The translations under genes and the position numbers were made by a program. From an uncultured Myxococcales bacterium (GTDB taxonomy: Bacteria; Myxococcota_A; UBA9042; CAIXZC01), in assembly GCA_903923815.1 (NCBI GenBank), contig CAIXZC010000445.1, positions 1 through 53,809 of the forward strand: a stretch of 53,809 bases of DNA, written 5' to 3'. This document shows, piece after piece, positions 1-53,809 of this stretch (position 1 is the stretch's first letter; each line of letters begins with the position of its first letter). The notes under the pieces were generated by a model, which searched no databases, was not told the origin of the DNA, and saw nothing but the letters and a program-made list of their open reading frames with translations.

Positions 1-42
1 CATCAACCAAGCTAGCCCGGGTGTCAGGCAGCGGCCGGACGC

Positions 43-1257
43 CTAGTACTCCGGGATATCCTTGGTGCGCTTGTAGTACAGCTTGGCGGCGACGCGCATG
101 GGGCCGGTGCAGAAGTCGTCGTAGCTGACGCGTATGCCATAGCTGACACCCTTCTGGCCTTCACTGTTCTTGGAGGCCTCGGAGGCGAAGCCAGCCCAGT
201 AGTAGAAGCCCTTGCCGTTCTCCTCGGGGTGCAGCAGGGAGACGGGAGACTTCATGAGCGTGTACGCGAAGTAACCCTCGCCCATCATGATGCCGGGGCC
301 GTTGACGATGAATGCGGGGTTGGTCTGGGCCCAGCCCTGGGGCGCGAAGGTGGGGGCCTCTTCCGTCCTGGCACGGGCTTCGTCCGCCCAGCGTAATTCC
401 ATGTAGAAGTAGGCGTGCTGCATGCGATCGGCGTCCAACTTGCCGGTGGACATGCGGGACTCCAGCAGAAACTGGCGGTTGGTGGAGTCGATGACAGCCT
501 GCTTCTGAATGACGTTGTCGGGCCCATCGGGGCTGCCCAAATCCTGCGTCTCCTCCAAAGTCATGCCGGTGTTGAAGAGGGGGATGTCATACTTCACCAG
601 GCCTAGCTCCGGGTGGTAGTAGAAGTCGCCCGTGACGGTTATGGCCTTGAGGACGATGGGGACTCCGTCCCCGTCCAGGTTGCCGCTGAAAGTGTAGTGG
701 GCAACGCCGGGGACGGGGCCTGCTCCGGTGTCCACTGTCTCGTTGTCGGACACCAAGGTGTAGGTTGCGGTTCCGCCGCCCGCCAGCGGGACGGTCTCGC
801 CGTTGAGCAGCAGTTTGCCGGTAGCGGAGACGGATTGAGGCACGCCCACAGGCGGATAGAGGTTGATCTCCAGGGGGGCGTCCATGGTGACCTCCACCAC
901 TGAGGTTTCGGCAAAGCCACCGAAGACAAGGGTGTCACCCTTGATGGCTGTCCAGAATTCAGCCCCCGTGGAGGCGTCGTTCAGCAGCAGAGGGTCGTCC
1001 ACGCCATAGGCCACCTTGCGGCGGCTGTAGGTCTGGCCGTTGATGCTCTTCTCACCCAGTGTTCCCACCAGGAAGGAGTCATCAGCGATGGTGGGGACGG
1101 ACCCTGTGAAGACCCAGGTGGTGCTGTCGCCGTAGGGCTCCATGGGCGACTGGACCTGATCCTTGCCCGAGCCCCCATCAGAGCCGCAGGCAGCAAGGCC
1201 AAGGGTGGTCAGGCCCAATATCAACGCTAGCGCAAAACGCCAACCAGATGCAGTCAT
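43..1257 (-). CDS. hypothetical secreted lipoprotein
   Basis: ORF 43..1269. The N-terminus MTASGWRFALALILGLTTLGLAAC is a signal peptide with a lipobox (LAAC). A GAGGTG Shine-Dalgarno-like motif precedes the ATG at 1257. No family recognised. Confidence 0.6.
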   Translation of the reverse strand: MTASGWRFALALILGLTTLGLAACGSDGGSGKDQVQSPMEPYGDSTTWVFTGSVPTIADDSFLVGTLGEKSINGQTYSRRKVAYGVDDPLLLNDASTGAEFWTAIKGDTLVFGGFAETSVVEVTMDAPLEINLYPPVGVPQSVSATGKLLLNGETVPLAGGGTATYTLVSDNETVDTGAGPVPGVAHYTFSGNLDGDGVPIVLKAITVTGDFYYHPELGLVKYDIPLFNTGMTLEETQDLGSPDGPDNVIQKQAVIDSTNRQFLLESRMSTGKLDADRMQHAYFYMELRWADEARARTEEAPTFAPQGWAQTNPAFIVNGPGIMMGEGYFAYTLMKSPVSLLHPEENGKGFYYWAGFASEASKNSEGQKGVSYGIRVSYDDFCTGPMRVAAKLYYKRTKDIPEY

Positions 1258-1325
1258 GAGGCACCTCATTGTTTTTGGTGGACGCCTGAGTTGGCCACTC
1301 GTGAAGGCCGGGCGTCAAGCAAAAT

Positions 1326-1353
1326 CGGGGAACCAAATTCGGGGACGGAGGGA
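1326..1353 (+). repeat. solitary REP-like motif copy (CGGGGA-N8-CGGGGACGGAGG)
   Basis: Intergenic cggggaaccaaattcggggacggaggga. It has the same half-site arrangement as the clusters at 3159-3353 and 10986-11092. Confidence 0.4.
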
Positions 1354-1427
1354 CCGTATATGCCCATTGTTCCGAGCGTCTACATGGCCTACCATTACCC
1401 GGTCACGCATGACGACCAAGACGGAGA

Positions 1428-2201
1428 ATGAACATGAATACCCGCGCCCACGGTTTTTTGGAGGTCCTGCTGGCGCTAGCGGTAGCTGGGTGTGGTGCAT
1501 CGGGAAATGGCGGATCAGACACCAGACCCGGGCTGGATGTGGTTGGGGTCGATGGGGGCCCCGGCCTGGATACCTCCGCAGGTCTGGACACAGTGGACAC
1601 CACGCAGGAGGACACGGTCCCGCCGGTGGACACCGTGATGGCCGACCAGATCTCGGCCGATGCCTGCAGGACGGTGGTGTTCTTCAACGCATCCCAGACG
1701 GCCAAGCAGGTCGCCAACGGCACCACGACGGACACCGTCGAAAGCAACGGCTACCGCTTCAAATACACCAGGGACAAACTGTTTACCGGTGGCGTGGGTA
1801 TGACCGAGCCCATCGGTCGGCCCGTGCGCGTTGAGTGGCCTGCCGGCGTCGAGGCCCAGGCGGTGACAAGCGGCCCCGCACCTGGGGACGCCCAGATCAT
1901 CCTCCGGCGCGTGGACGGAGGAATCTTCGATCTGAGCGCCATGACGTTCAAGCTTTTGGCCAACACGGCGGGCACCGGTGGCGCGGTGGAGGTCATGCCC
2001 CTGCTGAATGGCGAGGACGGCCTGCCCGACCCGGTGATGCTTGACGCAAGTGGCTACGCAGGGATCTCCTTCTCCTACGACACGTCCCCCAACTACCTGG
2101 GCAGTACCAATCTGTTGAAGGGCTTCGACACCTACAAGATTACCCTTTGGGTGGACTTCGCCCTGACCGCCCTCACGGTGGAGTGCCACCCGGCGTTGTG
2201 A
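1428..2201 (+). CDS. hypothetical secreted lipoprotein
   Basis: ORF with N-terminus MNMNTRAHGFLEVLLALAVAGCGASG (signal peptide plus lipobox VAGC). The start may instead be the ATG at 1434, which has better spacing to GGAG. No family recognised. Confidence 0.6.
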   Translation: MNMNTRAHGFLEVLLALAVAGCGASGNGGSDTRPGLDVVGVDGGPGLDTSAGLDTVDTTQEDTVPPVDTVMADQISADACRTVVFFNASQTAKQVANGTTTDTVESNGYRFKYTRDKLFTGGVGMTEPIGRPVRVEWPAGVEAQAVTSGPAPGDAQIILRRVDGGIFDLSAMTFKLLANTAGTGGAVEVMPLLNGEDGLPDPVMLDASGYAGISFSYDTSPNYLGSTNLLKGFDTYKITLWVDFALTALTVECHPAL

Positions 2202-2245
2202 GGCACCCGGTGCATGCGAATCAGAGTCCGCCACCGATGCTAGCC

Positions 2246-2300
2246 AACAGGCGCATGGTGACTGAACGAGCCTGTTCGATGCCTGAGGGCTGTTCTCAGG
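2246..2300. terminator. two stem-loops between convergent genes
   Basis: AACAGGC (2246-2252) pairs with GCCTGTT (2270-2276). CCTGAG (2282-2287) pairs with CTCAGG (2295-2300), directly abutting the RayT-like stop codon. There is no clear T-tract. Confidence 0.3.
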
Positions 2301-3143
2301 TCACGACTGGTCCGGTGACGGGTCCGGGTCTGGCGGCCCAGCCTTGCGTCCTCGGCGCGGGCCTTTGTCCGGGCAGAATGGCAACACGTTGTGGGGTGAG
2401 AGCAGGGCGAGCTCGAAGTAGCCGTCGATCTGCTTGCGGGGTACGGTCTTTCGGCACAGCCAGTTGGCCAGCTGGCGCAGCACGGTGTTGCGGGTAGTCT
2501 CGAAGGCCAGCGAGCCCGTGGCGTGCCCGCAGTCCGCCCGTGCCTCGAAGTCGTCGTCGGGCAGCATGCGCTGGGCGTTGTAAAGGTCGCAATCTTCCCG
2601 GTAGCGAAGTTGGCGCTGCTCCGGCAGGTCGCCAAGCTCTTGGTACCACTGCGGGTGGGTGAGCCGGGCGGTCCACTTGTTGACCTCGCCAAAGGCGTAG
2701 AAGCGGTAGCTGGAGAAGGGGTACTCGCGGGGGTGCTGGCACATACCGGCGCGGACGGGGTTCCAGTCGTGGTAGAACATGGTTCGCTTCAGGGCCTCCT
2801 GGTCCTCGGCGACTTTGGTCTTTGGGCGGTCCTGGGCGACGGGTCCCCTTCTGTGCAGCATCCGGTTCAGCCAAACGGCAAAGGACGAATGGGCGGAGCG
2901 GGCCCAGTTTGACATGGGCTGGTGGCCGCCGTTGAGCTTGCCTGCCAGGTGGAAATGGTTGGACATGACGACGAACGAGTAAACCTCGACCTTGCCCTTG
3001 GCGACCTTGAAGAACTTGAAGAAGCGGTCGAGGAAGACCTCCTTGACCGAGTCCTCGGCCAGGAAGAACTCGCCGTTGATGGCCCTCCACATGAAGTGGA
3101 AGAGGCAAAAGGCCGGAAGCGTGAATCTGCGTGGAGTTCTCAT
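2301..3143 (-). CDS. rayT: REP-associated tyrosine transposase (RayT / IS200-like Y1 transposase family)
   Basis: HUH-type motif VVMSNHFHLAG. Catalytic-Tyr region FYHDWNPVRAGMCQHPREYPFSSY is typical of Y1 transposases. Size is about 280 aa. REP-like repeats lie immediately 5' of the gene. Confidence 0.8.
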   Translation of the reverse strand: MRTPRRFTLPAFCLFHFMWRAINGEFFLAEDSVKEVFLDRFFKFFKVAKGKVEVYSFVVMSNHFHLAGKLNGGHQPMSNWARSAHSSFAVWLNRMLHRRGPVAQDRPKTKVAEDQEALKRTMFYHDWNPVRAGMCQHPREYPFSSYRFYAFGEVNKWTARLTHPQWYQELGDLPEQRQLRYREDCDLYNAQRMLPDDDFEARADCGHATGSLAFETTRNTVLRQLANWLCRKTVPRKQIDGYFELALLSPHNVLPFCPDKGPRRGRKAGPPDPDPSPDQS

Positions 3144-3158
3144 GCCCTAGTGTTTCGA

Positions 3159-3353
3159 ACGGAGGCGAAAACGGGGAAGGAGATTTTCGTCTGCAGAGTG
3201 CCTCCGTCCCCAGTAGTCGTCCCCGGTAGTCGCCGCTGAAATCCGGGGGTCTGCTGCTGCCTCCGTCCCCGGTCGTCGTCCCCGGTTGTAGGGCAGTGGG
3301 CAACTCATCCGGTGGCTTCGAGCGCGGCTTGTTTGACTCGCCTCCGTCCCTGG
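3159..3353 (-). repeat. cluster of REP-like elements (core GCCTCCGTCCCC = reverse complement of GGGGACGGAGGC)
   Basis: Copies at 3200-3226, 3259-3285 and 3340-3353, each gcctccgtcccc followed by (N)gtcgtccccgg. An opposite-orientation half ACGGAGGC at 3159-3166 is an 8-bp inverted repeat with GCCTCCGT at 3200-3207. A nested GAAAA/TTTTC pairing lies inside it. Confidence 0.7.
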
Positions 3354-3414
3354 GATAATCTGCCGCCGGTCTGTGGATTCGCGGCCCCTGGCGGGCCTTG
3401 GGAAGGTGAACGCA

Positions 3415-4560
3415 ATGAAAAAGCGCATTGGAATTCTCACCGGCGGTGGCGACTGCCCGGGTCTCAATCCGGCGGTTCGTTGGTTCGTGGAGGCCGCGGC
3501 GGCCAAGGGCGGCTGGGAGGTCATTGGCCTCCGGGACGGCTGGAAGTCCCTGGTGATGGAAGATTTGGTTGAGAAGGGCATCGCGGCCCCCGGCGAGGAC
3601 TGGTACAAGCGGGGCTGCTTCGCCCGCCAGTTGACCCCGGCGGACGTGGACGGGTGGGAGCGCATCGGCGGCACCTCCCTTGGGTCCTCCCGCACCAACC
3701 CCTACAACCCCAAGAAGGACCGCAGCGCCCAGGTCATCACCAACATCGGCAAGCTGGGCCTGGACGCCCTGGTGGCAATTGGCGGTGAGGACACCCTGGG
3801 CGTGGCGCGCCGACTGCACGCTGCCGGCATCCCCGTGGTGGGCATCCCCAAGACCATCGACGCCGATCTGCCGGGGACGGAGTATACCCTGGGCTTTGCC
3901 ACCGCCGTGGAGATTCTGTGCCACGAGGTGGATCGCCTGCGCACCACCGCCGGCAGCCACAGCCGCTTCTTCGTGGTGGAGGCCATGGGCCGCCACGCCG
4001 GGCATCTGGCGCTGCAGGGGGGCATGGCCGCCGGCGCGGACATGATTCTCATCCCCGAAGTCCCCTTTGATATCCCCCGCATCGTGCACTTGGTGAACCG
4101 CATCCGGGACCTGGGGCACCGCTACGGCATGATCGTGGTGGCCGAGGGCGCCTTCCCCAAGGGCATGGATGGCCCCGTCAGCACGGGCAAGGCTCTGGAC
4201 CCAAGCTTTGGGCATGTGAATCTGGGGGGCGTGGGGGAGATGCTGGCCAATGCCATCTCCGCCGCCACGGACCTGGGCACCCGCAGTGTGCAACTTAGTC
4301 ACATCCAGCGCGGTGGGGCCCCCGTGGCCTACGACCGCATCATGGGCATGAAGTTCGGCTTCGCCGCCTCGGACCTGATCGCCGCGGGCATCAGCGGCCG
4401 CATGGTGGCGGTGGTGGATGGGAAGGTCACAGCCATCGGTCTGGAGGTCCTGGACGAGGGCCTCAAGCTGGTGGATGTGGAGCGCGAGTACGATGCTAAG
4501 TTGTTGAACGGAAAGGCCACCAGGGTACTCTCCGTCCCCGGGATTGGAGGTGCGAAATGA
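3415..4560 (+). CDS. pfk: 6-phosphofructokinase, PfkA family (PPi-type signature residues)
   Basis: MKKRIGILTGGGDCPGLN N-terminus, plus IGGEDT, GIPKTIDAD and EAMGRHAGHLAL motifs. GGAAGGTG lies 7 nt upstream of the ATG at 3415. The upstream ORF extension to 3373 is unlikely. Confidence 0.85.
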   Translation: MKKRIGILTGGGDCPGLNPAVRWFVEAAAAKGGWEVIGLRDGWKSLVMEDLVEKGIAAPGEDWYKRGCFARQLTPADVDGWERIGGTSLGSSRTNPYNPKKDRSAQVITNIGKLGLDALVAIGGEDTLGVARRLHAAGIPVVGIPKTIDADLPGTEYTLGFATAVEILCHEVDRLRTTAGSHSRFFVVEAMGRHAGHLALQGGMAAGADMILIPEVPFDIPRIVHLVNRIRDLGHRYGMIVVAEGAFPKGMDGPVSTGKALDPSFGHVNLGGVGEMLANAISAATDLGTRSVQLSHIQRGGAPVAYDRIMGMKFGFAASDLIAAGISGRMVAVVDGKVTAIGLEVLDEGLKLVDVEREYDAKLLNGKATRVLSVPGIGGAK

Positions 4561-5696
4561 GTCGCAGAATCGGCATCCTCACTGGCGGCGGCGACTGCCC
4601 GGGCCTGAATAACGCCATCAAGTGGGTGGTGAAGACCGCCGCCCGGTACAACGAGAAACTGCCCCCCGACCGCCGCTTTGAGGTGATTGGCTTCCGCGAC
4701 GGCTGGGCCGGCCCCATCAACTACAGCAGCAAGTACCCCGTGCTGCCCGCAGGCCAGGACTTCTTCGGCGGTCACCACGCCCGCATCCTGGACGAGATGG
4801 TGGTGCGCTCCTGGGATCGCCAGGGCGGCACCTGCATTGGCTCCTCCCGCACCAACCCCTTTGCCAAGGGCAGCGACCTGTGGATGGAGGTGGTCCGCAG
4901 CTACCGCGAACTGGATCTCTACTGTTTGATCGCCCTGGGCGGCGACGACACCCAGAGCGTCACCTGGAAGCTGCACGAAAAGGGTCTGAACGTCCTGACC
5001 ATCCCCAAGACCATCGACGGGGACCTGGCGGGCACCGAATACACCCTTGGTTTTGACACCGCCGTGAACGTCATAGTGGAGGAGGTGGACCGCCTGCGCA
5101 GCACCGCGGCCTCCCACGGGCGCATCATGGTGGTGGAGGCCATGGGCCGCCACGCCGGACACCTGGCGTTGGCCGGTGGTGCCGCCGCGGGGGCCGATGT
5201 GGTCCTCATCCCCGAAGTCCCCTTCAAACCCGAGCGCGTGGCCGAGTTGGTCAAGGCCCGCATGGGTGGCGGGGCGCGGTACTGCGTGGTGGTGGCCGCC
5301 GAGGGCGCCCTCATCGAGGGCAAGGGCCACGTGTCCAAGGAGGCCGACGGCAAGGACGAGTTCGGCCATGTGCTGCTGGGGGGCGTGGGGCGCTATCTGG
5401 AGGAGTACCTGACGCAGGCCCTGGGCGCGGACGTGCGCAGCGTCATCCTGTCCCACTTGCAGCGCGGAGGCGTGCCCTCGTCGTGGGACCGCCGCGCGGG
5501 CCGGTTGTTCGGCATCGCCGCCATGGATCTGGTGGTGGAGGGGCGCTTCGGGATGATGGCCTCCATGAAGGATGGCCGCATCGCCGCCGGGCCCATCCCC
5601 GCCGCCGAGAAGAACATGGTGCTGGTGGACGCCGCCAGGGCCTACGACGCCGACCGCTACCAGCCCGCCCTGACCGTGCTTCGGGACCTCAAGTAA
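4557..5696 (+). CDS. pfk: 6-phosphofructokinase paralog, PfkA family (GGDD / PKTID PPi-type signature)
   Basis: MSRRIGILTGGGDCPGLN, LGGDDT, TIPKTIDGD and EAMGRHAGHLAL motifs. ATGA start/stop overlap with the upstream pfk. Confidence 0.85.
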   Translation: MSRRIGILTGGGDCPGLNNAIKWVVKTAARYNEKLPPDRRFEVIGFRDGWAGPINYSSKYPVLPAGQDFFGGHHARILDEMVVRSWDRQGGTCIGSSRTNPFAKGSDLWMEVVRSYRELDLYCLIALGGDDTQSVTWKLHEKGLNVLTIPKTIDGDLAGTEYTLGFDTAVNVIVEEVDRLRSTAASHGRIMVVEAMGRHAGHLALAGGAAAGADVVLIPEVPFKPERVAELVKARMGGGARYCVVVAAEGALIEGKGHVSKEADGKDEFGHVLLGGVGRYLEEYLTQALGADVRSVILSHLQRGGVPSSWDRRAGRLFGIAAMDLVVEGRFGMMASMKDGRIAAGPIPAAEKNMVLVDAARAYDADRYQPALTVLRDLK

Positions 5697-7072
5697 TGGA
5701 TCCCACCCTCCTCACCCGGCGGCCCGTCCTGCTGATCGTGGAGGACGACGCCAGCAACCGCAGCAGCCTCCAGGACCTGTTTGCCCGGGAGAACTATCAG
5801 GTGCTGGTGGCCGCCGACGGCAAGGAGGCTGTGGAGACCCTGCGCCACGAGACCGTGGACGTGGTGCTGACGGACCTGATGATGCCCTCCATGAGCGGCC
5901 TGGAATTACTGCGCAGCGTCAAGGCCATGAGCCCGGGGACGGAGGTGGTGCTGATGACCGCCTACGGCACCGTGGAGCGGGCAGTGGAGGCCATGAAGGA
6001 GGGCGCCTACGACTTCGTCACCAAGCCCTTCAAGGCCATCCAAATCCTGCGCAGCGTACGCCGCGGCATGGAGAAGCAAAGCCTGCTTTTGGAGAACCGC
6101 AACCTGCGGGAGCGCCTCAAGCAGATGGACCAGGGGCGCCGTGGGCTGATTGGCAACAGCCAGCCCATGCGGCGACTGGTGGCCATGATCCGACAGGTGG
6201 CGCCGTCCAGCGCAACCGTACTGATACAGGGTGAAAGCGGCACAGGCAAGGAGCTGGTGGCCCGAGAGTTGCACGAGTTCTCACCGCGGGCGGGGCGGGC
6301 CTTCATTCCGTTCAACTGCGCGGTCATCACCTCGAGTCTGGCGGAGGCCGAGTTGTTCGGCCACGAGAAGGGCGCCTACACGGGGGCCCACAAGTCTCGC
6401 CCCGGGGTCTTCAAAGAGGCCGACGGGGGCACCCTGTTCCTGGACGAAATCGCGGAACTGGATCTGTCGCTGCAGGGCAAGTTGCTGCGGGCCATCCAGG
6501 AGGGTGAGATACGTCCCGTGGGTGGCAGCAAGCCGCTGCACGTGGACGTGCGCATCATCGCGGCGGGCAAGGACGTGCTGGAGGAGGCGGTCCGCGAGGG
6601 GCGCTTTCGGGAGGACCTGTACTACCGCCTGAACGTCATCACCATGACCATTCCCCCCCTGCGGGAGCGGCGCGACGACGTGCCCATCCTGGCGGCCCAC
6701 TTCCTGGGGGTCTTTGCGGACAAGAACCGGCGCAAGTTGGAGGGCTTCACCCACCAGGCCCTGGACCGGCTGGCCACCTACAACTGGCCGGGCAACGTGC
6801 GGGAACTGGAGAACGTGGTGGAGCGGGCCGTGGTGCTCAGCCAGGGGACCCTGATTGAGGAGAGTGACCTTCCCGACCACATCCACGGGTCCACCAGCGC
6901 GGGCCCCGGGACCCTGAGCATCCCCTGGGGCAGCACCCTGGAGGAGGTGGAGCGCCGCCTGGTGCTGGACACCCTGGACCGCGTGGGGGGCGACAAGAAG
7001 CTGACCGCGGACCTGCTGGGGGTCTCCCAGCGGACCATCTACCGTATGTTGGAGCGCTGGCAGAAGAAGTAG
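5696..7072 (+). CDS. sigma-54-dependent response regulator (NtrC-family enhancer-binding protein)
   Basis: Receiver domain (LLIVEDD...VLTDLMMP). AAA+ domain with GESGTGKE Walker A, a GAYTGA sigma-54 contact loop and FLDEI. C-terminal Fis-type HTH (LLGVSQRTIYRML). TAATG overlap with the pfk stop. The ORF-track start at 5483 is an out-of-context extension. Confidence 0.88.
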   Translation: MDPTLLTRRPVLLIVEDDASNRSSLQDLFARENYQVLVAADGKEAVETLRHETVDVVLTDLMMPSMSGLELLRSVKAMSPGTEVVLMTAYGTVERAVEAMKEGAYDFVTKPFKAIQILRSVRRGMEKQSLLLENRNLRERLKQMDQGRRGLIGNSQPMRRLVAMIRQVAPSSATVLIQGESGTGKELVARELHEFSPRAGRAFIPFNCAVITSSLAEAELFGHEKGAYTGAHKSRPGVFKEADGGTLFLDEIAELDLSLQGKLLRAIQEGEIRPVGGSKPLHVDVRIIAAGKDVLEEAVREGRFREDLYYRLNVITMTIPPLRERRDDVPILAAHFLGVFADKNRRKLEGFTHQALDRLATYNWPGNVRELENVVERAVVLSQGTLIEESDLPDHIHGSTSAGPGTLSIPWGSTLEEVERRLVLDTLDRVGGDKKLTADLLGVSQRTIYRMLERWQKK

Positions 7073-7177
7073 GGTGGGGGGGCCGCGGGGGGGCGGGGCC
7101 CGTCTGGCCAGACCTTCAGACCACGGCCTGGGGGCTTGATTTGGGGTTCTTATCAGAGGCTTTCTTAGAATAACCCT

Positions 7178-7206
7178 TTGCCATCAGTACCCTTGCCGAG
7201 TATTTT
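7178..7206 (+). promoter_or_regulatory. candidate sigma-70-type promoter (TTGCCA-N17-TATTTT)
   Basis: -35-like TTGCCA at 7178-7183 and -10-like TATTTT at 7201-7206, in an unusually AT-rich intergenic stretch upstream of the GGDEF gene. Confidence 0.3.
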
Positions 7207-7248
7207 TCACGCCCACTGAAGACTTGGAATTCCCGTTTGGAGCCGAAT

Positions 7249-8589
7249 ATGCCCGCGCACCCGCCGGTTGCCACTGACCCGGAGCTGTACCGAGGACTCC
7301 TTCATTCAAGCCCCAATGCCATCTTCGTGGTCAGTCCCGAGGGGACCATTCTGGATCTGAACGAACTGGGGGTCGCCTTGCTGTCCCTAAGACGCGATCG
7401 CCCAGGGACGGAGACAGGCCCAGGGACGGAGAAAGGCCCAGGGACGGAGAAAGGCCCAGGGACGGAGGGATTTCTGGGGACGGAGGTGCTGGCCCTTTAT
7501 CCGCGCCAACTCCAGGCAACTCGGCGGGCGCTGCTGAACAAGGTGTTCGACACCGGCGTGGCCGTAACCTTTGACGACGAACAGGATGGGATTTTTCTCA
7601 GGAGCTCCATCTTCCCCATCGGCTCCTGCGTTGGGAGGCCCTCGGCGGTGGGCATCATGGCCGTGGACCTCAGCAGGGAGCTCAAGCGAGAGCGCGCCCT
7701 GACCGCGGCGCTGGAGCGGGCCGCCGTGCTGGAGGACATTGTCAACCGCAGCCCCGTGATGGCGTTTCTGTGGCGGGACGAGCCAGACTACCCCGTGGAA
7801 TACGTAAGCCAGAACGTCAAACAGCTTGGGTACTCGGTCGCGGACCTTATCTCGGGCAAGGTGTCCTGGACCGGGATCACCCACCCAGAGGATCTGGCGC
7901 GCCTTGAGGCGGAGTTGGAAGAGCACGTCCGCAATGGGGACTGTGAGTGGATGATGAAGTACCGCCTGCGCCTTGCGGACGGAACTTGGCGCTGGATGGA
8001 GGACTTGACCCGACCCAAACGGGACATATCTGGCAAGGTGACCCACTACGAGGCGCTGGTCACGGACATCACGGACAAGGTCCGCTGCCAGGAACTGTTG
8101 GAGGCAACCAGCCTGATGGATGAGTTGTCGGGGTTGTACAATCGGCGGGCCTTCCCCGCGTTGGCCCAGCAGCAACTTGCGCTGGCCCGACGCAACAAGC
8201 TGGGTGTGTTCATGATGTACTGCGACCTGGACGGACTGAAGGACATCAATGATCGGCTGGGGCATGCCATGGGGGACCAGGCCATCCGGTGCATGTCGAC
8301 CATCCTGAAGGGGACGGCCCGGGCCTCGGACGTGGTGGCGCGGCTGGGGGGCGACGAGTTCGTGGTGTTCGGGCAGGAGACCGGGCCCGACGGGTCCAAA
8401 GCGTTGGAGGTTCGGTTGGCCGCGGCCATCAAGCGCCGCAACGATCTGGGCGATCTGCCCTTCACCCTGAGCCTGTCCCTGGGGCGCCTGGTGCTGTCAG
8501 CGAGCCAAGAATTGAACCTGGATTGCATGTTGGCGGAGGCCGACCAGTTGATGTACCAGGACAAGCGCAGCAAGGGCGACGGGCGCTGA
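7249..8589 (+). CDS. PAS-PAS-GGDEF diguanylate cyclase
   Basis: C-terminal GGDEF domain with an intact RLGGDEFVVF active site and an RASD (RxxD) I-site 5 residues upstream. Two PAS-like regions. The ATG at 7249 is preferred over the TTG at 7237. Confidence 0.85.
   Translation: MPAHPPVATDPELYRGLLHSSPNAIFVVSPEGTILDLNELGVALLSLRRDRPGTETGPGTEKGPGTEKGPGTEGFLGTEVLALYPRQLQATRRALLNKVFDTGVAVTFDDEQDGIFLRSSIFPIGSCVGRPSAVGIMAVDLSRELKRERALTAALERAAVLEDIVNRSPVMAFLWRDEPDYPVEYVSQNVKQLGYSVADLISGKVSWTGITHPEDLARLEAELEEHVRNGDCEWMMKYRLRLADGTWRWMEDLTRPKRDISGKVTHYEALVTDITDKVRCQELLEATSLMDELSGLYNRRAFPALAQQQLALARRNKLGVFMMYCDLDGLKDINDRLGHAMGDQAIRCMSTILKGTARASDVVARLGGDEFVVFGQETGPDGSKALEVRLAAAIKRRNDLGDLPFTLSLSLGRLVLSASQELNLDCMLAEADQLMYQDKRSKGDGR
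7401..7487 (+). repeat. in-frame 18-bp tandem repeat (cccagggacggagaNagg) inside the GGDEF gene
   Basis: Units at 7401-7418, 7419-7436 and 7437-7454, a partial unit at 7455-7470, and a further ggggacggagg at 7477-7487. Together they encode PGTETGPGTEKGPGTEKGPGTEGFLGTE. Confidence 0.9.
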
Positions 8590-8646
8590 GGCGACGAAGT
8601 TCCTTTGTGCCAGGGATCGTTCATGTTTAATTTTCACGAATTCCCT

Positions 8647-8676
8647 TTGAACACTGACCAGAAACATGCCTAGGAT
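8647..8676 (+). promoter_or_regulatory. candidate sigma-70-type promoter (TTGAAC-N18-TAGGAT)
   Basis: Hexamers at 8647-8652 and 8671-8676, upstream of the symporter gene. Weak match. Confidence 0.2.
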
Positions 8677-8700
8677 GCGCCCTTGAGTCGGAGGGCGGGC

Positions 8701-10074
8701 ATGAATCTGTTGGTCATCTTGGCCTACGTGGCGGTGATGCTGGGAATCAGCATTGTCAGCCTTCGGAAGGTGAAGTCGTTGTCAGGATTCTTCGTGGCGG
8801 ACCGGGGGGCGGGCGTGGGCCTGGTCACGGCGTCCCTGCTGTCCACCATCATCGGCGGGTCGGCCACGCTGGGCATGGCGGGGCTGGGCTTCTCGCAGGG
8901 GCTGACGGGGGCCTGGTGGATGCTGTCCGGGGTGCTGGGGCTGCTGGTGCTGGCGGCTTGGTTGGCGGGGCGCATTCGTAGCCTGGAGGTCTTCACGCTG
9001 CCAGCCATCCTGGAGCGACAGTATGGCAGCCAGACCCTGCGAGTGGCGGCCTCGTTGCTGATTGGGGTGGCCTGGATAGGCATCGTGGCCGGGCAGATGA
9101 TTGCCGCCGGGAAGATTCTGGCGGTTCTATGGCCAGACCAGACCGAGGCGCTGATTGTGTCGTCGGGCCTGGCCTTCACTGCGTATATCGCGCTGGCGGG
9201 GCAGCACTCGGTGTTGAAGACGGACCTGGTACAGTTGGTGGTCATCCTGCTGGGGGTGGTCCTGTGTGCTGTTTATGTGCCTGCAGCCGGAGGGGACTGG
9301 GGGACCATCAAGGCGGGGCTGCCCGCGGGGCACCTGGACTTCCCCGTGTCGCCCATGTTTCCCGTGGGGGCCCTGGCCACCTACCTGCTGTTCGTGGGGC
9401 TGCCCTATCTGGTGGGGCCGGACCTGTACGGGCGGGTGCTGTCAGCCAGGGACGGAGGCACCGCCCGGCGGGCCCTGATAATCTCAGCTATCGTGCTGAT
9501 TCCATTCGCTTTTGCGGTTACGGCCATTGGCCTGTACGCCCGCGTGCTGTTGCCCGGCACCTCCCCCGAGAGCGCCTTCCCCGCCATGGTGCTGCACGCC
9601 CTTCCGGCGGGGCTGGCGGGGTTGGTCATCGCAGCCCTGTTTGCGGCGGTGATTCCATCCACCAGCCTGATGACCGTGGGTAGCATCCTGACCTGGGACG
9701 TGTTGGTACCGGTGCTGCGGTTGAAGCTTGACGACCGACGGCTGGTGAACCTGTCCCGGGTGGTCATTGTGCTGCTGGGGGTGCTGTCCATAGGCATCGC
9801 CCTACTTGTCAGCGGCATCATCAGCTCGCTGATGATGACCTACACGGTGTTCACCTCTGGTGTGGTGGTGCCGCTGCTGTTCGGGTTCTACGCCAAGCGG
9901 TTGAGGCTGAATGCCACAGGCGCCATTTTGGCCGTGCTGGGAGGAGGCGCCCTTGGTCTGGGTTTGAAGCTTGCCGGTTTCAAGGACCTGGTGCTGATTA
10001 GCCTGCCCGTGTCGGTGCTGCTGCTGTTTGTGGGCAGCTACGCGGCCCGGCTGTCTGGGAAAAGACATGCTTAG
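8701..10074 (+). CDS. sodium:solute symporter family transporter
   Basis: Polytopic membrane protein of about 457 aa. The N-terminal region LLVILAYVAVMLGISIVSLRKVKSLSGFFVADRG...IGGSATLGMAG is typical of SSF transporters. GGAGG precedes the ATG at 8701. Confidence 0.75.
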   Translation: MNLLVILAYVAVMLGISIVSLRKVKSLSGFFVADRGAGVGLVTASLLSTIIGGSATLGMAGLGFSQGLTGAWWMLSGVLGLLVLAAWLAGRIRSLEVFTLPAILERQYGSQTLRVAASLLIGVAWIGIVAGQMIAAGKILAVLWPDQTEALIVSSGLAFTAYIALAGQHSVLKTDLVQLVVILLGVVLCAVYVPAAGGDWGTIKAGLPAGHLDFPVSPMFPVGALATYLLFVGLPYLVGPDLYGRVLSARDGGTARRALIISAIVLIPFAFAVTAIGLYARVLLPGTSPESAFPAMVLHALPAGLAGLVIAALFAAVIPSTSLMTVGSILTWDVLVPVLRLKLDDRRLVNLSRVVIVLLGVLSIGIALLVSGIISSLMMTYTVFTSGVVVPLLFGFYAKRLRLNATGAILAVLGGGALGLGLKLAGFKDLVLISLPVSVLLLFVGSYAARLSGKRHA

Positions 10075-10102
10075 TAAGTACCTGTAAAGAAAGGAAAATA
10101 CA

Positions 10103-10171
10103 TTGAAATCTGCGCTTTTTTCTGTTGCCTTGATGGTCGCCATGGCGCTGCCCGGCACTGCCCGAGCGTGA
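10103..10171 (+). other. orphaned signal-peptide coding segment (22 codons ending in TGA)
   Basis: A TTG start preceded by AGGAAA encodes (M)KSALFSVALMVAMALPGTARA, a classical Sec signal peptide with an AxA cleavage site. The frame stops at 10169-10171. It is offset by one nucleotide from the barrel ORF that starts at 10168. Confidence 0.6.
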
Positions 10172-10920
10172 ACTTCTACGACGGCGTGCGGGCCCCCCAG
10201 GGGCTGTACCTGCTTAGCTACACCAGCCTCTACGCGGCGGATGAAAAGACCGGCAAGGACGGCAAGGTGGCCGTCAAGGACCTGGGCTTCAAGCGCTACC
10301 AGGAGTTGGTGCGCCTGTCTTACTACCAGGGCAACTGGTGCGCCCACCTGATGGTGCCGGCGGCCTGGCAGGAGGTCGGGGCCGCCAAGAAGGACGACCT
10401 GGGCTTCGGGGACATCAACCTGGGGTTTGGCTACTTCGTGCCCATTCGCAGCGTGGACCTGTTGCCCATCCTGTTCGTCAAGGGGCCCACGGGCTCCTAC
10501 GACAAGAGCAACCCGGCCAGCATCGGAGAGAACCAGTGGGACCTCAAGCCCACCCTGTTCCTGCACAAGACCCTGGGACCCTGGACCGTGGATCTGGCGG
10601 CCAAGTACTTCTACCGGAGCACCAACAAGGAGACCAAGGTGGCCCCCATGAACGAGTTCTATGCCGAGGGGCTTTTCGGCTACGAATTCTGGCAGTTCAT
10701 GAAACTGGGCCTGTCCTTGAACTACAAGAACGGTGACGGCCAGAAGTGGTTCGACGAGGACACCAACGGCGCCAGGGCCAAGGAGGCCTTCTCCGTGGGT
10801 AGCGACGTCTATTTCCGCTTCAAGCCCGTCAAGCTGTCCTTCACCTACCTGTACGATGCCTACACCGCTAACACCACGCAAGGGCAGTACTTTCAGATCA
10901 AGACCGTGTGGAAATTCTAG
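10168..10920 (+). CDS. outer-membrane beta-barrel protein, possibly MetA-pathway/phenol-degradation-like transporter family; lacks its own signal peptide as annotated
   Basis: About 250 aa with alternating amphipathic beta-strand pattern, aromatic girdle residues and a C-terminal ...IKTVWKF (terminal Phe). See the upstream out-of-frame signal peptide. Confidence 0.6.
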   Translation: MNFYDGVRAPQGLYLLSYTSLYAADEKTGKDGKVAVKDLGFKRYQELVRLSYYQGNWCAHLMVPAAWQEVGAAKKDDLGFGDINLGFGYFVPIRSVDLLPILFVKGPTGSYDKSNPASIGENQWDLKPTLFLHKTLGPWTVDLAAKYFYRSTNKETKVAPMNEFYAEGLFGYEFWQFMKLGLSLNYKNGDGQKWFDEDTNGARAKEAFSVGSDVYFRFKPVKLSFTYLYDAYTANTTQGQYFQIKTVWKF

Positions 10921-10985
10921 GACTGGACGCACGCCGCAACCCCCCAGAGCTTAGAAAATAGCACCGTACTTTGAGGCCTATGTAT

Positions 10986-11092
10986 CGGGGACGGAGGCGT
11001 TTGGCTGCGACCGGGGATGCGACCGGGGACGGAGGCGGTTGGCTGCGACCAGTTGTCCGGGGACGGAGGCGGTTGGCTGCGACCAGTTGTCC
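10986..11092 (+). repeat. REP-like tandem array (34-bp unit ggggacggaggcggttggctgcgaccagttgtcc)
   Basis: Perfect units at 11025-11058 and 11059-11092. A diverged unit lies at 10986-11024 and a decayed unit starts at 11093. The array shares the GCGACC..CGGGGACGGAGGC core with the cluster at 3159-3353, in opposite orientation. Confidence 0.85.
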
Positions 11093-11111
11093 GGGGGGCG
11101 GATGGGTGGGT

Positions 11112-11154
11112 TGACAGTTTGTCAGAGTCGCGCGCGGGGGGCGTGCTCGCGCGA
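11112..11154. promoter_or_regulatory. palindromes upstream of the gspC promoter (TGACA-N3-TGTCA; TCGCGCG-N13-CGCGCGA)
   Basis: A 13-bp perfect inverted repeat at 11112-11124 and a GC-rich inverted repeat at 11128-11154, about 80-125 bp upstream of the sigma-54-like element. This position suits an enhancer-binding-protein site. Confidence 0.3.
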
Positions 11155-11234
11155 TCTGTAAAACGGGGCCTAAGTGGCTGGAATGAAAGCCGGATCTGAG
11201 GCCCCGTCCCCGGGGGCTTTCTCGCTGTTTGGGT

Positions 11235-11250
11235 TGGTACGGAAGTTGCT
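11235..11250 (+). promoter_or_regulatory. sigma-54 (-24/-12) type promoter TGGTACG-N4-TTGCT
   Basis: TTGGTACGGAAGTTGCTTG has GG and GC separated by exactly 10 nt. There is one mismatch to TGGCACG-N4-TTGCW. It lies about 36 nt upstream of the gspC ATG. Confidence 0.55.
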
Positions 11251-11284
11251 TGTTAGAAGCGCCGTACTTTTGTGGGCGAGGACC

Positions 11285-12271
11285 ATGGAACTGCTTTTCA
11301 AGAAGTACTTTTGGTTGCTGAATGCGGCGCTGCTGGTGCTGCTGGCTTTTCTGGTGGCGCGGCTGCTGGCCTCCTGGACCCGCTACGAGCTGCTGGCCCT
11401 TGCCCAGACCGACGCCACCGCCGAGACCCTGGTCGTGGAGGCCGGCGACAACTCCTTCCGCGCCGGGCAGTTTGGCAGCAAGGTCGATACCAGCCGCCGC
11501 CGGGAGCTGATGGAGAAGGGCCCCGAACTGCCCCCCGCCCCGGTGGAACTGGCCGAGCCCAAGGAAGAGACCTTTGAGGAGGCCGAGGCCGCCGAGGAGC
11601 CCACGGGCAGCCTCAAGCTGGAATACTTCGCCGCCGTCATCTCCTCCAACCCCAAGAACAGCCTGGCCTTTGTGAAGGTCGACGACGAGGAGGAGGGCCG
11701 CTGGGTTGGCCTGGGCGAGTCCCTGAAGGGCGAGACCCGGGTCGAGGAGATCACCCGCCGCCTCATCCGGGCCACCGATGGCACCGTCAAGTACCTGTGG
11801 CAGGGCAAGGAAGAAGAGGGCGAGCAGCCCACCGGTCTGCGCAAGCCCACCATCCCCGGCCGCCCCCTCGCCCCCACCCCCGAGCCCACCATGTCCGACG
11901 CTGGCGGTGACGACGCCGTCATCCAGGGCATCACCAAGGCCGGCCCCTTCGAGTACCACATCGACCGCGCCCTCATCGACGAGCAGCTGCAGGACCTGAC
12001 CAAGCTGGGCCGCCAGGCCCGGGTCATTCCCAACTACGACCGGGACTCCGGCGGCTACAAGGGCTTCAAGCTCATCGGCGTGCGGCCCAACAGCCTCTAC
12101 CGGGGCATCGGCATCCGCAGCGGCGACGTGATCATGCAAGTCAACGGGGAGGAGCTGAACTCCCCCAGCAAGGCCCTGGAGCTGTTTACCAAGCTCCAGA
12201 CGTCAAATCAGATTTCCCTGGATATCAAGCGTCGGGGCAAGAACGAGACCCTGATCTACAAGATCCAGTAG
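11285..12271 (+). CDS. gspC: type II secretion system protein C (PDZ-containing)
   Basis: N-terminal TM segment (FWLLNAALLVLLAFLVARLL), acidic linker, C-terminal PDZ-like domain (GFKLIGVRPNSLYRGIGIRSGDVIMQVNGEEL). It sits directly upstream of the secretin gene. Confidence 0.7.
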   Translation: MELLFKKYFWLLNAALLVLLAFLVARLLASWTRYELLALAQTDATAETLVVEAGDNSFRAGQFGSKVDTSRRRELMEKGPELPPAPVELAEPKEETFEEAEAAEEPTGSLKLEYFAAVISSNPKNSLAFVKVDDEEEGRWVGLGESLKGETRVEEITRRLIRATDGTVKYLWQGKEEEGEQPTGLRKPTIPGRPLAPTPEPTMSDAGGDDAVIQGITKAGPFEYHIDRALIDEQLQDLTKLGRQARVIPNYDRDSGGYKGFKLIGVRPNSLYRGIGIRSGDVIMQVNGEELNSPSKALELFTKLQTSNQISLDIKRRGKNETLIYKIQ

Positions 12272-12292
12272 CGCGTGTTGCAGGAGTACCCT

Positions 12293-15019
12293 ATGCAGCG
12301 AAAAGCAGCCATCCTCTGGACCCTCCTTCTTCTCCTGGTGCAGTCCGCCCCGGCTGGGGCCCAGGTGGTCCCCCTGGACCAGCCCGGCACCCTGAACCCC
12401 GGTCTGGCCGGCCCCAAGCGGGTCTTCAGCCCCAAGGTGGCGGGCGAGAACTCCGCCGAGGAGAACCGCGAGGCGGCCCCCATGAACGCCATCCAGCCCC
12501 CTCCCGGCCCTGGCGGCGGCCTGCCCATGGCCCCCGGAGCCCCCATGGTCCCCGGTGGTGCTGGCTTCATGCCCACCCCCGGCGCCGGCATGGCCCCGCC
12601 CCCGCCCGCCATCCCCGCGGCCCCTGCTGCTGCGGACAAGGACGCCATCAAGGTCACCGGCAATCAGGACGACATCGAGCGCAAACCCTCGGGCGTCACG
12701 GACATCCCCTGCCAGCCCATGGACCTGAACGAACAGGTCAGCCTGGACTTCAAGGAAGTGCCCCTGGATGACCTGATCCGCCTGATGAGCTGCTGGACCT
12801 CCAAGAACTTCATGCTGCAGGGCGGCTTCCAGGGCAAGACCATCACCCTCATGTCCCCCAACCCCGTCACCGTGGCCCAGGCCTACCGGGCGTTTCTCAG
12901 CGTCCTGCGCGTGCACGGCCTGGTCATCGTCCCCGCCGGCGCCTACTTGAAGATCGTCCCCGACGCCCAGGCCAAGCAGGAGCCCATCCCCATCATCAAG
13001 AAGGCCGGCGGCCTCCCCGAAGGCGACGAGATGGTCACGAAGATGGTTCCCCTGCAGCACGTCCCCGCCTCCGAGCTGACCCAGGTGCTGGACAAGTTCA
13101 AGGGCAAGGCCGGCGAGATCATCGCCTACGGTGAGGACCAGCTGATCATCACCGACCACGCCGTCATGATCGAGCGCCTGCTGGGCCTCATCAAGGAATT
13201 GGATATGCCCACGGACAAGGAGAAGATCTGGGTCCGTCAGGTGGAATACGCCGAGGCCGGCGAGCTGCTGAACGTGGTCACCGGCCTGTTCGGGGACACC
13301 GCCGGTGGCAAGAAGCTGCCCGGGGCCCCCGCCGCCAACCCCGCCGCCCGTCAGATCAAGGGCCGCCCCGTCCCCGGCATGGCCCAGCGCCCCGGCGGCA
13401 CGGACGCCACCGTGGTGGGCACCGAGGGCGAGGTCATTGGCGTGTCCAAGGCCCTCTCCGACGAGCGCACCAACCAGATCATCCTGGTGTGCAATCGCAC
13501 CACCTACCTGCGCGTGGACAAGCTGCTGCGCAAGCTGGACGTGCCCATCCCCGGCGAGGGCCAGATCCACATCATCTACCTGGAGAACGCGGACGCCGAG
13601 GAGATCTCCTCCACTCTGTCCAGCCTCACCTCCGGCGCCAAGGCCGCGACCTCCGGCGGCCCCCGCAAGGTCGGTGGTGGGCCCGCCGCCGCCGTGGGTG
13701 CCAGCGGCGCCGCGCTGTTCGAAGGCGAGGTCAAGATCACCGCCGACAAGGGCACCAACGCCCTGGTGGTGGAGGCCTCCCTCAAAGACTTCATGAGCCT
13801 GCGCAAGGTGGTGGACCTGTTGGACATCCGCCGCAAGCAGGTCTACGTGGAAGCCATCATCATGGAGATCATCTCCACGAAGGATCGCAACTACGGCGCC
13901 TCCAGCAGCGCCGGCACCAGCTTCAACATCGACGGCAACGAGGTGCCCCTCATGGTGGGCATGGGCGGCCTGGGCATGTCGGGTCTGGACACCACGCAGC
14001 TTACCCAGGGCGGCATGGCCGTGGGCATGCAGGGCCCGCTGCTGGACGTCTCCACCGGCGACACCGGCACCAGCACCAGCGGCAGCCTCTCCGTCCCCGC
14101 CTACGGCTTCATGTTGCAGGCCATCGCCAGCAACTCCGACGTGAACATCCTGTCCACGCCCCACATCCTCACCACGGACAACGAAGAGGCCGAGATCCAG
14201 GTGGGCAAGCAGATTCCCTACCAGTCCACCTCCATGGGCGGCCTCAGCTCCCTCATGGGCCTGGGCGGCATGTCGGGTCTGTCCGGCTACGGCACCAACA
14301 CCAGCACCTACGGCAGCTCGGGCTACTCCGGCATGGGCGGCCTGGGGGGCTACTCCAGCCTGCTGTCCGGCATGGGCGGCATGGGCCAGGTGCAGCGCAT
14401 CGACGTGGACCTGACCTTGAAGATCACGCCCCACGTGAACGAGTCCAACTTCGTCAAGCTGGAGATCGACCAGTCCATCGAGGACGTGGAGAGCATCGAC
14501 CGCAACCTGGGCCCCACCACCAGCAAGCGCAAGGTCAAGAACGTCGTGGTGGTGAAGGATCAGCAGCCCGTGGTCATCGGCGGCCTCATCCGCGATACCG
14601 AGTCCGAGGGCGTCAACAAGGTCCCCATCCTGGGCGACATCCCCCTCATCGGCATGCTGTTCCGCAACACCATCACGGCCACTGAGAAGAAGAACCTGCT
14701 GATGGTCATCATCCCGCACATCATCGAGGACCCCTCCGACCTGACCCGCATCCACCGCGAGCGCTCCGAGGAGATCCGCCGCTTTGCCGAGTACCTGGCC
14801 ACCAAGGAAAAAGAGAAGCACGGCATCGTCGACTACCAGAAGAAGAAGGGCGGCCTGGAGTCCATGAACCAGGTGGTGAACCGCACCAAGGCCGAGCGCG
14901 AAGAGCGTGAGCGGGCCCGGTTCGAGGGCACCAGCCTGGACATCGTGGGCCCCCCCGAGACCCACGAACTGGACTACGACCCGTCGGCTGACAAGGACTC
15001 CCAGGAAGGCCAACAATGA
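12293..15019 (+). CDS. gspD: type II secretion system secretin
   Basis: Signal peptide MQRKAAILWTLLLLLVQSAPAGAQ. Secretin N-domains and a C-terminal secretin core (VPILGDIPLIGMLF). It also has a Pro/Gly/Met-rich N-terminal spacer and a Gly/Ser/Met-rich insertion. AGGAG precedes the ATG at 12293. Confidence 0.9.
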   Translation: MQRKAAILWTLLLLLVQSAPAGAQVVPLDQPGTLNPGLAGPKRVFSPKVAGENSAEENREAAPMNAIQPPPGPGGGLPMAPGAPMVPGGAGFMPTPGAGMAPPPPAIPAAPAAADKDAIKVTGNQDDIERKPSGVTDIPCQPMDLNEQVSLDFKEVPLDDLIRLMSCWTSKNFMLQGGFQGKTITLMSPNPVTVAQAYRAFLSVLRVHGLVIVPAGAYLKIVPDAQAKQEPIPIIKKAGGLPEGDEMVTKMVPLQHVPASELTQVLDKFKGKAGEIIAYGEDQLIITDHAVMIERLLGLIKELDMPTDKEKIWVRQVEYAEAGELLNVVTGLFGDTAGGKKLPGAPAANPAARQIKGRPVPGMAQRPGGTDATVVGTEGEVIGVSKALSDERTNQIILVCNRTTYLRVDKLLRKLDVPIPGEGQIHIIYLENADAEEISSTLSSLTSGAKAATSGGPRKVGGGPAAAVGASGAALFEGEVKITADKGTNALVVEASLKDFMSLRKVVDLLDIRRKQVYVEAIIMEIISTKDRNYGASSSAGTSFNIDGNEVPLMVGMGGLGMSGLDTTQLTQGGMAVGMQGPLLDVSTGDTGTSTSGSLSVPAYGFMLQAIASNSDVNILSTPHILTTDNEEAEIQVGKQIPYQSTSMGGLSSLMGLGGMSGLSGYGTNTSTYGSSGYSGMGGLGGYSSLLSGMGGMGQVQRIDVDLTLKITPHVNESNFVKLEIDQSIEDVESIDRNLGPTTSKRKVKNVVVVKDQQPVVIGGLIRDTESEGVNKVPILGDIPLIGMLFRNTITATEKKNLLMVIIPHIIEDPSDLTRIHRERSEEIRRFAEYLATKEKEKHGIVDYQKKKGGLESMNQVVNRTKAEREERERARFEGTSLDIVGPPETHELDYDPSADKDSQEGQQ

Positions 15020-16746
15020 GCTCCAACAGCAGAGAAAGCGGCCTGCGCCTCTTCGGGCAGGTCCTGAAGGATCTGGGGCTGATCTCTGAGGCCGAGCTGG
15101 ACCAGGCCTTGAAGCTTCAGATAGAGAAGGGTGGGCGCCTGGGAGAGATCCTGGTGCAGCAGGGCTCCATCCAGGAGCAGGACGTGCCCCGCGCGCTGGC
15201 GGCCCAGTTCGGCATCGAGCACCTGGACAAGGTGGACCGGACGCGGCTGGACCCCTCCCTGGTGGAGGCCTTCCCCATCCAGTTCGCCAAGCAAAGCAAC
15301 TTCGCCCCCCTGTGGCGCAGCAAGGGCCGCGTCGTGGTGGCCGTGTCCGAGCCAGGTAACGCCCAGTTGCTGAACGACCTGGGCGTGCTGTTCGGCACCG
15401 AGGTGGTGCCCATGGTGGCCACCGCCCAGCAGGTGACGGATCTGGTGAACATCCAGTTCGACCGCAAGAGCGGCGCCGAGCAGGTCATGGGCGACATCGC
15501 CGACAGCGACGACCTGGACAGCATCGCCCTGGACCTGGAGGACAGCACCAAGGACCTGTTGGAAGAGGACGACGAGGCCCCCATCATCCGCCTCGTGAAC
15601 TCCATCTTCGGGCAGGCCATCAAGGAGAAGGCCTCGGACATCCACATCGAGCCCTACGAGCGGGACATCTCGGTGCGCTTCCGCAAGGACGGCGTCATGC
15701 ACGAGGTGCTGCGCATCCCCAAGCGCATCCAGAGCTCCGTCACCTCCCGAATAAAGATCATGGGCGGCCTGAACATCGCCGAGAAGCGGCGCCCCCAGGA
15801 CGGACGCATCCGCATTCGAATCGCCGGCCGTGACGTGGACATCCGACTGTCCGTCATCCCCATCGCCCATGGCGAGAGCATGGTGATGCGACTGCTGGAC
15901 AAGACCGCCGTGCTGCTGGATCTGCGGGACCTGGGCTTCTGGGAGGACGACCTCAAGAAGCTGTTCCACCTGATCGAGCGCCCCCACGGCATCCTGCTGG
16001 TGACGGGCCCCACGGGCTCGGGCAAGACCACCACGCTGTACGGCGCCCTGTCCCGGATCAACACCCCGGACAAGAAGATCCTGACCATTGAAGACCCCGT
16101 GGAATACCAGATCCCGGGCATCAACCAGATGCAGGTGAACGCCAAGATCGAGGTCACCTTCGGGTCCGCCCTGCGCGCCTTCCTGCGCCAGGACCCGGAC
16201 GTCATCCTGGTGGGCGAAATCCGTGACCGGGAGACCGTGGAAATAGCCATCCAGGCCTCCCTCACGGGCCACATGGTGTTCTCCACCGTGCATACCAATG
16301 ACGCGGCCTCCACCTTCACGCGCCTCACGGACATGGGCGTGGAGCCCTTCCTCATCTCCTCCGCGGTCATCGCCGTGCTGGCCCAGCGCCTGGTGCGCGT
16401 GGTGTGCCGGGAGTGCCGCCAGCCCGTGGAGGCTGGCCCCATCGAGCTGCAACAGCTTGGCATCACCGACGCCAATGGGCCCGTGACCATCTACAAGGCC
16501 AAGGGCTGCGAGGCCTGCAGCAACACCGGGTATTCGGGACGAAAGGGCATCTTCGAGCTGCTGGTGCTGACGGACTCCGTGAGGGATCTGGTCATGGCCC
16601 GCAGCGATGCCTCCAGGATCAAGCAGCAGGCGCTGCGCGAGGGCATGCACACCCTTCGTCAGGACGGCGTTCGGAAGATCCTCTCCGGGCTCACCACCAT
16701 GGAAGAGGTCTTCAGGGTCACGCAGGAAGACGTCATAAGGATTTAG
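15016..16746 (+). CDS. gspE: type II secretion system ATPase
   Basis: N-terminal T2SSE_N/MshEN-like domain, Walker A GPTGSGKTTT, Asp and His boxes, tetracysteine motif (CRECRQ...CEAC). ATGA overlap with gspD. Confidence 0.93.
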   Translation: MSSNSRESGLRLFGQVLKDLGLISEAELDQALKLQIEKGGRLGEILVQQGSIQEQDVPRALAAQFGIEHLDKVDRTRLDPSLVEAFPIQFAKQSNFAPLWRSKGRVVVAVSEPGNAQLLNDLGVLFGTEVVPMVATAQQVTDLVNIQFDRKSGAEQVMGDIADSDDLDSIALDLEDSTKDLLEEDDEAPIIRLVNSIFGQAIKEKASDIHIEPYERDISVRFRKDGVMHEVLRIPKRIQSSVTSRIKIMGGLNIAEKRRPQDGRIRIRIAGRDVDIRLSVIPIAHGESMVMRLLDKTAVLLDLRDLGFWEDDLKKLFHLIERPHGILLVTGPTGSGKTTTLYGALSRINTPDKKILTIEDPVEYQIPGINQMQVNAKIEVTFGSALRAFLRQDPDVILVGEIRDRETVEIAIQASLTGHMVFSTVHTNDAASTFTRLTDMGVEPFLISSAVIAVLAQRLVRVVCRECRQPVEAGPIELQQLGITDANGPVTIYKAKGCEACSNTGYSGRKGIFELLVLTDSVRDLVMARSDASRIKQQALREGMHTLRQDGVRKILSGLTTMEEVFRVTQEDVIRI

Positions 16747-16749
16747 CCC

Positions 16750-17976
16750 ATGCCCGTTTACCGCTACAAAGGCGTCAGCAACAAGGGGAAGGCCGTCAGC
16801 GGTCTGCTGGATGCGGACAACGTCAAGTCCCTCAAGGAGACCTTGCGGCAGCAGGGCGTTTTCCTCTCTGAGTACAAGCAGGACAAGGCCGAATCCCTGG
16901 CCTCCGAGGGCACGCGTCGGGGCTTCAAGATCTTCGCCGGGCGGGTGAACCCCCGGGAGGTCTCCGAGGTGACGCGGCAGATGGCCGTGCTGCTGCGGGC
17001 CTCCATTCCCGCCGTGGACACCCTGGCGGCGGTGGCCCGACAGGTGGAGAACCAGAACCTCCAGCGGGTGCTCAACGAGGTGCGCCGCGCTGTGACCGAA
17101 GGCGCCTCCATGGCCGCGGCCATGAGCCAGCACCCCAAGGTCTTCTCGGACCTGTACGTCAATATGGTGCGCGCGGGCGAGAGCTCGGGCACCCTGGACC
17201 TGGTGTTCGAGCGGCTGGCGGACTTCATGGAGAACCAGGTGGCCCTCAAGTCCAAGCTGACGGGCACCATGACCTACCCCCTCATCATGATCACCCTGGG
17301 CATCGGCATCGTGTCCCTGCTCATGGTGTTCGTGATTCCGCGAATGACCGCCGTGTTCTCCGAGATGGGGGCCCAGCTGCCCTTCGCCACGCGCGTGCTG
17401 ATCAACGTCTCCGACTTCATGCGGACCTACTGGTGGCTGGTGTTGGCGGGGGGCGTGGGGGGCGTGCTGCTGTTCAACCGCTGGAAGAACGGCACGGGCA
17501 AGCGGACCTGGCACACCTTCCTGCTGCGGGCGCCGGTGTTCGGCAGCCTGGTGCAGATGGTGGCCGTGGCGCGCTTCGCCAAGACCCTGGGGACGCTGCT
17601 GTCCAGTGGCGTGCCCATCATCGCGGCCCTGGGCATCGTGCGGCACGTGCTGGGGAACGTGATCCTGGACGAGCAGGTGGCCAATGCCATGGAGGCCGTC
17701 AAGGAGGGCTCGTCCCTGGCCGAGCCGCTGCGCAAGTCCGGGGGCTTTCCGCCCATGGTGACCCACATGATCAGCGTGGGCGAGGAGAGCGGCGAGTTGG
17801 AACAGATGTTGGAGAACGTGTCCCGGGCCTATGAGGTGCAGGTGAACGCCAAGATCACGGTGCTCACGGCCCTCCTGGAGCCCATCATGATTGTCCTCAT
17901 GGGTGTGGTCATCGGCTTCATCGTGTTCGCGGTGCTCATGCCCATGCTGCAGATGAACGAAGTGCTGACCAAGTGA
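16750..17976 (+). CDS. gspF: type II secretion system inner-membrane platform protein
   Basis: About 408 aa with the duplicated GspF/PilC domain architecture and three TM segments. Positioned after gspE. Confidence 0.9.
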   Translation: MPVYRYKGVSNKGKAVSGLLDADNVKSLKETLRQQGVFLSEYKQDKAESLASEGTRRGFKIFAGRVNPREVSEVTRQMAVLLRASIPAVDTLAAVARQVENQNLQRVLNEVRRAVTEGASMAAAMSQHPKVFSDLYVNMVRAGESSGTLDLVFERLADFMENQVALKSKLTGTMTYPLIMITLGIGIVSLLMVFVIPRMTAVFSEMGAQLPFATRVLINVSDFMRTYWWLVLAGGVGGVLLFNRWKNGTGKRTWHTFLLRAPVFGSLVQMVAVARFAKTLGTLLSSGVPIIAALGIVRHVLGNVILDEQVANAMEAVKEGSSLAEPLRKSGGFPPMVTHMISVGEESGELEQMLENVSRAYEVQVNAKITVLTALLEPIMIVLMGVVIGFIVFAVLMPMLQMNEVLTK

Positions 17977-17999
17977 CGAAACGGATGGAGGTGCGCCAA

Positions 18000-18434
18000 A
18001 TGGATACCAGAAGAGAGATGCTCAAGGCGGCGGCGGCGAGGGGCCAGGGGGGCATGACCCTCATTGAGATCATGGTGGTCATCGCCATCATCGGCATCGT
18101 GGCCAGCGCCGTGGGTTACGGCGTGACCCGCTACTTCGGCCAGGCGCGAATCGACGCCTGCAAGGCCCAGTTGGACAACATCTCCAATCACCTGGAGATG
18201 TACCTCTACGAGAAGGGCGAGTACCCCACGTCCCTCAGCGAGCTGACCAAGACCGAGAAGGGCAAGGGCAAGGCCATCCTCAAGCGAAGCCAGCTCAAGG
18301 ACCCCTGGAAGCAGAAGCTGGACTACAGCGCCGAGGGCGAGGCCTTCAAGCTGTGCTCGGGTGGTCCCGACAAGCGCCTGGGCGGGGATGACGACATCTG
18401 CTACGGCGCGGACGAGCCCGGCGACGAGGAGTGA
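18000..18434 (+). CDS. gspG: type II secretion major pseudopilin
   Basis: Prepilin-type motif GQGG|MTLIEIMVVIAIIGIVA with Glu at +5. GGAGGTG lies 7 nt upstream of the ATG at 18000. The GTG at 17973 is an alternative start. Confidence 0.88.
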   Translation: MDTRREMLKAAAARGQGGMTLIEIMVVIAIIGIVASAVGYGVTRYFGQARIDACKAQLDNISNHLEMYLYEKGEYPTSLSELTKTEKGKGKAILKRSQLKDPWKQKLDYSAEGEAFKLCSGGPDKRLGGDDDICYGADEPGDEE

Positions 18435-18437
18435 CCT

Positions 18438-19073
18438 GTGCATGCATCGGGCACCAGAGCAGGCCTTGGGCACCGGCCCCTGCTGTCCCTTCGGGCGGCG
18501 GGAAGGGGGCGGGGCTTCACCCTGATCGAGGTGCTGTTCACCCTGCTGCTGGTCTCCGTGGTGCTGGCCGCCGTGGGGGTAAGCGTGGGGGGGCTTTTCG
18601 GGGCCCGTCTGTTGAACGCCACCAGCCGCATGTCGGCCTACATCAGATATTCCTATGACCAGGCGGCCCTCACGGGGAAACCTCACAGACTGATGATGGA
18701 CCTGGGGGCCGGCACCTTCTGGATTGAGACCATCGAGGACGTGGACGACTGCAAGGCGCGGCTGGAGGACATCCAGGCCGGCGGCAAGGGTGAGCCCAAG
18801 GAGGTCCGGGGGCAGGTCCACGAGGACATGATCGTGCGCCGGGGGGAACTGCCCGAGGGCGTAACCTTCGATGGGCTGTTGGCCCTGCATCTGAGGGAGA
18901 AGAACACGGAAGGGGAGGACGGCGTGCTGTTCTTCCCGGATGGGACGGCCGAGCACGCCTTCGTGTACCTGGCCTCCGATGACGAGGTCTTCACGCTGGA
19001 GGTGTCGCCCATTCAGGGGCGGGGCATCCTGCACCGTGAGGAACTGCAAGCAAGGGACTTCGAGAAAGAATGA
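18438..19073 (+). CDS. gspH: type II secretion minor pseudopilin H
   Basis: Prepilin-type motif GRG|FTLIEVLFTLLLVSVV after an unusually long leader. Position after gspG. Confidence 0.7.
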   Translation: MHASGTRAGLGHRPLLSLRAAGRGRGFTLIEVLFTLLLVSVVLAAVGVSVGGLFGARLLNATSRMSAYIRYSYDQAALTGKPHRLMMDLGAGTFWIETIEDVDDCKARLEDIQAGGKGEPKEVRGQVHEDMIVRRGELPEGVTFDGLLALHLREKNTEGEDGVLFFPDGTAEHAFVYLASDDEVFTLEVSPIQGRGILHREELQARDFEKE

Positions 19074-19897
19074 AGTGGGCCATGAACCAGCGCCGGCAGC
19101 AGGGCTTCTCCTTGATGGAGGTCATGATGGCCATGTCCGTCATGGCGGTGGCCTTGACTGCCATCAGCACGGCCCAGCACAGCTCCATGCGCAGCGGGGC
19201 GCTGGTCTACCGCGGCGAGCAGGCGGCCCTGATGATGCGGGGCGTGGTGCTGGACATTGAACAGGAGTACGTGGCCGACGGCTTCCCCGAGAACAGCGTC
19301 ACGGACCGGGAGTGCGACCTGGCGGACGAGTACAAGGACGACTTCGAGTGCAACTACGACCTGGAGCGCATGAACCTGGACCTGACCCAGATGAGCTCCA
19401 TCGTGGATCAAAGCTTCGGCGGCCTCCTGGGTGAAGGCGGCCTGGGCAGCCTGGAGGGTGGCGGCGGCGATATGTCGGGCACCATGCAGAACCTGATGGG
19501 CGGCAGCAGCCCTCTGGCGGGGCAGGTGGACATGTCCAAGCTGGCGTTCCTCATGCCCCTGATGGGCGCCGAGGGCCCTGCCATCATGGACCTGTGCGGC
19601 ATCAACCTGTCGGGCATCATGATGGGCTTCATGGGCATGCAGGCCATCGCGCCGCGCATCATGGAGGAGGTGGGCAACCGCACCCGCAAGCTGACCGTGC
19701 GGATCACCTGGGACGACGGGCCCGTGAAGGGGCAGGAGTTCAGCATCACCACGTTCATCAGCGCGCTGCCCGAGGAGGAACTCAAGAAGCTCAAGGAAAT
19801 TGAAGACACCATGGGCGCCGTCAATCAGGTGGCCCCGGGGCTGCTGCCGGGCGGTGGCGGGACCGAACCCAACCAGGGGACGGAGGAGGGCCGATGA
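19070..19897 (+). CDS. gspI: type II secretion minor pseudopilin I (enlarged)
   Basis: Prepilin-type motif QQG|FSLMEVMMAMSVMAV. ATGA overlap. At 275 aa it is larger than expected and carries a Gly/Met-rich insertion. Confidence 0.65.
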   Translation: MKWAMNQRRQQGFSLMEVMMAMSVMAVALTAISTAQHSSMRSGALVYRGEQAALMMRGVVLDIEQEYVADGFPENSVTDRECDLADEYKDDFECNYDLERMNLDLTQMSSIVDQSFGGLLGEGGLGSLEGGGGDMSGTMQNLMGGSSPLAGQVDMSKLAFLMPLMGAEGPAIMDLCGINLSGIMMGFMGMQAIAPRIMEEVGNRTRKLTVRITWDDGPVKGQEFSITTFISALPEEELKKLKEIEDTMGAVNQVAPGLLPGGGGTEPNQGTEEGR

Positions 19898-20622
19898 GAA
19901 GGCTGACCTTCGGCTTCACCATGGTGGAGGTGCTGGTGGCGGTGGGGCTGCTGTCCATGCTGTCCTCGATCATCTTCGGCGCCACGTCGGTCATCCTGCG
20001 CTCCCAGCGCATCGTCATGGACTCCCAGGAGCGCTACCACGCCGGGCGGGTGGCCATCATGCGGCTGACGGGGGACCTGTCCCAGGCCTTCCTGTCCAAG
20101 CACGCGGGCCTGCTGGAGCGCAACACCGAGACCCTGTTCCGGGGCGAAGAGGACGAGGTCCTGTTCTGCTACCTGGGGCACAAGCGCATCTTCCCGAAGG
20201 GACCCGAGTCCGATCAGGGCGTGGTGTCCTATTCGCTGGAGCGGGCCAAGAAGGGCGGCGGCAAGAACCTGGTGCGCCGGGAGAAGCCCCACATCGACGA
20301 GCGGGCGGACCGGGGCGGGCGCAACGAGACCCTGGCGGAGAACGTCAAGTCCTTGAAGTTCGAGTATTGGGACAAGGAGCAGGAGGACTGGACCAGCAGT
20401 TGGGAGGCCGTGCTGGAGGACACCGAACAGGTGGCCGTGGACCAGGTGGCCCAGGACCAGGCCCGGGCGGCGGCCAAGCTGCTGACGGGGACGGAGGTGG
20501 AGGACACCTTCGTGCTGCCCCGGCGCATCAAGGTGACCCTGGTGCTGGAGGATGAGGCGGGCAAGGAGTATTCCTTCGTGTCCCAGGTGGAGCTGCGGCT
20601 GACGGAGGCCTTCCAATGGTAA
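19894..20622 (+). CDS. gspJ: type II secretion minor pseudopilin J
   Basis: Prepilin-type motif TFG|FTMVEVLVAVGLL. ATGA overlap. Size and position are typical of GspJ. Confidence 0.75.
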   Translation: MRRLTFGFTMVEVLVAVGLLSMLSSIIFGATSVILRSQRIVMDSQERYHAGRVAIMRLTGDLSQAFLSKHAGLLERNTETLFRGEEDEVLFCYLGHKRIFPKGPESDQGVVSYSLERAKKGGGKNLVRREKPHIDERADRGGRNETLAENVKSLKFEYWDKEQEDWTSSWEAVLEDTEQVAVDQVAQDQARAAAKLLTGTEVEDTFVLPRRIKVTLVLEDEAGKEYSFVSQVELRLTEAFQW

Positions 20623-21857
20623 GACGCCTCCTAAACTGGCTGCTGCGCAGACCTGACCGGGCCCGGGGCCTCAGCGAACCCCAGGCCGGCGTGGCCATGC
20701 TGATCGTGCTGCTGGCGGTGGTGTTCCTGGCAGCCTCCGTGGCGGAGTTCTCGTTCAATACGCGGGTGAACCTGCGCATGACCGGCAACGTGCAGAAGGA
20801 GGTCAAGGCCTACTTCAACGCGCGCTCCGGCATCATGGTGTCGCTGTTCGCCCTGCAGGCCAAGGAGATCGTGGACAAGATCGTGGGCATGTATGCCTCC
20901 TTCCTGGGGGGCGGCGGGGGCACGGCCATCGCGGACCAGATCGAGATCTGGCGGGCCATCGAGCCCCTGTGCAACAGCTTCTCCAGCGGCAAGCTCAGCA
21001 TGCTGGGCGTGGACCTGCTGGACCTGGAGGGCGTGGAGGGCATAGGCCTGGCCAAGGGCGACTCCTTCGGCTGCAAGGTGGAGCTGGAGGACGGCAAGGT
21101 GAACCTGAACAGGGTGGGCACCTACCAGGACAAGCAGACCCTGAACCTGGAGCTGCGGGGCCTGTTCATGCAGCACATCCACGGCCAGCTCTTCGACGAG
21201 GACGAGCGGCTGATTGACGAGCTCATCGGCAACATCATCGACTGGGCCGACCCCGACACCACCCAGAGCCAGTTCCAGGAGGGCGCCCTGGTGGAGGCGG
21301 CGGCGGGCGGCGGCGAGAAGGACCCCTACGGCGAGTTCGACTACAAGATCAAGAACGCCAAGTACGACTCCATCGAGGAGCTGCGGCTGGTGGACAAGGT
21401 GACGGACGGCGTCTACTGCCTGCTGCGGGACCGCATCACGGTCTACAACACCGAGAAGCTGAACGTGAACTCGGCGGACCTGGAGACGGTCAAGGGGCTG
21501 GTGTGCGCCCACATGTTGGACGGCGGGCGGCTGGTCTGCAATCCCCAGCTTCGGGCGGCCGGAGTGCCCACGCCGATTGACGTGGTGGGGGGCTACTTCC
21601 AGATCTGCCGGGACATCAAGAACAACCTCTTCACGCCTCCCTTCACCAGCCCCGCTGCGGTGGTGAAGTTCTTTCAGAAGCTGGCCGTCTTCACCGGCGA
21701 GACCCTGCCCCTGGACACCGCGGCCCTGCAGGCCAAGGTGGGGGTGAAGGGCAAGGTCTGGAGGATCTCGGCGGAGGGCAAGTCGGGGAACGTGACGAAG
21801 ACCATTACGACGGTGGTGGATACCTCCACCGGCCGTCTTGTGTATTGGAGGGAATGA
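20616..21857 (+). CDS. gspK: type II secretion minor pseudopilin K
   Basis: Hydrophobic N-terminus GVAMLIVLLAVVFLAASV without Glu+5. Internal helix-hairpin-helix-like LNVNSADLETVKGL as in GspK. 7-nt overlap with gspJ. Confidence 0.75.
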   Translation: MVRRLLNWLLRRPDRARGLSEPQAGVAMLIVLLAVVFLAASVAEFSFNTRVNLRMTGNVQKEVKAYFNARSGIMVSLFALQAKEIVDKIVGMYASFLGGGGGTAIADQIEIWRAIEPLCNSFSSGKLSMLGVDLLDLEGVEGIGLAKGDSFGCKVELEDGKVNLNRVGTYQDKQTLNLELRGLFMQHIHGQLFDEDERLIDELIGNIIDWADPDTTQSQFQEGALVEAAAGGGEKDPYGEFDYKIKNAKYDSIEELRLVDKVTDGVYCLLRDRITVYNTEKLNVNSADLETVKGLVCAHMLDGGRLVCNPQLRAAGVPTPIDVVGGYFQICRDIKNNLFTPPFTSPAAVVKFFQKLAVFTGETLPLDTAALQAKVGVKGKVWRISAEGKSGNVTKTITTVVDTSTGRLVYWRE

Positions 21858-21862
21858 CCCCC

Positions 21863-24088
21863 ATGGCGCAGAAACGACAGATTGTGGATGCGGGTTCCTG
21901 GTCCTTGAAGGTCCTGGGCATGAGCCGGGCCTTCATTGGCGTGTCCTTTGACGAGGCCAGCGAGCACCCCCTGGAGGGGCGGCTGGAGGGGAAGGGCAGG
22001 GAGCGGGAGACCCAGCGCATCTTGAAGGAAGTCTTTGGCAAGAAGCTGGCGGGGGACGCCGTGACCGTGGGCGTGCCCGCGGAGAAGGTGATGCACCGGC
22101 GCCTCACCGTGCCCTTCGCCCAGCGAGGCAAGATTGACGGGGTGCTGCCCTTCGAGATGGAGCAGAGCCTGCCCTTCTCGGCGGAGGAGATCACCGCCGA
22201 CTACCTGATGCGGCGGCTGAAGGGCGGGGGCTCGGAGCTGACCGTGTCCGTGCTGCCCCTGCCGGTGGTGGACGAACTGCTGGCCACCCTGGCCCTGGCC
22301 AAGCTGGACCCCCGCTCCCTGCCCGACCCCACGGTGGCGGCCCTGGCCCTGGAGCCCCTGCTGCGTGGCGAGGGGGACGACGATGCCTTCCTGCTGGTGG
22401 ACCTGGGGCACATCAAGACCCAGGCCTCCCTGGTGCACCGTGGGCGGCTGCTGGCCAACCGCACCATCATGCGGGGCGGCGCCATGCTGACCCGGGCCCT
22501 GGCGGAGCACTTCTCCGTCAGCCTGGAGGAGGCCGAGCGGCGCAAGCACAGCGCCAAGCTATACCCCGCGGGGGAGAAGGGCGAGGCCAAGGGCAAGGAG
22601 CACGAAGAGTCGGTGCTGCTGCGGGAGGGCCTGGAGCCCCTGGCGCGGGACCTGCAGACCATGATGCACGAGGCGGACTCGCCGGTGCCCATCTCCATGA
22701 AGATCTTTGGTGGCGGGGCCAAGCTGGCCGGGGCGGAGGAGTTCTTCCGGTCGCGGCTGGGGCTGCGCTGCGAGGTGCTGGAGCCCACGGGGCTGCACCT
22801 GGCGGTGCCCCACGGTCTGGAGGATCCCACCTGGGTGCCGGGCCTGGCCCTGGGGCTGTCGGCCTCGGGGAAGGGATCGTTGCAGGTCAACCTGCGGCGG
22901 CTGCGGCACGGCTACATCGGGGACTTCAGGCACCTCCAGGGGCGGCTGGCCTATCTGGGCGTGTTGGGGGTGCTGATGGCGGTGGCCTTCGTTACGCCCT
23001 CTTACATTGAATATCAGGGCATGAGCCGGAAGGCGGAGGGGCTGGCCGAGCAGATCAAGGCCCTGTCCGTGCAGGTGCTGGGCGAGGAGATGGAGGACTA
23101 CGACGAGATCATCGATGCCCTCATGGAGGTGCCCAAGCCCGAGGTCTGGGCCATCTACCCGGACATGACGGCCCTGGAGGCCTACTTCGAGCTGGACAAC
23201 ATCGTCACGGGCATTGACGGCAAGCCCGGTGAGGCCCTGCCGCGACCTGCGGCGCCGGAGGAGCCGGCGGCTGTGGGGGCGGAAGGGGCTGAGGGGGCGG
23301 AGGGCGCAGAAGCGGCCCCTGCTGAGGTGCTGACCGCAGGCCCCCGGGGCCTCAAGATGAACAAGCTGGTCATCGACATGACCGGGCGGGGTAAGAACAT
23401 CCCCGGCAAGGTGGAGTTCACCGGGGACGCGGACTCCGTGTCCACCCTGGAGTTCTTTGAGGGCGAGCTGGGGCGCCACCCCTGCTTCCACGGCGTCACC
23501 CGTAGCAGCCAGCAGGTGTTGGCCTCGGACTCCGAGCGCAAGGGCTGGCAGCGCTTCAGCGTGAACCTGGTGGTGAACTGCCCCAAGGGCAGCGAGAAGG
23601 GCGACAAGAAGGGCGACGACAAGGGCGACGACGAGAAGGCCGTCGGGCCCGAGGACAGGAAGGTCGGCGGCGAGGGCGAGGGCAAGGTGGAGGGCGCGGA
23701 GAAGCTGCCCGGTGCCGGTCAGCCCGGCGAAGAGGGCAGCCTGGAGCAGCCCGCCGGCGACGACCAGCCGGCCCAGGGCGTCAAGCCCAAGCCCAAGAAG
23801 ATCCGCAAGGCCAAGGCCGAGCCCCCCGCTGCAGTTGAGGGTGAGGCCGAGGAACCCTCGGCGGAGCCTGGCCTGGAGCGCCCGACCACTGGCGCGGCGC
23901 CCACCACGGGCAGCCTGCTGGAGGCCATGAAGGGCCGCATCCCCAGGATGGAGACCCCCTTCAGCAGCAAGCGTCGGGTGGCCCCCCTGGATGGGCCTGC
24001 GATGGACCCCCAGCGGAGCCCGGGGCTGGCACCTGGAACTCAGCGGGTCAGGGGGCTCAACCCCCCGGCCCCCACCGAAGACCGATAG
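21863..24088 (+). CDS. gspL: type II secretion system protein L-like (actin-like cytoplasmic domain, one TM, long low-complexity tail)
   Basis: Position between gspK and gspM. PilM/GspL-like N-terminal domain. TM segment LAYLGVLGVLMAVAFV at about residue 370. C-terminal Lys/Glu/Gly/Pro/Ala-rich region of about 190 aa. The start may be the ATG at 21854 (ATGA overlap) or at 21863. Confidence 0.6.
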   Translation: MAQKRQIVDAGSWSLKVLGMSRAFIGVSFDEASEHPLEGRLEGKGRERETQRILKEVFGKKLAGDAVTVGVPAEKVMHRRLTVPFAQRGKIDGVLPFEMEQSLPFSAEEITADYLMRRLKGGGSELTVSVLPLPVVDELLATLALAKLDPRSLPDPTVAALALEPLLRGEGDDDAFLLVDLGHIKTQASLVHRGRLLANRTIMRGGAMLTRALAEHFSVSLEEAERRKHSAKLYPAGEKGEAKGKEHEESVLLREGLEPLARDLQTMMHEADSPVPISMKIFGGGAKLAGAEEFFRSRLGLRCEVLEPTGLHLAVPHGLEDPTWVPGLALGLSASGKGSLQVNLRRLRHGYIGDFRHLQGRLAYLGVLGVLMAVAFVTPSYIEYQGMSRKAEGLAEQIKALSVQVLGEEMEDYDEIIDALMEVPKPEVWAIYPDMTALEAYFELDNIVTGIDGKPGEALPRPAAPEEPAAVGAEGAEGAEGAEAAPAEVLTAGPRGLKMNKLVIDMTGRGKNIPGKVEFTGDADSVSTLEFFEGELGRHPCFHGVTRSSQQVLASDSERKGWQRFSVNLVVNCPKGSEKGDKKGDDKGDDEKAVGPEDRKVGGEGEGKVEGAEKLPGAGQPGEEGSLEQPAGDDQPAQGVKPKPKKIRKAKAEPPAAVEGEAEEPSAEPGLERPTTGAAPTTGSLLEAMKGRIPRMETPFSSKRRVAPLDGPAMDPQRSPGLAPGTQRVRGLNPPAPTEDR

Positions 24089-24098
24089 GAGGTACACC

Positions 24099-24755
24099 AT
24101 GGCCGGCATGGGATTGCTAGGAAGACTCGGGTACAGGGAAAAACGGCTGGTGGCCGGGCTCTTTGGCGTGGTGCTGGTGGTGCTGGTGCTGGGGACCTGG
24201 CTGTGGCTGGAGACCCGGACGGCGGCCCTGGCGGAGGAGTATGACGACGGCGTGGAGACCCTGGAGCAGCTTCGCGCTGAGGCCAGGAACTACCTGCAGT
24301 CGGTGGAGAAGAAGAAGGCCCTGGAGGAGATCGTCCGCAAGAACGACCCGCGCATCCAGACGGCCATCGACGCCATCGCCCGGAAGGTTGACGTGCGCAT
24401 CATCCGGACCGAGTCCGAGGAGCGCAGCACCTTTGACAAGCAGGTGCGCTATGAGGCCAAGACCTCCAAACGGCAGGTCTCCTTCGGCGAGGCCAAGGAG
24501 GAGGGTGAGCGCAAGAAGAAGGTGGGCGCCGGGGGCATTGTGGAGTTGACCCAGCCCATGGAGTTCGGCTTCGTGGAGTTTGGCGGCTTGCTGGAGTTCC
24601 TGAACTCGGTGGAGGCCCCGGGACGGCTGATGTACGTGTCCTCCCTGGAGGTGAACCTGAAGTTCGGCAGCGAGGACTTCGTGCGGGGCAAGACCTCCGT
24701 GTCGACCTTCATCTATGAGGGCGCCCCGGAGGGCCAGGAGGAAGAGTCCAAATGA
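24099..24755 (+). CDS. gspM: type II secretion system protein M-like
   Basis: TAGGAGG RBS before the ATG at 24099. Short cytoplasmic N-terminus, a single TM (LVAGLFGVVLVVLVLGTWLWL) and a periplasmic domain of about 170 aa. Position after gspL. Confidence 0.55.
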   Translation: MAGMGLLGRLGYREKRLVAGLFGVVLVVLVLGTWLWLETRTAALAEEYDDGVETLEQLRAEARNYLQSVEKKKALEEIVRKNDPRIQTAIDAIARKVDVRIIRTESEERSTFDKQVRYEAKTSKRQVSFGEAKEEGERKKKVGAGGIVELTQPMEFGFVEFGGLLEFLNSVEAPGRLMYVSSLEVNLKFGSEDFVRGKTSVSTFIYEGAPEGQEEESK

Positions 24756-26605
24756 TCAGGAAACTGCTGGGCATCGTGGCCTCCGTCGTGCTGTTCCTGG
24801 TGGCGATGGCCTTCTTCTTCTTCCTGCTGTTCCCCTTTGACAGCCTCACCGAGGTCATTGAGGCCAAGGTGGCCCAGACGGGCTTCCTGACGGTGGATAT
24901 CGGCGAGGTGGAGCGGGACTCGGTGGGGTCGGTGTCCTTCACGGACATCAAGATCGACCTGTCCATGGCCAAGCTGGAGAAGTCCTTCTTCCCCGGTGGC
25001 GACAAGGGCCCGGGCGCAGCCAAGCTGGCGGGCGCCAAGGGTGACGTTGGGGGAGACGAGGGGGACGAGGGGGAGGCCTCGGAGGAGGGCGGCACCGCGG
25101 GTGAGGCCGCCGGGACCCCGGGGACGGAGCCTGCATCCGATAGCGACGAAGGCCAGGCCCCCAAGGCCGGCAGCCTGTTCATTGATCGCTTCACCGTGCA
25201 ATTCGGGCTGCTGGATCTGCTGACGCCGAATGCCTTCAAGATTGGCCTGGACCTGGAGCTGCTGGGGGGCGAAATCACGGATACGGAGCTGCGCTTTCGG
25301 GCCTCCCGGGGCTACCAGTTTCCCAAGCTGACCGTGGGTGCGGTGCGGGACCTGGACCTGGCCGGGGCGCCTCTGCTGGGCGAGCTGTTCTCGGGGCTCA
25401 TGCCCTCCATGAAGGCGGGCAGCCTGTCGGGCATCTTGGAGACGGCCTCCATCGAGGCGGACCCGGTGTTCGACGAGGTTGCGGAGGGCGAGGAGACCCC
25501 GGAGGAGGGGCCCCTGGTGCACTACTCGGGCGAGATCAAGATGAGGATCAGGGACCTGGTGGCCGTGGCGCCCCGGTTGGTCATGAAGTACCGGCACGCG
25601 GGCCAGGAGGTGCAGTCGGAGGAGTTCCGGCTGTCGGACATGAAGCTGGGTGAGTGCAACTTCGACATCCAGCTTGGCAGCCCCGAGGACTTCAAGAGCC
25701 TGGGCGCCAAGCAGCGCAAGCGGGATGGCACGGTGATCATGTTCGAGCGGGGGGATTGCAGCGGCGACAGCATCGACTACGCCGTGCGCAAGGGCTCCTA
25801 CATCCGGATCCCCGCCGTTGGTGGCTGGGCCTCCGCCAAGCTGGACATCTGGACCAAGCTGGCCTTCTCCTCCGCCTACTTCGAAGAGAAGCTGGAGGAG
25901 GGCGGGGTGGTGGTGTCCCAGAACGACGCGCTGGACAAGGCCATGCGGTTCCAGCAGGGCGGGTTCGCCAAGTCGAGGGACGTGGACGGGTACTACTGGA
26001 TGCACTGCACCGGCTCCATGAGCGCGGCCCGCTGCAAGAGCGGCCTGCCCCCGGAGGAGAAGCGGCGCAAGGACGGCGAAGAGGACCGCAAGCGGCGGGA
26101 GCAGGAGAGCGCTCGGAAGGTGGTGGCGGAGCCCGGGGCCACCAACACCGTGGTGACCTCCCGGCCCACGCCGCCCAACCTGCCCGAGGGGGCCACGTTC
26201 AAGCTGGGCAATCCCTTGAAGGGCAAACCGGGCAAGCCCCGGGGCGGGCTGGTCAGTCCCAGCGCGCCCATGCCCGCGCCCGAGCAGGCGCCCATGGCTG
26301 AGCCGACGGCGCCGGAGGCGGAGGCCACGGTGGTGGACGAGCAGGCCGAGCAGCAGGTTGCTGTTGATCCTGCGGCCGCGGAGGAGGAAGCTCCTGCCGA
26401 GTACGGCACCGTGGGCGAAGAGGCGGCCCCCGCCGAGGGCCTGGAGGGCGAGGTCCCCCAGGAGGGCACGGAGGAGGGCCAGGAGGTCCCCGCCATGGAA
26501 GAGGGCGCCGTCGCCGAAGAGGGGCAGGTCCCCGCTGAGGGCGTGGAGGGCGAGGCCCCCGCCGAGGAATACGCGAACCCCCAGGGGGAAGTCCCCCAGG
26601 AGTAA
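24752..26605 (+). CDS. gspN: type II secretion system protein N-like (enlarged, acidic C-terminal tail)
   Basis: ATGA overlap with gspM. N-terminal TM (IVASVVLFLVAMAFFFFLLFPF). At 617 aa it has internal and C-terminal Glu/Ala/Pro/Gly-rich low-complexity regions. Assignment rests mainly on position and topology. Confidence 0.5.
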   Translation: MIRKLLGIVASVVLFLVAMAFFFFLLFPFDSLTEVIEAKVAQTGFLTVDIGEVERDSVGSVSFTDIKIDLSMAKLEKSFFPGGDKGPGAAKLAGAKGDVGGDEGDEGEASEEGGTAGEAAGTPGTEPASDSDEGQAPKAGSLFIDRFTVQFGLLDLLTPNAFKIGLDLELLGGEITDTELRFRASRGYQFPKLTVGAVRDLDLAGAPLLGELFSGLMPSMKAGSLSGILETASIEADPVFDEVAEGEETPEEGPLVHYSGEIKMRIRDLVAVAPRLVMKYRHAGQEVQSEEFRLSDMKLGECNFDIQLGSPEDFKSLGAKQRKRDGTVIMFERGDCSGDSIDYAVRKGSYIRIPAVGGWASAKLDIWTKLAFSSAYFEEKLEEGGVVVSQNDALDKAMRFQQGGFAKSRDVDGYYWMHCTGSMSAARCKSGLPPEEKRRKDGEEDRKRREQESARKVVAEPGATNTVVTSRPTPPNLPEGATFKLGNPLKGKPGKPRGGLVSPSAPMPAPEQAPMAEPTAPEAEATVVDEQAEQQVAVDPAAAEEEAPAEYGTVGEEAAPAEGLEGEVPQEGTEEGQEVPAMEEGAVAEEGQVPAEGVEGEAPAEEYANPQGEVPQE

Positions 26606-26627
26606 AGCCTTTGATGGAGGGTCGGCC

Positions 26628-29600
26628 GTGGTGGGCACCGCAGGAGAGACGGCTGCTTCAAACGGCGGAAGCCAGCGGGCGCTGAGGCGCAGGCTGCTGC
26701 TGATCTCCCTGCGCTGGGCCCTGGTGCGTATGGCGCTGTTCGGGGCCTTCTCCACGGCGGCGGCCATGGTGGTGCTGTTGGCGGCCCTGTTATTGGATCA
26801 TTTCCTGCCCGGTCTGGGCGGCATTGTCTATCCACTTCTGATGATCGTCTTTGGGGCTGGTGCGGCCTATCTGCTGGTGGTCAAGCCTCTGTTCCGGGGC
26901 TTTGGCACGGTGCGGCAGGCGGTGCGCATCGAGGAGGCCTGCGGGGCCCGGGGCTGTATCCTGCCGGCGGCCGAGCTGGTCAAGCGCCAGGGGGAGGGCG
27001 GTGGGGGCGCGGACTCGGGCGAACTGGTGGAGCTGGCGGCGGCCCAGGGGCTGGACTTCCTGGACAGCCTCAAGCCCTGGGAGCTGTACCCCTGGCGGCA
27101 TCTGGCGGCCCTGGCCTGGGTGAACCTGGGACTGGTGGTGGCCCTGACGGGCGCGGTGACCTTGAGTGGCCAGGCCCGGGAGGCCATCGTGGCCCTGTTT
27201 GCCGGAGAGGACAGGGCCAGCCTGGAGCGGGTGCCCCCCAGTGGGGACGAGCGCGCGCTGGTGGCGCCTCCCTCCCCCAAGCTCCTGCCCGCCTGCCGAA
27301 AACTGGATGTCACCGTGATGGATCCCAGGTATCTGGGGGCCTCGTCACGCATTGTGCCTCTGAACGGTCACCTGAAGATCCTCACGGGCAGCACCCTGCG
27401 CTTCAGTTGCCTGGCGCCGGCCCGCAGCCCGGGCGTGAAGATCGACCGCAAGCGCGAGGATGGCACCCGTCTGGCCCAGCCCATGGAGCGGGTGGAGACC
27501 ATCGGGGATGAGGCTCTGTTCACCAGCGAGCTGACCTTCGTGGAGCCGGAGGAGCTGCGCCTTTACCGGGAGCTGGACCTGGCGGGGGCCAAACTGTGGC
27601 ACCAGGGCGTGTGGGTGCTGCACCGGGTGGTGGATGCGGCGCCTGAGTGCTGGCTTTCCCAACCCGGCGGCGAGGGGCAGCTCAAGGAAGGGCAGCACCT
27701 TACCATCAGCCTGGACGCGAAGGATGACTGGGGCCTGTCCCGGGTGGTCCTGAAGTACCGGGTGCCGGAGATTGAAGAGGAGTTCCTGGAGATGGAGCTG
27801 GCGGCGTCCCTCAGTGGGCGGGACCTGCGCTTGGAGGACCGGGTGTCGGTGGATTCCTTGGGCGCCGAGCCGGGGCAAAGCGTGGAGCTGTTCGTGGAGG
27901 TCTTCGACATCCACGAGCCGGGGCCGGGGGTCTGTCGCAGCGAGCGGCGCCTGTTGCAGGTCCAGGGCGGCAGTGACAACGCGGAGGTCCTGGTGGAGGC
28001 CGTGGCGGCGCTGCGGGACTCGTGCATCGACGGGCTGGCGCGGGCGCTGCATCTGCCCCCCTCGGGGAGCCTGCTGCGGACCCTGGCCCAGGTCTATGTC
28101 GGGGAGGAGTTGGAGTACCTGGCGCGGACGGCCCGGCAGACCGTGGAGCGGTTGGTGGCCTCGGCCCGGGTGGAGCAGGAGGAGCTGACGCGGCTGGCCC
28201 AGTTGGCGGCGCGCCTGGAGGAGCTGCTGGGGCAGCGTCGGGGCTGCTGGTTCTCCGTGGGGCGGCGGCTGCGGGACTGCGTGGAGGAGAATACGGCGGC
28301 CCTGGTGGCCGAGTTGACGGCGGATGTACCCATCGTGACGGATTCCTTCGACAGCATGCTGGGGTCCCATCTGGTGGGGCGCATCAAGCAGCTTGAGGTC
28401 ATGCGCCGGGAGCTGAGCTCCATCATGCTCAAGCCAGACGTGGGGGCGCGGCGGCAGAAGGAGGCCCAGCGGCAGGTGTCCAGGCTTATCTACCACGGCA
28501 AGCGGCTGGCGGAGCTGGAGACGCGGCTGCGTACGGCGGTGCCGGAGGAGCTGGCCTGGCCCTCTGCCCAGGTGACGCAGGGGAAGGCGGGCTCGGTGGA
28601 CTCGCTGCTGGTGCAGCTTGAGGACCTGAAGGCCAGCCTGGGGGCGGAGGGTGACCGCAGCGCCCGCATGAAGGGGCTGGACCTGGTGGGGCGCGCCATG
28701 GACGAGCTGTCCCGCAGCGCCGAAGGGGACTACTTCCGCACCATGAGCCGCAGCCTCAAGGGCTTCCAGCGGCGGCTGTCCGCGCTACGCCTGGAGTACC
28801 TGAAGCTGGGGGACGCCATCCGGGCGGCCCAGAAGCAGCTTGGGCAGTTCACGGCAAGCTGGGAGAAGCGCCTGGAGCAGTCCTTCAAGGGGCGCCTGCT
28901 GCGGCGCTGGCGGGAGGTGCGACGGGTGCTGCGCATCACGTCCTACGAGGGGGCGTCGCTGGACGAGCAGGCCTACCTGCCCCTGGAGCGCCAGGGCGTG
29001 GTGGAGCAGAAGAAGCACCTGCGCCTGCTGGCCGATGCCTTCCAGTCGGGGCGGCTGGAGGATGCCCTGGGGCTGCTGGCGGAGGCCGAGGAGCAGCTTC
29101 AAGCCATGCGCTATTCGCTGGAGCTGTCCCTGCGCTATTCGGACGAGGGCAAGGACCGGGTCCGGGCGGAGCTGGGGCGCATCCGGGGGCTGCAGCGCAA
29201 CGTGGAACTGCTGCGCAAGGAGACCTCGGGGATGGTGCCCCTGCGGCGCAGCATGCTCAAAGGTGCGGACCGGGAGCTGCTGGCCAGTCTGGGGGCCTCC
29301 GCGGCGGAGCTGCAGGAGCTGGCCCGAGAGCTGGACGGGGGCCTGAAGGACATGGAGGCCATGTACCCGGCGCTGTTCGTGCGCCTGGAGCAGTTGTTCA
29401 CCCAGACCCGCAAGGCGTTGGCCGAGTGGGGCCCCATGCTGGACCAGATGGATCTGGAGGGGGCGCGGGGGCTGGTGGCCTACGCGCTGGACAGCATCAC
29501 CGAGGCCCTGGCGGTCATGGATGAGGCGTCCAAGGGCGGGCGGCGGGGCGGGCTGGTCATCGCCGGGGCCGGTGGCCTGGGGGGCACGGGGGTGTTCACC

Positions 29601-29720
29601 AAGGGGGGCGAGGTGCCCCTATCGCGGGTCACGGAGATGTTGCAGTCGCTGGGCTCCCGCGGGCTGTCGCCGGCGGTGGAGCAGGTGGCCCGGGACTATT
29701 ACAGGAGGCTGCTCAAATGA
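26628..29720 (+). CDS. large membrane-anchored coiled-coil protein, DUF4175-like
   Basis: A GTG at 26628 lies 8 nt after GGAGG. Two-TM hairpin (MALFGAFSTAAAMVVLLAALLL / IVYPLLMIVFGAGAAYLLVV) followed by RQAVRIEEACG...AAELV. There are several hundred aa of Leu/Arg/Glu-rich helical sequence and a C-terminal ...VARDYYRRLLK. The ORF-track start at 26358 overlaps gspN out of frame and is unlikely. Confidence 0.55.
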   Translation: MVGTAGETAASNGGSQRALRRRLLLISLRWALVRMALFGAFSTAAAMVVLLAALLLDHFLPGLGGIVYPLLMIVFGAGAAYLLVVKPLFRGFGTVRQAVRIEEACGARGCILPAAELVKRQGEGGGGADSGELVELAAAQGLDFLDSLKPWELYPWRHLAALAWVNLGLVVALTGAVTLSGQAREAIVALFAGEDRASLERVPPSGDERALVAPPSPKLLPACRKLDVTVMDPRYLGASSRIVPLNGHLKILTGSTLRFSCLAPARSPGVKIDRKREDGTRLAQPMERVETIGDEALFTSELTFVEPEELRLYRELDLAGAKLWHQGVWVLHRVVDAAPECWLSQPGGEGQLKEGQHLTISLDAKDDWGLSRVVLKYRVPEIEEEFLEMELAASLSGRDLRLEDRVSVDSLGAEPGQSVELFVEVFDIHEPGPGVCRSERRLLQVQGGSDNAEVLVEAVAALRDSCIDGLARALHLPPSGSLLRTLAQVYVGEELEYLARTARQTVERLVASARVEQEELTRLAQLAARLEELLGQRRGCWFSVGRRLRDCVEENTAALVAELTADVPIVTDSFDSMLGSHLVGRIKQLEVMRRELSSIMLKPDVGARRQKEAQRQVSRLIYHGKRLAELETRLRTAVPEELAWPSAQVTQGKAGSVDSLLVQLEDLKASLGAEGDRSARMKGLDLVGRAMDELSRSAEGDYFRTMSRSLKGFQRRLSALRLEYLKLGDAIRAAQKQLGQFTASWEKRLEQSFKGRLLRRWREVRRVLRITSYEGASLDEQAYLPLERQGVVEQKKHLRLLADAFQSGRLEDALGLLAEAEEQLQAMRYSLELSLRYSDEGKDRVRAELGRIRGLQRNVELLRKETSGMVPLRRSMLKGADRELLASLGASAAELQELARELDGGLKDMEAMYPALFVRLEQLFTQTRKALAEWGPMLDQMDLEGARGLVAYALDSITEALAVMDEASKGGRRGGLVIAGAGGLGGTGVFTKGGEVPLSRVTEMLQSLGSRGLSPAVEQVARDYYRRLLK

Positions 29721-31161
29721 ACGGCGCACTCCTGCTGATGTTGGTGTTGGCTTTGGCGGTCCCGGGGGGGCGCAGCCCGGTGGCGCGCGCCGACCAGGCC
29801 CTGGAGGACTGGGACCGGGCGACCTTGAGCAGCCTGGCCCGGGGCGGTGGGGATGGCAGCGTCTACGGCGCGGCGGCCCTGGCCCTGCTGGAGGGGCGCT
29901 TTGGGGATGCGGAGGCGGCGGAGGGGGCGGCGGACAAGCTGGCCCCGGAGGAGGCCCAGAGGGTGCGCGCGCTGGCCTCCCAGGCGGCGGCCTTCACCCA
30001 CGTGCTGGGCAAGCTGGCTCAGGCCCAGACGGATGGCCTGCAGGTGTTTGCGCCCAAGGGACAGTTGGAGGTGCTGGCGGGGCTGGCCCAGGAGCTGGCC
30101 ACGGCCCACCGGGCCACGGGATTGCCGGGGCCGGAGCAGGGGCGGGTGCTGGTGGTGTTCGTGGCCCAGGAGGAGGACCTGGCGGCCCTGGCGGGCCTGG
30201 AGACGGTCCAGGTCCAGAACTCGGGCCTGCGGGGCCTGGGGCGCTGGGGGGCCGTGGTGCTGCTGTCGCCGTCGGCCCTGCCCTGGGGCTACGACTGGCA
30301 GCGGGTGCTGGCCCACGAGCTGCTGCACCTGGGGCTGCACGGTCGCTGCGGGGACGCCCCGTTGTGGTTTGAAGAGGGTTATGCCCACCTTGCGGACACC
30401 TTCTGGCGGACCGGCGCGCCGGCCCTTGCGGCCGAGGCCGAGCGGGGACTGCTGGCCTTGGCCTTGAAGCGCAAGGCCCAGCGTTCCTGGCCCGAGCTGG
30501 AGCGTTCTTTTGCGGCCGTGGCCCAGCCCTGGGAGGCCGCGGTGGCCTTCGCCCAGGCGGGGGCGGCGGTGGCGCAGTTGGTGGAGCGAGGTGGCCCCCA
30601 GAGCCCCGCTGCGGTCTGCGCGCTGGCCCGACGGGGGGTGCAGTTCGAGGTGGCCCTGGCCCGGGTCTGGGGCGGCAGCTACCTGTGGTTCAAACGAGTG
30701 GCGGAGGCCCGCTGGCAGAAGAAGCTGGTGCGCGCCGAGGGGCAGCTTGCCAGGAAGAAGTTCGGGCTGGACGGCGCGGACAGCGAGTTCCTGGCCGGCC
30801 AGCTCGGTGATATGCTCTGGGGCCGCGGTCACGGGGAGGCGGCCCTGGCCACCTTCCAGGCCTCCGCGGGGACGGAGCCAAGCCCCGAGCTGGCCTATCG
30901 CATGGCCCTGCTGCTGGTGAAGAAGGGCGAGCCCGGGGCGGCCCTTCAGCTCACCACCCGGGCGCTGGAGGCCTGGGGTCCCAATGCCGGGCTGTATCTG
31001 GCGGGGGCCCTGGCCCAGGAAGCCCTGGAGGATCCAGGGGCGGCGCTGGCCCTGGCAGAGCTTGCCCACCGTCAGCAGCCCTTCTCCTTGAAAATTGCCC
31101 GCCTGCGGGCCAGACTCCAGGCACCGGCGGCGGCACCGCAGACCACGAAAGGATCCACTCC

Positions 31162-31165
<4 letters not shown>
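29717..31165 (+). CDS. secreted HExxH protein (peptidase MA-like) with TPR-like C-terminal region
   Basis: Signal peptide MNGALLLMLVLALAVPGG. LAHELLHLGLHG followed by WFEEGYAHL resembles the Peptidase_MA-type HExxH...E arrangement. Helical repeat-like C-terminus. ATGA overlaps on both sides. Confidence 0.5.
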
Positions 31166-32166
<1,001 letters not shown>

Positions 32167-32176
32167 CGGAGAGGTC

Positions 32177-33118
32177 ATGTCCCCAACCAAAGACAGGGCT
32201 GCCCTGCTGCCCGCCGAACTGGAGAGGAAGCTGGCCGGCTTTCGCTTCTATCGGCACGCCCCGACGGGGGGGCGGGTGCTGGGGCCCCACCGGGGGACGG
32301 GGTCGGGCTCCAGCCTGGAGTTCGCGCGGCACAAGGAGTACTCGCCCGGGGACGACCTGCGGCGGGTGAACTGGAAGCTGTTCGCGCGCTCGGATCGCTA
32401 CTACGTGAAGGAGTACACGCGGGAGCTGGGGGCGGAGGTCCTGATGGTGGTGGATTGCAGCCCCTCCATGCGGACGCCGGGGGCCCCCACCAAGCTGGAG
32501 GCGGCCTCGCGGCTGTGCGCGGCGCTGTCCTGGGTGATGCTGCACCAGGGGGACAAGGTGGGGCTGCGCCTGGAGGATCGGGGCACCGTGCCCGGCAACC
32601 TGCGCCCCGACCGGGACCCCGCCCACTTCCTGCGGGTGGCCAAGATCCTGGGCCAGGGCCTGGAGGGCTTCCCCGAGGACTACCCGGGCTTCCCCGCGGA
32701 CGACGGCTCCCGGGAGCGCACCGTCCTGTTCTTCTCGGATTTTCTGTTTTCGACGCAGCACTTCGTGAAGCGGCTGTCGGAGCTGCGCAAGGGTCGCAAC
32801 CGGGTCATGCTGTTCCATGTCATCGACCCCCTGGAGTACAGGCCCGCCCTGGTGGACGGGGTGCCCGACTGGTCCCAGGCCCACGCCGACGCCTTCCCCT
32901 ACGCGGAGGCCGTGCGCTTCCGCTGCCCGGAGACGGGGCGCAGCATCCTGCTGGACGGTCGCACCATGCGCGCCGAGTACCTTCAAAGCTTTCGGCACTT
33001 CATGGAGGAGCTGCGGGGGGCCGCCGAGGAGTATCTGACCGAGTACGTCCCCATGAGCACCGCAGAGGACTTCGAGGCCTTCCTGTTCCGCCTGCTGGGG
33101 AGGGCCCGCCGTGTTTGA
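32177..33118 (+). CDS. DUF58-family protein (vWA-like, MIDAS-type DxSxS present)
   Basis: RVNWKLFARSDRYYVKEYTRE signature, then VVDCSPSM (DxSxS). Canonical position after MoxR. Confidence 0.85.
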   Translation: MSPTKDRAALLPAELERKLAGFRFYRHAPTGGRVLGPHRGTGSGSSLEFARHKEYSPGDDLRRVNWKLFARSDRYYVKEYTRELGAEVLMVVDCSPSMRTPGAPTKLEAASRLCAALSWVMLHQGDKVGLRLEDRGTVPGNLRPDRDPAHFLRVAKILGQGLEGFPEDYPGFPADDGSRERTVLFFSDFLFSTQHFVKRLSELRKGRNRVMLFHVIDPLEYRPALVDGVPDWSQAHADAFPYAEAVRFRCPETGRSILLDGRTMRAEYLQSFRHFMEELRGAAEEYLTEYVPMSTAEDFEAFLFRLLGRARRV

Positions 33119-35033
33119 GCACCCCTGGCATCTGCTGGCCGCCGTGGCCGCTCTGGTCCCCATCATCGTTGGCGCCGCGCGGTACTACCGGCTTCGCACG
33201 GTGGACCTGCGGGCGCCCGTGTTCCTCATGTCCCGGGGGCGGGCCTTCTGGCGCTTGGCGCGGCTGCGGCGCACGGCCCTGGCGGTGACCCGGATTGCCT
33301 TGGTGCTGGTGCTGGCCACGGTGTTCGCGTCCCCCGTGCGTCCCCCCTGGACACCCGACTCCGACGCCGCCCTCAGCCAGGAGCGTCTGCTGGTCCTGCT
33401 GGATGACTCTCTGCCCATGGCCTGGAGCGATGGCACCACCACGCTGCTGCGCCGGGCGGTGGACGCGGCCCGGGGGGCAGCCGAGCAGTCCGGCGCCACC
33501 CGCTTTGCCCTGAAGACCGCCTGCCGCCTGGAGGGCCCCCCGGTGTTCCTGGATAAGGCGGGCTTTCGTGTGGCGCTGGAGGGTGTGAGGCAGGCCCACG
33601 GGACCTGTCCTGGGGTGGAAGAGCCCAGCGCGCTGCTGGCCGCCGCGGGCACCGGCACCCGGGTCGTCTACGTGGGCCTCTGCTCGGCCGCCAGTCGCCC
33701 CTTGGCGGGCCTGGAGCGGATCTGCCTGCCGCCGCCCTCGGAGCCCCAGGGTCGGGGCCTGCTGGAGGCGCGTTGCCAGTCCCAGCGGCGCTGCGCGGTA
33801 ACGGTCCACGGCTATCCCCCCGAGGGCCCCGGCCATCTCACGGCCTCCTGTCGGTCCGAGCCCACCCAAGCGGTGGAGTTCGACTTCGTCTTCAAGGGCA
33901 CCAACCCCCTGCTGCTGGACCTGGAGGTCCCCCTGCGTTGCAAGGATCCGGTGCTGCTGTTCTCGCTGCCGGAGGATGCCTTCACGCCGGATGACAGTCT
34001 GGAGGTGGTCATGCCCGAGGAGCGCCCCCGAATGGTGCTGCTGGTGGATGGTTCGGTGGGTTCCCGCCCCGGCGGTGGGCCCACGGCCTATCTGCAGCAG
34101 GTCATCCTGGCGGCAAAGGATCGGGGGGCCAACCTGCTGCTGCGGGTCCTGGGGCAGGACGAACTGCCGGCCCAAAAGCTGGGCGAGGCAGATCTGATCA
34201 TCCTGGCGGATCCTCGGTTGCCCCGTCGGCACATCACCGAACGTCTGCTGCGGGCGGTGGAGGAGGGGGCCTCGCTGGTCATCACCGCCGGTCCCAACCT
34301 TGCCCAATGGCCCGACGGTCAGGGGCTGATCCCGGGTGGTTGGAAGTCCGAGCCCGTCAGCGACGCCGCTGTGGCCCTGGGTAGCGTGAAGGGGCGCCGG
34401 GGAGACCGGGCCGGTTCCAAGGCGTCGGAGCTGCGGGGCCCCAGCTTCGAGAAGCGTTTCCTGCCCTTTGGGTTCAACTCCGACACCACGGAGCGGCTGC
34501 TGGCCTTCTCCGACGGTGCCCCCGCGGTGCTGGCCTGGAACCATGGCCGGGGGCGGGTGTTCTTCTGGCTGTTCTCGGCCGATCTGGCCTTTGGCGAGTA
34601 TCCCCTGGACCCGGCCTTCCCGGCCCTGATGGAGGCACCCATGGCCCGCCAATCCGGGGTGGCCGCGTCTCTGACCCACTGTTGGAGCGGCCAGCCCTGC
34701 CCGGCGGCGGACCTGGACTCCCCCTGGGAGCTGCGCTCTCCCCACGGCTTCCCCGTGACGGAGCTCATGCAGGCCCTTCGGGAGGGCAACCCCATGGTCC
34801 CTCCGGGCGTCTACCAGCGTCTGCGGGCCGGCTTCTTCGAGCCCGTCCTGGACCTGCGCCAGTCCCCCGCCACCCTGGTGGGCGCCGTCTCCCGGGGCCT
34901 GCTGGCGACCTCTCGGGACAGCGCCCCGCACCTGGACAGCGCGCCCCCCGTGGCCCCCCCGCTGCCTCTGCATTTTCCCTTGTTGCTGTTGCTGCTTGGC
35001 CTGCTGCTGCTGGAGACGAGGCTGTCGCGGTAG
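33111..35033 (+). CDS. BatA-N-terminal (double-transmembrane) domain protein
   Basis: The N-terminus FEHPWHLLAAVAALVPIIVGAARYYRLR...PVFLMS matches the aerotolerance-regulator N-terminal/two-anchor pattern. A second TM follows and there is a C-terminal hydrophobic anchor LLLLLLGLLLLETRL. The MIDAS-like site is degenerate (DDSLP). Confidence 0.65.
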   Translation: MFEHPWHLLAAVAALVPIIVGAARYYRLRTVDLRAPVFLMSRGRAFWRLARLRRTALAVTRIALVLVLATVFASPVRPPWTPDSDAALSQERLLVLLDDSLPMAWSDGTTTLLRRAVDAARGAAEQSGATRFALKTACRLEGPPVFLDKAGFRVALEGVRQAHGTCPGVEEPSALLAAAGTGTRVVYVGLCSAASRPLAGLERICLPPPSEPQGRGLLEARCQSQRRCAVTVHGYPPEGPGHLTASCRSEPTQAVEFDFVFKGTNPLLLDLEVPLRCKDPVLLFSLPEDAFTPDDSLEVVMPEERPRMVLLVDGSVGSRPGGGPTAYLQQVILAAKDRGANLLLRVLGQDELPAQKLGEADLIILADPRLPRRHITERLLRAVEEGASLVITAGPNLAQWPDGQGLIPGGWKSEPVSDAAVALGSVKGRRGDRAGSKASELRGPSFEKRFLPFGFNSDTTERLLAFSDGAPAVLAWNHGRGRVFFWLFSADLAFGEYPLDPAFPALMEAPMARQSGVAASLTHCWSGQPCPAADLDSPWELRSPHGFPVTELMQALREGNPMVPPGVYQRLRAGFFEPVLDLRQSPATLVGAVSRGLLATSRDSAPHLDSAPPVAPPLPLHFPLLLLLLGLLLLETRLSR

Positions 35034-35038
35034 GAGAC

Positions 35039-37234
35039 CTACAACACCATGGAGAACAACAACGTGCCGCTGAGGCCTGCGCCGTCTATGCCGGAGCCGT
35101 GGATGCGGTAGTCCTCGTTCAGCAGGTTCTCCACGCCCAGGGTCACCTCGCCGCCCTGGAAGGGGCGGACGCCGGCCCGCAGGTTGATGACGGCCCAGCC
35201 GGGGGTGCCCTTGCAGGCGGCCAGCACCTTGCCGGGGTTGGCGGGGTCTTCACAGATCCTCAGATCATCCTTGTCGCTGGAGGACAGGCGGTCCTGCTTG
35301 AGGGCCCACAGCACCTGGGCCTCGGCGAAGACGAAGTGCTTCCAGGGGTCATCAAACAGCAGGGAGGCCGAGCCGCTGAGGGGCGGCACCCTGGTGGCGG
35401 CCTGGGTCTTGTCATCCTTGTCCGTCACGTCGCCCTTCACATAGGCCGCCGAGGCCTTCAGCCGCAGGCCCGACCAGGCGGCCGTCTCCAGGCGCGCCTC
35501 CAGGCCCTTGTACTCGGCGCTGCCCACGTTGATGCGGCGGTAGGCCTTCTGGGTGCCCAGCACCGTGGGGTCGATGCCCAGATCGGTGATCTCCTGGGCC
35601 GTCAGTTCGCTGCGGTAGATCATGTCATGGACCCAGGTTTTGTAGACCGCGCCCCCCAGGCTGCCCAGGGCGGTGTGCAGCTTGGCGCCGACCTCCAGGG
35701 TGTCGCTGGTCATGGGGGTCAGGTCGGCGTTGGGGACCTCGTAGTCCTTGCCCGTGTTGCCCATGACGGTGGTCTCCTGCAGGTTGGGCGCCCGGAAGCC
35801 CTGGGACCAGTCGAAGTACAGGTGCAGCAGGTCACTGTAGATGTAGGACAGCCCCGCGGACCCCACCAGCCCCTGGAAGTCGAACTCCACGTCGCCGTAG
35901 CCGGGCACGTCGGCGGCGCTGGCCGCCAGATGGGTGAAGCGGCTGCCGGCGGAGAACTGCAGGCGATGATCCCGGGCCAGGGGCAGCGTGTACTTGGCCC
36001 TCAGGTAGGCCGCCAGCGTCAGGTAAGAGGAGTCCTCGGAGAAGTTGCCGCGGTCCGCGTCCTTCCAGACCCAGGCATCCTTGGCGGCGGCCTTGCGGGT
36101 CCCCGAGGACACCAGGTCGACATAGCCCTCGGCGCCCGCGATGGTCTGCAGGCGGTCCCCCAGCAGGGAGCTCTCCCAGGTGGCGAAGAAGCCCGGCGTG
36201 CTGACGCTGTCCGTGGCCCTGCTACGGTCCGACAGGCCCGCCAGTTCGCGGCGCACACAGGCGGTGTAGTCGGCGATGGCTTTGGGGTCGGTGTCCGTGT
36301 AGGCGCACTTGAACACCGAGGTGACCTCCCGCGAGTAGTGGTGGGACAGGTTCACCTGGAGGTTGCGGGCCAGCCCCTGCCCCTTGCGCGAGGCGCGCAC
36401 GTAGCTGAGCACATCCTGGTTGTCGTAGATGGTGAACTCGCCCTTGCCCAGCTTGTCCGCGCGGCCGGCGTCATCAATGGCGGAGAAGATGCTGGTGCCC
36501 GTCAGCACCCAGGAGTCGGCCAGCTTGTAGCTGCCCTTGACCCTGCCCCCGGCGCGGTTCACGGAGGACAGCACCTGGCTGTTGCCGTCGCCGTCGGTGA
36601 GGTCTCCCACCAGGGCGCCCGAGAGGCTGATGAGGGCCGCCGCCCGGTCCCCCACGAAGGACCCCTCGACCAGGCCGCCGCCGCTTCTGGCTGCGCTGCC
36701 GCCGCGGGCGATGAGGCGGCCACCCAGGGGGGCAAAGCGCCCGGCCCGTGGGTCGGAGGTGAGGGCCTGGATGACGCCCCCCATGGCGTCGCTGCCGTAC
36801 AGCACGGACCCGGGCCCATGGAGGACCTCCACCCGGGACATCATGTAGGGGTCCAGCAGGGCCAGGTACTGCAGGGGGCCGGTGCGCCAGGTGGACTGGT
36901 TGAAGCGCACGCCGTCCACCAGCACCAGGTTCTCCATGCCGATCTGCCCGCGAATGATGGGGGCCCCCGCGCCGGCGTTGGTCTTCTGCACGAAGTAACC
37001 TTGGCTGGCCAGCGCCTCGGGGAGGCTGTCGGGCTGGCCGGCGGTAAGCTCCGCGCCCTCCAGCACGTCCACCTGCCGGGCGGTGAGGAAGTTGGTGGCC
37101 TCGCTGCGGTCAGCGCTGACCACGACCTCATCCATCATGTCGGCGGCAGCCAAAGGGTTGGGGTCGGCGGGGGCGGCCGCGGGGGCAGCTCCAAGGATTG
37201 CGGACAACAACAATGCGGCACTCAAGATGGTCAT
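35039..37234 (-). CDS. TonB-dependent outer-membrane receptor
   Basis: Signal peptide MTILSAALLLSAILGAAPAAAP. Plug region DEVVVSADRSEATNFLTARQVDVLEG...PIIRGQ. Long beta-barrel. GGAGGG RBS before the ATG at 37234. The ORF-track start at 37309 is less likely. Confidence 0.85.
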   Translation of the reverse strand: MTILSAALLLSAILGAAPAAAPADPNPLAAADMMDEVVVSADRSEATNFLTARQVDVLEGAELTAGQPDSLPEALASQGYFVQKTNAGAGAPIIRGQIGMENLVLVDGVRFNQSTWRTGPLQYLALLDPYMMSRVEVLHGPGSVLYGSDAMGGVIQALTSDPRAGRFAPLGGRLIARGGSAARSGGGLVEGSFVGDRAAALISLSGALVGDLTDGDGNSQVLSSVNRAGGRVKGSYKLADSWVLTGTSIFSAIDDAGRADKLGKGEFTIYDNQDVLSYVRASRKGQGLARNLQVNLSHHYSREVTSVFKCAYTDTDPKAIADYTACVRRELAGLSDRSRATDSVSTPGFFATWESSLLGDRLQTIAGAEGYVDLVSSGTRKAAAKDAWVWKDADRGNFSEDSSYLTLAAYLRAKYTLPLARDHRLQFSAGSRFTHLAASAADVPGYGDVEFDFQGLVGSAGLSYIYSDLLHLYFDWSQGFRAPNLQETTVMGNTGKDYEVPNADLTPMTSDTLEVGAKLHTALGSLGGAVYKTWVHDMIYRSELTAQEITDLGIDPTVLGTQKAYRRINVGSAEYKGLEARLETAAWSGLRLKASAAYVKGDVTDKDDKTQAATRVPPLSGSASLLFDDPWKHFVFAEAQVLWALKQDRLSSSDKDDLRICEDPANPGKVLAACKGTPGWAVINLRAGVRPFQGGEVTLGVENLLNEDYRIHGSGIDGAGLSGTLLFSMVL

Positions 37235-37335
37235 GGGTCCCTCCACAAAAGCGAGGGCCATCCTAGCCGCCCAGGCCGGAACCGGAAATGGGGACTTGCC
37301 CCCAACCATACGGGTTTTCGGGGGGGCGCGGGGGG

Positions 37336-37947
37336 TCAGTCGACGGTGACGAGGCCGATCTTCACGGCGTAGCGGGTGAGCCCCGCCAGGTCGTGGATGC
37401 CAAGCTTCTCCATGATGCGGGCGCGGTGGTTCTCCACGGTCTTGGGGCTGATGCCCAGGATGATGCCCACCTCCTGGCTGGTTTTGCCCAGGGCCACCAG
37501 CCGCAGCACCTCCTCCTCGCGGGTCGACAGCTCCCGCACCAGCTCCACCGGGGCGGTGATGGACTTGCCCAGGAACATGCGCCCCGCCGCCGCCTCCCGC
37601 ACGGCGGTCAGCAGCTCGCCCAGGTCCGAGCCCTTGTAAAGGTAACCGTCCGCCCCCGCCTTCAGGGCCGCCCGCACATAGGTGGGCTGGGAGTGCATGG
37701 ACAGCACCAGCACCCGGGGCGGGTTGTCGGCGGCCTTGATCATGCGGATCAGCTCGATGCCGGGGATGTCCGGCAGGCTCAGGTCCACCAGCACCAGGTC
37801 CACGCGCCGGTTCTTCAGGAACGCCAGGGCCTCGTGGCTGGTCCCGCAGGTGCCCGCCAGCTCGAACTCCGGGGACGAGGCCACCAGGGCAGACAGCCCC
37901 TGGCGCACGATGGTGTGGTCATCGACCACCAGCAGTGAGGTCTTCAC
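37336..37947 (-). CDS. NarL/LuxR-family response regulator
   Basis: Receiver domain (LLVVDDH...VLVDLSLPD) plus a C-terminal LuxR-type HTH (LSTREEEVLRLVALGKTSQEVGIILGISPKTVENHR). Confidence 0.9.
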   Translation of the reverse strand: MKTSLLVVDDHTIVRQGLSALVASSPEFELAGTCGTSHEALAFLKNRRVDLVLVDLSLPDIPGIELIRMIKAADNPPRVLVLSMHSQPTYVRAALKAGADGYLYKGSDLGELLTAVREAAAGRMFLGKSITAPVELVRELSTREEEVLRLVALGKTSQEVGIILGISPKTVENHRARIMEKLGIHDLAGLTRYAVKIGLVTVD

Positions 37948-39271
37948 TTGTACGCTCCGTTCCGGCCCCCAGAGGTGCCCGAAGGGTCAACGTGGTCCCC
38001 TTGCCCGGGTCCGACCGGACCGTCAGGGAGCCACCCAGCAGGGCCGCTCGCCGCTGCATCCCGCGCAGCCCCAGGCCTGTGGCCGCGCGCTGCGGGTCAA
38101 AGCCCGCGCCGTCGTCGGATACTTCCATGACCAGGTCCGGTCCGTCCATGCGCAGATCCACCCATACCTGCCCCGCCTGCCCATGCCGGACGGCGTTGTT
38201 CAGGGCCTCCTGACAGCTTTGCAGGAAGGCGCTCTGGAGGTGGTTGGGCAGGGTCGCCTCGGGGGGCAGTTCCCAGCGTAGCTGAAGCTGTCGCCCCGGT
38301 CCCCGAAGGCTTCCCAGGGCCAGCTCCAGCGCCCCCCGCAGCCCCCCCAGTTCCCCAATGGGCGTACCCAGGCTCTCAATGGACGCCCGCAGCATCCGGG
38401 AGGTCTCCTCCACCAGGCCCCGCAGCCGCAGCAGGGGTGCCCCTTCCACGCCTGGCTGCGCCAGCATCTCCTCCACCCAGAGCCGCACCGCCACCAGCAT
38501 CTGCCCCACGCTGTCGTGCAACTCCTGGGAGATGCGCAGGCGCTCGTCCTCCGCCCCCCGGAAGGTGTCCTTGGCCAGCTCGGACAGCAGGGTCCCCTGC
38601 CGGTGCAGGGCCAGATTGGCCGCCTCCAGGGCCGCCGTCCGCTGCTCCACCATGGCCTCCAGGCCGCTGTTCAGCCGGGCCAGGTCGGAGCGCGCCGCCT
38701 CCAGTTCCATGAGGTTGCCCAGCAGCTCCTCCTCCGCCCGTCTGATCCGGGCCTGGGGCAGGCGGTACAGGGTCCCCGCCGCCGTCACGCCCAGCAGCGA
38801 GAACAGCAATAGCATCAGCAGCGCCTTGTGCAGCGCCCCCGTGGTGGACATGGTCACCAGCACGGTGCCCGCGTCCCCGGGCAGGGTCAGGCTGACCTGC
38901 ACCCCCCGGGCGTTCTGGTCCCCCGTGGAGGCCACCTCCCGCCACAGCGGGTCACGGATCTCCAGGCGGTCGTGGTCCAGCAGGCCCGCGCGCCCCTTGA
39001 GCAGGGCCCCGATCTTGGAGCGGTTGTAGCGCCACAACTGGGGGTGGGTGTCCATGAGGGGCTCCAGGTCCTTGGCAACCAGGCCCGCAAGCTGGCGGCC
39101 CCGCTCCACCACGGCCCGTCGCTCCAACTGGAACCAGGTCACAGGCGTGGCCACCGCTATGAGCACCGCCGCCAGCAGGGACAGGGGCAGGGTGACCCGG
39201 TTGTGGACCCGGGAGAAGGTCCGCTGCTCGGCGCTATGCAGCGTACGTTGGCCTAGACTTGCGCCCTTCAT
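37919..39271 (-). CDS. sensor histidine kinase (HisKA_3/NarX-DesK type)
   Basis: Two TM segments flank a periplasmic region of about 130 aa. Coiled-coil linker, H-box ISQELHDSVGQ, N-box EALNNAVRHG, and G-boxes DDGAGF and GLGLRGM. ATGA overlap with the upstream binding-protein gene. Confidence 0.88.
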   Translation of the reverse strand: MKGASLGQRTLHSAEQRTFSRVHNRVTLPLSLLAAVLIAVATPVTWFQLERRAVVERGRQLAGLVAKDLEPLMDTHPQLWRYNRSKIGALLKGRAGLLDHDRLEIRDPLWREVASTGDQNARGVQVSLTLPGDAGTVLVTMSTTGALHKALLMLLLFSLLGVTAAGTLYRLPQARIRRAEEELLGNLMELEAARSDLARLNSGLEAMVEQRTAALEAANLALHRQGTLLSELAKDTFRGAEDERLRISQELHDSVGQMLVAVRLWVEEMLAQPGVEGAPLLRLRGLVEETSRMLRASIESLGTPIGELGGLRGALELALGSLRGPGRQLQLRWELPPEATLPNHLQSAFLQSCQEALNNAVRHGQAGQVWVDLRMDGPDLVMEVSDDGAGFDPQRAATGLGLRGMQRRAALLGGSLTVRSDPGKGTTLTLRAPLGAGTERTSEDLTAGGR

Positions 39272-40092
39272 GGGACCTCGTAGCCGCTGGCGCGGACAAG
39301 CTGGGCCCCCTGGGGGCCGCCAAGGAACTCTAGGAAGCTGGCCAGCTCCGAGGAGGGCGCCTGGGGCACCACCAGATACAGGGTCCGCCCCAGATCCCCG
39401 CCGCTGTCCGTGACGGTGATGGTCTTCAATCGGTACTTCTTCAGGTGCACCAGCCCCTCATCCAGCACTCCGAGGGCCCCGGGGCGGCTCTCCAGCAGGC
39501 GCTCCATCTCTTGATCTGTATAGGCGGTGGGCAGCCGTCTGCCGGGGCTCTGCAGGCCCCCGGCGGCCACCGGGTTGGCGGTGGTGAAGATGGCCGTGCC
39601 CGAGTCCCCCTCCTCTCGAAGGATGGGGGCCAGTTCGGGGTACAGCGCGCCCTGGAAGATGGCGGCGACCTGGGTCTGGGTCAGGGAATCGAAGGGGACG
39701 GAGGGGTTGGCGGCCAGCCCCACGCGGGTGCGGGCCAGGGGTAGGACCCGCCAGACCTGGCTTTCCTGGGGGCTTGGGGGGCGCGAGATGAGGGCCCCGT
39801 GGACCATCCCGTCCTTGAGGGCCAGCAGGCCCCCGGAGGAGCCGATGCTGCCGGCCACGGTGACGGCCCTGCCCGTGGCGCTGCGGTACTCGGAGGCCAG
39901 GATGGACAGCAGGGGAATGGCGGCGCCACTGCCCGCCAGGACCACGCCGGGGAGGGTGGGGGCGGGGGGCGCGGGGGCGGGGGGGGTCCCTCGGGGCTCC
40001 CCCCGGGCACCAGCCACCAGGGCGGCAGCCGTCCCCAGGACCACCACCACGAAGGCGGCCAGCGCCAAGACCTCTGCCCGGTTCAGCCTCAC
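39268..40092 (-). CDS. PstS-like (PBP_like_2) periplasmic binding protein
   Basis: GTG start and N-terminal anchor/signal AEVLALAAFVVVVLGTAAAL. VVLAGSGAAIPLL...GSIGSSGGLLALKDGMVHGALISRP resembles phosphate-binding-protein-fold domains. Confidence 0.6.
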   Translation of the reverse strand: MRLNRAEVLALAAFVVVVLGTAAALVAGARGEPRGTPPAPAPPAPTLPGVVLAGSGAAIPLLSILASEYRSATGRAVTVAGSIGSSGGLLALKDGMVHGALISRPPSPQESQVWRVLPLARTRVGLAANPSVPFDSLTQTQVAAIFQGALYPELAPILREEGDSGTAIFTTANPVAAGGLQSPGRRLPTAYTDQEMERLLESRPGALGVLDEGLVHLKKYRLKTITVTDSGGDLGRTLYLVVPQAPSSELASFLEFLGGPQGAQLVRASGYEVP

Positions 40093-40240
40093 CCCTCACC
40101 CCCTGGTTCAACAGACCTTGAGTACATCCACCCAGGGGTCCGCGCAAGGGGCAAGAAATCGCTACGGTGTTTTTCCCTAGCAGCCTATACTGGCAGCGTG
40201 TTTGGAAGCCGGTGCCTGCCGGGCCGGCGGGAGGTCCGAA

Positions 40241-42340
40241 ATGAAGTCCCCGATCAGAATCTTCCTCCTTTGTTGTTCAATGGTTGGCCTGCTGGTGGCG
40301 TGCAGCAGCAAGACGCCCAAGCCCAAACCCGTGGGCGAGGACACCTGCATCTTCTGCGAGGACGCCCAGGTGGGCCCCGATGCCGAGGTGACGGGCGGGG
40401 AGACCCAGGGTCCGGACGGGCATCAGCCCGGGGAGGACGTGGACGCTGGGAAGGACGGCACCCCGGATGGTGATGTCCACCAGCCCGACGGCGGTGGCCC
40501 GGATGCCGGCGATGTGGATGAGGCCGACGTGCCCCAGAACCCCACCTGCGTGGACAAGGACGACGACGGCTACGGCAAGAACTGCAACCTGGGCGTGGAC
40601 TGCGACGACGCCAACCCCAACTTCACCGTGTTCTGCCCCCCCTGCCAGTTCCAGAACGCCGAGGGCTGCAAGTGCAGCCAGAACGGCTTGGTGGAGTTCT
40701 GCTACGACGGTGACCCGGCGGACGTGGGCATCGGCGAGTGCCGCATGGGCGAGCGCCGCTGCGACGGCAAGTACTGGAGCAACTGCGCCGGACAGGTGTT
40801 GGCCAAGGCCGAGGTCTGCGACAGCGTGGACAACGACTGCGACGGCATGTCCGACGAGGGCGTGCTGTCCCCCTGCGGCGACTGCGACGCGCTGTGCGAC
40901 ACCCTGAAGGCCGGCCCCAAGACCGAGAACCCCTTTGACCCCCGGGACGACAACTCCGCGGGCGTGGGCCTGAACGTGGATGGCTATCTGGTGCTGGACT
41001 CCACCAAGGTGAACCTGTCGTTCATCTGGATCGCCAACTCGGGCGAGGGCACGGTGTCCAAGCTGGACACCCGCACGGGCCGCGAGCTGGGCCGCTATTT
41101 CACGTGCTCGGACCCTTCCCGCACCGCCGTGGACCTGATCGGCGACGTGTGGGTGGCCTGCCGGGCCGACGGTGGCATGGCCAAGATCGCCATTGACGAG
41201 GCGGTGTGCATCGACCGCAACGGCAACGGCACCATCGAGACCTCCAGGGACGCCAATGCCGACGGCCGGATCCAGCCCAATGAGATGCTGCCCAAGGGCC
41301 AGGACGAGTGCGTGCTGTTCGTGGTCAAGCCCGGCGGCAGTTGCATGCGCGCCGCTGGCGTGGACAAGGACAACCATTGCTGGGCGGGCCAGTGGAACGA
41401 GGGCGTCCTGGTGCGCCTGCACCCCGATGACGGGCACACCGTGACGACGGTCCCCGGCCTGGGCGTGAACCCCTACGGCCTGGTCATCGACGGCGCAGGC
41501 ATCATCTGGGTGTCGGGGCGCGGCGGCGGCATGCTGGTGCGCGTGGACCCCCACGCCAACCCGCCCACGGTCACCAAGATCAATCCCCCCGTCAACGATC
41601 TGTACGGCATCACCGTGGACATGAAGGGCCGCGTCTGGCTGGGCAACTTCTCGGCGGGCAGCGTGTCCCGTTACGACCCCGCCAACGGCCAGTGGGCCAG
41701 CCAGGGTATCTCCGGCGGCTACCCCCGGGGCATGGCGGGCTCCACGGACGGCTTCATGTACAGCGGCCTGTCCAACAGCCAGATGGCCAGGATCAACATC
41801 GACACCATGGCCTACGAGCTGATCAACACCGGCGGCAGCACGGGCATCGGCGTGGCCCTGGACTCGGACGGCTACGTGTGGGTGGTCAACCAGAGCAGCT
41901 CCAACGCCTCCAAGATCGACCCCAAGACCAAGCAGGTCTTCGGCCCCTATCCCGTGGGCTCGGGCCCCTACACCTATAGCGACATGACGGGCTACGCCCT
42001 GCACAACTTCACCGCCCCCCGGGGTCACTACACGACCGTGCTTGGCGGCTTCAGTGAGATCCGCGTCAAGTGGACCGCCCTGGAGGTTGAGGCCGAGCTG
42101 CCCGAGGGCGCAAGTCTGGAGGTCGAGGTCCGCACGGCGGCCACCATCCCTGATCTGGCCAACGCCAAGTGGAAGGGGCCCTTCGGGCCGTTCCCGCCCC
42201 AGTTGTTCCCACTGGACCTGACGGGCATCGACGGCATGGACAAGAAGTACCTGGAGGTCCGCGTCTGGCTGTACAGCAGCGACAAGACTTCCACCCCGGT
42301 GGTCAAATCCATTGACGCCAAGTTCTCCTCCGGCAAATAG
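40241..42340 (+). CDS. lipoprotein with MopE-like Cys-rich metal-binding-type repeats and a beta-propeller-like region (paralog A)
   Basis: Lipobox MKSPIRIFLLCCSMVGLLVAC. Acidic linker. CVDKDDDGYGKNCNLGVDCDDANPN and CDSVDNDCDGMSDEG motifs. Repeated ..G.IWV....G.L.R.DP.. blade-like segments. GGGAGG RBS before the ATG at 40241. Confidence 0.7.
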   Translation: MKSPIRIFLLCCSMVGLLVACSSKTPKPKPVGEDTCIFCEDAQVGPDAEVTGGETQGPDGHQPGEDVDAGKDGTPDGDVHQPDGGGPDAGDVDEADVPQNPTCVDKDDDGYGKNCNLGVDCDDANPNFTVFCPPCQFQNAEGCKCSQNGLVEFCYDGDPADVGIGECRMGERRCDGKYWSNCAGQVLAKAEVCDSVDNDCDGMSDEGVLSPCGDCDALCDTLKAGPKTENPFDPRDDNSAGVGLNVDGYLVLDSTKVNLSFIWIANSGEGTVSKLDTRTGRELGRYFTCSDPSRTAVDLIGDVWVACRADGGMAKIAIDEAVCIDRNGNGTIETSRDANADGRIQPNEMLPKGQDECVLFVVKPGGSCMRAAGVDKDNHCWAGQWNEGVLVRLHPDDGHTVTTVPGLGVNPYGLVIDGAGIIWVSGRGGGMLVRVDPHANPPTVTKINPPVNDLYGITVDMKGRVWLGNFSAGSVSRYDPANGQWASQGISGGYPRGMAGSTDGFMYSGLSNSQMARINIDTMAYELINTGGSTGIGVALDSDGYVWVVNQSSSNASKIDPKTKQVFGPYPVGSGPYTYSDMTGYALHNFTAPRGHYTTVLGGFSEIRVKWTALEVEAELPEGASLEVEVRTAATIPDLANAKWKGPFGPFPPQLFPLDLTGIDGMDKKYLEVRVWLYSSDKTSTPVVKSIDAKFSSGK

Positions 42341-42370
42341 GCTTCAGAAAAAATCGTGTGCGTTCTTCTT

Positions 42371-42400
42371 CGCGCGGGATACAATACGCGCGTGTTTTGG
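42371..42400 (+). terminator. candidate rho-independent terminator
   Basis: CGCGCG (42371-42376) pairs with CGCGCG (42387-42392) around a 10-nt loop, followed by TGTTTTGG. A second hairpin, GGTGCG/CGCACC, lies at 42399-42422. Confidence 0.4.
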
Positions 42401-42434
42401 TGCGTGTGAATCTGTTCGCACCGGGGAGGTCGCC

Positions 42435-44486
42435 ATGGCAAACACCAGACTTATCGGAATCATTGCTGTTTTGACTGCTGCACTGGCTTTTTCCTGCTCC
42501 AGCAAGAAGCCCACCAAGGTGGAGCCCCAGAAGGACACCGGCGGGCCGGTGTGGGGTGACGCCACGGAGGACCAGTCCGGGGATGACACCGGCATCGATC
42601 GCGAGATCGTCGAGGGCGAAGACACCGAGCCCGGCGTCGACTCCATTCCCGGCGTGGATGTGGTGCAGCCCGATGGTGGCACCGGCCCGGGCAAGGACGT
42701 GACCGAGGGTGTGGACACCATTGAGAACCCCACCTGCGTCGACAAGGACGAGGATGGCTACGGCAAGAACTGCAACCTGGGCGTGGACTGCGACGACGCC
42801 AACCCCAACTTCACCGTGTTCTGCCCCCCCTGCCAGTTCCAGAACGCTGAGGGCTGCAAGTGCAGCCAGAACGGCTTGGTGGAGTTCTGCTACGACGGTG
42901 ACCCCTCCGACGTTGGTATCGGCGAGTGCCGCATGGGCGAGCGCCGCTGCGACGGCAAGTACTGGAGCAGCTGCGCCGGTCAGGTCCTGGCCAAGGCCGA
43001 GGCCTGCGACAGCGTGGACAACGACTGCGACGGCATGTCCGACGAGGGCGTGCTGTCCCCCTGCGGCAACTGCGACCCCCTGTGCGACACCCTGAAGGCA
43101 GGCCCTGACTCCGAGAACCCCTTTGACCCCCGGGACGACAACTCCTCCGGCGTGGGCCTGAACGTGGACGGGTATCTGGTGCTGGACTCCACCAAGGTGA
43201 ACCTTTCGTTCATCTGGATCGCCAACTCGGGCGAAGGCACCGTCTCCAAGCTGGACACCAAGACCGGCCGCGAGATGGGCCGCTACTTCACGTGCTCCGA
43301 TCCCTCCCGCACCGCCGTGGACCTCATCGGTGACGTGTGGGTGGGCTGCCGTGGCGATGGCCGCGTGGCCAAGATCGCCATTGACGAGGCCGTGTGCATC
43401 GACCGCAACAACAACGGCACCATCGAGACCTCCCGGGATGCCAACGGTGACGGCCGCATCCAGCCCGGCGAGATGATGCCCAAGGGCCAGGACGAGTGCG
43501 TGCTCTTCGTGGTTCAGCCCGGCGGCAGCATCGCCCGCGCGGCCGGTGTGGACAAGGACAACCATTGCTGGATCGGCAGTTGGGGCTCGGCCGAGATCTA
43601 CCGCCTGCACCCCGACGACGGCCACGTGGTCCAGACCATCAAGCTGCCCACCAGCCCCTACGGCCTGGTCATCGACGGCAACGGCATCATCTGGTGCGCC
43701 ACCCTGGGCTCCACCCTGCTGCGCGCCGACCCCAAGACCGGCCAGGTTCAGTCCATCTCCGGCCCCAGCAACTACGGCATCACCGTGGACATGAAGGGCC
43801 GCCCCTGGATTGGCAGCAGCACCGCCCGCTATGACCCCGCCAATGGCCAGTGGACCAGCGCCGGCGTGTACTCCCGCGGGGTGGCCGGCTCGACCGACGG
43901 CTTCATGTACGCCGCCACGGGCAGCACGGTCTACAAGATCAACATCGACACCATGCAGGTGGAAACCCTGAATACCAATGGCAGCGGCGCCGTGGGCGTG
44001 GCCCTGGACTCTGAGGGCTACGTGTGGGCCATCAACCAGGGCAGCTCCAACGCCTCCAAGATCGACCCCAAGACCAAGCAGGTCTTCGGCCCCTATCCTG
44101 TGGGCTCGGGCCCCTACACCTACAGCGACATGACGGGCTACGCCCTGCACAACTTCACCGCCCCCCGGGGCAACTACAGCACCATCATCGGCGGCTTCAA
44201 CGAGATCCGCGTCAAGTGGACCGCCCTGGACATCGACGCCGAGCTGCCCGAGAACGCCCACCTGGAGGTGGAAGTCCGCACCGCCGCCACCATCCCCGAT
44301 CTGGCCAGCGCCAAGTGGAAGGGCCCCTTCGGCCCCTTCCCGCCCCAGAACTTCCCGCTTGACCTGACCACCATCGACGGGATGGACAAGAAGTACCTTG
44401 AGGTCCGCGTGTGGCTGTACAGCGGCGACAAGACCTCCACCCCCGTGGTCAAGTCCATCGACGCCAAGTTCTCGTCTGGCAAGTAA
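42435..44486 (+). CDS. lipoprotein with MopE-like Cys-rich repeats and a beta-propeller-like region (paralog B)
   Basis: Lipobox MANTRLIGIIAVLTAALAFSC. Same architecture as 40241..42340, with near-identical Cys-rich and C-terminal segments. GGGGAGG RBS before the ATG at 42435. Confidence 0.7.
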   Translation: MANTRLIGIIAVLTAALAFSCSSKKPTKVEPQKDTGGPVWGDATEDQSGDDTGIDREIVEGEDTEPGVDSIPGVDVVQPDGGTGPGKDVTEGVDTIENPTCVDKDEDGYGKNCNLGVDCDDANPNFTVFCPPCQFQNAEGCKCSQNGLVEFCYDGDPSDVGIGECRMGERRCDGKYWSSCAGQVLAKAEACDSVDNDCDGMSDEGVLSPCGNCDPLCDTLKAGPDSENPFDPRDDNSSGVGLNVDGYLVLDSTKVNLSFIWIANSGEGTVSKLDTKTGREMGRYFTCSDPSRTAVDLIGDVWVGCRGDGRVAKIAIDEAVCIDRNNNGTIETSRDANGDGRIQPGEMMPKGQDECVLFVVQPGGSIARAAGVDKDNHCWIGSWGSAEIYRLHPDDGHVVQTIKLPTSPYGLVIDGNGIIWCATLGSTLLRADPKTGQVQSISGPSNYGITVDMKGRPWIGSSTARYDPANGQWTSAGVYSRGVAGSTDGFMYAATGSTVYKINIDTMQVETLNTNGSGAVGVALDSEGYVWAINQGSSNASKIDPKTKQVFGPYPVGSGPYTYSDMTGYALHNFTAPRGNYSTIIGGFNEIRVKWTALDIDAELPENAHLEVEVRTAATIPDLASAKWKGPFGPFPPQNFPLDLTTIDGMDKKYLEVRVWLYSGDKTSTPVVKSIDAKFSSGK

Positions 44487-44516
44487 GTCCCATCCTAAAA
44501 AACCGGAGGTTCCCCC

Positions 44517-45482
44517 ATGCCCGTTTCCTTCAAAGAGCTTGGCCTGGTCAACACCAAGGACATGTTCGCGGACGCGATGGCCAAGCGCTACGCGGTGCCT
44601 GCCTACAACTTCAACAACATGGAGCAGCTCCAGGCCATCATCCAGGCCTGCGTGGAGACCGGGTCGCCGGTCATCCTCCAGATCTCCGCTGGGGCCCGTA
44701 AGTACGCCAACGCCACCCTGCTGCGCTACATGGCCCAGGGCGCCGTGGCCTACGCCAAGGAGCTGGGCAAGGCCATCCCCATCGCGCTGCACCTGGACCA
44801 CGGCGACAGCTACGAGCAGTGCGTCAGCTGCATCGAGTACGGCTTCTCCTCCGTCATGATTGACGGCTCCCACCTTCCCTACGAGCAGAACATCGAGGTC
44901 ACCCGCAAGGTGGTCGAGTACGCCCACGCCCGGGGCGTCACCGTGGAGGGCGAGCTGGGCGTCCTGGCTGGCGTCGAAGACGACGTGCAGGCCGAGCACC
45001 ACACCTACACGCGCCCCGAGGAGGTCATCGACTTCGTGACGCGCACCGGCGTGGACAGCCTGGCCATCGCCATCGGCACCTCCCACGGCGCCTACAAGTT
45101 CAAGCCCGGCTCGAACCCCGAGATCCGCATGGACATCCTGCACGAGGTCGAGAAGCAGCTTCCCGGCTTCCCCATCGTGCTGCACGGCGCCTCCAGCGTG
45201 CCCAAGGACATCGTGGACCTGATCAACAAGTTCGGCGGCAAGATGAAGGACGCCATCGGCATCCCCGAGGCCCAGCTTCGCCTGGCCGCGGGCAGCGCCG
45301 TGTGCAAGATCAACATCGACTCTGACGGGCGCCTGGCCATGACCGCCGCCATCCGCAAGGTAATGGCGGAGAAGCCCGAAGAGTTTGACCCCCGCAAGTA
45401 CCTGGGCCCCGCCCGGGACGCCCTCAAGGAGCTGTACAAGCACAAGAACCTGGACGTGCTGGGCAGCGCCGGCCGCTACTGA
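44517..45482 (+). CDS. fba: class II fructose-bisphosphate aldolase
   Basis: AVPAYNFNNMEQLQAIIQA, LHLDHGDS and IGTSHGAYKF motifs. About 321 aa. GGAGG RBS. Confidence 0.92.
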   Translation: MPVSFKELGLVNTKDMFADAMAKRYAVPAYNFNNMEQLQAIIQACVETGSPVILQISAGARKYANATLLRYMAQGAVAYAKELGKAIPIALHLDHGDSYEQCVSCIEYGFSSVMIDGSHLPYEQNIEVTRKVVEYAHARGVTVEGELGVLAGVEDDVQAEHHTYTRPEEVIDFVTRTGVDSLAIAIGTSHGAYKFKPGSNPEIRMDILHEVEKQLPGFPIVLHGASSVPKDIVDLINKFGGKMKDAIGIPEAQLRLAAGSAVCKINIDSDGRLAMTAAIRKVMAEKPEEFDPRKYLGPARDALKELYKHKNLDVLGSAGRY

Positions 45483-45521
45483 TAGTTCGGGCCCCGCCCC
45501 CCCGTCTTTCTGGAGGTCCTC

Positions 45522-46013
45522 ATGTACGGCATCTTCCTGGTTGTAGCGCTGGTTCTGGGCTTCGTGGCCTTCCTGGTGCTGCGCCGCAGCAGCTCGGGTG
45601 GTGGTCTGGCCCCCAAGCTTCTGGCCCTGGCCGGCAAAACCCCCGATGCGGCGGCCCTGGCGGCCCTACTGGATCCGGCCACGCCCAAGCAGGTGCGGTC
45701 AGCCCTTGATTCCGTGGTGGCCCAACTGTGGGAGGAGTACCGGCGAGAGGAGGCCGTGCCTCTGATAGTCGAGCTGCACCGCCGGGCGCCGGGTAGCAAG
45801 GAGACCCGCTATCAGGTGCAGCGGCTGGCGGAGGTCGAGCCCCAGTTGGCCGTCCAGGCCTTCGGGGTGGAGACCCTCAAGCAGATCCTGGGCATCAAGG
45901 ACGAGGCCCCCCATCCCTCCCGCAATCCCCTGGAAGAAGACGAGCCCGTGGACGACGGCAGCCGCGAGCTGGAAGAGAACGAAGAAGTCGACCTCCCCGA
46001 AGAGCTGCGCTAG
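45522..46013 (+). CDS. hypothetical single-pass membrane protein with acidic C-terminus
   Basis: N-terminal TM MYGIFLVVALVLGFVAFLVL. Coding-like GC3 bias. No family recognised. Confidence 0.5.
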   Translation: MYGIFLVVALVLGFVAFLVLRRSSSGGGLAPKLLALAGKTPDAAALAALLDPATPKQVRSALDSVVAQLWEEYRREEAVPLIVELHRRAPGSKETRYQVQRLAEVEPQLAVQAFGVETLKQILGIKDEAPHPSRNPLEEDEPVDDGSRELEENEEVDLPEELR

Positions 46014-46164
46014 GCCCCCTGGGGTCAGGACCTTACACATTACACTGCGTTACTTTTTTGCCCGGCACCGGCGGTTGAGGGCCAGGCTAGGCCCCCTGGG
46101 GTCAGGACCTTACACATTACACTGCGTTACTTTTTTGCCCGGGACCGGCGGTTGAGGGCCAGGG
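46011..46164. repeat. 77-bp direct tandem duplication (2 copies, one mismatch)
   Basis: 46011-46086 and 46088-46163 are identical except cccggCacc versus cccggGacc. Copy 2 contains the stop codon and last 12 codons of the minus-strand gene 46127..47788. Copy 1 starts at the TAG stop of 45522..46013. Confidence 0.9.
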
Positions 46165-47788
46165 CTGTGGCCAGGGCCAGCAGCAGGATGGTGATGGGGG
46201 CGGGTTGGGGGCTGGTCTGGCAGCCTCCTCCCCCGCTGCCCCCACCGCCAACGGGTTTGGTGTCGGCGGCCTGGACGTCGCCGTCGGTGCTGCCTCCGTC
46301 CCCGGTGTCCGGGGCCGGGCTGGTGGTGTCCATGGGGAAGTTCCAGGTGGCGTAGCGGGGGCACTCGCCGCTGGGCTCCAGGATGCGGCCGTCCTTGCCG
46401 ATGCCGGGTTGGCAGCGGTGGGCGCGGTCCAGGTTGAAGCGCAGGGTCTCGCCCTTGGCGATGGGGGCGTCCTCGAAGTTCTGCCAGCCCCAGCAGGGGC
46501 CCTCGCAGGGGCCCTCGTCCAGGAAGCCGACGTGCAGGCTGAAGGTGCCGTCCTGCAGACCCACCACGGTCAGTTCCTGGCGGTCGTCGGGGACGAAGAC
46601 CAGCTTGCCGGCGGCGTTGTCCTCCTCGGGGACGGGCAGGAAGCTCCAGCGGCCGGGGTGCTTCTGCTTGATGGTGTAGGCGCCGTCGGCGTAGCCCAGG
46701 ACCTTGTTGTCGCGGTCGGTGAAGGCCAGCTCCACGGGGCTCTCCACGACCACCATGAGGGGGCTGCCGTCGGTGGGGGCGGCCACGGAGTTGCCGTAGC
46801 CCTCGGCGGGGTAGGGCAGGTGGGGGATGTGGGTGGGGTAGGGGGCCGTGTAGCCCTCGGGGACGTTCTGGGTGAAGTTGGTGGTGTCCGTGGTGGGCAT
46901 GCCGAACAGCAGCTTCCATTCCAGGATGGTGTAGGCGCGGGGGCGCTGGGTGGGCCAGGGGTCCAGCAGCAGGCCTTCCTGCATCCAGGTCTCCACGGTG
47001 GGCCACAGGACGGCGGCGAAGTGGCGCAGGCGCGGGCCCAGGGCGAGGCTTTGCACGGGGCCGTACTCCAGGCCGTTGAACAGCCAGGCCTTGTAGGGGT
47101 CAGCGCGCAGACGGTTCAGCAGGTCCAGCACCTGGCCCTGGCAGGTCATGGAGGGCAGATGCTGCTGCCACCAGGGGTCCTCGTGCTGGAAGAAGCGGGC
47201 GTAGAAGAAGCCGCTGCCCACGGGGGTCTCGGGGTTCAGGACCAGGTCCTCCAGCCACTGGTGCCAGCCGCCCCGGGGGCCCTGGACCTCGTAGACGCCC
47301 AGGATGCGCGCGCGGTTGTCCACCACCTCCCAGTCCTGGGTCGTCTGCACGCCGCCGTAGCTGGCGTTGATGGTGACCACGGTGGGCTGGGGGCTGAGGG
47401 TCCACAGGTCCTGAGCGATGACGTAGAGGCGCGGCGTGAGGCCGTCCTCCCCGGTGGTGGCCGTCAGTTGGGTCTTCCCCGTGCCCACGGCATCCTTGGC
47501 CTCCGCCAACCCCCAGAAGGAGGCGCCGGCGCTGTCCAGGGTTACCTGGGCGGCGGCCAGGGGGGTGCCCTCCGGCGTCAGGACCTGGACGCGCAGGGGC
47601 AAGGCGCTGCGGCCGAACAGGGTGGCCACGGATGGGTCCACGGCAAGCTCTGTGGGGCCGGCGTGCTGGGCCACGGTCATGAGGGCGGGCTCGGGCAGCA
47701 CCTGCACCTTGGGACCCGCCGCGCGGGCGCCAAAGGACAGCAGCAGGGCACAGCCCAGGGACAGGGCGAAGAGGCCAACGCGAGTCAT
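46127..47788 (-). CDS. secreted protein with MYXO-CTERM-like C-terminal sorting tail
   Basis: Signal peptide MTRVGLFALSLGCALLLSFGARAAG. The C-terminus GGGSGGGGCQTSPQPAPITILLLALATALALNRRSRAKK has a Gly-rich stretch, an invariant-type Cys, a TM helix and a basic cluster. GGAG precedes the ATG at 47788. Confidence 0.7.
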   Translation of the reverse strand: MTRVGLFALSLGCALLLSFGARAAGPKVQVLPEPALMTVAQHAGPTELAVDPSVATLFGRSALPLRVQVLTPEGTPLAAAQVTLDSAGASFWGLAEAKDAVGTGKTQLTATTGEDGLTPRLYVIAQDLWTLSPQPTVVTINASYGGVQTTQDWEVVDNRARILGVYEVQGPRGGWHQWLEDLVLNPETPVGSGFFYARFFQHEDPWWQQHLPSMTCQGQVLDLLNRLRADPYKAWLFNGLEYGPVQSLALGPRLRHFAAVLWPTVETWMQEGLLLDPWPTQRPRAYTILEWKLLFGMPTTDTTNFTQNVPEGYTAPYPTHIPHLPYPAEGYGNSVAAPTDGSPLMVVVESPVELAFTDRDNKVLGYADGAYTIKQKHPGRWSFLPVPEEDNAAGKLVFVPDDRQELTVVGLQDGTFSLHVGFLDEGPCEGPCWGWQNFEDAPIAKGETLRFNLDRAHRCQPGIGKDGRILEPSGECPRYATWNFPMDTTSPAPDTGDGGSTDGDVQAADTKPVGGGGSGGGGCQTSPQPAPITILLLALATALALNRRSRAKK

Positions 47789-47826
47789 GGCTGACTCCAT
47801 TCAAATGAACAGTGGCGGGAATGATA

Positions 47827-50301
47827 TCAGATAAAAAGGTTGGTGGAAGAACCTGACGCGCTGCCCAGGTAGTCGGCCACGCCGGCCACTTCAATGCCGT
47901 CCACCAGTTCCTCCGGGTGGATGCCCATGACGTCCATGCTCATGGCGCAGGCCACCATGCGCACGCCGCCCTTCTGGGCCATGGCGATGAGCTCGGGCAG
48001 GGTGTTGACCCGCTTGGACTTCATGATGCCCTTCATCATGGCGGTGCCCATACCGGCCATGTGCATCTTGGAGAGGACCAGCTTGTTGGGGCCCCGCGGC
48101 ATCATGAAGCCGAACATGCGCTCCAACAGATTCTTGTGGACGGGGACGGCGTTGTCGCGGCGCAGGATGTTCAGCCCCCAGAAGGTGAAGAACATGGTGA
48201 CGGGCATGCCCATGGCGGCGCTGCCGTTGGCGATGATGAAGGCGGCCAGGGCGCGGTCCAGGTCGTTGGAGAACACCACCATGGTGGTGCCCGCTTCCTT
48301 GCCGGGGATCTTGGGGCGGCAGTTGGCGCCAGGGGTCACCGAGGCGGTCTTCTCCAGCAGGGCCACGTAGGCGCCGCCTTCGCTTTTGACCTCAATGAGC
48401 TTGTTGCCCGTGCAGGCGGCCCAGGCGGGGATGTCCTTGGCGAAGCCCGGGTCCGAGGCGCGCACCCGCAGGCGGCCACCCAGGGGCAGGCCGTCCATGG
48501 CCTCCTTGACCTTCACGATGGGGCCGGGGCACTGCAGGCCGCAGGCGTCCAGCTTGATCTCGCCGGCGCTTGAGGTGGCTGAGGGGGCCGCGGGGGCGGG
48601 CTGGGCCAGGGGCCGCGGCTGGGCGGGGAGGGCACCGCCGGGGAAGCCCTTGCCCGTGGCGCTGTCAAAGGCAAAGGAGCGCTGCATGCCATCGGGGTAG
48701 AAGGCCCGCCAGGTGCGGTAGCCGCCCATGAGGTTGCTGACCTTGAAGCCGTGCTGGACCAGATGCCGGGCGGCGATGTAGCCGCGCAGGCCCACGGCGC
48801 AGTAGATGACGATGGGGCGCCCGACGGGCAGCTCGGACTCACGGTCTCGCAGCTCGTCCACGGGGATGTGCAGGGACCCTGGGATGGTGCCGGCGGCCTG
48901 CTCTTCCACGGTGCGCACGTCCAGCAGGACTGCGTCCGCGGGGATGGCGTCGGGCTGGGTGGCCACGAAGTCGCCGCGCAGCAGGTTGGAGGCAATGAAG
49001 CCCGTGACGTTGACGGGGTGCTTGGCGTTGCCCCACTGGGGGGAGTAGGCCAGCTCCAGGTGCTCCAGATCCTGGACCTTCAGGTTGGCGCGCAGGGCCG
49101 TGGCGAAGACGTTGATGAGGCTGTCGATGCCCTCGCCGCCCACCACCTGGGCGCCCAGGATGCGGCCGTCGTCCTGGAACAGCAGCTTGATGGACACGGG
49201 GGCCGCGCCGGGGTAGTAGCCGGGGTGCTGCATGGGGTGCAGGTAGACCTTGCGGAACTTGAGCTGCTTCTGGACGGCCCACTTCTCGTTCAGGCCCGTG
49301 GCCGCGGCGGAGAGGTTGAAGACCTTGATGATGGCCGTGCCCTGGGTGTCGCGGTAGGCGGAGTCGCGGCCGCAGATGTGGTCCGCGGCGATGCGGCCCT
49401 GTCGATTGGCGGGGCCCGCCAGGGGGGCCACGATGGGGTCCCGGCTGATGACGTCGCGGGTGGCGATGACGTCCCCCACGGCGTAGATGTCGGGGTCACT
49501 GGTGCGCAGGTGCTGGTCCACCGCGATGTGGTTGCGGAAGCCCAGCGCCAGCCCCGCCTCGGAGGCCAGGCCCGAGAGGGGCAGCACGCCGATGGCGAAG
49601 ACCACGAAGTCGGCCTCAAGCTGGCGGCCGTCATCCAGCAGGATGCGGGTACCGTCCAGGGCCTTGACGCTGACGCCCAGGTGCAGGTGGATGCCGTTCA
49701 GCTCCAGCTCGTCGGCCAGGCCCCGGGCCATCTCGGGGTCGAAGGGGGGCATGACCTGGGGGGCCTTCTCCACCATGCTGACGTCCAGGCCCAGGTGGCG
49801 CAGGTTCTCGGCCACTTCAATGCCGATGAAGCCGCCGCCGATGACGCAGGCGCGCTTGCTGCCTTCCGCAGCTTGGCGGATGGAGTCCATGTCCTGGAGG
49901 GTGTTCAGGACGAAGGCGCGGGCAGTGTCCACGCCGGGGACGGAGGGCACAAACGACGGGGCGCCGGGGGACAGGACCAGCTTGTCGTAGGGGTGGTCCT
50001 CCAGGGCGCCGGTGGCCAGGTTCTTGACCCTGACGGTCTTGGCCTTGGGGTTGATGGAGACCACCTCGTGCTGGACGCGCACGTCCAGGTTGTAGCGCTT
50101 GGCCAGACTGGTGGGGGTGTGCAGCATCAGGGCCTTGCGGTCGCTGATGACGCCGCTGAGATGGTAGGGCATGCCGCAGTTGGCGAAGGACACCTCGCGG
50201 CCCTTCTCAAAGACGATGATCTGGGCGTTCTCGTCCAAACGGCGAAGGCGGGCCGCGCAGCTCATTCCACCGGCAACTCCGCCAACAATGATGACCTTCA
50301 T
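47827..50301 (-). CDS. CoA-disulfide/persulfide reductase-like flavoprotein fused to rhodanese, TusA-like and DsrE-like domains
   Basis: FAD motif VIIVGGVAGG and redox Cys in SFANCGMPYH. Rhodanese loop YCAVGLRGY. TusA motif CGLQCPGPIV. C-terminal DsrE/DrsE-like segment (TTMVVFSNDLDRALAAFIIANG...). Confidence 0.85.
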   Translation of the reverse strand: MKVIIVGGVAGGMSCAARLRRLDENAQIIVFEKGREVSFANCGMPYHLSGVISDRKALMLHTPTSLAKRYNLDVRVQHEVVSINPKAKTVRVKNLATGALEDHPYDKLVLSPGAPSFVPSVPGVDTARAFVLNTLQDMDSIRQAAEGSKRACVIGGGFIGIEVAENLRHLGLDVSMVEKAPQVMPPFDPEMARGLADELELNGIHLHLGVSVKALDGTRILLDDGRQLEADFVVFAIGVLPLSGLASEAGLALGFRNHIAVDQHLRTSDPDIYAVGDVIATRDVISRDPIVAPLAGPANRQGRIAADHICGRDSAYRDTQGTAIIKVFNLSAAATGLNEKWAVQKQLKFRKVYLHPMQHPGYYPGAAPVSIKLLFQDDGRILGAQVVGGEGIDSLINVFATALRANLKVQDLEHLELAYSPQWGNAKHPVNVTGFIASNLLRGDFVATQPDAIPADAVLLDVRTVEEQAAGTIPGSLHIPVDELRDRESELPVGRPIVIYCAVGLRGYIAARHLVQHGFKVSNLMGGYRTWRAFYPDGMQRSFAFDSATGKGFPGGALPAQPRPLAQPAPAAPSATSSAGEIKLDACGLQCPGPIVKVKEAMDGLPLGGRLRVRASDPGFAKDIPAWAACTGNKLIEVKSEGGAYVALLEKTASVTPGANCRPKIPGKEAGTTMVVFSNDLDRALAAFIIANGSAAMGMPVTMFFTFWGLNILRRDNAVPVHKNLLERMFGFMMPRGPNKLVLSKMHMAGMGTAMMKGIMKSKRVNTLPELIAMAQKGGVRMVACAMSMDVMGIHPEELVDGIEVAGVADYLGSASGSSTNLFI

Positions 50302-50379
50302 GAACAGACCTCCTGGGCTGGTTTGGGGCCCTTTGCGTGCGTGTGGAGCCAGGAATGGAGGGAAGGTTACAGGTGGGAG

Positions 50380-51783
50380 CTATTCTTTGTTGCCGTAGTA
50401 GCGTTCACAGGTCTTGGCCAGCAGTTCGCCGCGCTCCACGATGGTGCCGAAGTAGATCATGTCCTCCACTGTCAGGAAGGTGTAGCCCTGCTCTTTTAGC
50501 ATGGCCATGACCCGCGGCAGGGTGTCGGCGGTGAAGCGGGGGCCGGCATGCATCAGGACGATGTCGCCGGGCTCGACCCTCTCGGTGAGGCACTTCAGCA
50601 TGGCCTCGGTGGAGGCGTGGGTCTCGCGCCAGTCCTTGGGATCCATGTTGGCTCGGAAGTCGTGGGAGTAGCCGGCCTGGTTGAGGGCGGCGGCCAGCCA
50701 GGGGGCGTCGGAGAAGGCAGGGCTTCTGAAGTAGGGGCGCATGTCGTGGCCGTTCATCGCCTCCAGGGCTTCGTCACCGCGGGTGAGTTCCAGCACGGTG
50801 TCGGCCTTCTTGGTGCCGATGGTGTGGGAGAAGCTGTGGTTTCCCAGCTTGTGACCGTCGTGGATCAGGCGGCTGATGGTGGCGGACTTGAGGGCCCCGT
50901 TGTCCAGGTAGAGGCCGTTGATGAAGAAGGTGGCCCGGGCGTTGAAGGCCTTGAGGGTGTCCAGCAACTCCATGGTGGCCTGGTCGTTGTAGCCGTCGTC
51001 GAAGGTGAGCGCGATGACCTTGGCCTTGGTCTTGAAGTTCATGACCTGGATGGAGTGGCCGCAGGCGTCCCCCAGACCATTGCCGTCGCTGTCCTTCTGG
51101 TCCGGGTTGGGGGTCATGGGGCAATTGTCCACGCAGCCGGTCGTCTGGCCGTCGGAGCAGTGCTTGATGGGGCCGTGGTTGGGGATGCCGTCACGGTCGG
51201 CGTCCAGGATGCCCACGCAGATGCCCTCCACGCAGGTGTCGTCGGGGGTGAGGGCGATGCCGTCGTCACAGGCCGCTGTGGTGGGGGTGTAGGTGCAGCC
51301 CGTGGCGGGCGCGCAGGAGTCCTGGGTGCAGGGGTTGCTGTCCTCGCAGGAGATGGGGTCCTGGGCGCACTGGCCAGCCCGGCAGGAGCCCTTGTGGCAG
51401 ATGTCCTGGTTGGGGCACAGACCTTCGCCGGGATCGTGGACCACGCCCTTGTCGGGGTCACAGCGGTCCACGGTGCAGATGTTGGAGTCGTCCACGCTTT
51501 TGCCGCCGTTGGCGAAGTCGGTGCCGTCCTCATTGCACAGGGTGCACCACCAACGGCCGGAGGCGACCCATTTGCCGGGGGCGCAACGGGCCTTGCCGCC
51601 AGCGGTCCCAACGGAGCCACCACCGACGGCCTCGGTCTGTCCGGCAGACGCAACCTGATGTCGCCCCGAGGGCATGGCACCAACGCTGGAGTCGGCCATC
51701 AGCTTGGGGTTGTCGTTGCAGCCCGCCAGCAGCAGCCCGAGGAGCGGCGCCAGAAGGGTGGCGATACGTCTTGAACGCGACAT
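50380..51783 (-). CDS. lipoprotein polysaccharide deacetylase (NodB homology domain) with Cys-rich and TSP3-like N-terminal region
   Basis: Lipobox LLGLLLAGC. Cys-rich region of about 190 aa including DADRDGIPN and DNCPMTPNPDQKDSDGNGLGDAC. NodB motifs LTFDDGY and NHSFSH. GGAGG RBS before the ATG at 51783. Confidence 0.8.
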   Translation of the reverse strand: MSRSRRIATLLAPLLGLLLAGCNDNPKLMADSSVGAMPSGRHQVASAGQTEAVGGGSVGTAGGKARCAPGKWVASGRWWCTLCNEDGTDFANGGKSVDDSNICTVDRCDPDKGVVHDPGEGLCPNQDICHKGSCRAGQCAQDPISCEDSNPCTQDSCAPATGCTYTPTTAACDDGIALTPDDTCVEGICVGILDADRDGIPNHGPIKHCSDGQTTGCVDNCPMTPNPDQKDSDGNGLGDACGHSIQVMNFKTKAKVIALTFDDGYNDQATMELLDTLKAFNARATFFINGLYLDNGALKSATISRLIHDGHKLGNHSFSHTIGTKKADTVLELTRGDEALEAMNGHDMRPYFRSPAFSDAPWLAAALNQAGYSHDFRANMDPKDWRETHASTEAMLKCLTERVEPGDIVLMHAGPRFTADTLPRVMAMLKEQGYTFLTVEDMIYFGTIVERGELLAKTCERYYGNKE

Positions 51784-51912
51784 GTTCAACGCCTCCAGTG
51801 GTACGGGGAGCGTAGGCCCCAAACGCGTGTAATCTAATGCGGACGGTGCGCGGTGGCAACAGGTTGCAGCGGCGAGCGTGGCGGGGCAGGGGCGGTCAGG
51901 GGGTGCCAGGCC

Positions 51913-52383
51913 TCACCTGGGGCTCTCCATGAACATCAGGACACTGTTGGTCCCGCGGTCGGCGGCGGCCAGTTCCTGTTGCAGGCTTTGGACCATGCAG
52001 GCGGAGGAGCCGTCGGTACCGCAGTAGAAGATTACGGCCTGCAGCAGGTAGTCGGTGCCCGGTGCCAGGGAGGGCATGGCGGCGCGGCCGCTGGCCAGAC
52101 TTGCCGAGCTCTTGCGGTCCACCAGGTCCCAGCCTTGGGCGGCCTTGCGGTAGACCGTCAGTCGGGAAGGGGCCTCGGGATTGACCTTCCAGCCCTGGGC
52201 CAGGACCACCTCGAAGGTCCAGGGGTGGCCCGCGGCCAGGGTCACGGGGAACTCGCGCTTTTCATTGGGCAGGGTGGTGGCCGGGGGGCAGCAGTCGGCG
52301 GTGCCGGAGGAGGCAGTGGAGGGCAGCAGACCAGCCAGGGAGAGGGCCAGGAACCAGACGGCAAGGGTGCGGGTGGTCTTCAT
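51913..52383 (-). CDS. hypothetical small secreted protein
   Basis: Signal peptide MKTTRTLAVWFLALSLAGLL. About 156 aa with a CC pair and a YCGTDGSSAC pair. GGAG RBS. A DsbD-N/DsbC-like fold is only a weak impression. Confidence 0.5.
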   Translation of the reverse strand: MKTTRTLAVWFLALSLAGLLPSTASSGTADCCPPATTLPNEKREFPVTLAAGHPWTFEVVLAQGWKVNPEAPSRLTVYRKAAQGWDLVDRKSSASLASGRAAMPSLAPGTDYLLQAVIFYCGTDGSSACMVQSLQQELAAADRGTNSVLMFMESPR

Positions 52384-52489
52384 CGTGATGCTCCATTCCA
52401 TAAAACCCCTCAGGCGAGGGCGCCGGCGTGATAGAGGCGGGCAGCCCCGGGTTGGTTACACAGTTTTCCTTTTGCCCGGCGCCAACCTG

Positions 52490-53809
52490 TTGCAGACTGG
52501 GGCTCCATTCCTGGTTTGGGAGGCCTGCCTGAAGACCATCCGCTTTACCCCCCGGGGGCTGGAGTTGCTGGCCCTGGCGCTGTTGGCTGTCGTCATGGTG
52601 GACGCGGCGGCGGCGTTGTGGCGGCTGTGGGCGTTCACCACGGACGACGCCTACATCTCCCTGCGTTACGCGCGCAACCTGGCGCGTGGGTTGGGGCCGG
52701 TGTTCAACGCTGGGGCAGTGCCGGTGGAGGGCTACTCGAACTTTCTGCAGGTGGCCCTGGGGGCGCTGTGGCACCTGTCGGGGCTGGACCCCGTGCAGGG
52801 GATGAAGCTGCTGGGGGGTGGGGCCCTGTTGGCGTGCCTGCCCGTGCTGTGGCTGTTCGGGCGGCTGTGGTTGGGCCCGCTGCCGGCGCTGCTGCCGGTG
52901 GTGTTGGTGGCGGGGCACCGGGGGGCGCTGTGGTGGGCGGTCAGCGGGTTGGAGACGCCGCTGTTCCTGCTGCTGCTGCTGGCGGGGGCGTGGTTGTGGG
53001 TGAGGGGGCTGGGGGGAGAGGGGCTGGGGCCGCTTGCTGAGGCGCGGGGCGCGGGCGGGCGGCGTCGGTCATTGCTGGTTGCGGGGCTGCTGCTGGGCCT
53101 GGCGGCCATCACGCGCGCCGAGGGCATAGTGCCGGTGGGGCTGCTGTTGGTCGGGGGGCTGGTTTGGCGACGGGGGGGCGGGCCCTGGCGCGGGGCGGCG
53201 TTGCTGGCCTTCGCCATCTGGGGGGCCTGGTTCCTGTGGCGCTGGTGGTACTACGGCAGCCTTCTGCCCAACAGCGTGCTGTGCAAGGGGGCGGGCGGCT
53301 TCCCGTCGTGGGTGGTGGTGACGGCGTACCTGGGCCAGTACTGGTACCTGGTGCTGCTGGCCCTGGGGGTGCTGTGGCCCGCGCAGGGCGGGGACGGAGG
53401 ACGCCCGGGAGGTGGTGGGCAAAGCGGGGACGGAGGACGCCCGGGAGGTGCTTGGCTGCTGCTGGCGCCGGCGTTGGCGTACTTCCCGATCCTGGCGCGG
53501 GTGGACCCCATCCTGGCCCACATGGACCGCTACCTGTTGCCCGCCCACGCCCTGCTGGGGTTGGCTGCGGGGGTCTTTCTGGGGCGCCTGCCGGAGCTGC
53601 TGAAGATCCGGGGGAACGCCATGGTGGCGACCCTGTTGTTCATGGCGCCGCTGGTGGCGCTGGATGGCCGGGTGGGGGAGGGGGACCGGCGGGGGCTGGA
53701 AGAGGCTGCGCGCTTCTACCAGGGCCGCATGGAATTGCGCGGTCAGGTGGGGGCCTATCTGCATCAGCGCCTGGCGCCGGGGCAGGCCTTCCTGGTGGGG
53801 GACGCGGGC
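52490..53809 (+). CDS. polytopic membrane protein, GT-C-type glycosyltransferase-like (3' partial, start uncertain)
   Basis: The open frame runs to the window end and is therefore absent from the ORF track. First TM LELLALALLAVVMV is followed by a TTDDAYISLRYARNL loop motif typical of GT-C enzymes. Many Trp/Leu-rich TM segments. Candidate starts are the TTG at 52490 or the CTG at 52529, which follows GGGAGG. Confidence 0.55.
   Translation, partial: MQTGAPFLVWEACLKTIRFTPRGLELLALALLAVVMVDAAAALWRLWAFTTDDAYISLRYARNLARGLGPVFNAGAVPVEGYSNFLQVALGALWHLSGLDPVQGMKLLGGGALLACLPVLWLFGRLWLGPLPALLPVVLVAGHRGALWWAVSGLETPLFLLLLLAGAWLWVRGLGGEGLGPLAEARGAGGRRRSLLVAGLLLGLAAITRAEGIVPVGLLLVGGLVWRRGGGPWRGAALLAFAIWGAWFLWRWWYYGSLLPNSVLCKGAGGFPSWVVVTAYLGQYWYLVLLALGVLWPAQGGDGGRPGGGGQSGDGGRPGGAWLLLAPALAYFPILARVDPILAHMDRYLLPAHALLGLAAGVFLGRLPELLKIRGNAMVATLLFMAPLVALDGRVGEGDRRGLEEAARFYQGRMELRGQVGAYLHQRLAPGQAFLVGDAG
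53388..53450 (+). repeat. in-frame duplicated 27-nt element gcggggacggaggacgcccgggaggtg (36-nt period)
   Basis: Perfect copies at 53388-53414 and 53424-53450, encoding GGDGGRPGG..GDGGRPGG in a loop of the membrane protein. They contain the GGGGACGGAGG core. Confidence 0.85.

What the first reader, a model, noticed from the sequence alone, without database searches (positions are those of the whole stretch)
11235..35033. Complete gspC-N T2SS runs as one tightly coupled array into a MoxR/DUF58/BatA-N/DUF4175-like module
Seen: from the sigma-54-like promoter at 11235 to the stop at 35033, all 17 genes are on the + strand. Junctions are either stop/start overlaps or gaps of at most about 23 nt. 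The overlaps are ATGA at 15016, 19070, 19894, 24752, 29717 and 31162, and 7-8 nt at 20616 and 33111. The gspN/next-gene junction (26605-26628) has no hairpin or T-tract; it carries GGAGG 8 nt before a GTG. Established: gspC-N is a canonical T2SS gene set. MoxR AAA+ / DUF58 / BatA-type genes form widespread Bat-like operons whose molecular function is still unassigned. Inference: this physical and apparently translational coupling suggests the MoxR module is a dedicated accessory of this secretion machine, for example in assembly, quality control or envelope anchoring, rather than a chance neighbour. I am not aware of this linkage having been described.
Basis: partly seen in the sequence, partly recalled or inferred. 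Interest (0 to 1): 0.72.

Follow-up and report, generated by a model that had tools for sequence, protein, structure and literature searches.

The report
T2SS operon fused to MoxR module
A complete type II secretion gene set runs without a break into a five-gene MoxR ATPase envelope module; this join recurs across one uncultured myxobacterial clade, but relatives keep the two parts apart, so it looks like a lineage-specific operon fusion rather than a proven secretion accessory.

Summary
Seventeen + strand genes (11285-35033) are joined by 4-13 nt overlaps or gaps of at most 22 nt. They sit behind the window's only sigma-54-type motif, and no terminator-like structure lies at the gspN/next-gene junction.

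The last five genes are:
- a divergent DUF4175-family membrane protein (X1)
- MoxR
- DUF58
- a BatA-type protein

The same gspN-X1-X2-MoxR-DUF58-BatA order recurs in 11 other loci of uncultured Myxococcota, with GspN identity down to 30% and X1 down to 24%, while the downstream flanks differ. That is more than inertia.

The module is nevertheless autonomous. Three loci inside the clade and two Anaeromyxobacteraceae-like loci carry the same five genes with no T2SS upstream. Three to four T2SS loci end at gspN. Trees place these split forms as sisters of linked forms, and a split pair from one metagenome has matching tetranucleotide composition.

Best reading: an ancestral operon fusion that co-expresses a general Bat/Cmd-like envelope module with the T2SS. 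It is tight in the window's subclade and was broken elsewhere without loss of either part. A dedicated T2SS role is possible but unproven.

The parts
10985..11090 (+). Three tandem 34-nt direct repeats. Candidate upstream activator sites for the sigma-54 promoter (inferred).
   Evidence: One search found 3 copies at 82-100% identity, 145-250 nt upstream of the -24/-12 motif. An NtrC-type activator gene lies at 5483-7072.
11235..11250 (+). Sigma-54-type -24/-12 promoter motif, TGGTAC-N5-TTGCT.
   Evidence: the only match in 53.8 kb, against 0.07 expected. It lies 35 nt before the gspC ATG.
11285..12271 (+). gspC (T2SSC-like region plus PDZ domain).
   Evidence: T2SSC 7e-5 and PDZ_2 1.6e-5, both below their cutoffs. 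The in-frame ATG at 11285 was read.
12275..15019 (+). gspD, the secretin.
   Evidence: Secretin 2.8e-42, Secretin_N 9e-26, GspD N0 1.6e-14.
15016..16746 (+). gspE, the ATPase.
   Evidence: T2SSE 2.7e-145.
16750..17976 (+). gspF, the platform protein.
   Evidence: T2SSF 2e-64.
17973..21857 (+). gspG, H, I, J and K: the major and minor pseudopilins.
   Evidence: T2SSG 7.6e-14, N_methyl motifs in G, H, I and J, T2SSJ 5.6e-9, T2SSK_1st 3e-4.
21845..24088 (+). gspL, a PilM/FtsA-like protein of 747 aa.
   Evidence: PilM_2 3e-13. TIGR01175 5.6e-19.
24096..24755 (+). gspM.
   Evidence: T2SSM 4e-5, below its cutoff. The position is conserved in all related loci.
24752..26605 (+). gspN: long Leptospira-type form with an N-terminal TM helix, four invariant Cys and an acidic tail.
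   Evidence: TIGR04411 8.5e-10, below its cutoff. Alignments. TM prediction.
26606..26627 (+). The 22-nt gspN/X1 junction, carrying GGAGG. No terminator-like or promoter-like site.
26628..29720 (+). X1: divergent DUF4175-family membrane protein of 1030 aa, with 3-4 N-terminal TM helices.
   Evidence: No direct Pfam hit. hhalign to a DUF4175-bearing homologue gives probability 99.6 and E 1e-23 over 904 columns. Eight of nine distant homologues pass the PF13779 cutoff. TM helices.
29717..31165 (+). X2: predicted periplasmic gluzincin-like HExxH protein with C-terminal TPR repeats.
   Evidence: Invariant H200, E201, H204 and E220 (E219 nearly invariant) in 13 orthologues, plus a signal peptide. 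Peptidase_MA_2 matches in 8 of 13, best 1e-13. TPR matches to PDB chains.
31162..32166 (+). MoxR-type AAA+ ATPase.
   Evidence: AAA_3 5e-62, AAA_lid_2 6e-18.
32177..33118 (+). DUF58 protein.
   Evidence: DUF58 5e-24.
33111..35033 (+). BatA-type membrane protein: two N-terminal TM helices, a VWA-like middle region and a C-terminal TM helix.
   Evidence: TIGR02226 at 21.2 bits, below its cutoff. Among the 10 aligned sequences, 9 match PF07584 and 7 match VWA_2; the window copy matches neither. TM helices.

Best explanation
The region is a composite operon.

The first part is a sigma-54-driven T2SS gene set (gspC-N). In an ancestor of this uncultured Myxococcota clade it became joined to a pre-existing, self-sufficient five-gene envelope module. 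That module comprises a DUF4175-family membrane scaffold, a periplasmic HExxH/TPR protein, the MoxR AAA+ ATPase, the DUF58 adaptor and a BatA/VWA membrane protein.

In the window's subclade the join is only 22-32 nt, with a ribosome-binding site and no terminator. The module is therefore most likely read through from the T2SS promoter and co-expressed with the secretion machine (inferred, not shown).

The module itself most likely works like other Bat/Cmd-type MoxR systems. A cytoplasmic MoxR hexamer, coupled through the VWA-type partners DUF58 and BatA, would remodel or mature membrane- and periplasm-facing partners (X1, X2) that support cell-envelope integrity. All of that mechanism is inferred from family knowledge.

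Its tie to the T2SS is regulatory and clade-specific rather than obligatory. Relatives run the same module from their own promoter, and run the same T2SS without it next door.
For: Junction geometry and the absence of terminators come.

The same gene order occurs in L001/2, L003, L007, L008, L009, L011, L012, L013, L018 and L019, and by gene sizes and Pfam hits in the P0029 locus. The genes after BatA differ between these loci.

Free modules:
- L014, L015 and L017 have an upstream gene on the opposite strand and a TACAAT element before X1.
- L016 and L029 have a divergent ECF sigma/anti-sigma pair.

T2SS loci that end at gspN with unrelated or convergent downstream genes: L004-6, L021 and L024.

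Trees:
- The gspN of L004 (T2SS only) is sister to that of L018 (linked), 93% bootstrap.
- The module of L014/15 (free) is sister to that of L018, 97% bootstrap.
- The window subclade has 100% support, and all six of its informative loci are linked.

L017 (free) and L024 (T2SS only) come from one metagenome and have a tetranucleotide correlation of 0.98.

Junction spacers are 22-32 nt in the window subclade. In the subclade where breaks occurred they are 63-140 nt, and three of them have lower GC than their locus. L012 has a promoter-like site in its spacer.

GC3 is uniform across both parts of the array (0.84-0.95), which argues against recent foreign origin.

Published phenotypes of MoxR/DUF58/VWA operons are envelope or stress phenotypes, as reviewed in PMC5700661.
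Against: - No transcript data exist. A promoter inside the 3' end of gspN cannot be excluded, because myxobacterial promoters often do not fit the sigma-70 consensus scan.
- Adjacency conserved over such divergence, with variable flanks, is also what a true functional partnership would produce.
- Assigning split loci to the same genomes rests on tree congruence and composition, not on closed genomes.
- The trees are neighbour-joining trees of single proteins or short concatenates.
- The envelope-maintenance mechanism is borrowed from distant Bat/Cmd systems whose own mechanism is unresolved.
Confidence: 0.6

Rival explanations
1. Dedicated accessory. The MoxR module is a specialised assembly, quality-control or anchoring device for this T2SS. 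MoxR/DUF58/BatA would energise the system from the cytoplasm, X1 would span the inner membrane, and the X2 peptidase/TPR protein would act on T2SS parts or cargo in the periplasm.
For: - Adjacency is conserved in 12 loci across deep divergence while downstream flanks change.
- Junctions in the window subclade are tight and carry a ribosome-binding site.
- All module proteins except MoxR and DUF58 are membrane or periplasmic proteins.
- There is precedent for an ATPase-containing T2SS accessory pair, GspA/GspB (ExeAB). This comes from my own knowledge; GspB is treated in PMC9239104, which was listed but not read.
Against: - The module is free-standing in 3 loci within the clade and 2 outside it.
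- T2SS loci of the same type lack it.
- Congruent trees and composition suggest that both parts persist unlinked in the same lineages.
- X2's catalytic motif and the module architecture are identical in linked and free forms.
- No T2SS-specific domain is present in any module protein.
Confidence: 0.2
2. Mere neighbours. The module is transcribed from its own promoter embedded in the 3' end of gspN, and adjacency persists only by descent, with neither regulatory nor functional coupling.
For: - The module has its own promoter in free loci.
- L012 keeps a promoter-like TTCAAA-17-TACAAT site in the gspN-X1 spacer, 1 found against 0.2 expected.
- The C-terminal tail of GspN is low-complexity and poorly conserved, so it could tolerate embedded signals.
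Against: - No sigma-70-like site lies within 300 nt upstream of X1 in the window or in its five closest linked relatives.
- A 22-nt gap with no terminator means that transcripts from upstream would continue into X1 anyway.
- Downstream flanks have been reshuffled while this junction was kept.
Confidence: 0.15

Closest known systems
Bat / Cmd-type MoxR operons: Bacteroides fragilis batI, Borrelia bb0170-0176, Leptospira bat, Rhizobium leguminosarum cmdA-D (RL3499-RL3502)
   Same: They share a MoxR (AAA_3) ATPase followed by DUF58 and by membrane proteins with the BatA N-terminal double-TM region and a VWA domain, plus a TPR component. Reported phenotypes are envelope or stress phenotypes with no resolved mechanism (PMC5700661).
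   Different: Here the module opens with a ~1000-aa DUF4175-family protein and an HExxH/TPR protein. It lacks BatB, BatD and BatE, and it sits directly behind a T2SS operon.
Free-standing DUF4175 - Peptidase_MA_2/TPR - MoxR - DUF58 - BatA operon of Anaeromyxobacteraceae-like genomes (L016 from GCA_047602405.1; L029)
   Same: The same five genes occur in the same order. X2, MoxR, DUF58 and BatA are detectable by tblastn, and X1 by profile comparison.
   Different: No T2SS lies upstream. Instead an ECF sigma / zf-HC2 anti-sigma pair is transcribed divergently.
Canonical proteobacterial gspC-O T2SS operons, and the Myxococcus xanthus T2SS needed for MYXO-CTERM proteins
   Same: The gspC-N gene content is the same, with secretin, ATPase, platform and five pseudopilins.
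   Different: Here GspL is PilM/FtsA-like, GspN is ~600 aa and of the Leptospira type, and there is no gspO in the array. The promoter is sigma-54-type, and five extra genes are appended.
GspA/GspB (ExeA/ExeB) T2SS accessory pair
   Same: It is a precedent for an ATPase-containing inner-membrane accessory complex that helps a T2SS secretin assemble. This is from my own knowledge, not tested here.
   Different: There is no homology. MoxR is an AAA_3-type ATPase, and no GspA-type AAA_22 plus peptidoglycan-binding architecture or GspB domain was found in the module.

Membership tests
Type II secretion system (Gsp) | Outer-membrane secretin GspD with N0 and secretin domains | tested here: met
   Secretin 2.8e-42, Secretin_N 9e-26, N0 1.6e-14.
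Type II secretion system (Gsp) | GspE ATPase and GspF platform protein | tested here: met
   T2SSE 2.7e-145, T2SSF 2e-64.
Type II secretion system (Gsp) | Major pseudopilin GspG plus minor pseudopilins H-K, with the N-methylation motif | tested here: met
   T2SSG, N_methyl in G/H/I/J, T2SSJ. T2SSK_1st is weak (3e-4).
Type II secretion system (Gsp) | Assembly-platform proteins GspC, L, M (and N) | tested here: inconclusive
   All four hits fall below the curated cutoffs: T2SSC 23 bits, T2SSM 24 bits, TIGR04411 38.5 bits, and GspL matches PilM_2 instead. Position and order are conserved in 15 or more related loci.
Type II secretion system (Gsp) | Prepilin peptidase GspO/PilD | tested here: not met
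   None of the 17 genes in the array is a prepilin peptidase. The rest of the genome is not available.
Bat-like MoxR operon | MoxR-proper AAA+ ATPase (AAA_3 plus AAA_lid_2) | tested here: met
   5.3e-62 and 6.2e-18.
Bat-like MoxR operon | DUF58 gene next to MoxR | tested here: met
   DUF58 5e-24. It starts 10 nt after the moxR stop.
Bat-like MoxR operon | BatA N-terminal double-TM domain plus VWA domain | tested here: inconclusive
   The window copy scores TIGR02226 at 21.2 bits against a cutoff of 23.05 and has no Pfam hit. Among the 10 aligned sequences, 9 match PF07584 and 7 match VWA_2; the window copy is the exception. Two N-terminal TM helices are predicted.
Bat-like MoxR operon | BatB, BatD and BatE components | tested here: not met
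   No such domains occur in the five module genes. The TPR function may be supplied by X2.
DUF4175 (PF13779) | Match to the PF13779 profile | tested here: inconclusive
   X1 and its 10 clade orthologues have no direct hit. The clade profile aligns over 904 columns with a PF13779-positive protein (probability 99.6, E 1e-23). Eight of nine distant phmmer hits pass the PF13779 cutoff.
MA-clan (gluzincin) metallopeptidase, Peptidase_MA_2 | HExxH zinc-binding motif plus a downstream Glu ligand | tested here: met
   H200, E201, H204 and E220 are invariant and E219 nearly so in 13 orthologues, linked and free alike.
MA-clan (gluzincin) metallopeptidase, Peptidase_MA_2 | Profile match above the curated cutoff, and peptidase activity | tested here: inconclusive
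   The window copy scores 16.1 bits against a cutoff of 32.4. Eight of 13 orthologues match, best 1e-13. The fold could not be checked because the single-sequence model has pLDDT 47. Activity cannot be tested here.
GspA/GspB T2SS accessory | GspA-type ATPase with a peptidoglycan-binding domain, and a GspB partner | tested here: not met
   No such domains occur in any of the five module proteins.

The most novel reading that the evidence does not exclude
In this uncultured Myxococcota clade the MoxR module has been recruited as a true T2SS assembly or quality-control device. It would be an AAA+-powered, DUF4175/BatA-anchored complex whose periplasmic HExxH/TPR subunit matures T2SS components or cargo. 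That would give the long-orphan Bat/Cmd-type MoxR operons their first defined client machine.
Probability: 0.15. Interest if true: 0.75.

Novelty: new variant of a known kind. Interest (0 to 1): 0.42.

Why it matters
MoxR/DUF58/BatA operons are among the most widespread bacterial gene clusters with no known client, and T2SS accessory factors outside Proteobacteria are barely explored.

A clade in which the two are fused into one operon, next to sister lineages where they are split, is a natural experiment. It shows where to test whether this MoxR system serves a secretion machine or general envelope upkeep.

The fused arrangement also replaces the module's own promoter, which in Anaeromyxobacteraceae-like relatives lies beside a divergently transcribed ECF sigma/anti-sigma pair, with a sigma-54-driven T2SS promoter upstream.

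If the link is only regulatory, the finding is a modest comparative-genomics note.

Tried and rejected
- A word-indexed homologue search with X1 gave only one hit, at 84% identity.
- The exhaustive search with X1 found only 38 clusters. X1 evolves fast, so context had to be reached through gspN and MoxR instead.
The single-sequence model was unusable (pLDDT 47, pTM 0.28), so no fold search was run.
- PDB sequence searches with profiles of X1 and BatA found nothing meaningful. For X2 they found only TPR matches.
- Searches for literature linking T2SS with MoxR/DUF58 returned nothing. The myxobacterial T2SS papers I opened do not mention the downstream genes. The Rhizobium cmd paper (PMC3133104) is not held.
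- I considered recent horizontal acquisition of the module. I rejected it because GC3 is uniform across both parts; the higher overall GC of the module comes from codon positions 1 and 2.
- I considered that L004's downstream genes (130, 437 and 366 aa) might be a diverged module. I rejected this: they show no similarity to any module protein or to the other T2SS-only loci.
- The Marinimicrobia MoxR context (L028) has only MoxR-DUF58, so the five-gene form is not universal.
- The genome-contig scan reached only this clade (7 loci). Cultured Myxococcota such as Myxococcus were therefore not sampled on the T2SS side.

Full report
**1. The observation**

Six-frame ORF listing and translation show 17 consecutive + strand genes from gspC to a BatA-type gene. 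The ORF holding gspC opens at 11174, and the most likely start is the in-frame ATG at 11285. The BatA-type gene ends at 35033.

- ATGA stop/start overlaps at 15016, 19070, 19894, 24752, 29717 and 31162, and a GTGA overlap at 17973.
- Overlaps of 7 nt and 8 nt at 20616 and 33111, and 13 nt at 21845.
- Gaps of 3 nt after gspC, gspE and gspG, and 10 nt before DUF58.
- A 22-nt gap between the gspN stop (26605) and the GTG at 26628, which is preceded by GGAGG.

The close relative L007 conserves the GTG and the GGAGG but not an alternative in-frame ATG at 26616.

The array ends six bases before the stop of a convergent TonB-dependent receptor gene (35039-37309, - strand).

The motif TGGTACGGAAGTTGCT at 11235-11250 is the only TGGYAC-N5-TTGCW match in the window, against 0.07 expected. 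Three tandem 34-nt repeats lie 145-250 nt upstream of it, and an NtrC-type sigma-54 activator gene lies at 5483-7072.

Terminator-like hits within the array are at the level of shuffled sequence, and none sits at a gene junction. The 100 nt around the gspN/X1 junction fold no better than shuffles (z = 0.07).

**2. What the genes are**

Pfam and NCBIfam identify the first twelve genes:
- GspD, E, F, G and J are clear matches.
- H and I carry pseudopilin N-methylation motifs.
- C, K, M and N match their families below the curated cutoffs.
- GspL is a 747-aa PilM/FtsA-like protein.
- GspN is about 600 aa and of the Leptospira type.

No prepilin peptidase is in the array.

The last five genes:
- **X1 (26628-29720, 1030 aa).** It has 3-4 N-terminal TM helices and no direct Pfam hit. 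A profile of 11 orthologues aligns over 904 columns with an Anaeromyxobacteraceae protein that does hit DUF4175 (hhalign probability 99.6, E 1e-23). Eight of nine distant homologues from an exhaustive search pass the PF13779 cutoff. 'DUF4175-like' is therefore justified.
- **X2 (29717-31165).** It has a signal peptide, an invariant HExxH with E220 invariant and E219 nearly so in all 13 orthologues, and C-terminal TPR repeats. I read it as a predicted periplasmic gluzincin-like peptidase.
- **MoxR and DUF58.** Both are clear.
- **The last gene (33111-35033).** It has two N-terminal TM helices and one C-terminal TM helix. The window copy matches only TIGR02226, just below its cutoff. Among the 10 aligned sequences, 9 match the Pfam BatA domain and 7 match VWA_2 weakly.

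GC3 is uniform (0.84-0.95) across both halves. The module's higher overall GC comes from codon positions 1 and 2, so nothing points to recent foreign origin.

**3. Is the linkage conserved?**

GspN homologues are rare in the databases. I gathered loci through their contigs, a GTDB genome scan, a metagenome scan, and contexts of the closest MoxR orthologues. I then mapped the window proteins onto all loci with tblastn.

- **Linked.** The order gspL-M-N-X1-X2-MoxR-DUF58-BatA is present in L001/L002, L003, L007, L008, L009 (partial), L011 (partial), L012, L013, L018 and L019. By gene sizes and Pfam hits it is also present in the P0029 locus. That makes 11 loci besides the window. Identity to the window falls to 30% for GspN, 24% for X1 and 52% for MoxR. 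These loci share no homologue of the window's downstream genes, and the genes after BatA differ among them. The junction has therefore outlasted neighbouring rearrangements.
- **T2SS without the module.** L004/5/6, L021 and L024 carry the same T2SS, but gspN is followed by unrelated or convergent genes. L025 probably belongs here too, although only 1.3 kb downstream of gspN is available.
- **Free module inside the clade.** L014, L015 and L017 carry all five module genes. They have no gsp gene in the 2-5.5 kb of upstream sequence held (5.5 kb in L014 and L017) and an opposite-strand gene immediately upstream. A conserved TACAAT element precedes X1, and in L017 it forms TTGACG-18-TACAAT.
- **Free module outside the clade.** L016 (Anaeromyxobacteraceae) and L029 carry DUF4175 - Peptidase_MA_2/TPR - MoxR - DUF58 - BatA, divergent from an ECF sigma / zf-HC2 anti-sigma pair.
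- **Other.** A Marinimicrobia MoxR has only DUF58 beside it.
- **Uninformative.** The contig ends too soon in L010, L020, L022 and L023.

**4. History of the join**

Neighbour-joining trees with bootstrap give the following:
- The window subclade (WIN, L007, L001, L003, L020, L008, L009) has 100% support. All six of its informative loci are linked.
- The split forms fall in the other subclade. The gspN of L004 (T2SS only) is sister to that of L018 (linked) at 93%.
- The module of L014/15 (free) is sister to that of L018 at 97%.
- The group {L012, L018, L014, L015, L017} has 100% support on the module tree.

L017 (free module) and L024 (T2SS only) come from the same metagenome and have a tetranucleotide correlation of 0.98. 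L014/15 against L021 gives 0.97. For comparison, the two near-identical loci L014 and L015 give 0.99.

The simplest reading is that the fusion arose at the base of the clade, since the outgroup is free. It was then undone at least once, and probably twice, with both parts kept. That last step is inferred from congruence, not from closed genomes.

Junction length tracks this pattern. It is 22-32 nt at normal GC in the window subclade. It is 63-140 nt in the subclade where breaks occurred, and three of those spacers have lower GC than their locus (0.45-0.54 against about 0.61). L012 carries a promoter-like TTCAAA-17-TACAAT site in its spacer, 1 found against 0.2 expected. No junction has a terminator-like site.

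**5. Mechanism**

Shown:
- The gene content.
- The predicted topology: MoxR and DUF58 are cytoplasmic, X1 and BatA are membrane-anchored, and X2 is exported.
- An intact zincin motif in X2.
- Tight junctions.
- Clade-wide synteny with documented exceptions.

Inferred:
- In the window organism the sigma-54 promoter upstream of gspC drives a transcript of about 23.8 kb through all 17 genes.
- The module acts as other MoxR/VWA systems are thought to act. ATP-driven remodelling by MoxR would be coupled through DUF58/BatA VWA-type adaptors to membrane and periplasmic partners.
- Published phenotypes for related operons are envelope-integrity and stress phenotypes, with no resolved mechanism (PMC5700661).

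The module runs from its own promoter in sister lineages, and the T2SS exists without it. I therefore rank 'co-regulated general envelope module' (0.6) above 'dedicated T2SS accessory' (0.2) and 'unrelated neighbours with separate transcription' (0.15).

**6. Comparison with known systems, and novelty**

Both halves are known kinds. One is a Gsp T2SS with myxobacterial/Leptospira-type L and N proteins. The other is a Bat/Cmd-like MoxR operon of the DUF4175 - MA-peptidase/TPR - MoxR - DUF58 - BatA subtype, which also occurs in Anaeromyxobacteraceae-like genomes.

What is new is the fused arrangement and its conservation across an uncultured clade. No paper in the searched library holds T2SS, MoxR and DUF58 together. 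The myxobacterial T2SS papers I opened do not discuss genes downstream of gspN.

The module is not homologous to the GspA/GspB accessory pair. I class the finding as a new variant of a known kind.

**7. Limits**

- There are no transcript data.
- All relatives are MAGs or metagenome contigs.
- Cultured Myxococcota were not reached on the T2SS side, because the gspN patterns found only this clade.
- The X2 fold could not be modelled.
- The trees are simple distance trees.

Noticed in passing
window 5483-7072 (+) and 10985-11090: An NtrC-type sigma-54 activator gene (Response_reg + Sigma54_activat + HTH_8) lies about 4 kb upstream of the gsp promoter. Three tandem 34-nt direct repeats lie 145-250 nt upstream of the -24/-12 motif. 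Together they look like an activator and its binding sites for the T2SS operon.
   Followed up: partly
window 29717-31165: Gene 14 of the array encodes a signal-peptide protein with an invariant HExxH...EE motif and C-terminal TPR repeats. I read it as a predicted periplasmic zinc peptidase. It is conserved in both T2SS-linked and free modules.
   Followed up: yes
window 24752-26605 and 21845-24088: GspN is unusually long (617 aa). It has four invariant cysteines, a GYYWMHC motif and an acidic low-complexity tail. GspL is a 747-aa PilM/FtsA-like protein rather than a canonical GspL.
   Followed up: partly
L016 4068-5176 and L029 2075-3144: In Anaeromyxobacteraceae-like genomes the free five-gene module sits back to back with an ECF sigma factor and a zf-HC2 anti-sigma factor. 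This hints that the module belongs to an envelope-stress regulon there.
   Followed up: no
L017 17542-20987; L018 19398-20984; L019 14024-17660: Downstream of the module, several loci share a ~316-aa protein followed by a TLC-family ATP/ADP translocase; L017 and L019 also have an Lnb_N protein after it. This holds whether or not the T2SS is linked upstream, so the module stayed in place while the T2SS side changed.
   Followed up: no
window 10168-10920 (+): A Phenol_MetA_deg-family outer-membrane channel gene lies directly upstream of the gsp promoter region.
   Followed up: no
window 3373-4560 and 4557-5696 (+); 47827-50301 (-): Two tandem phosphofructokinase genes overlap by 4 nt. Separately, there is an 824-aa fusion of a pyridine-nucleotide disulfide oxidoreductase with rhodanese, TusA and DsrE domains.
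   Followed up: no
window 26628-29720: X1 has only 38 homologue clusters at E<=1e-3 among 1.84 billion representative proteins. It is a very fast-evolving member of the DUF4175 family, even though its gene position is conserved.
   Followed up: yes
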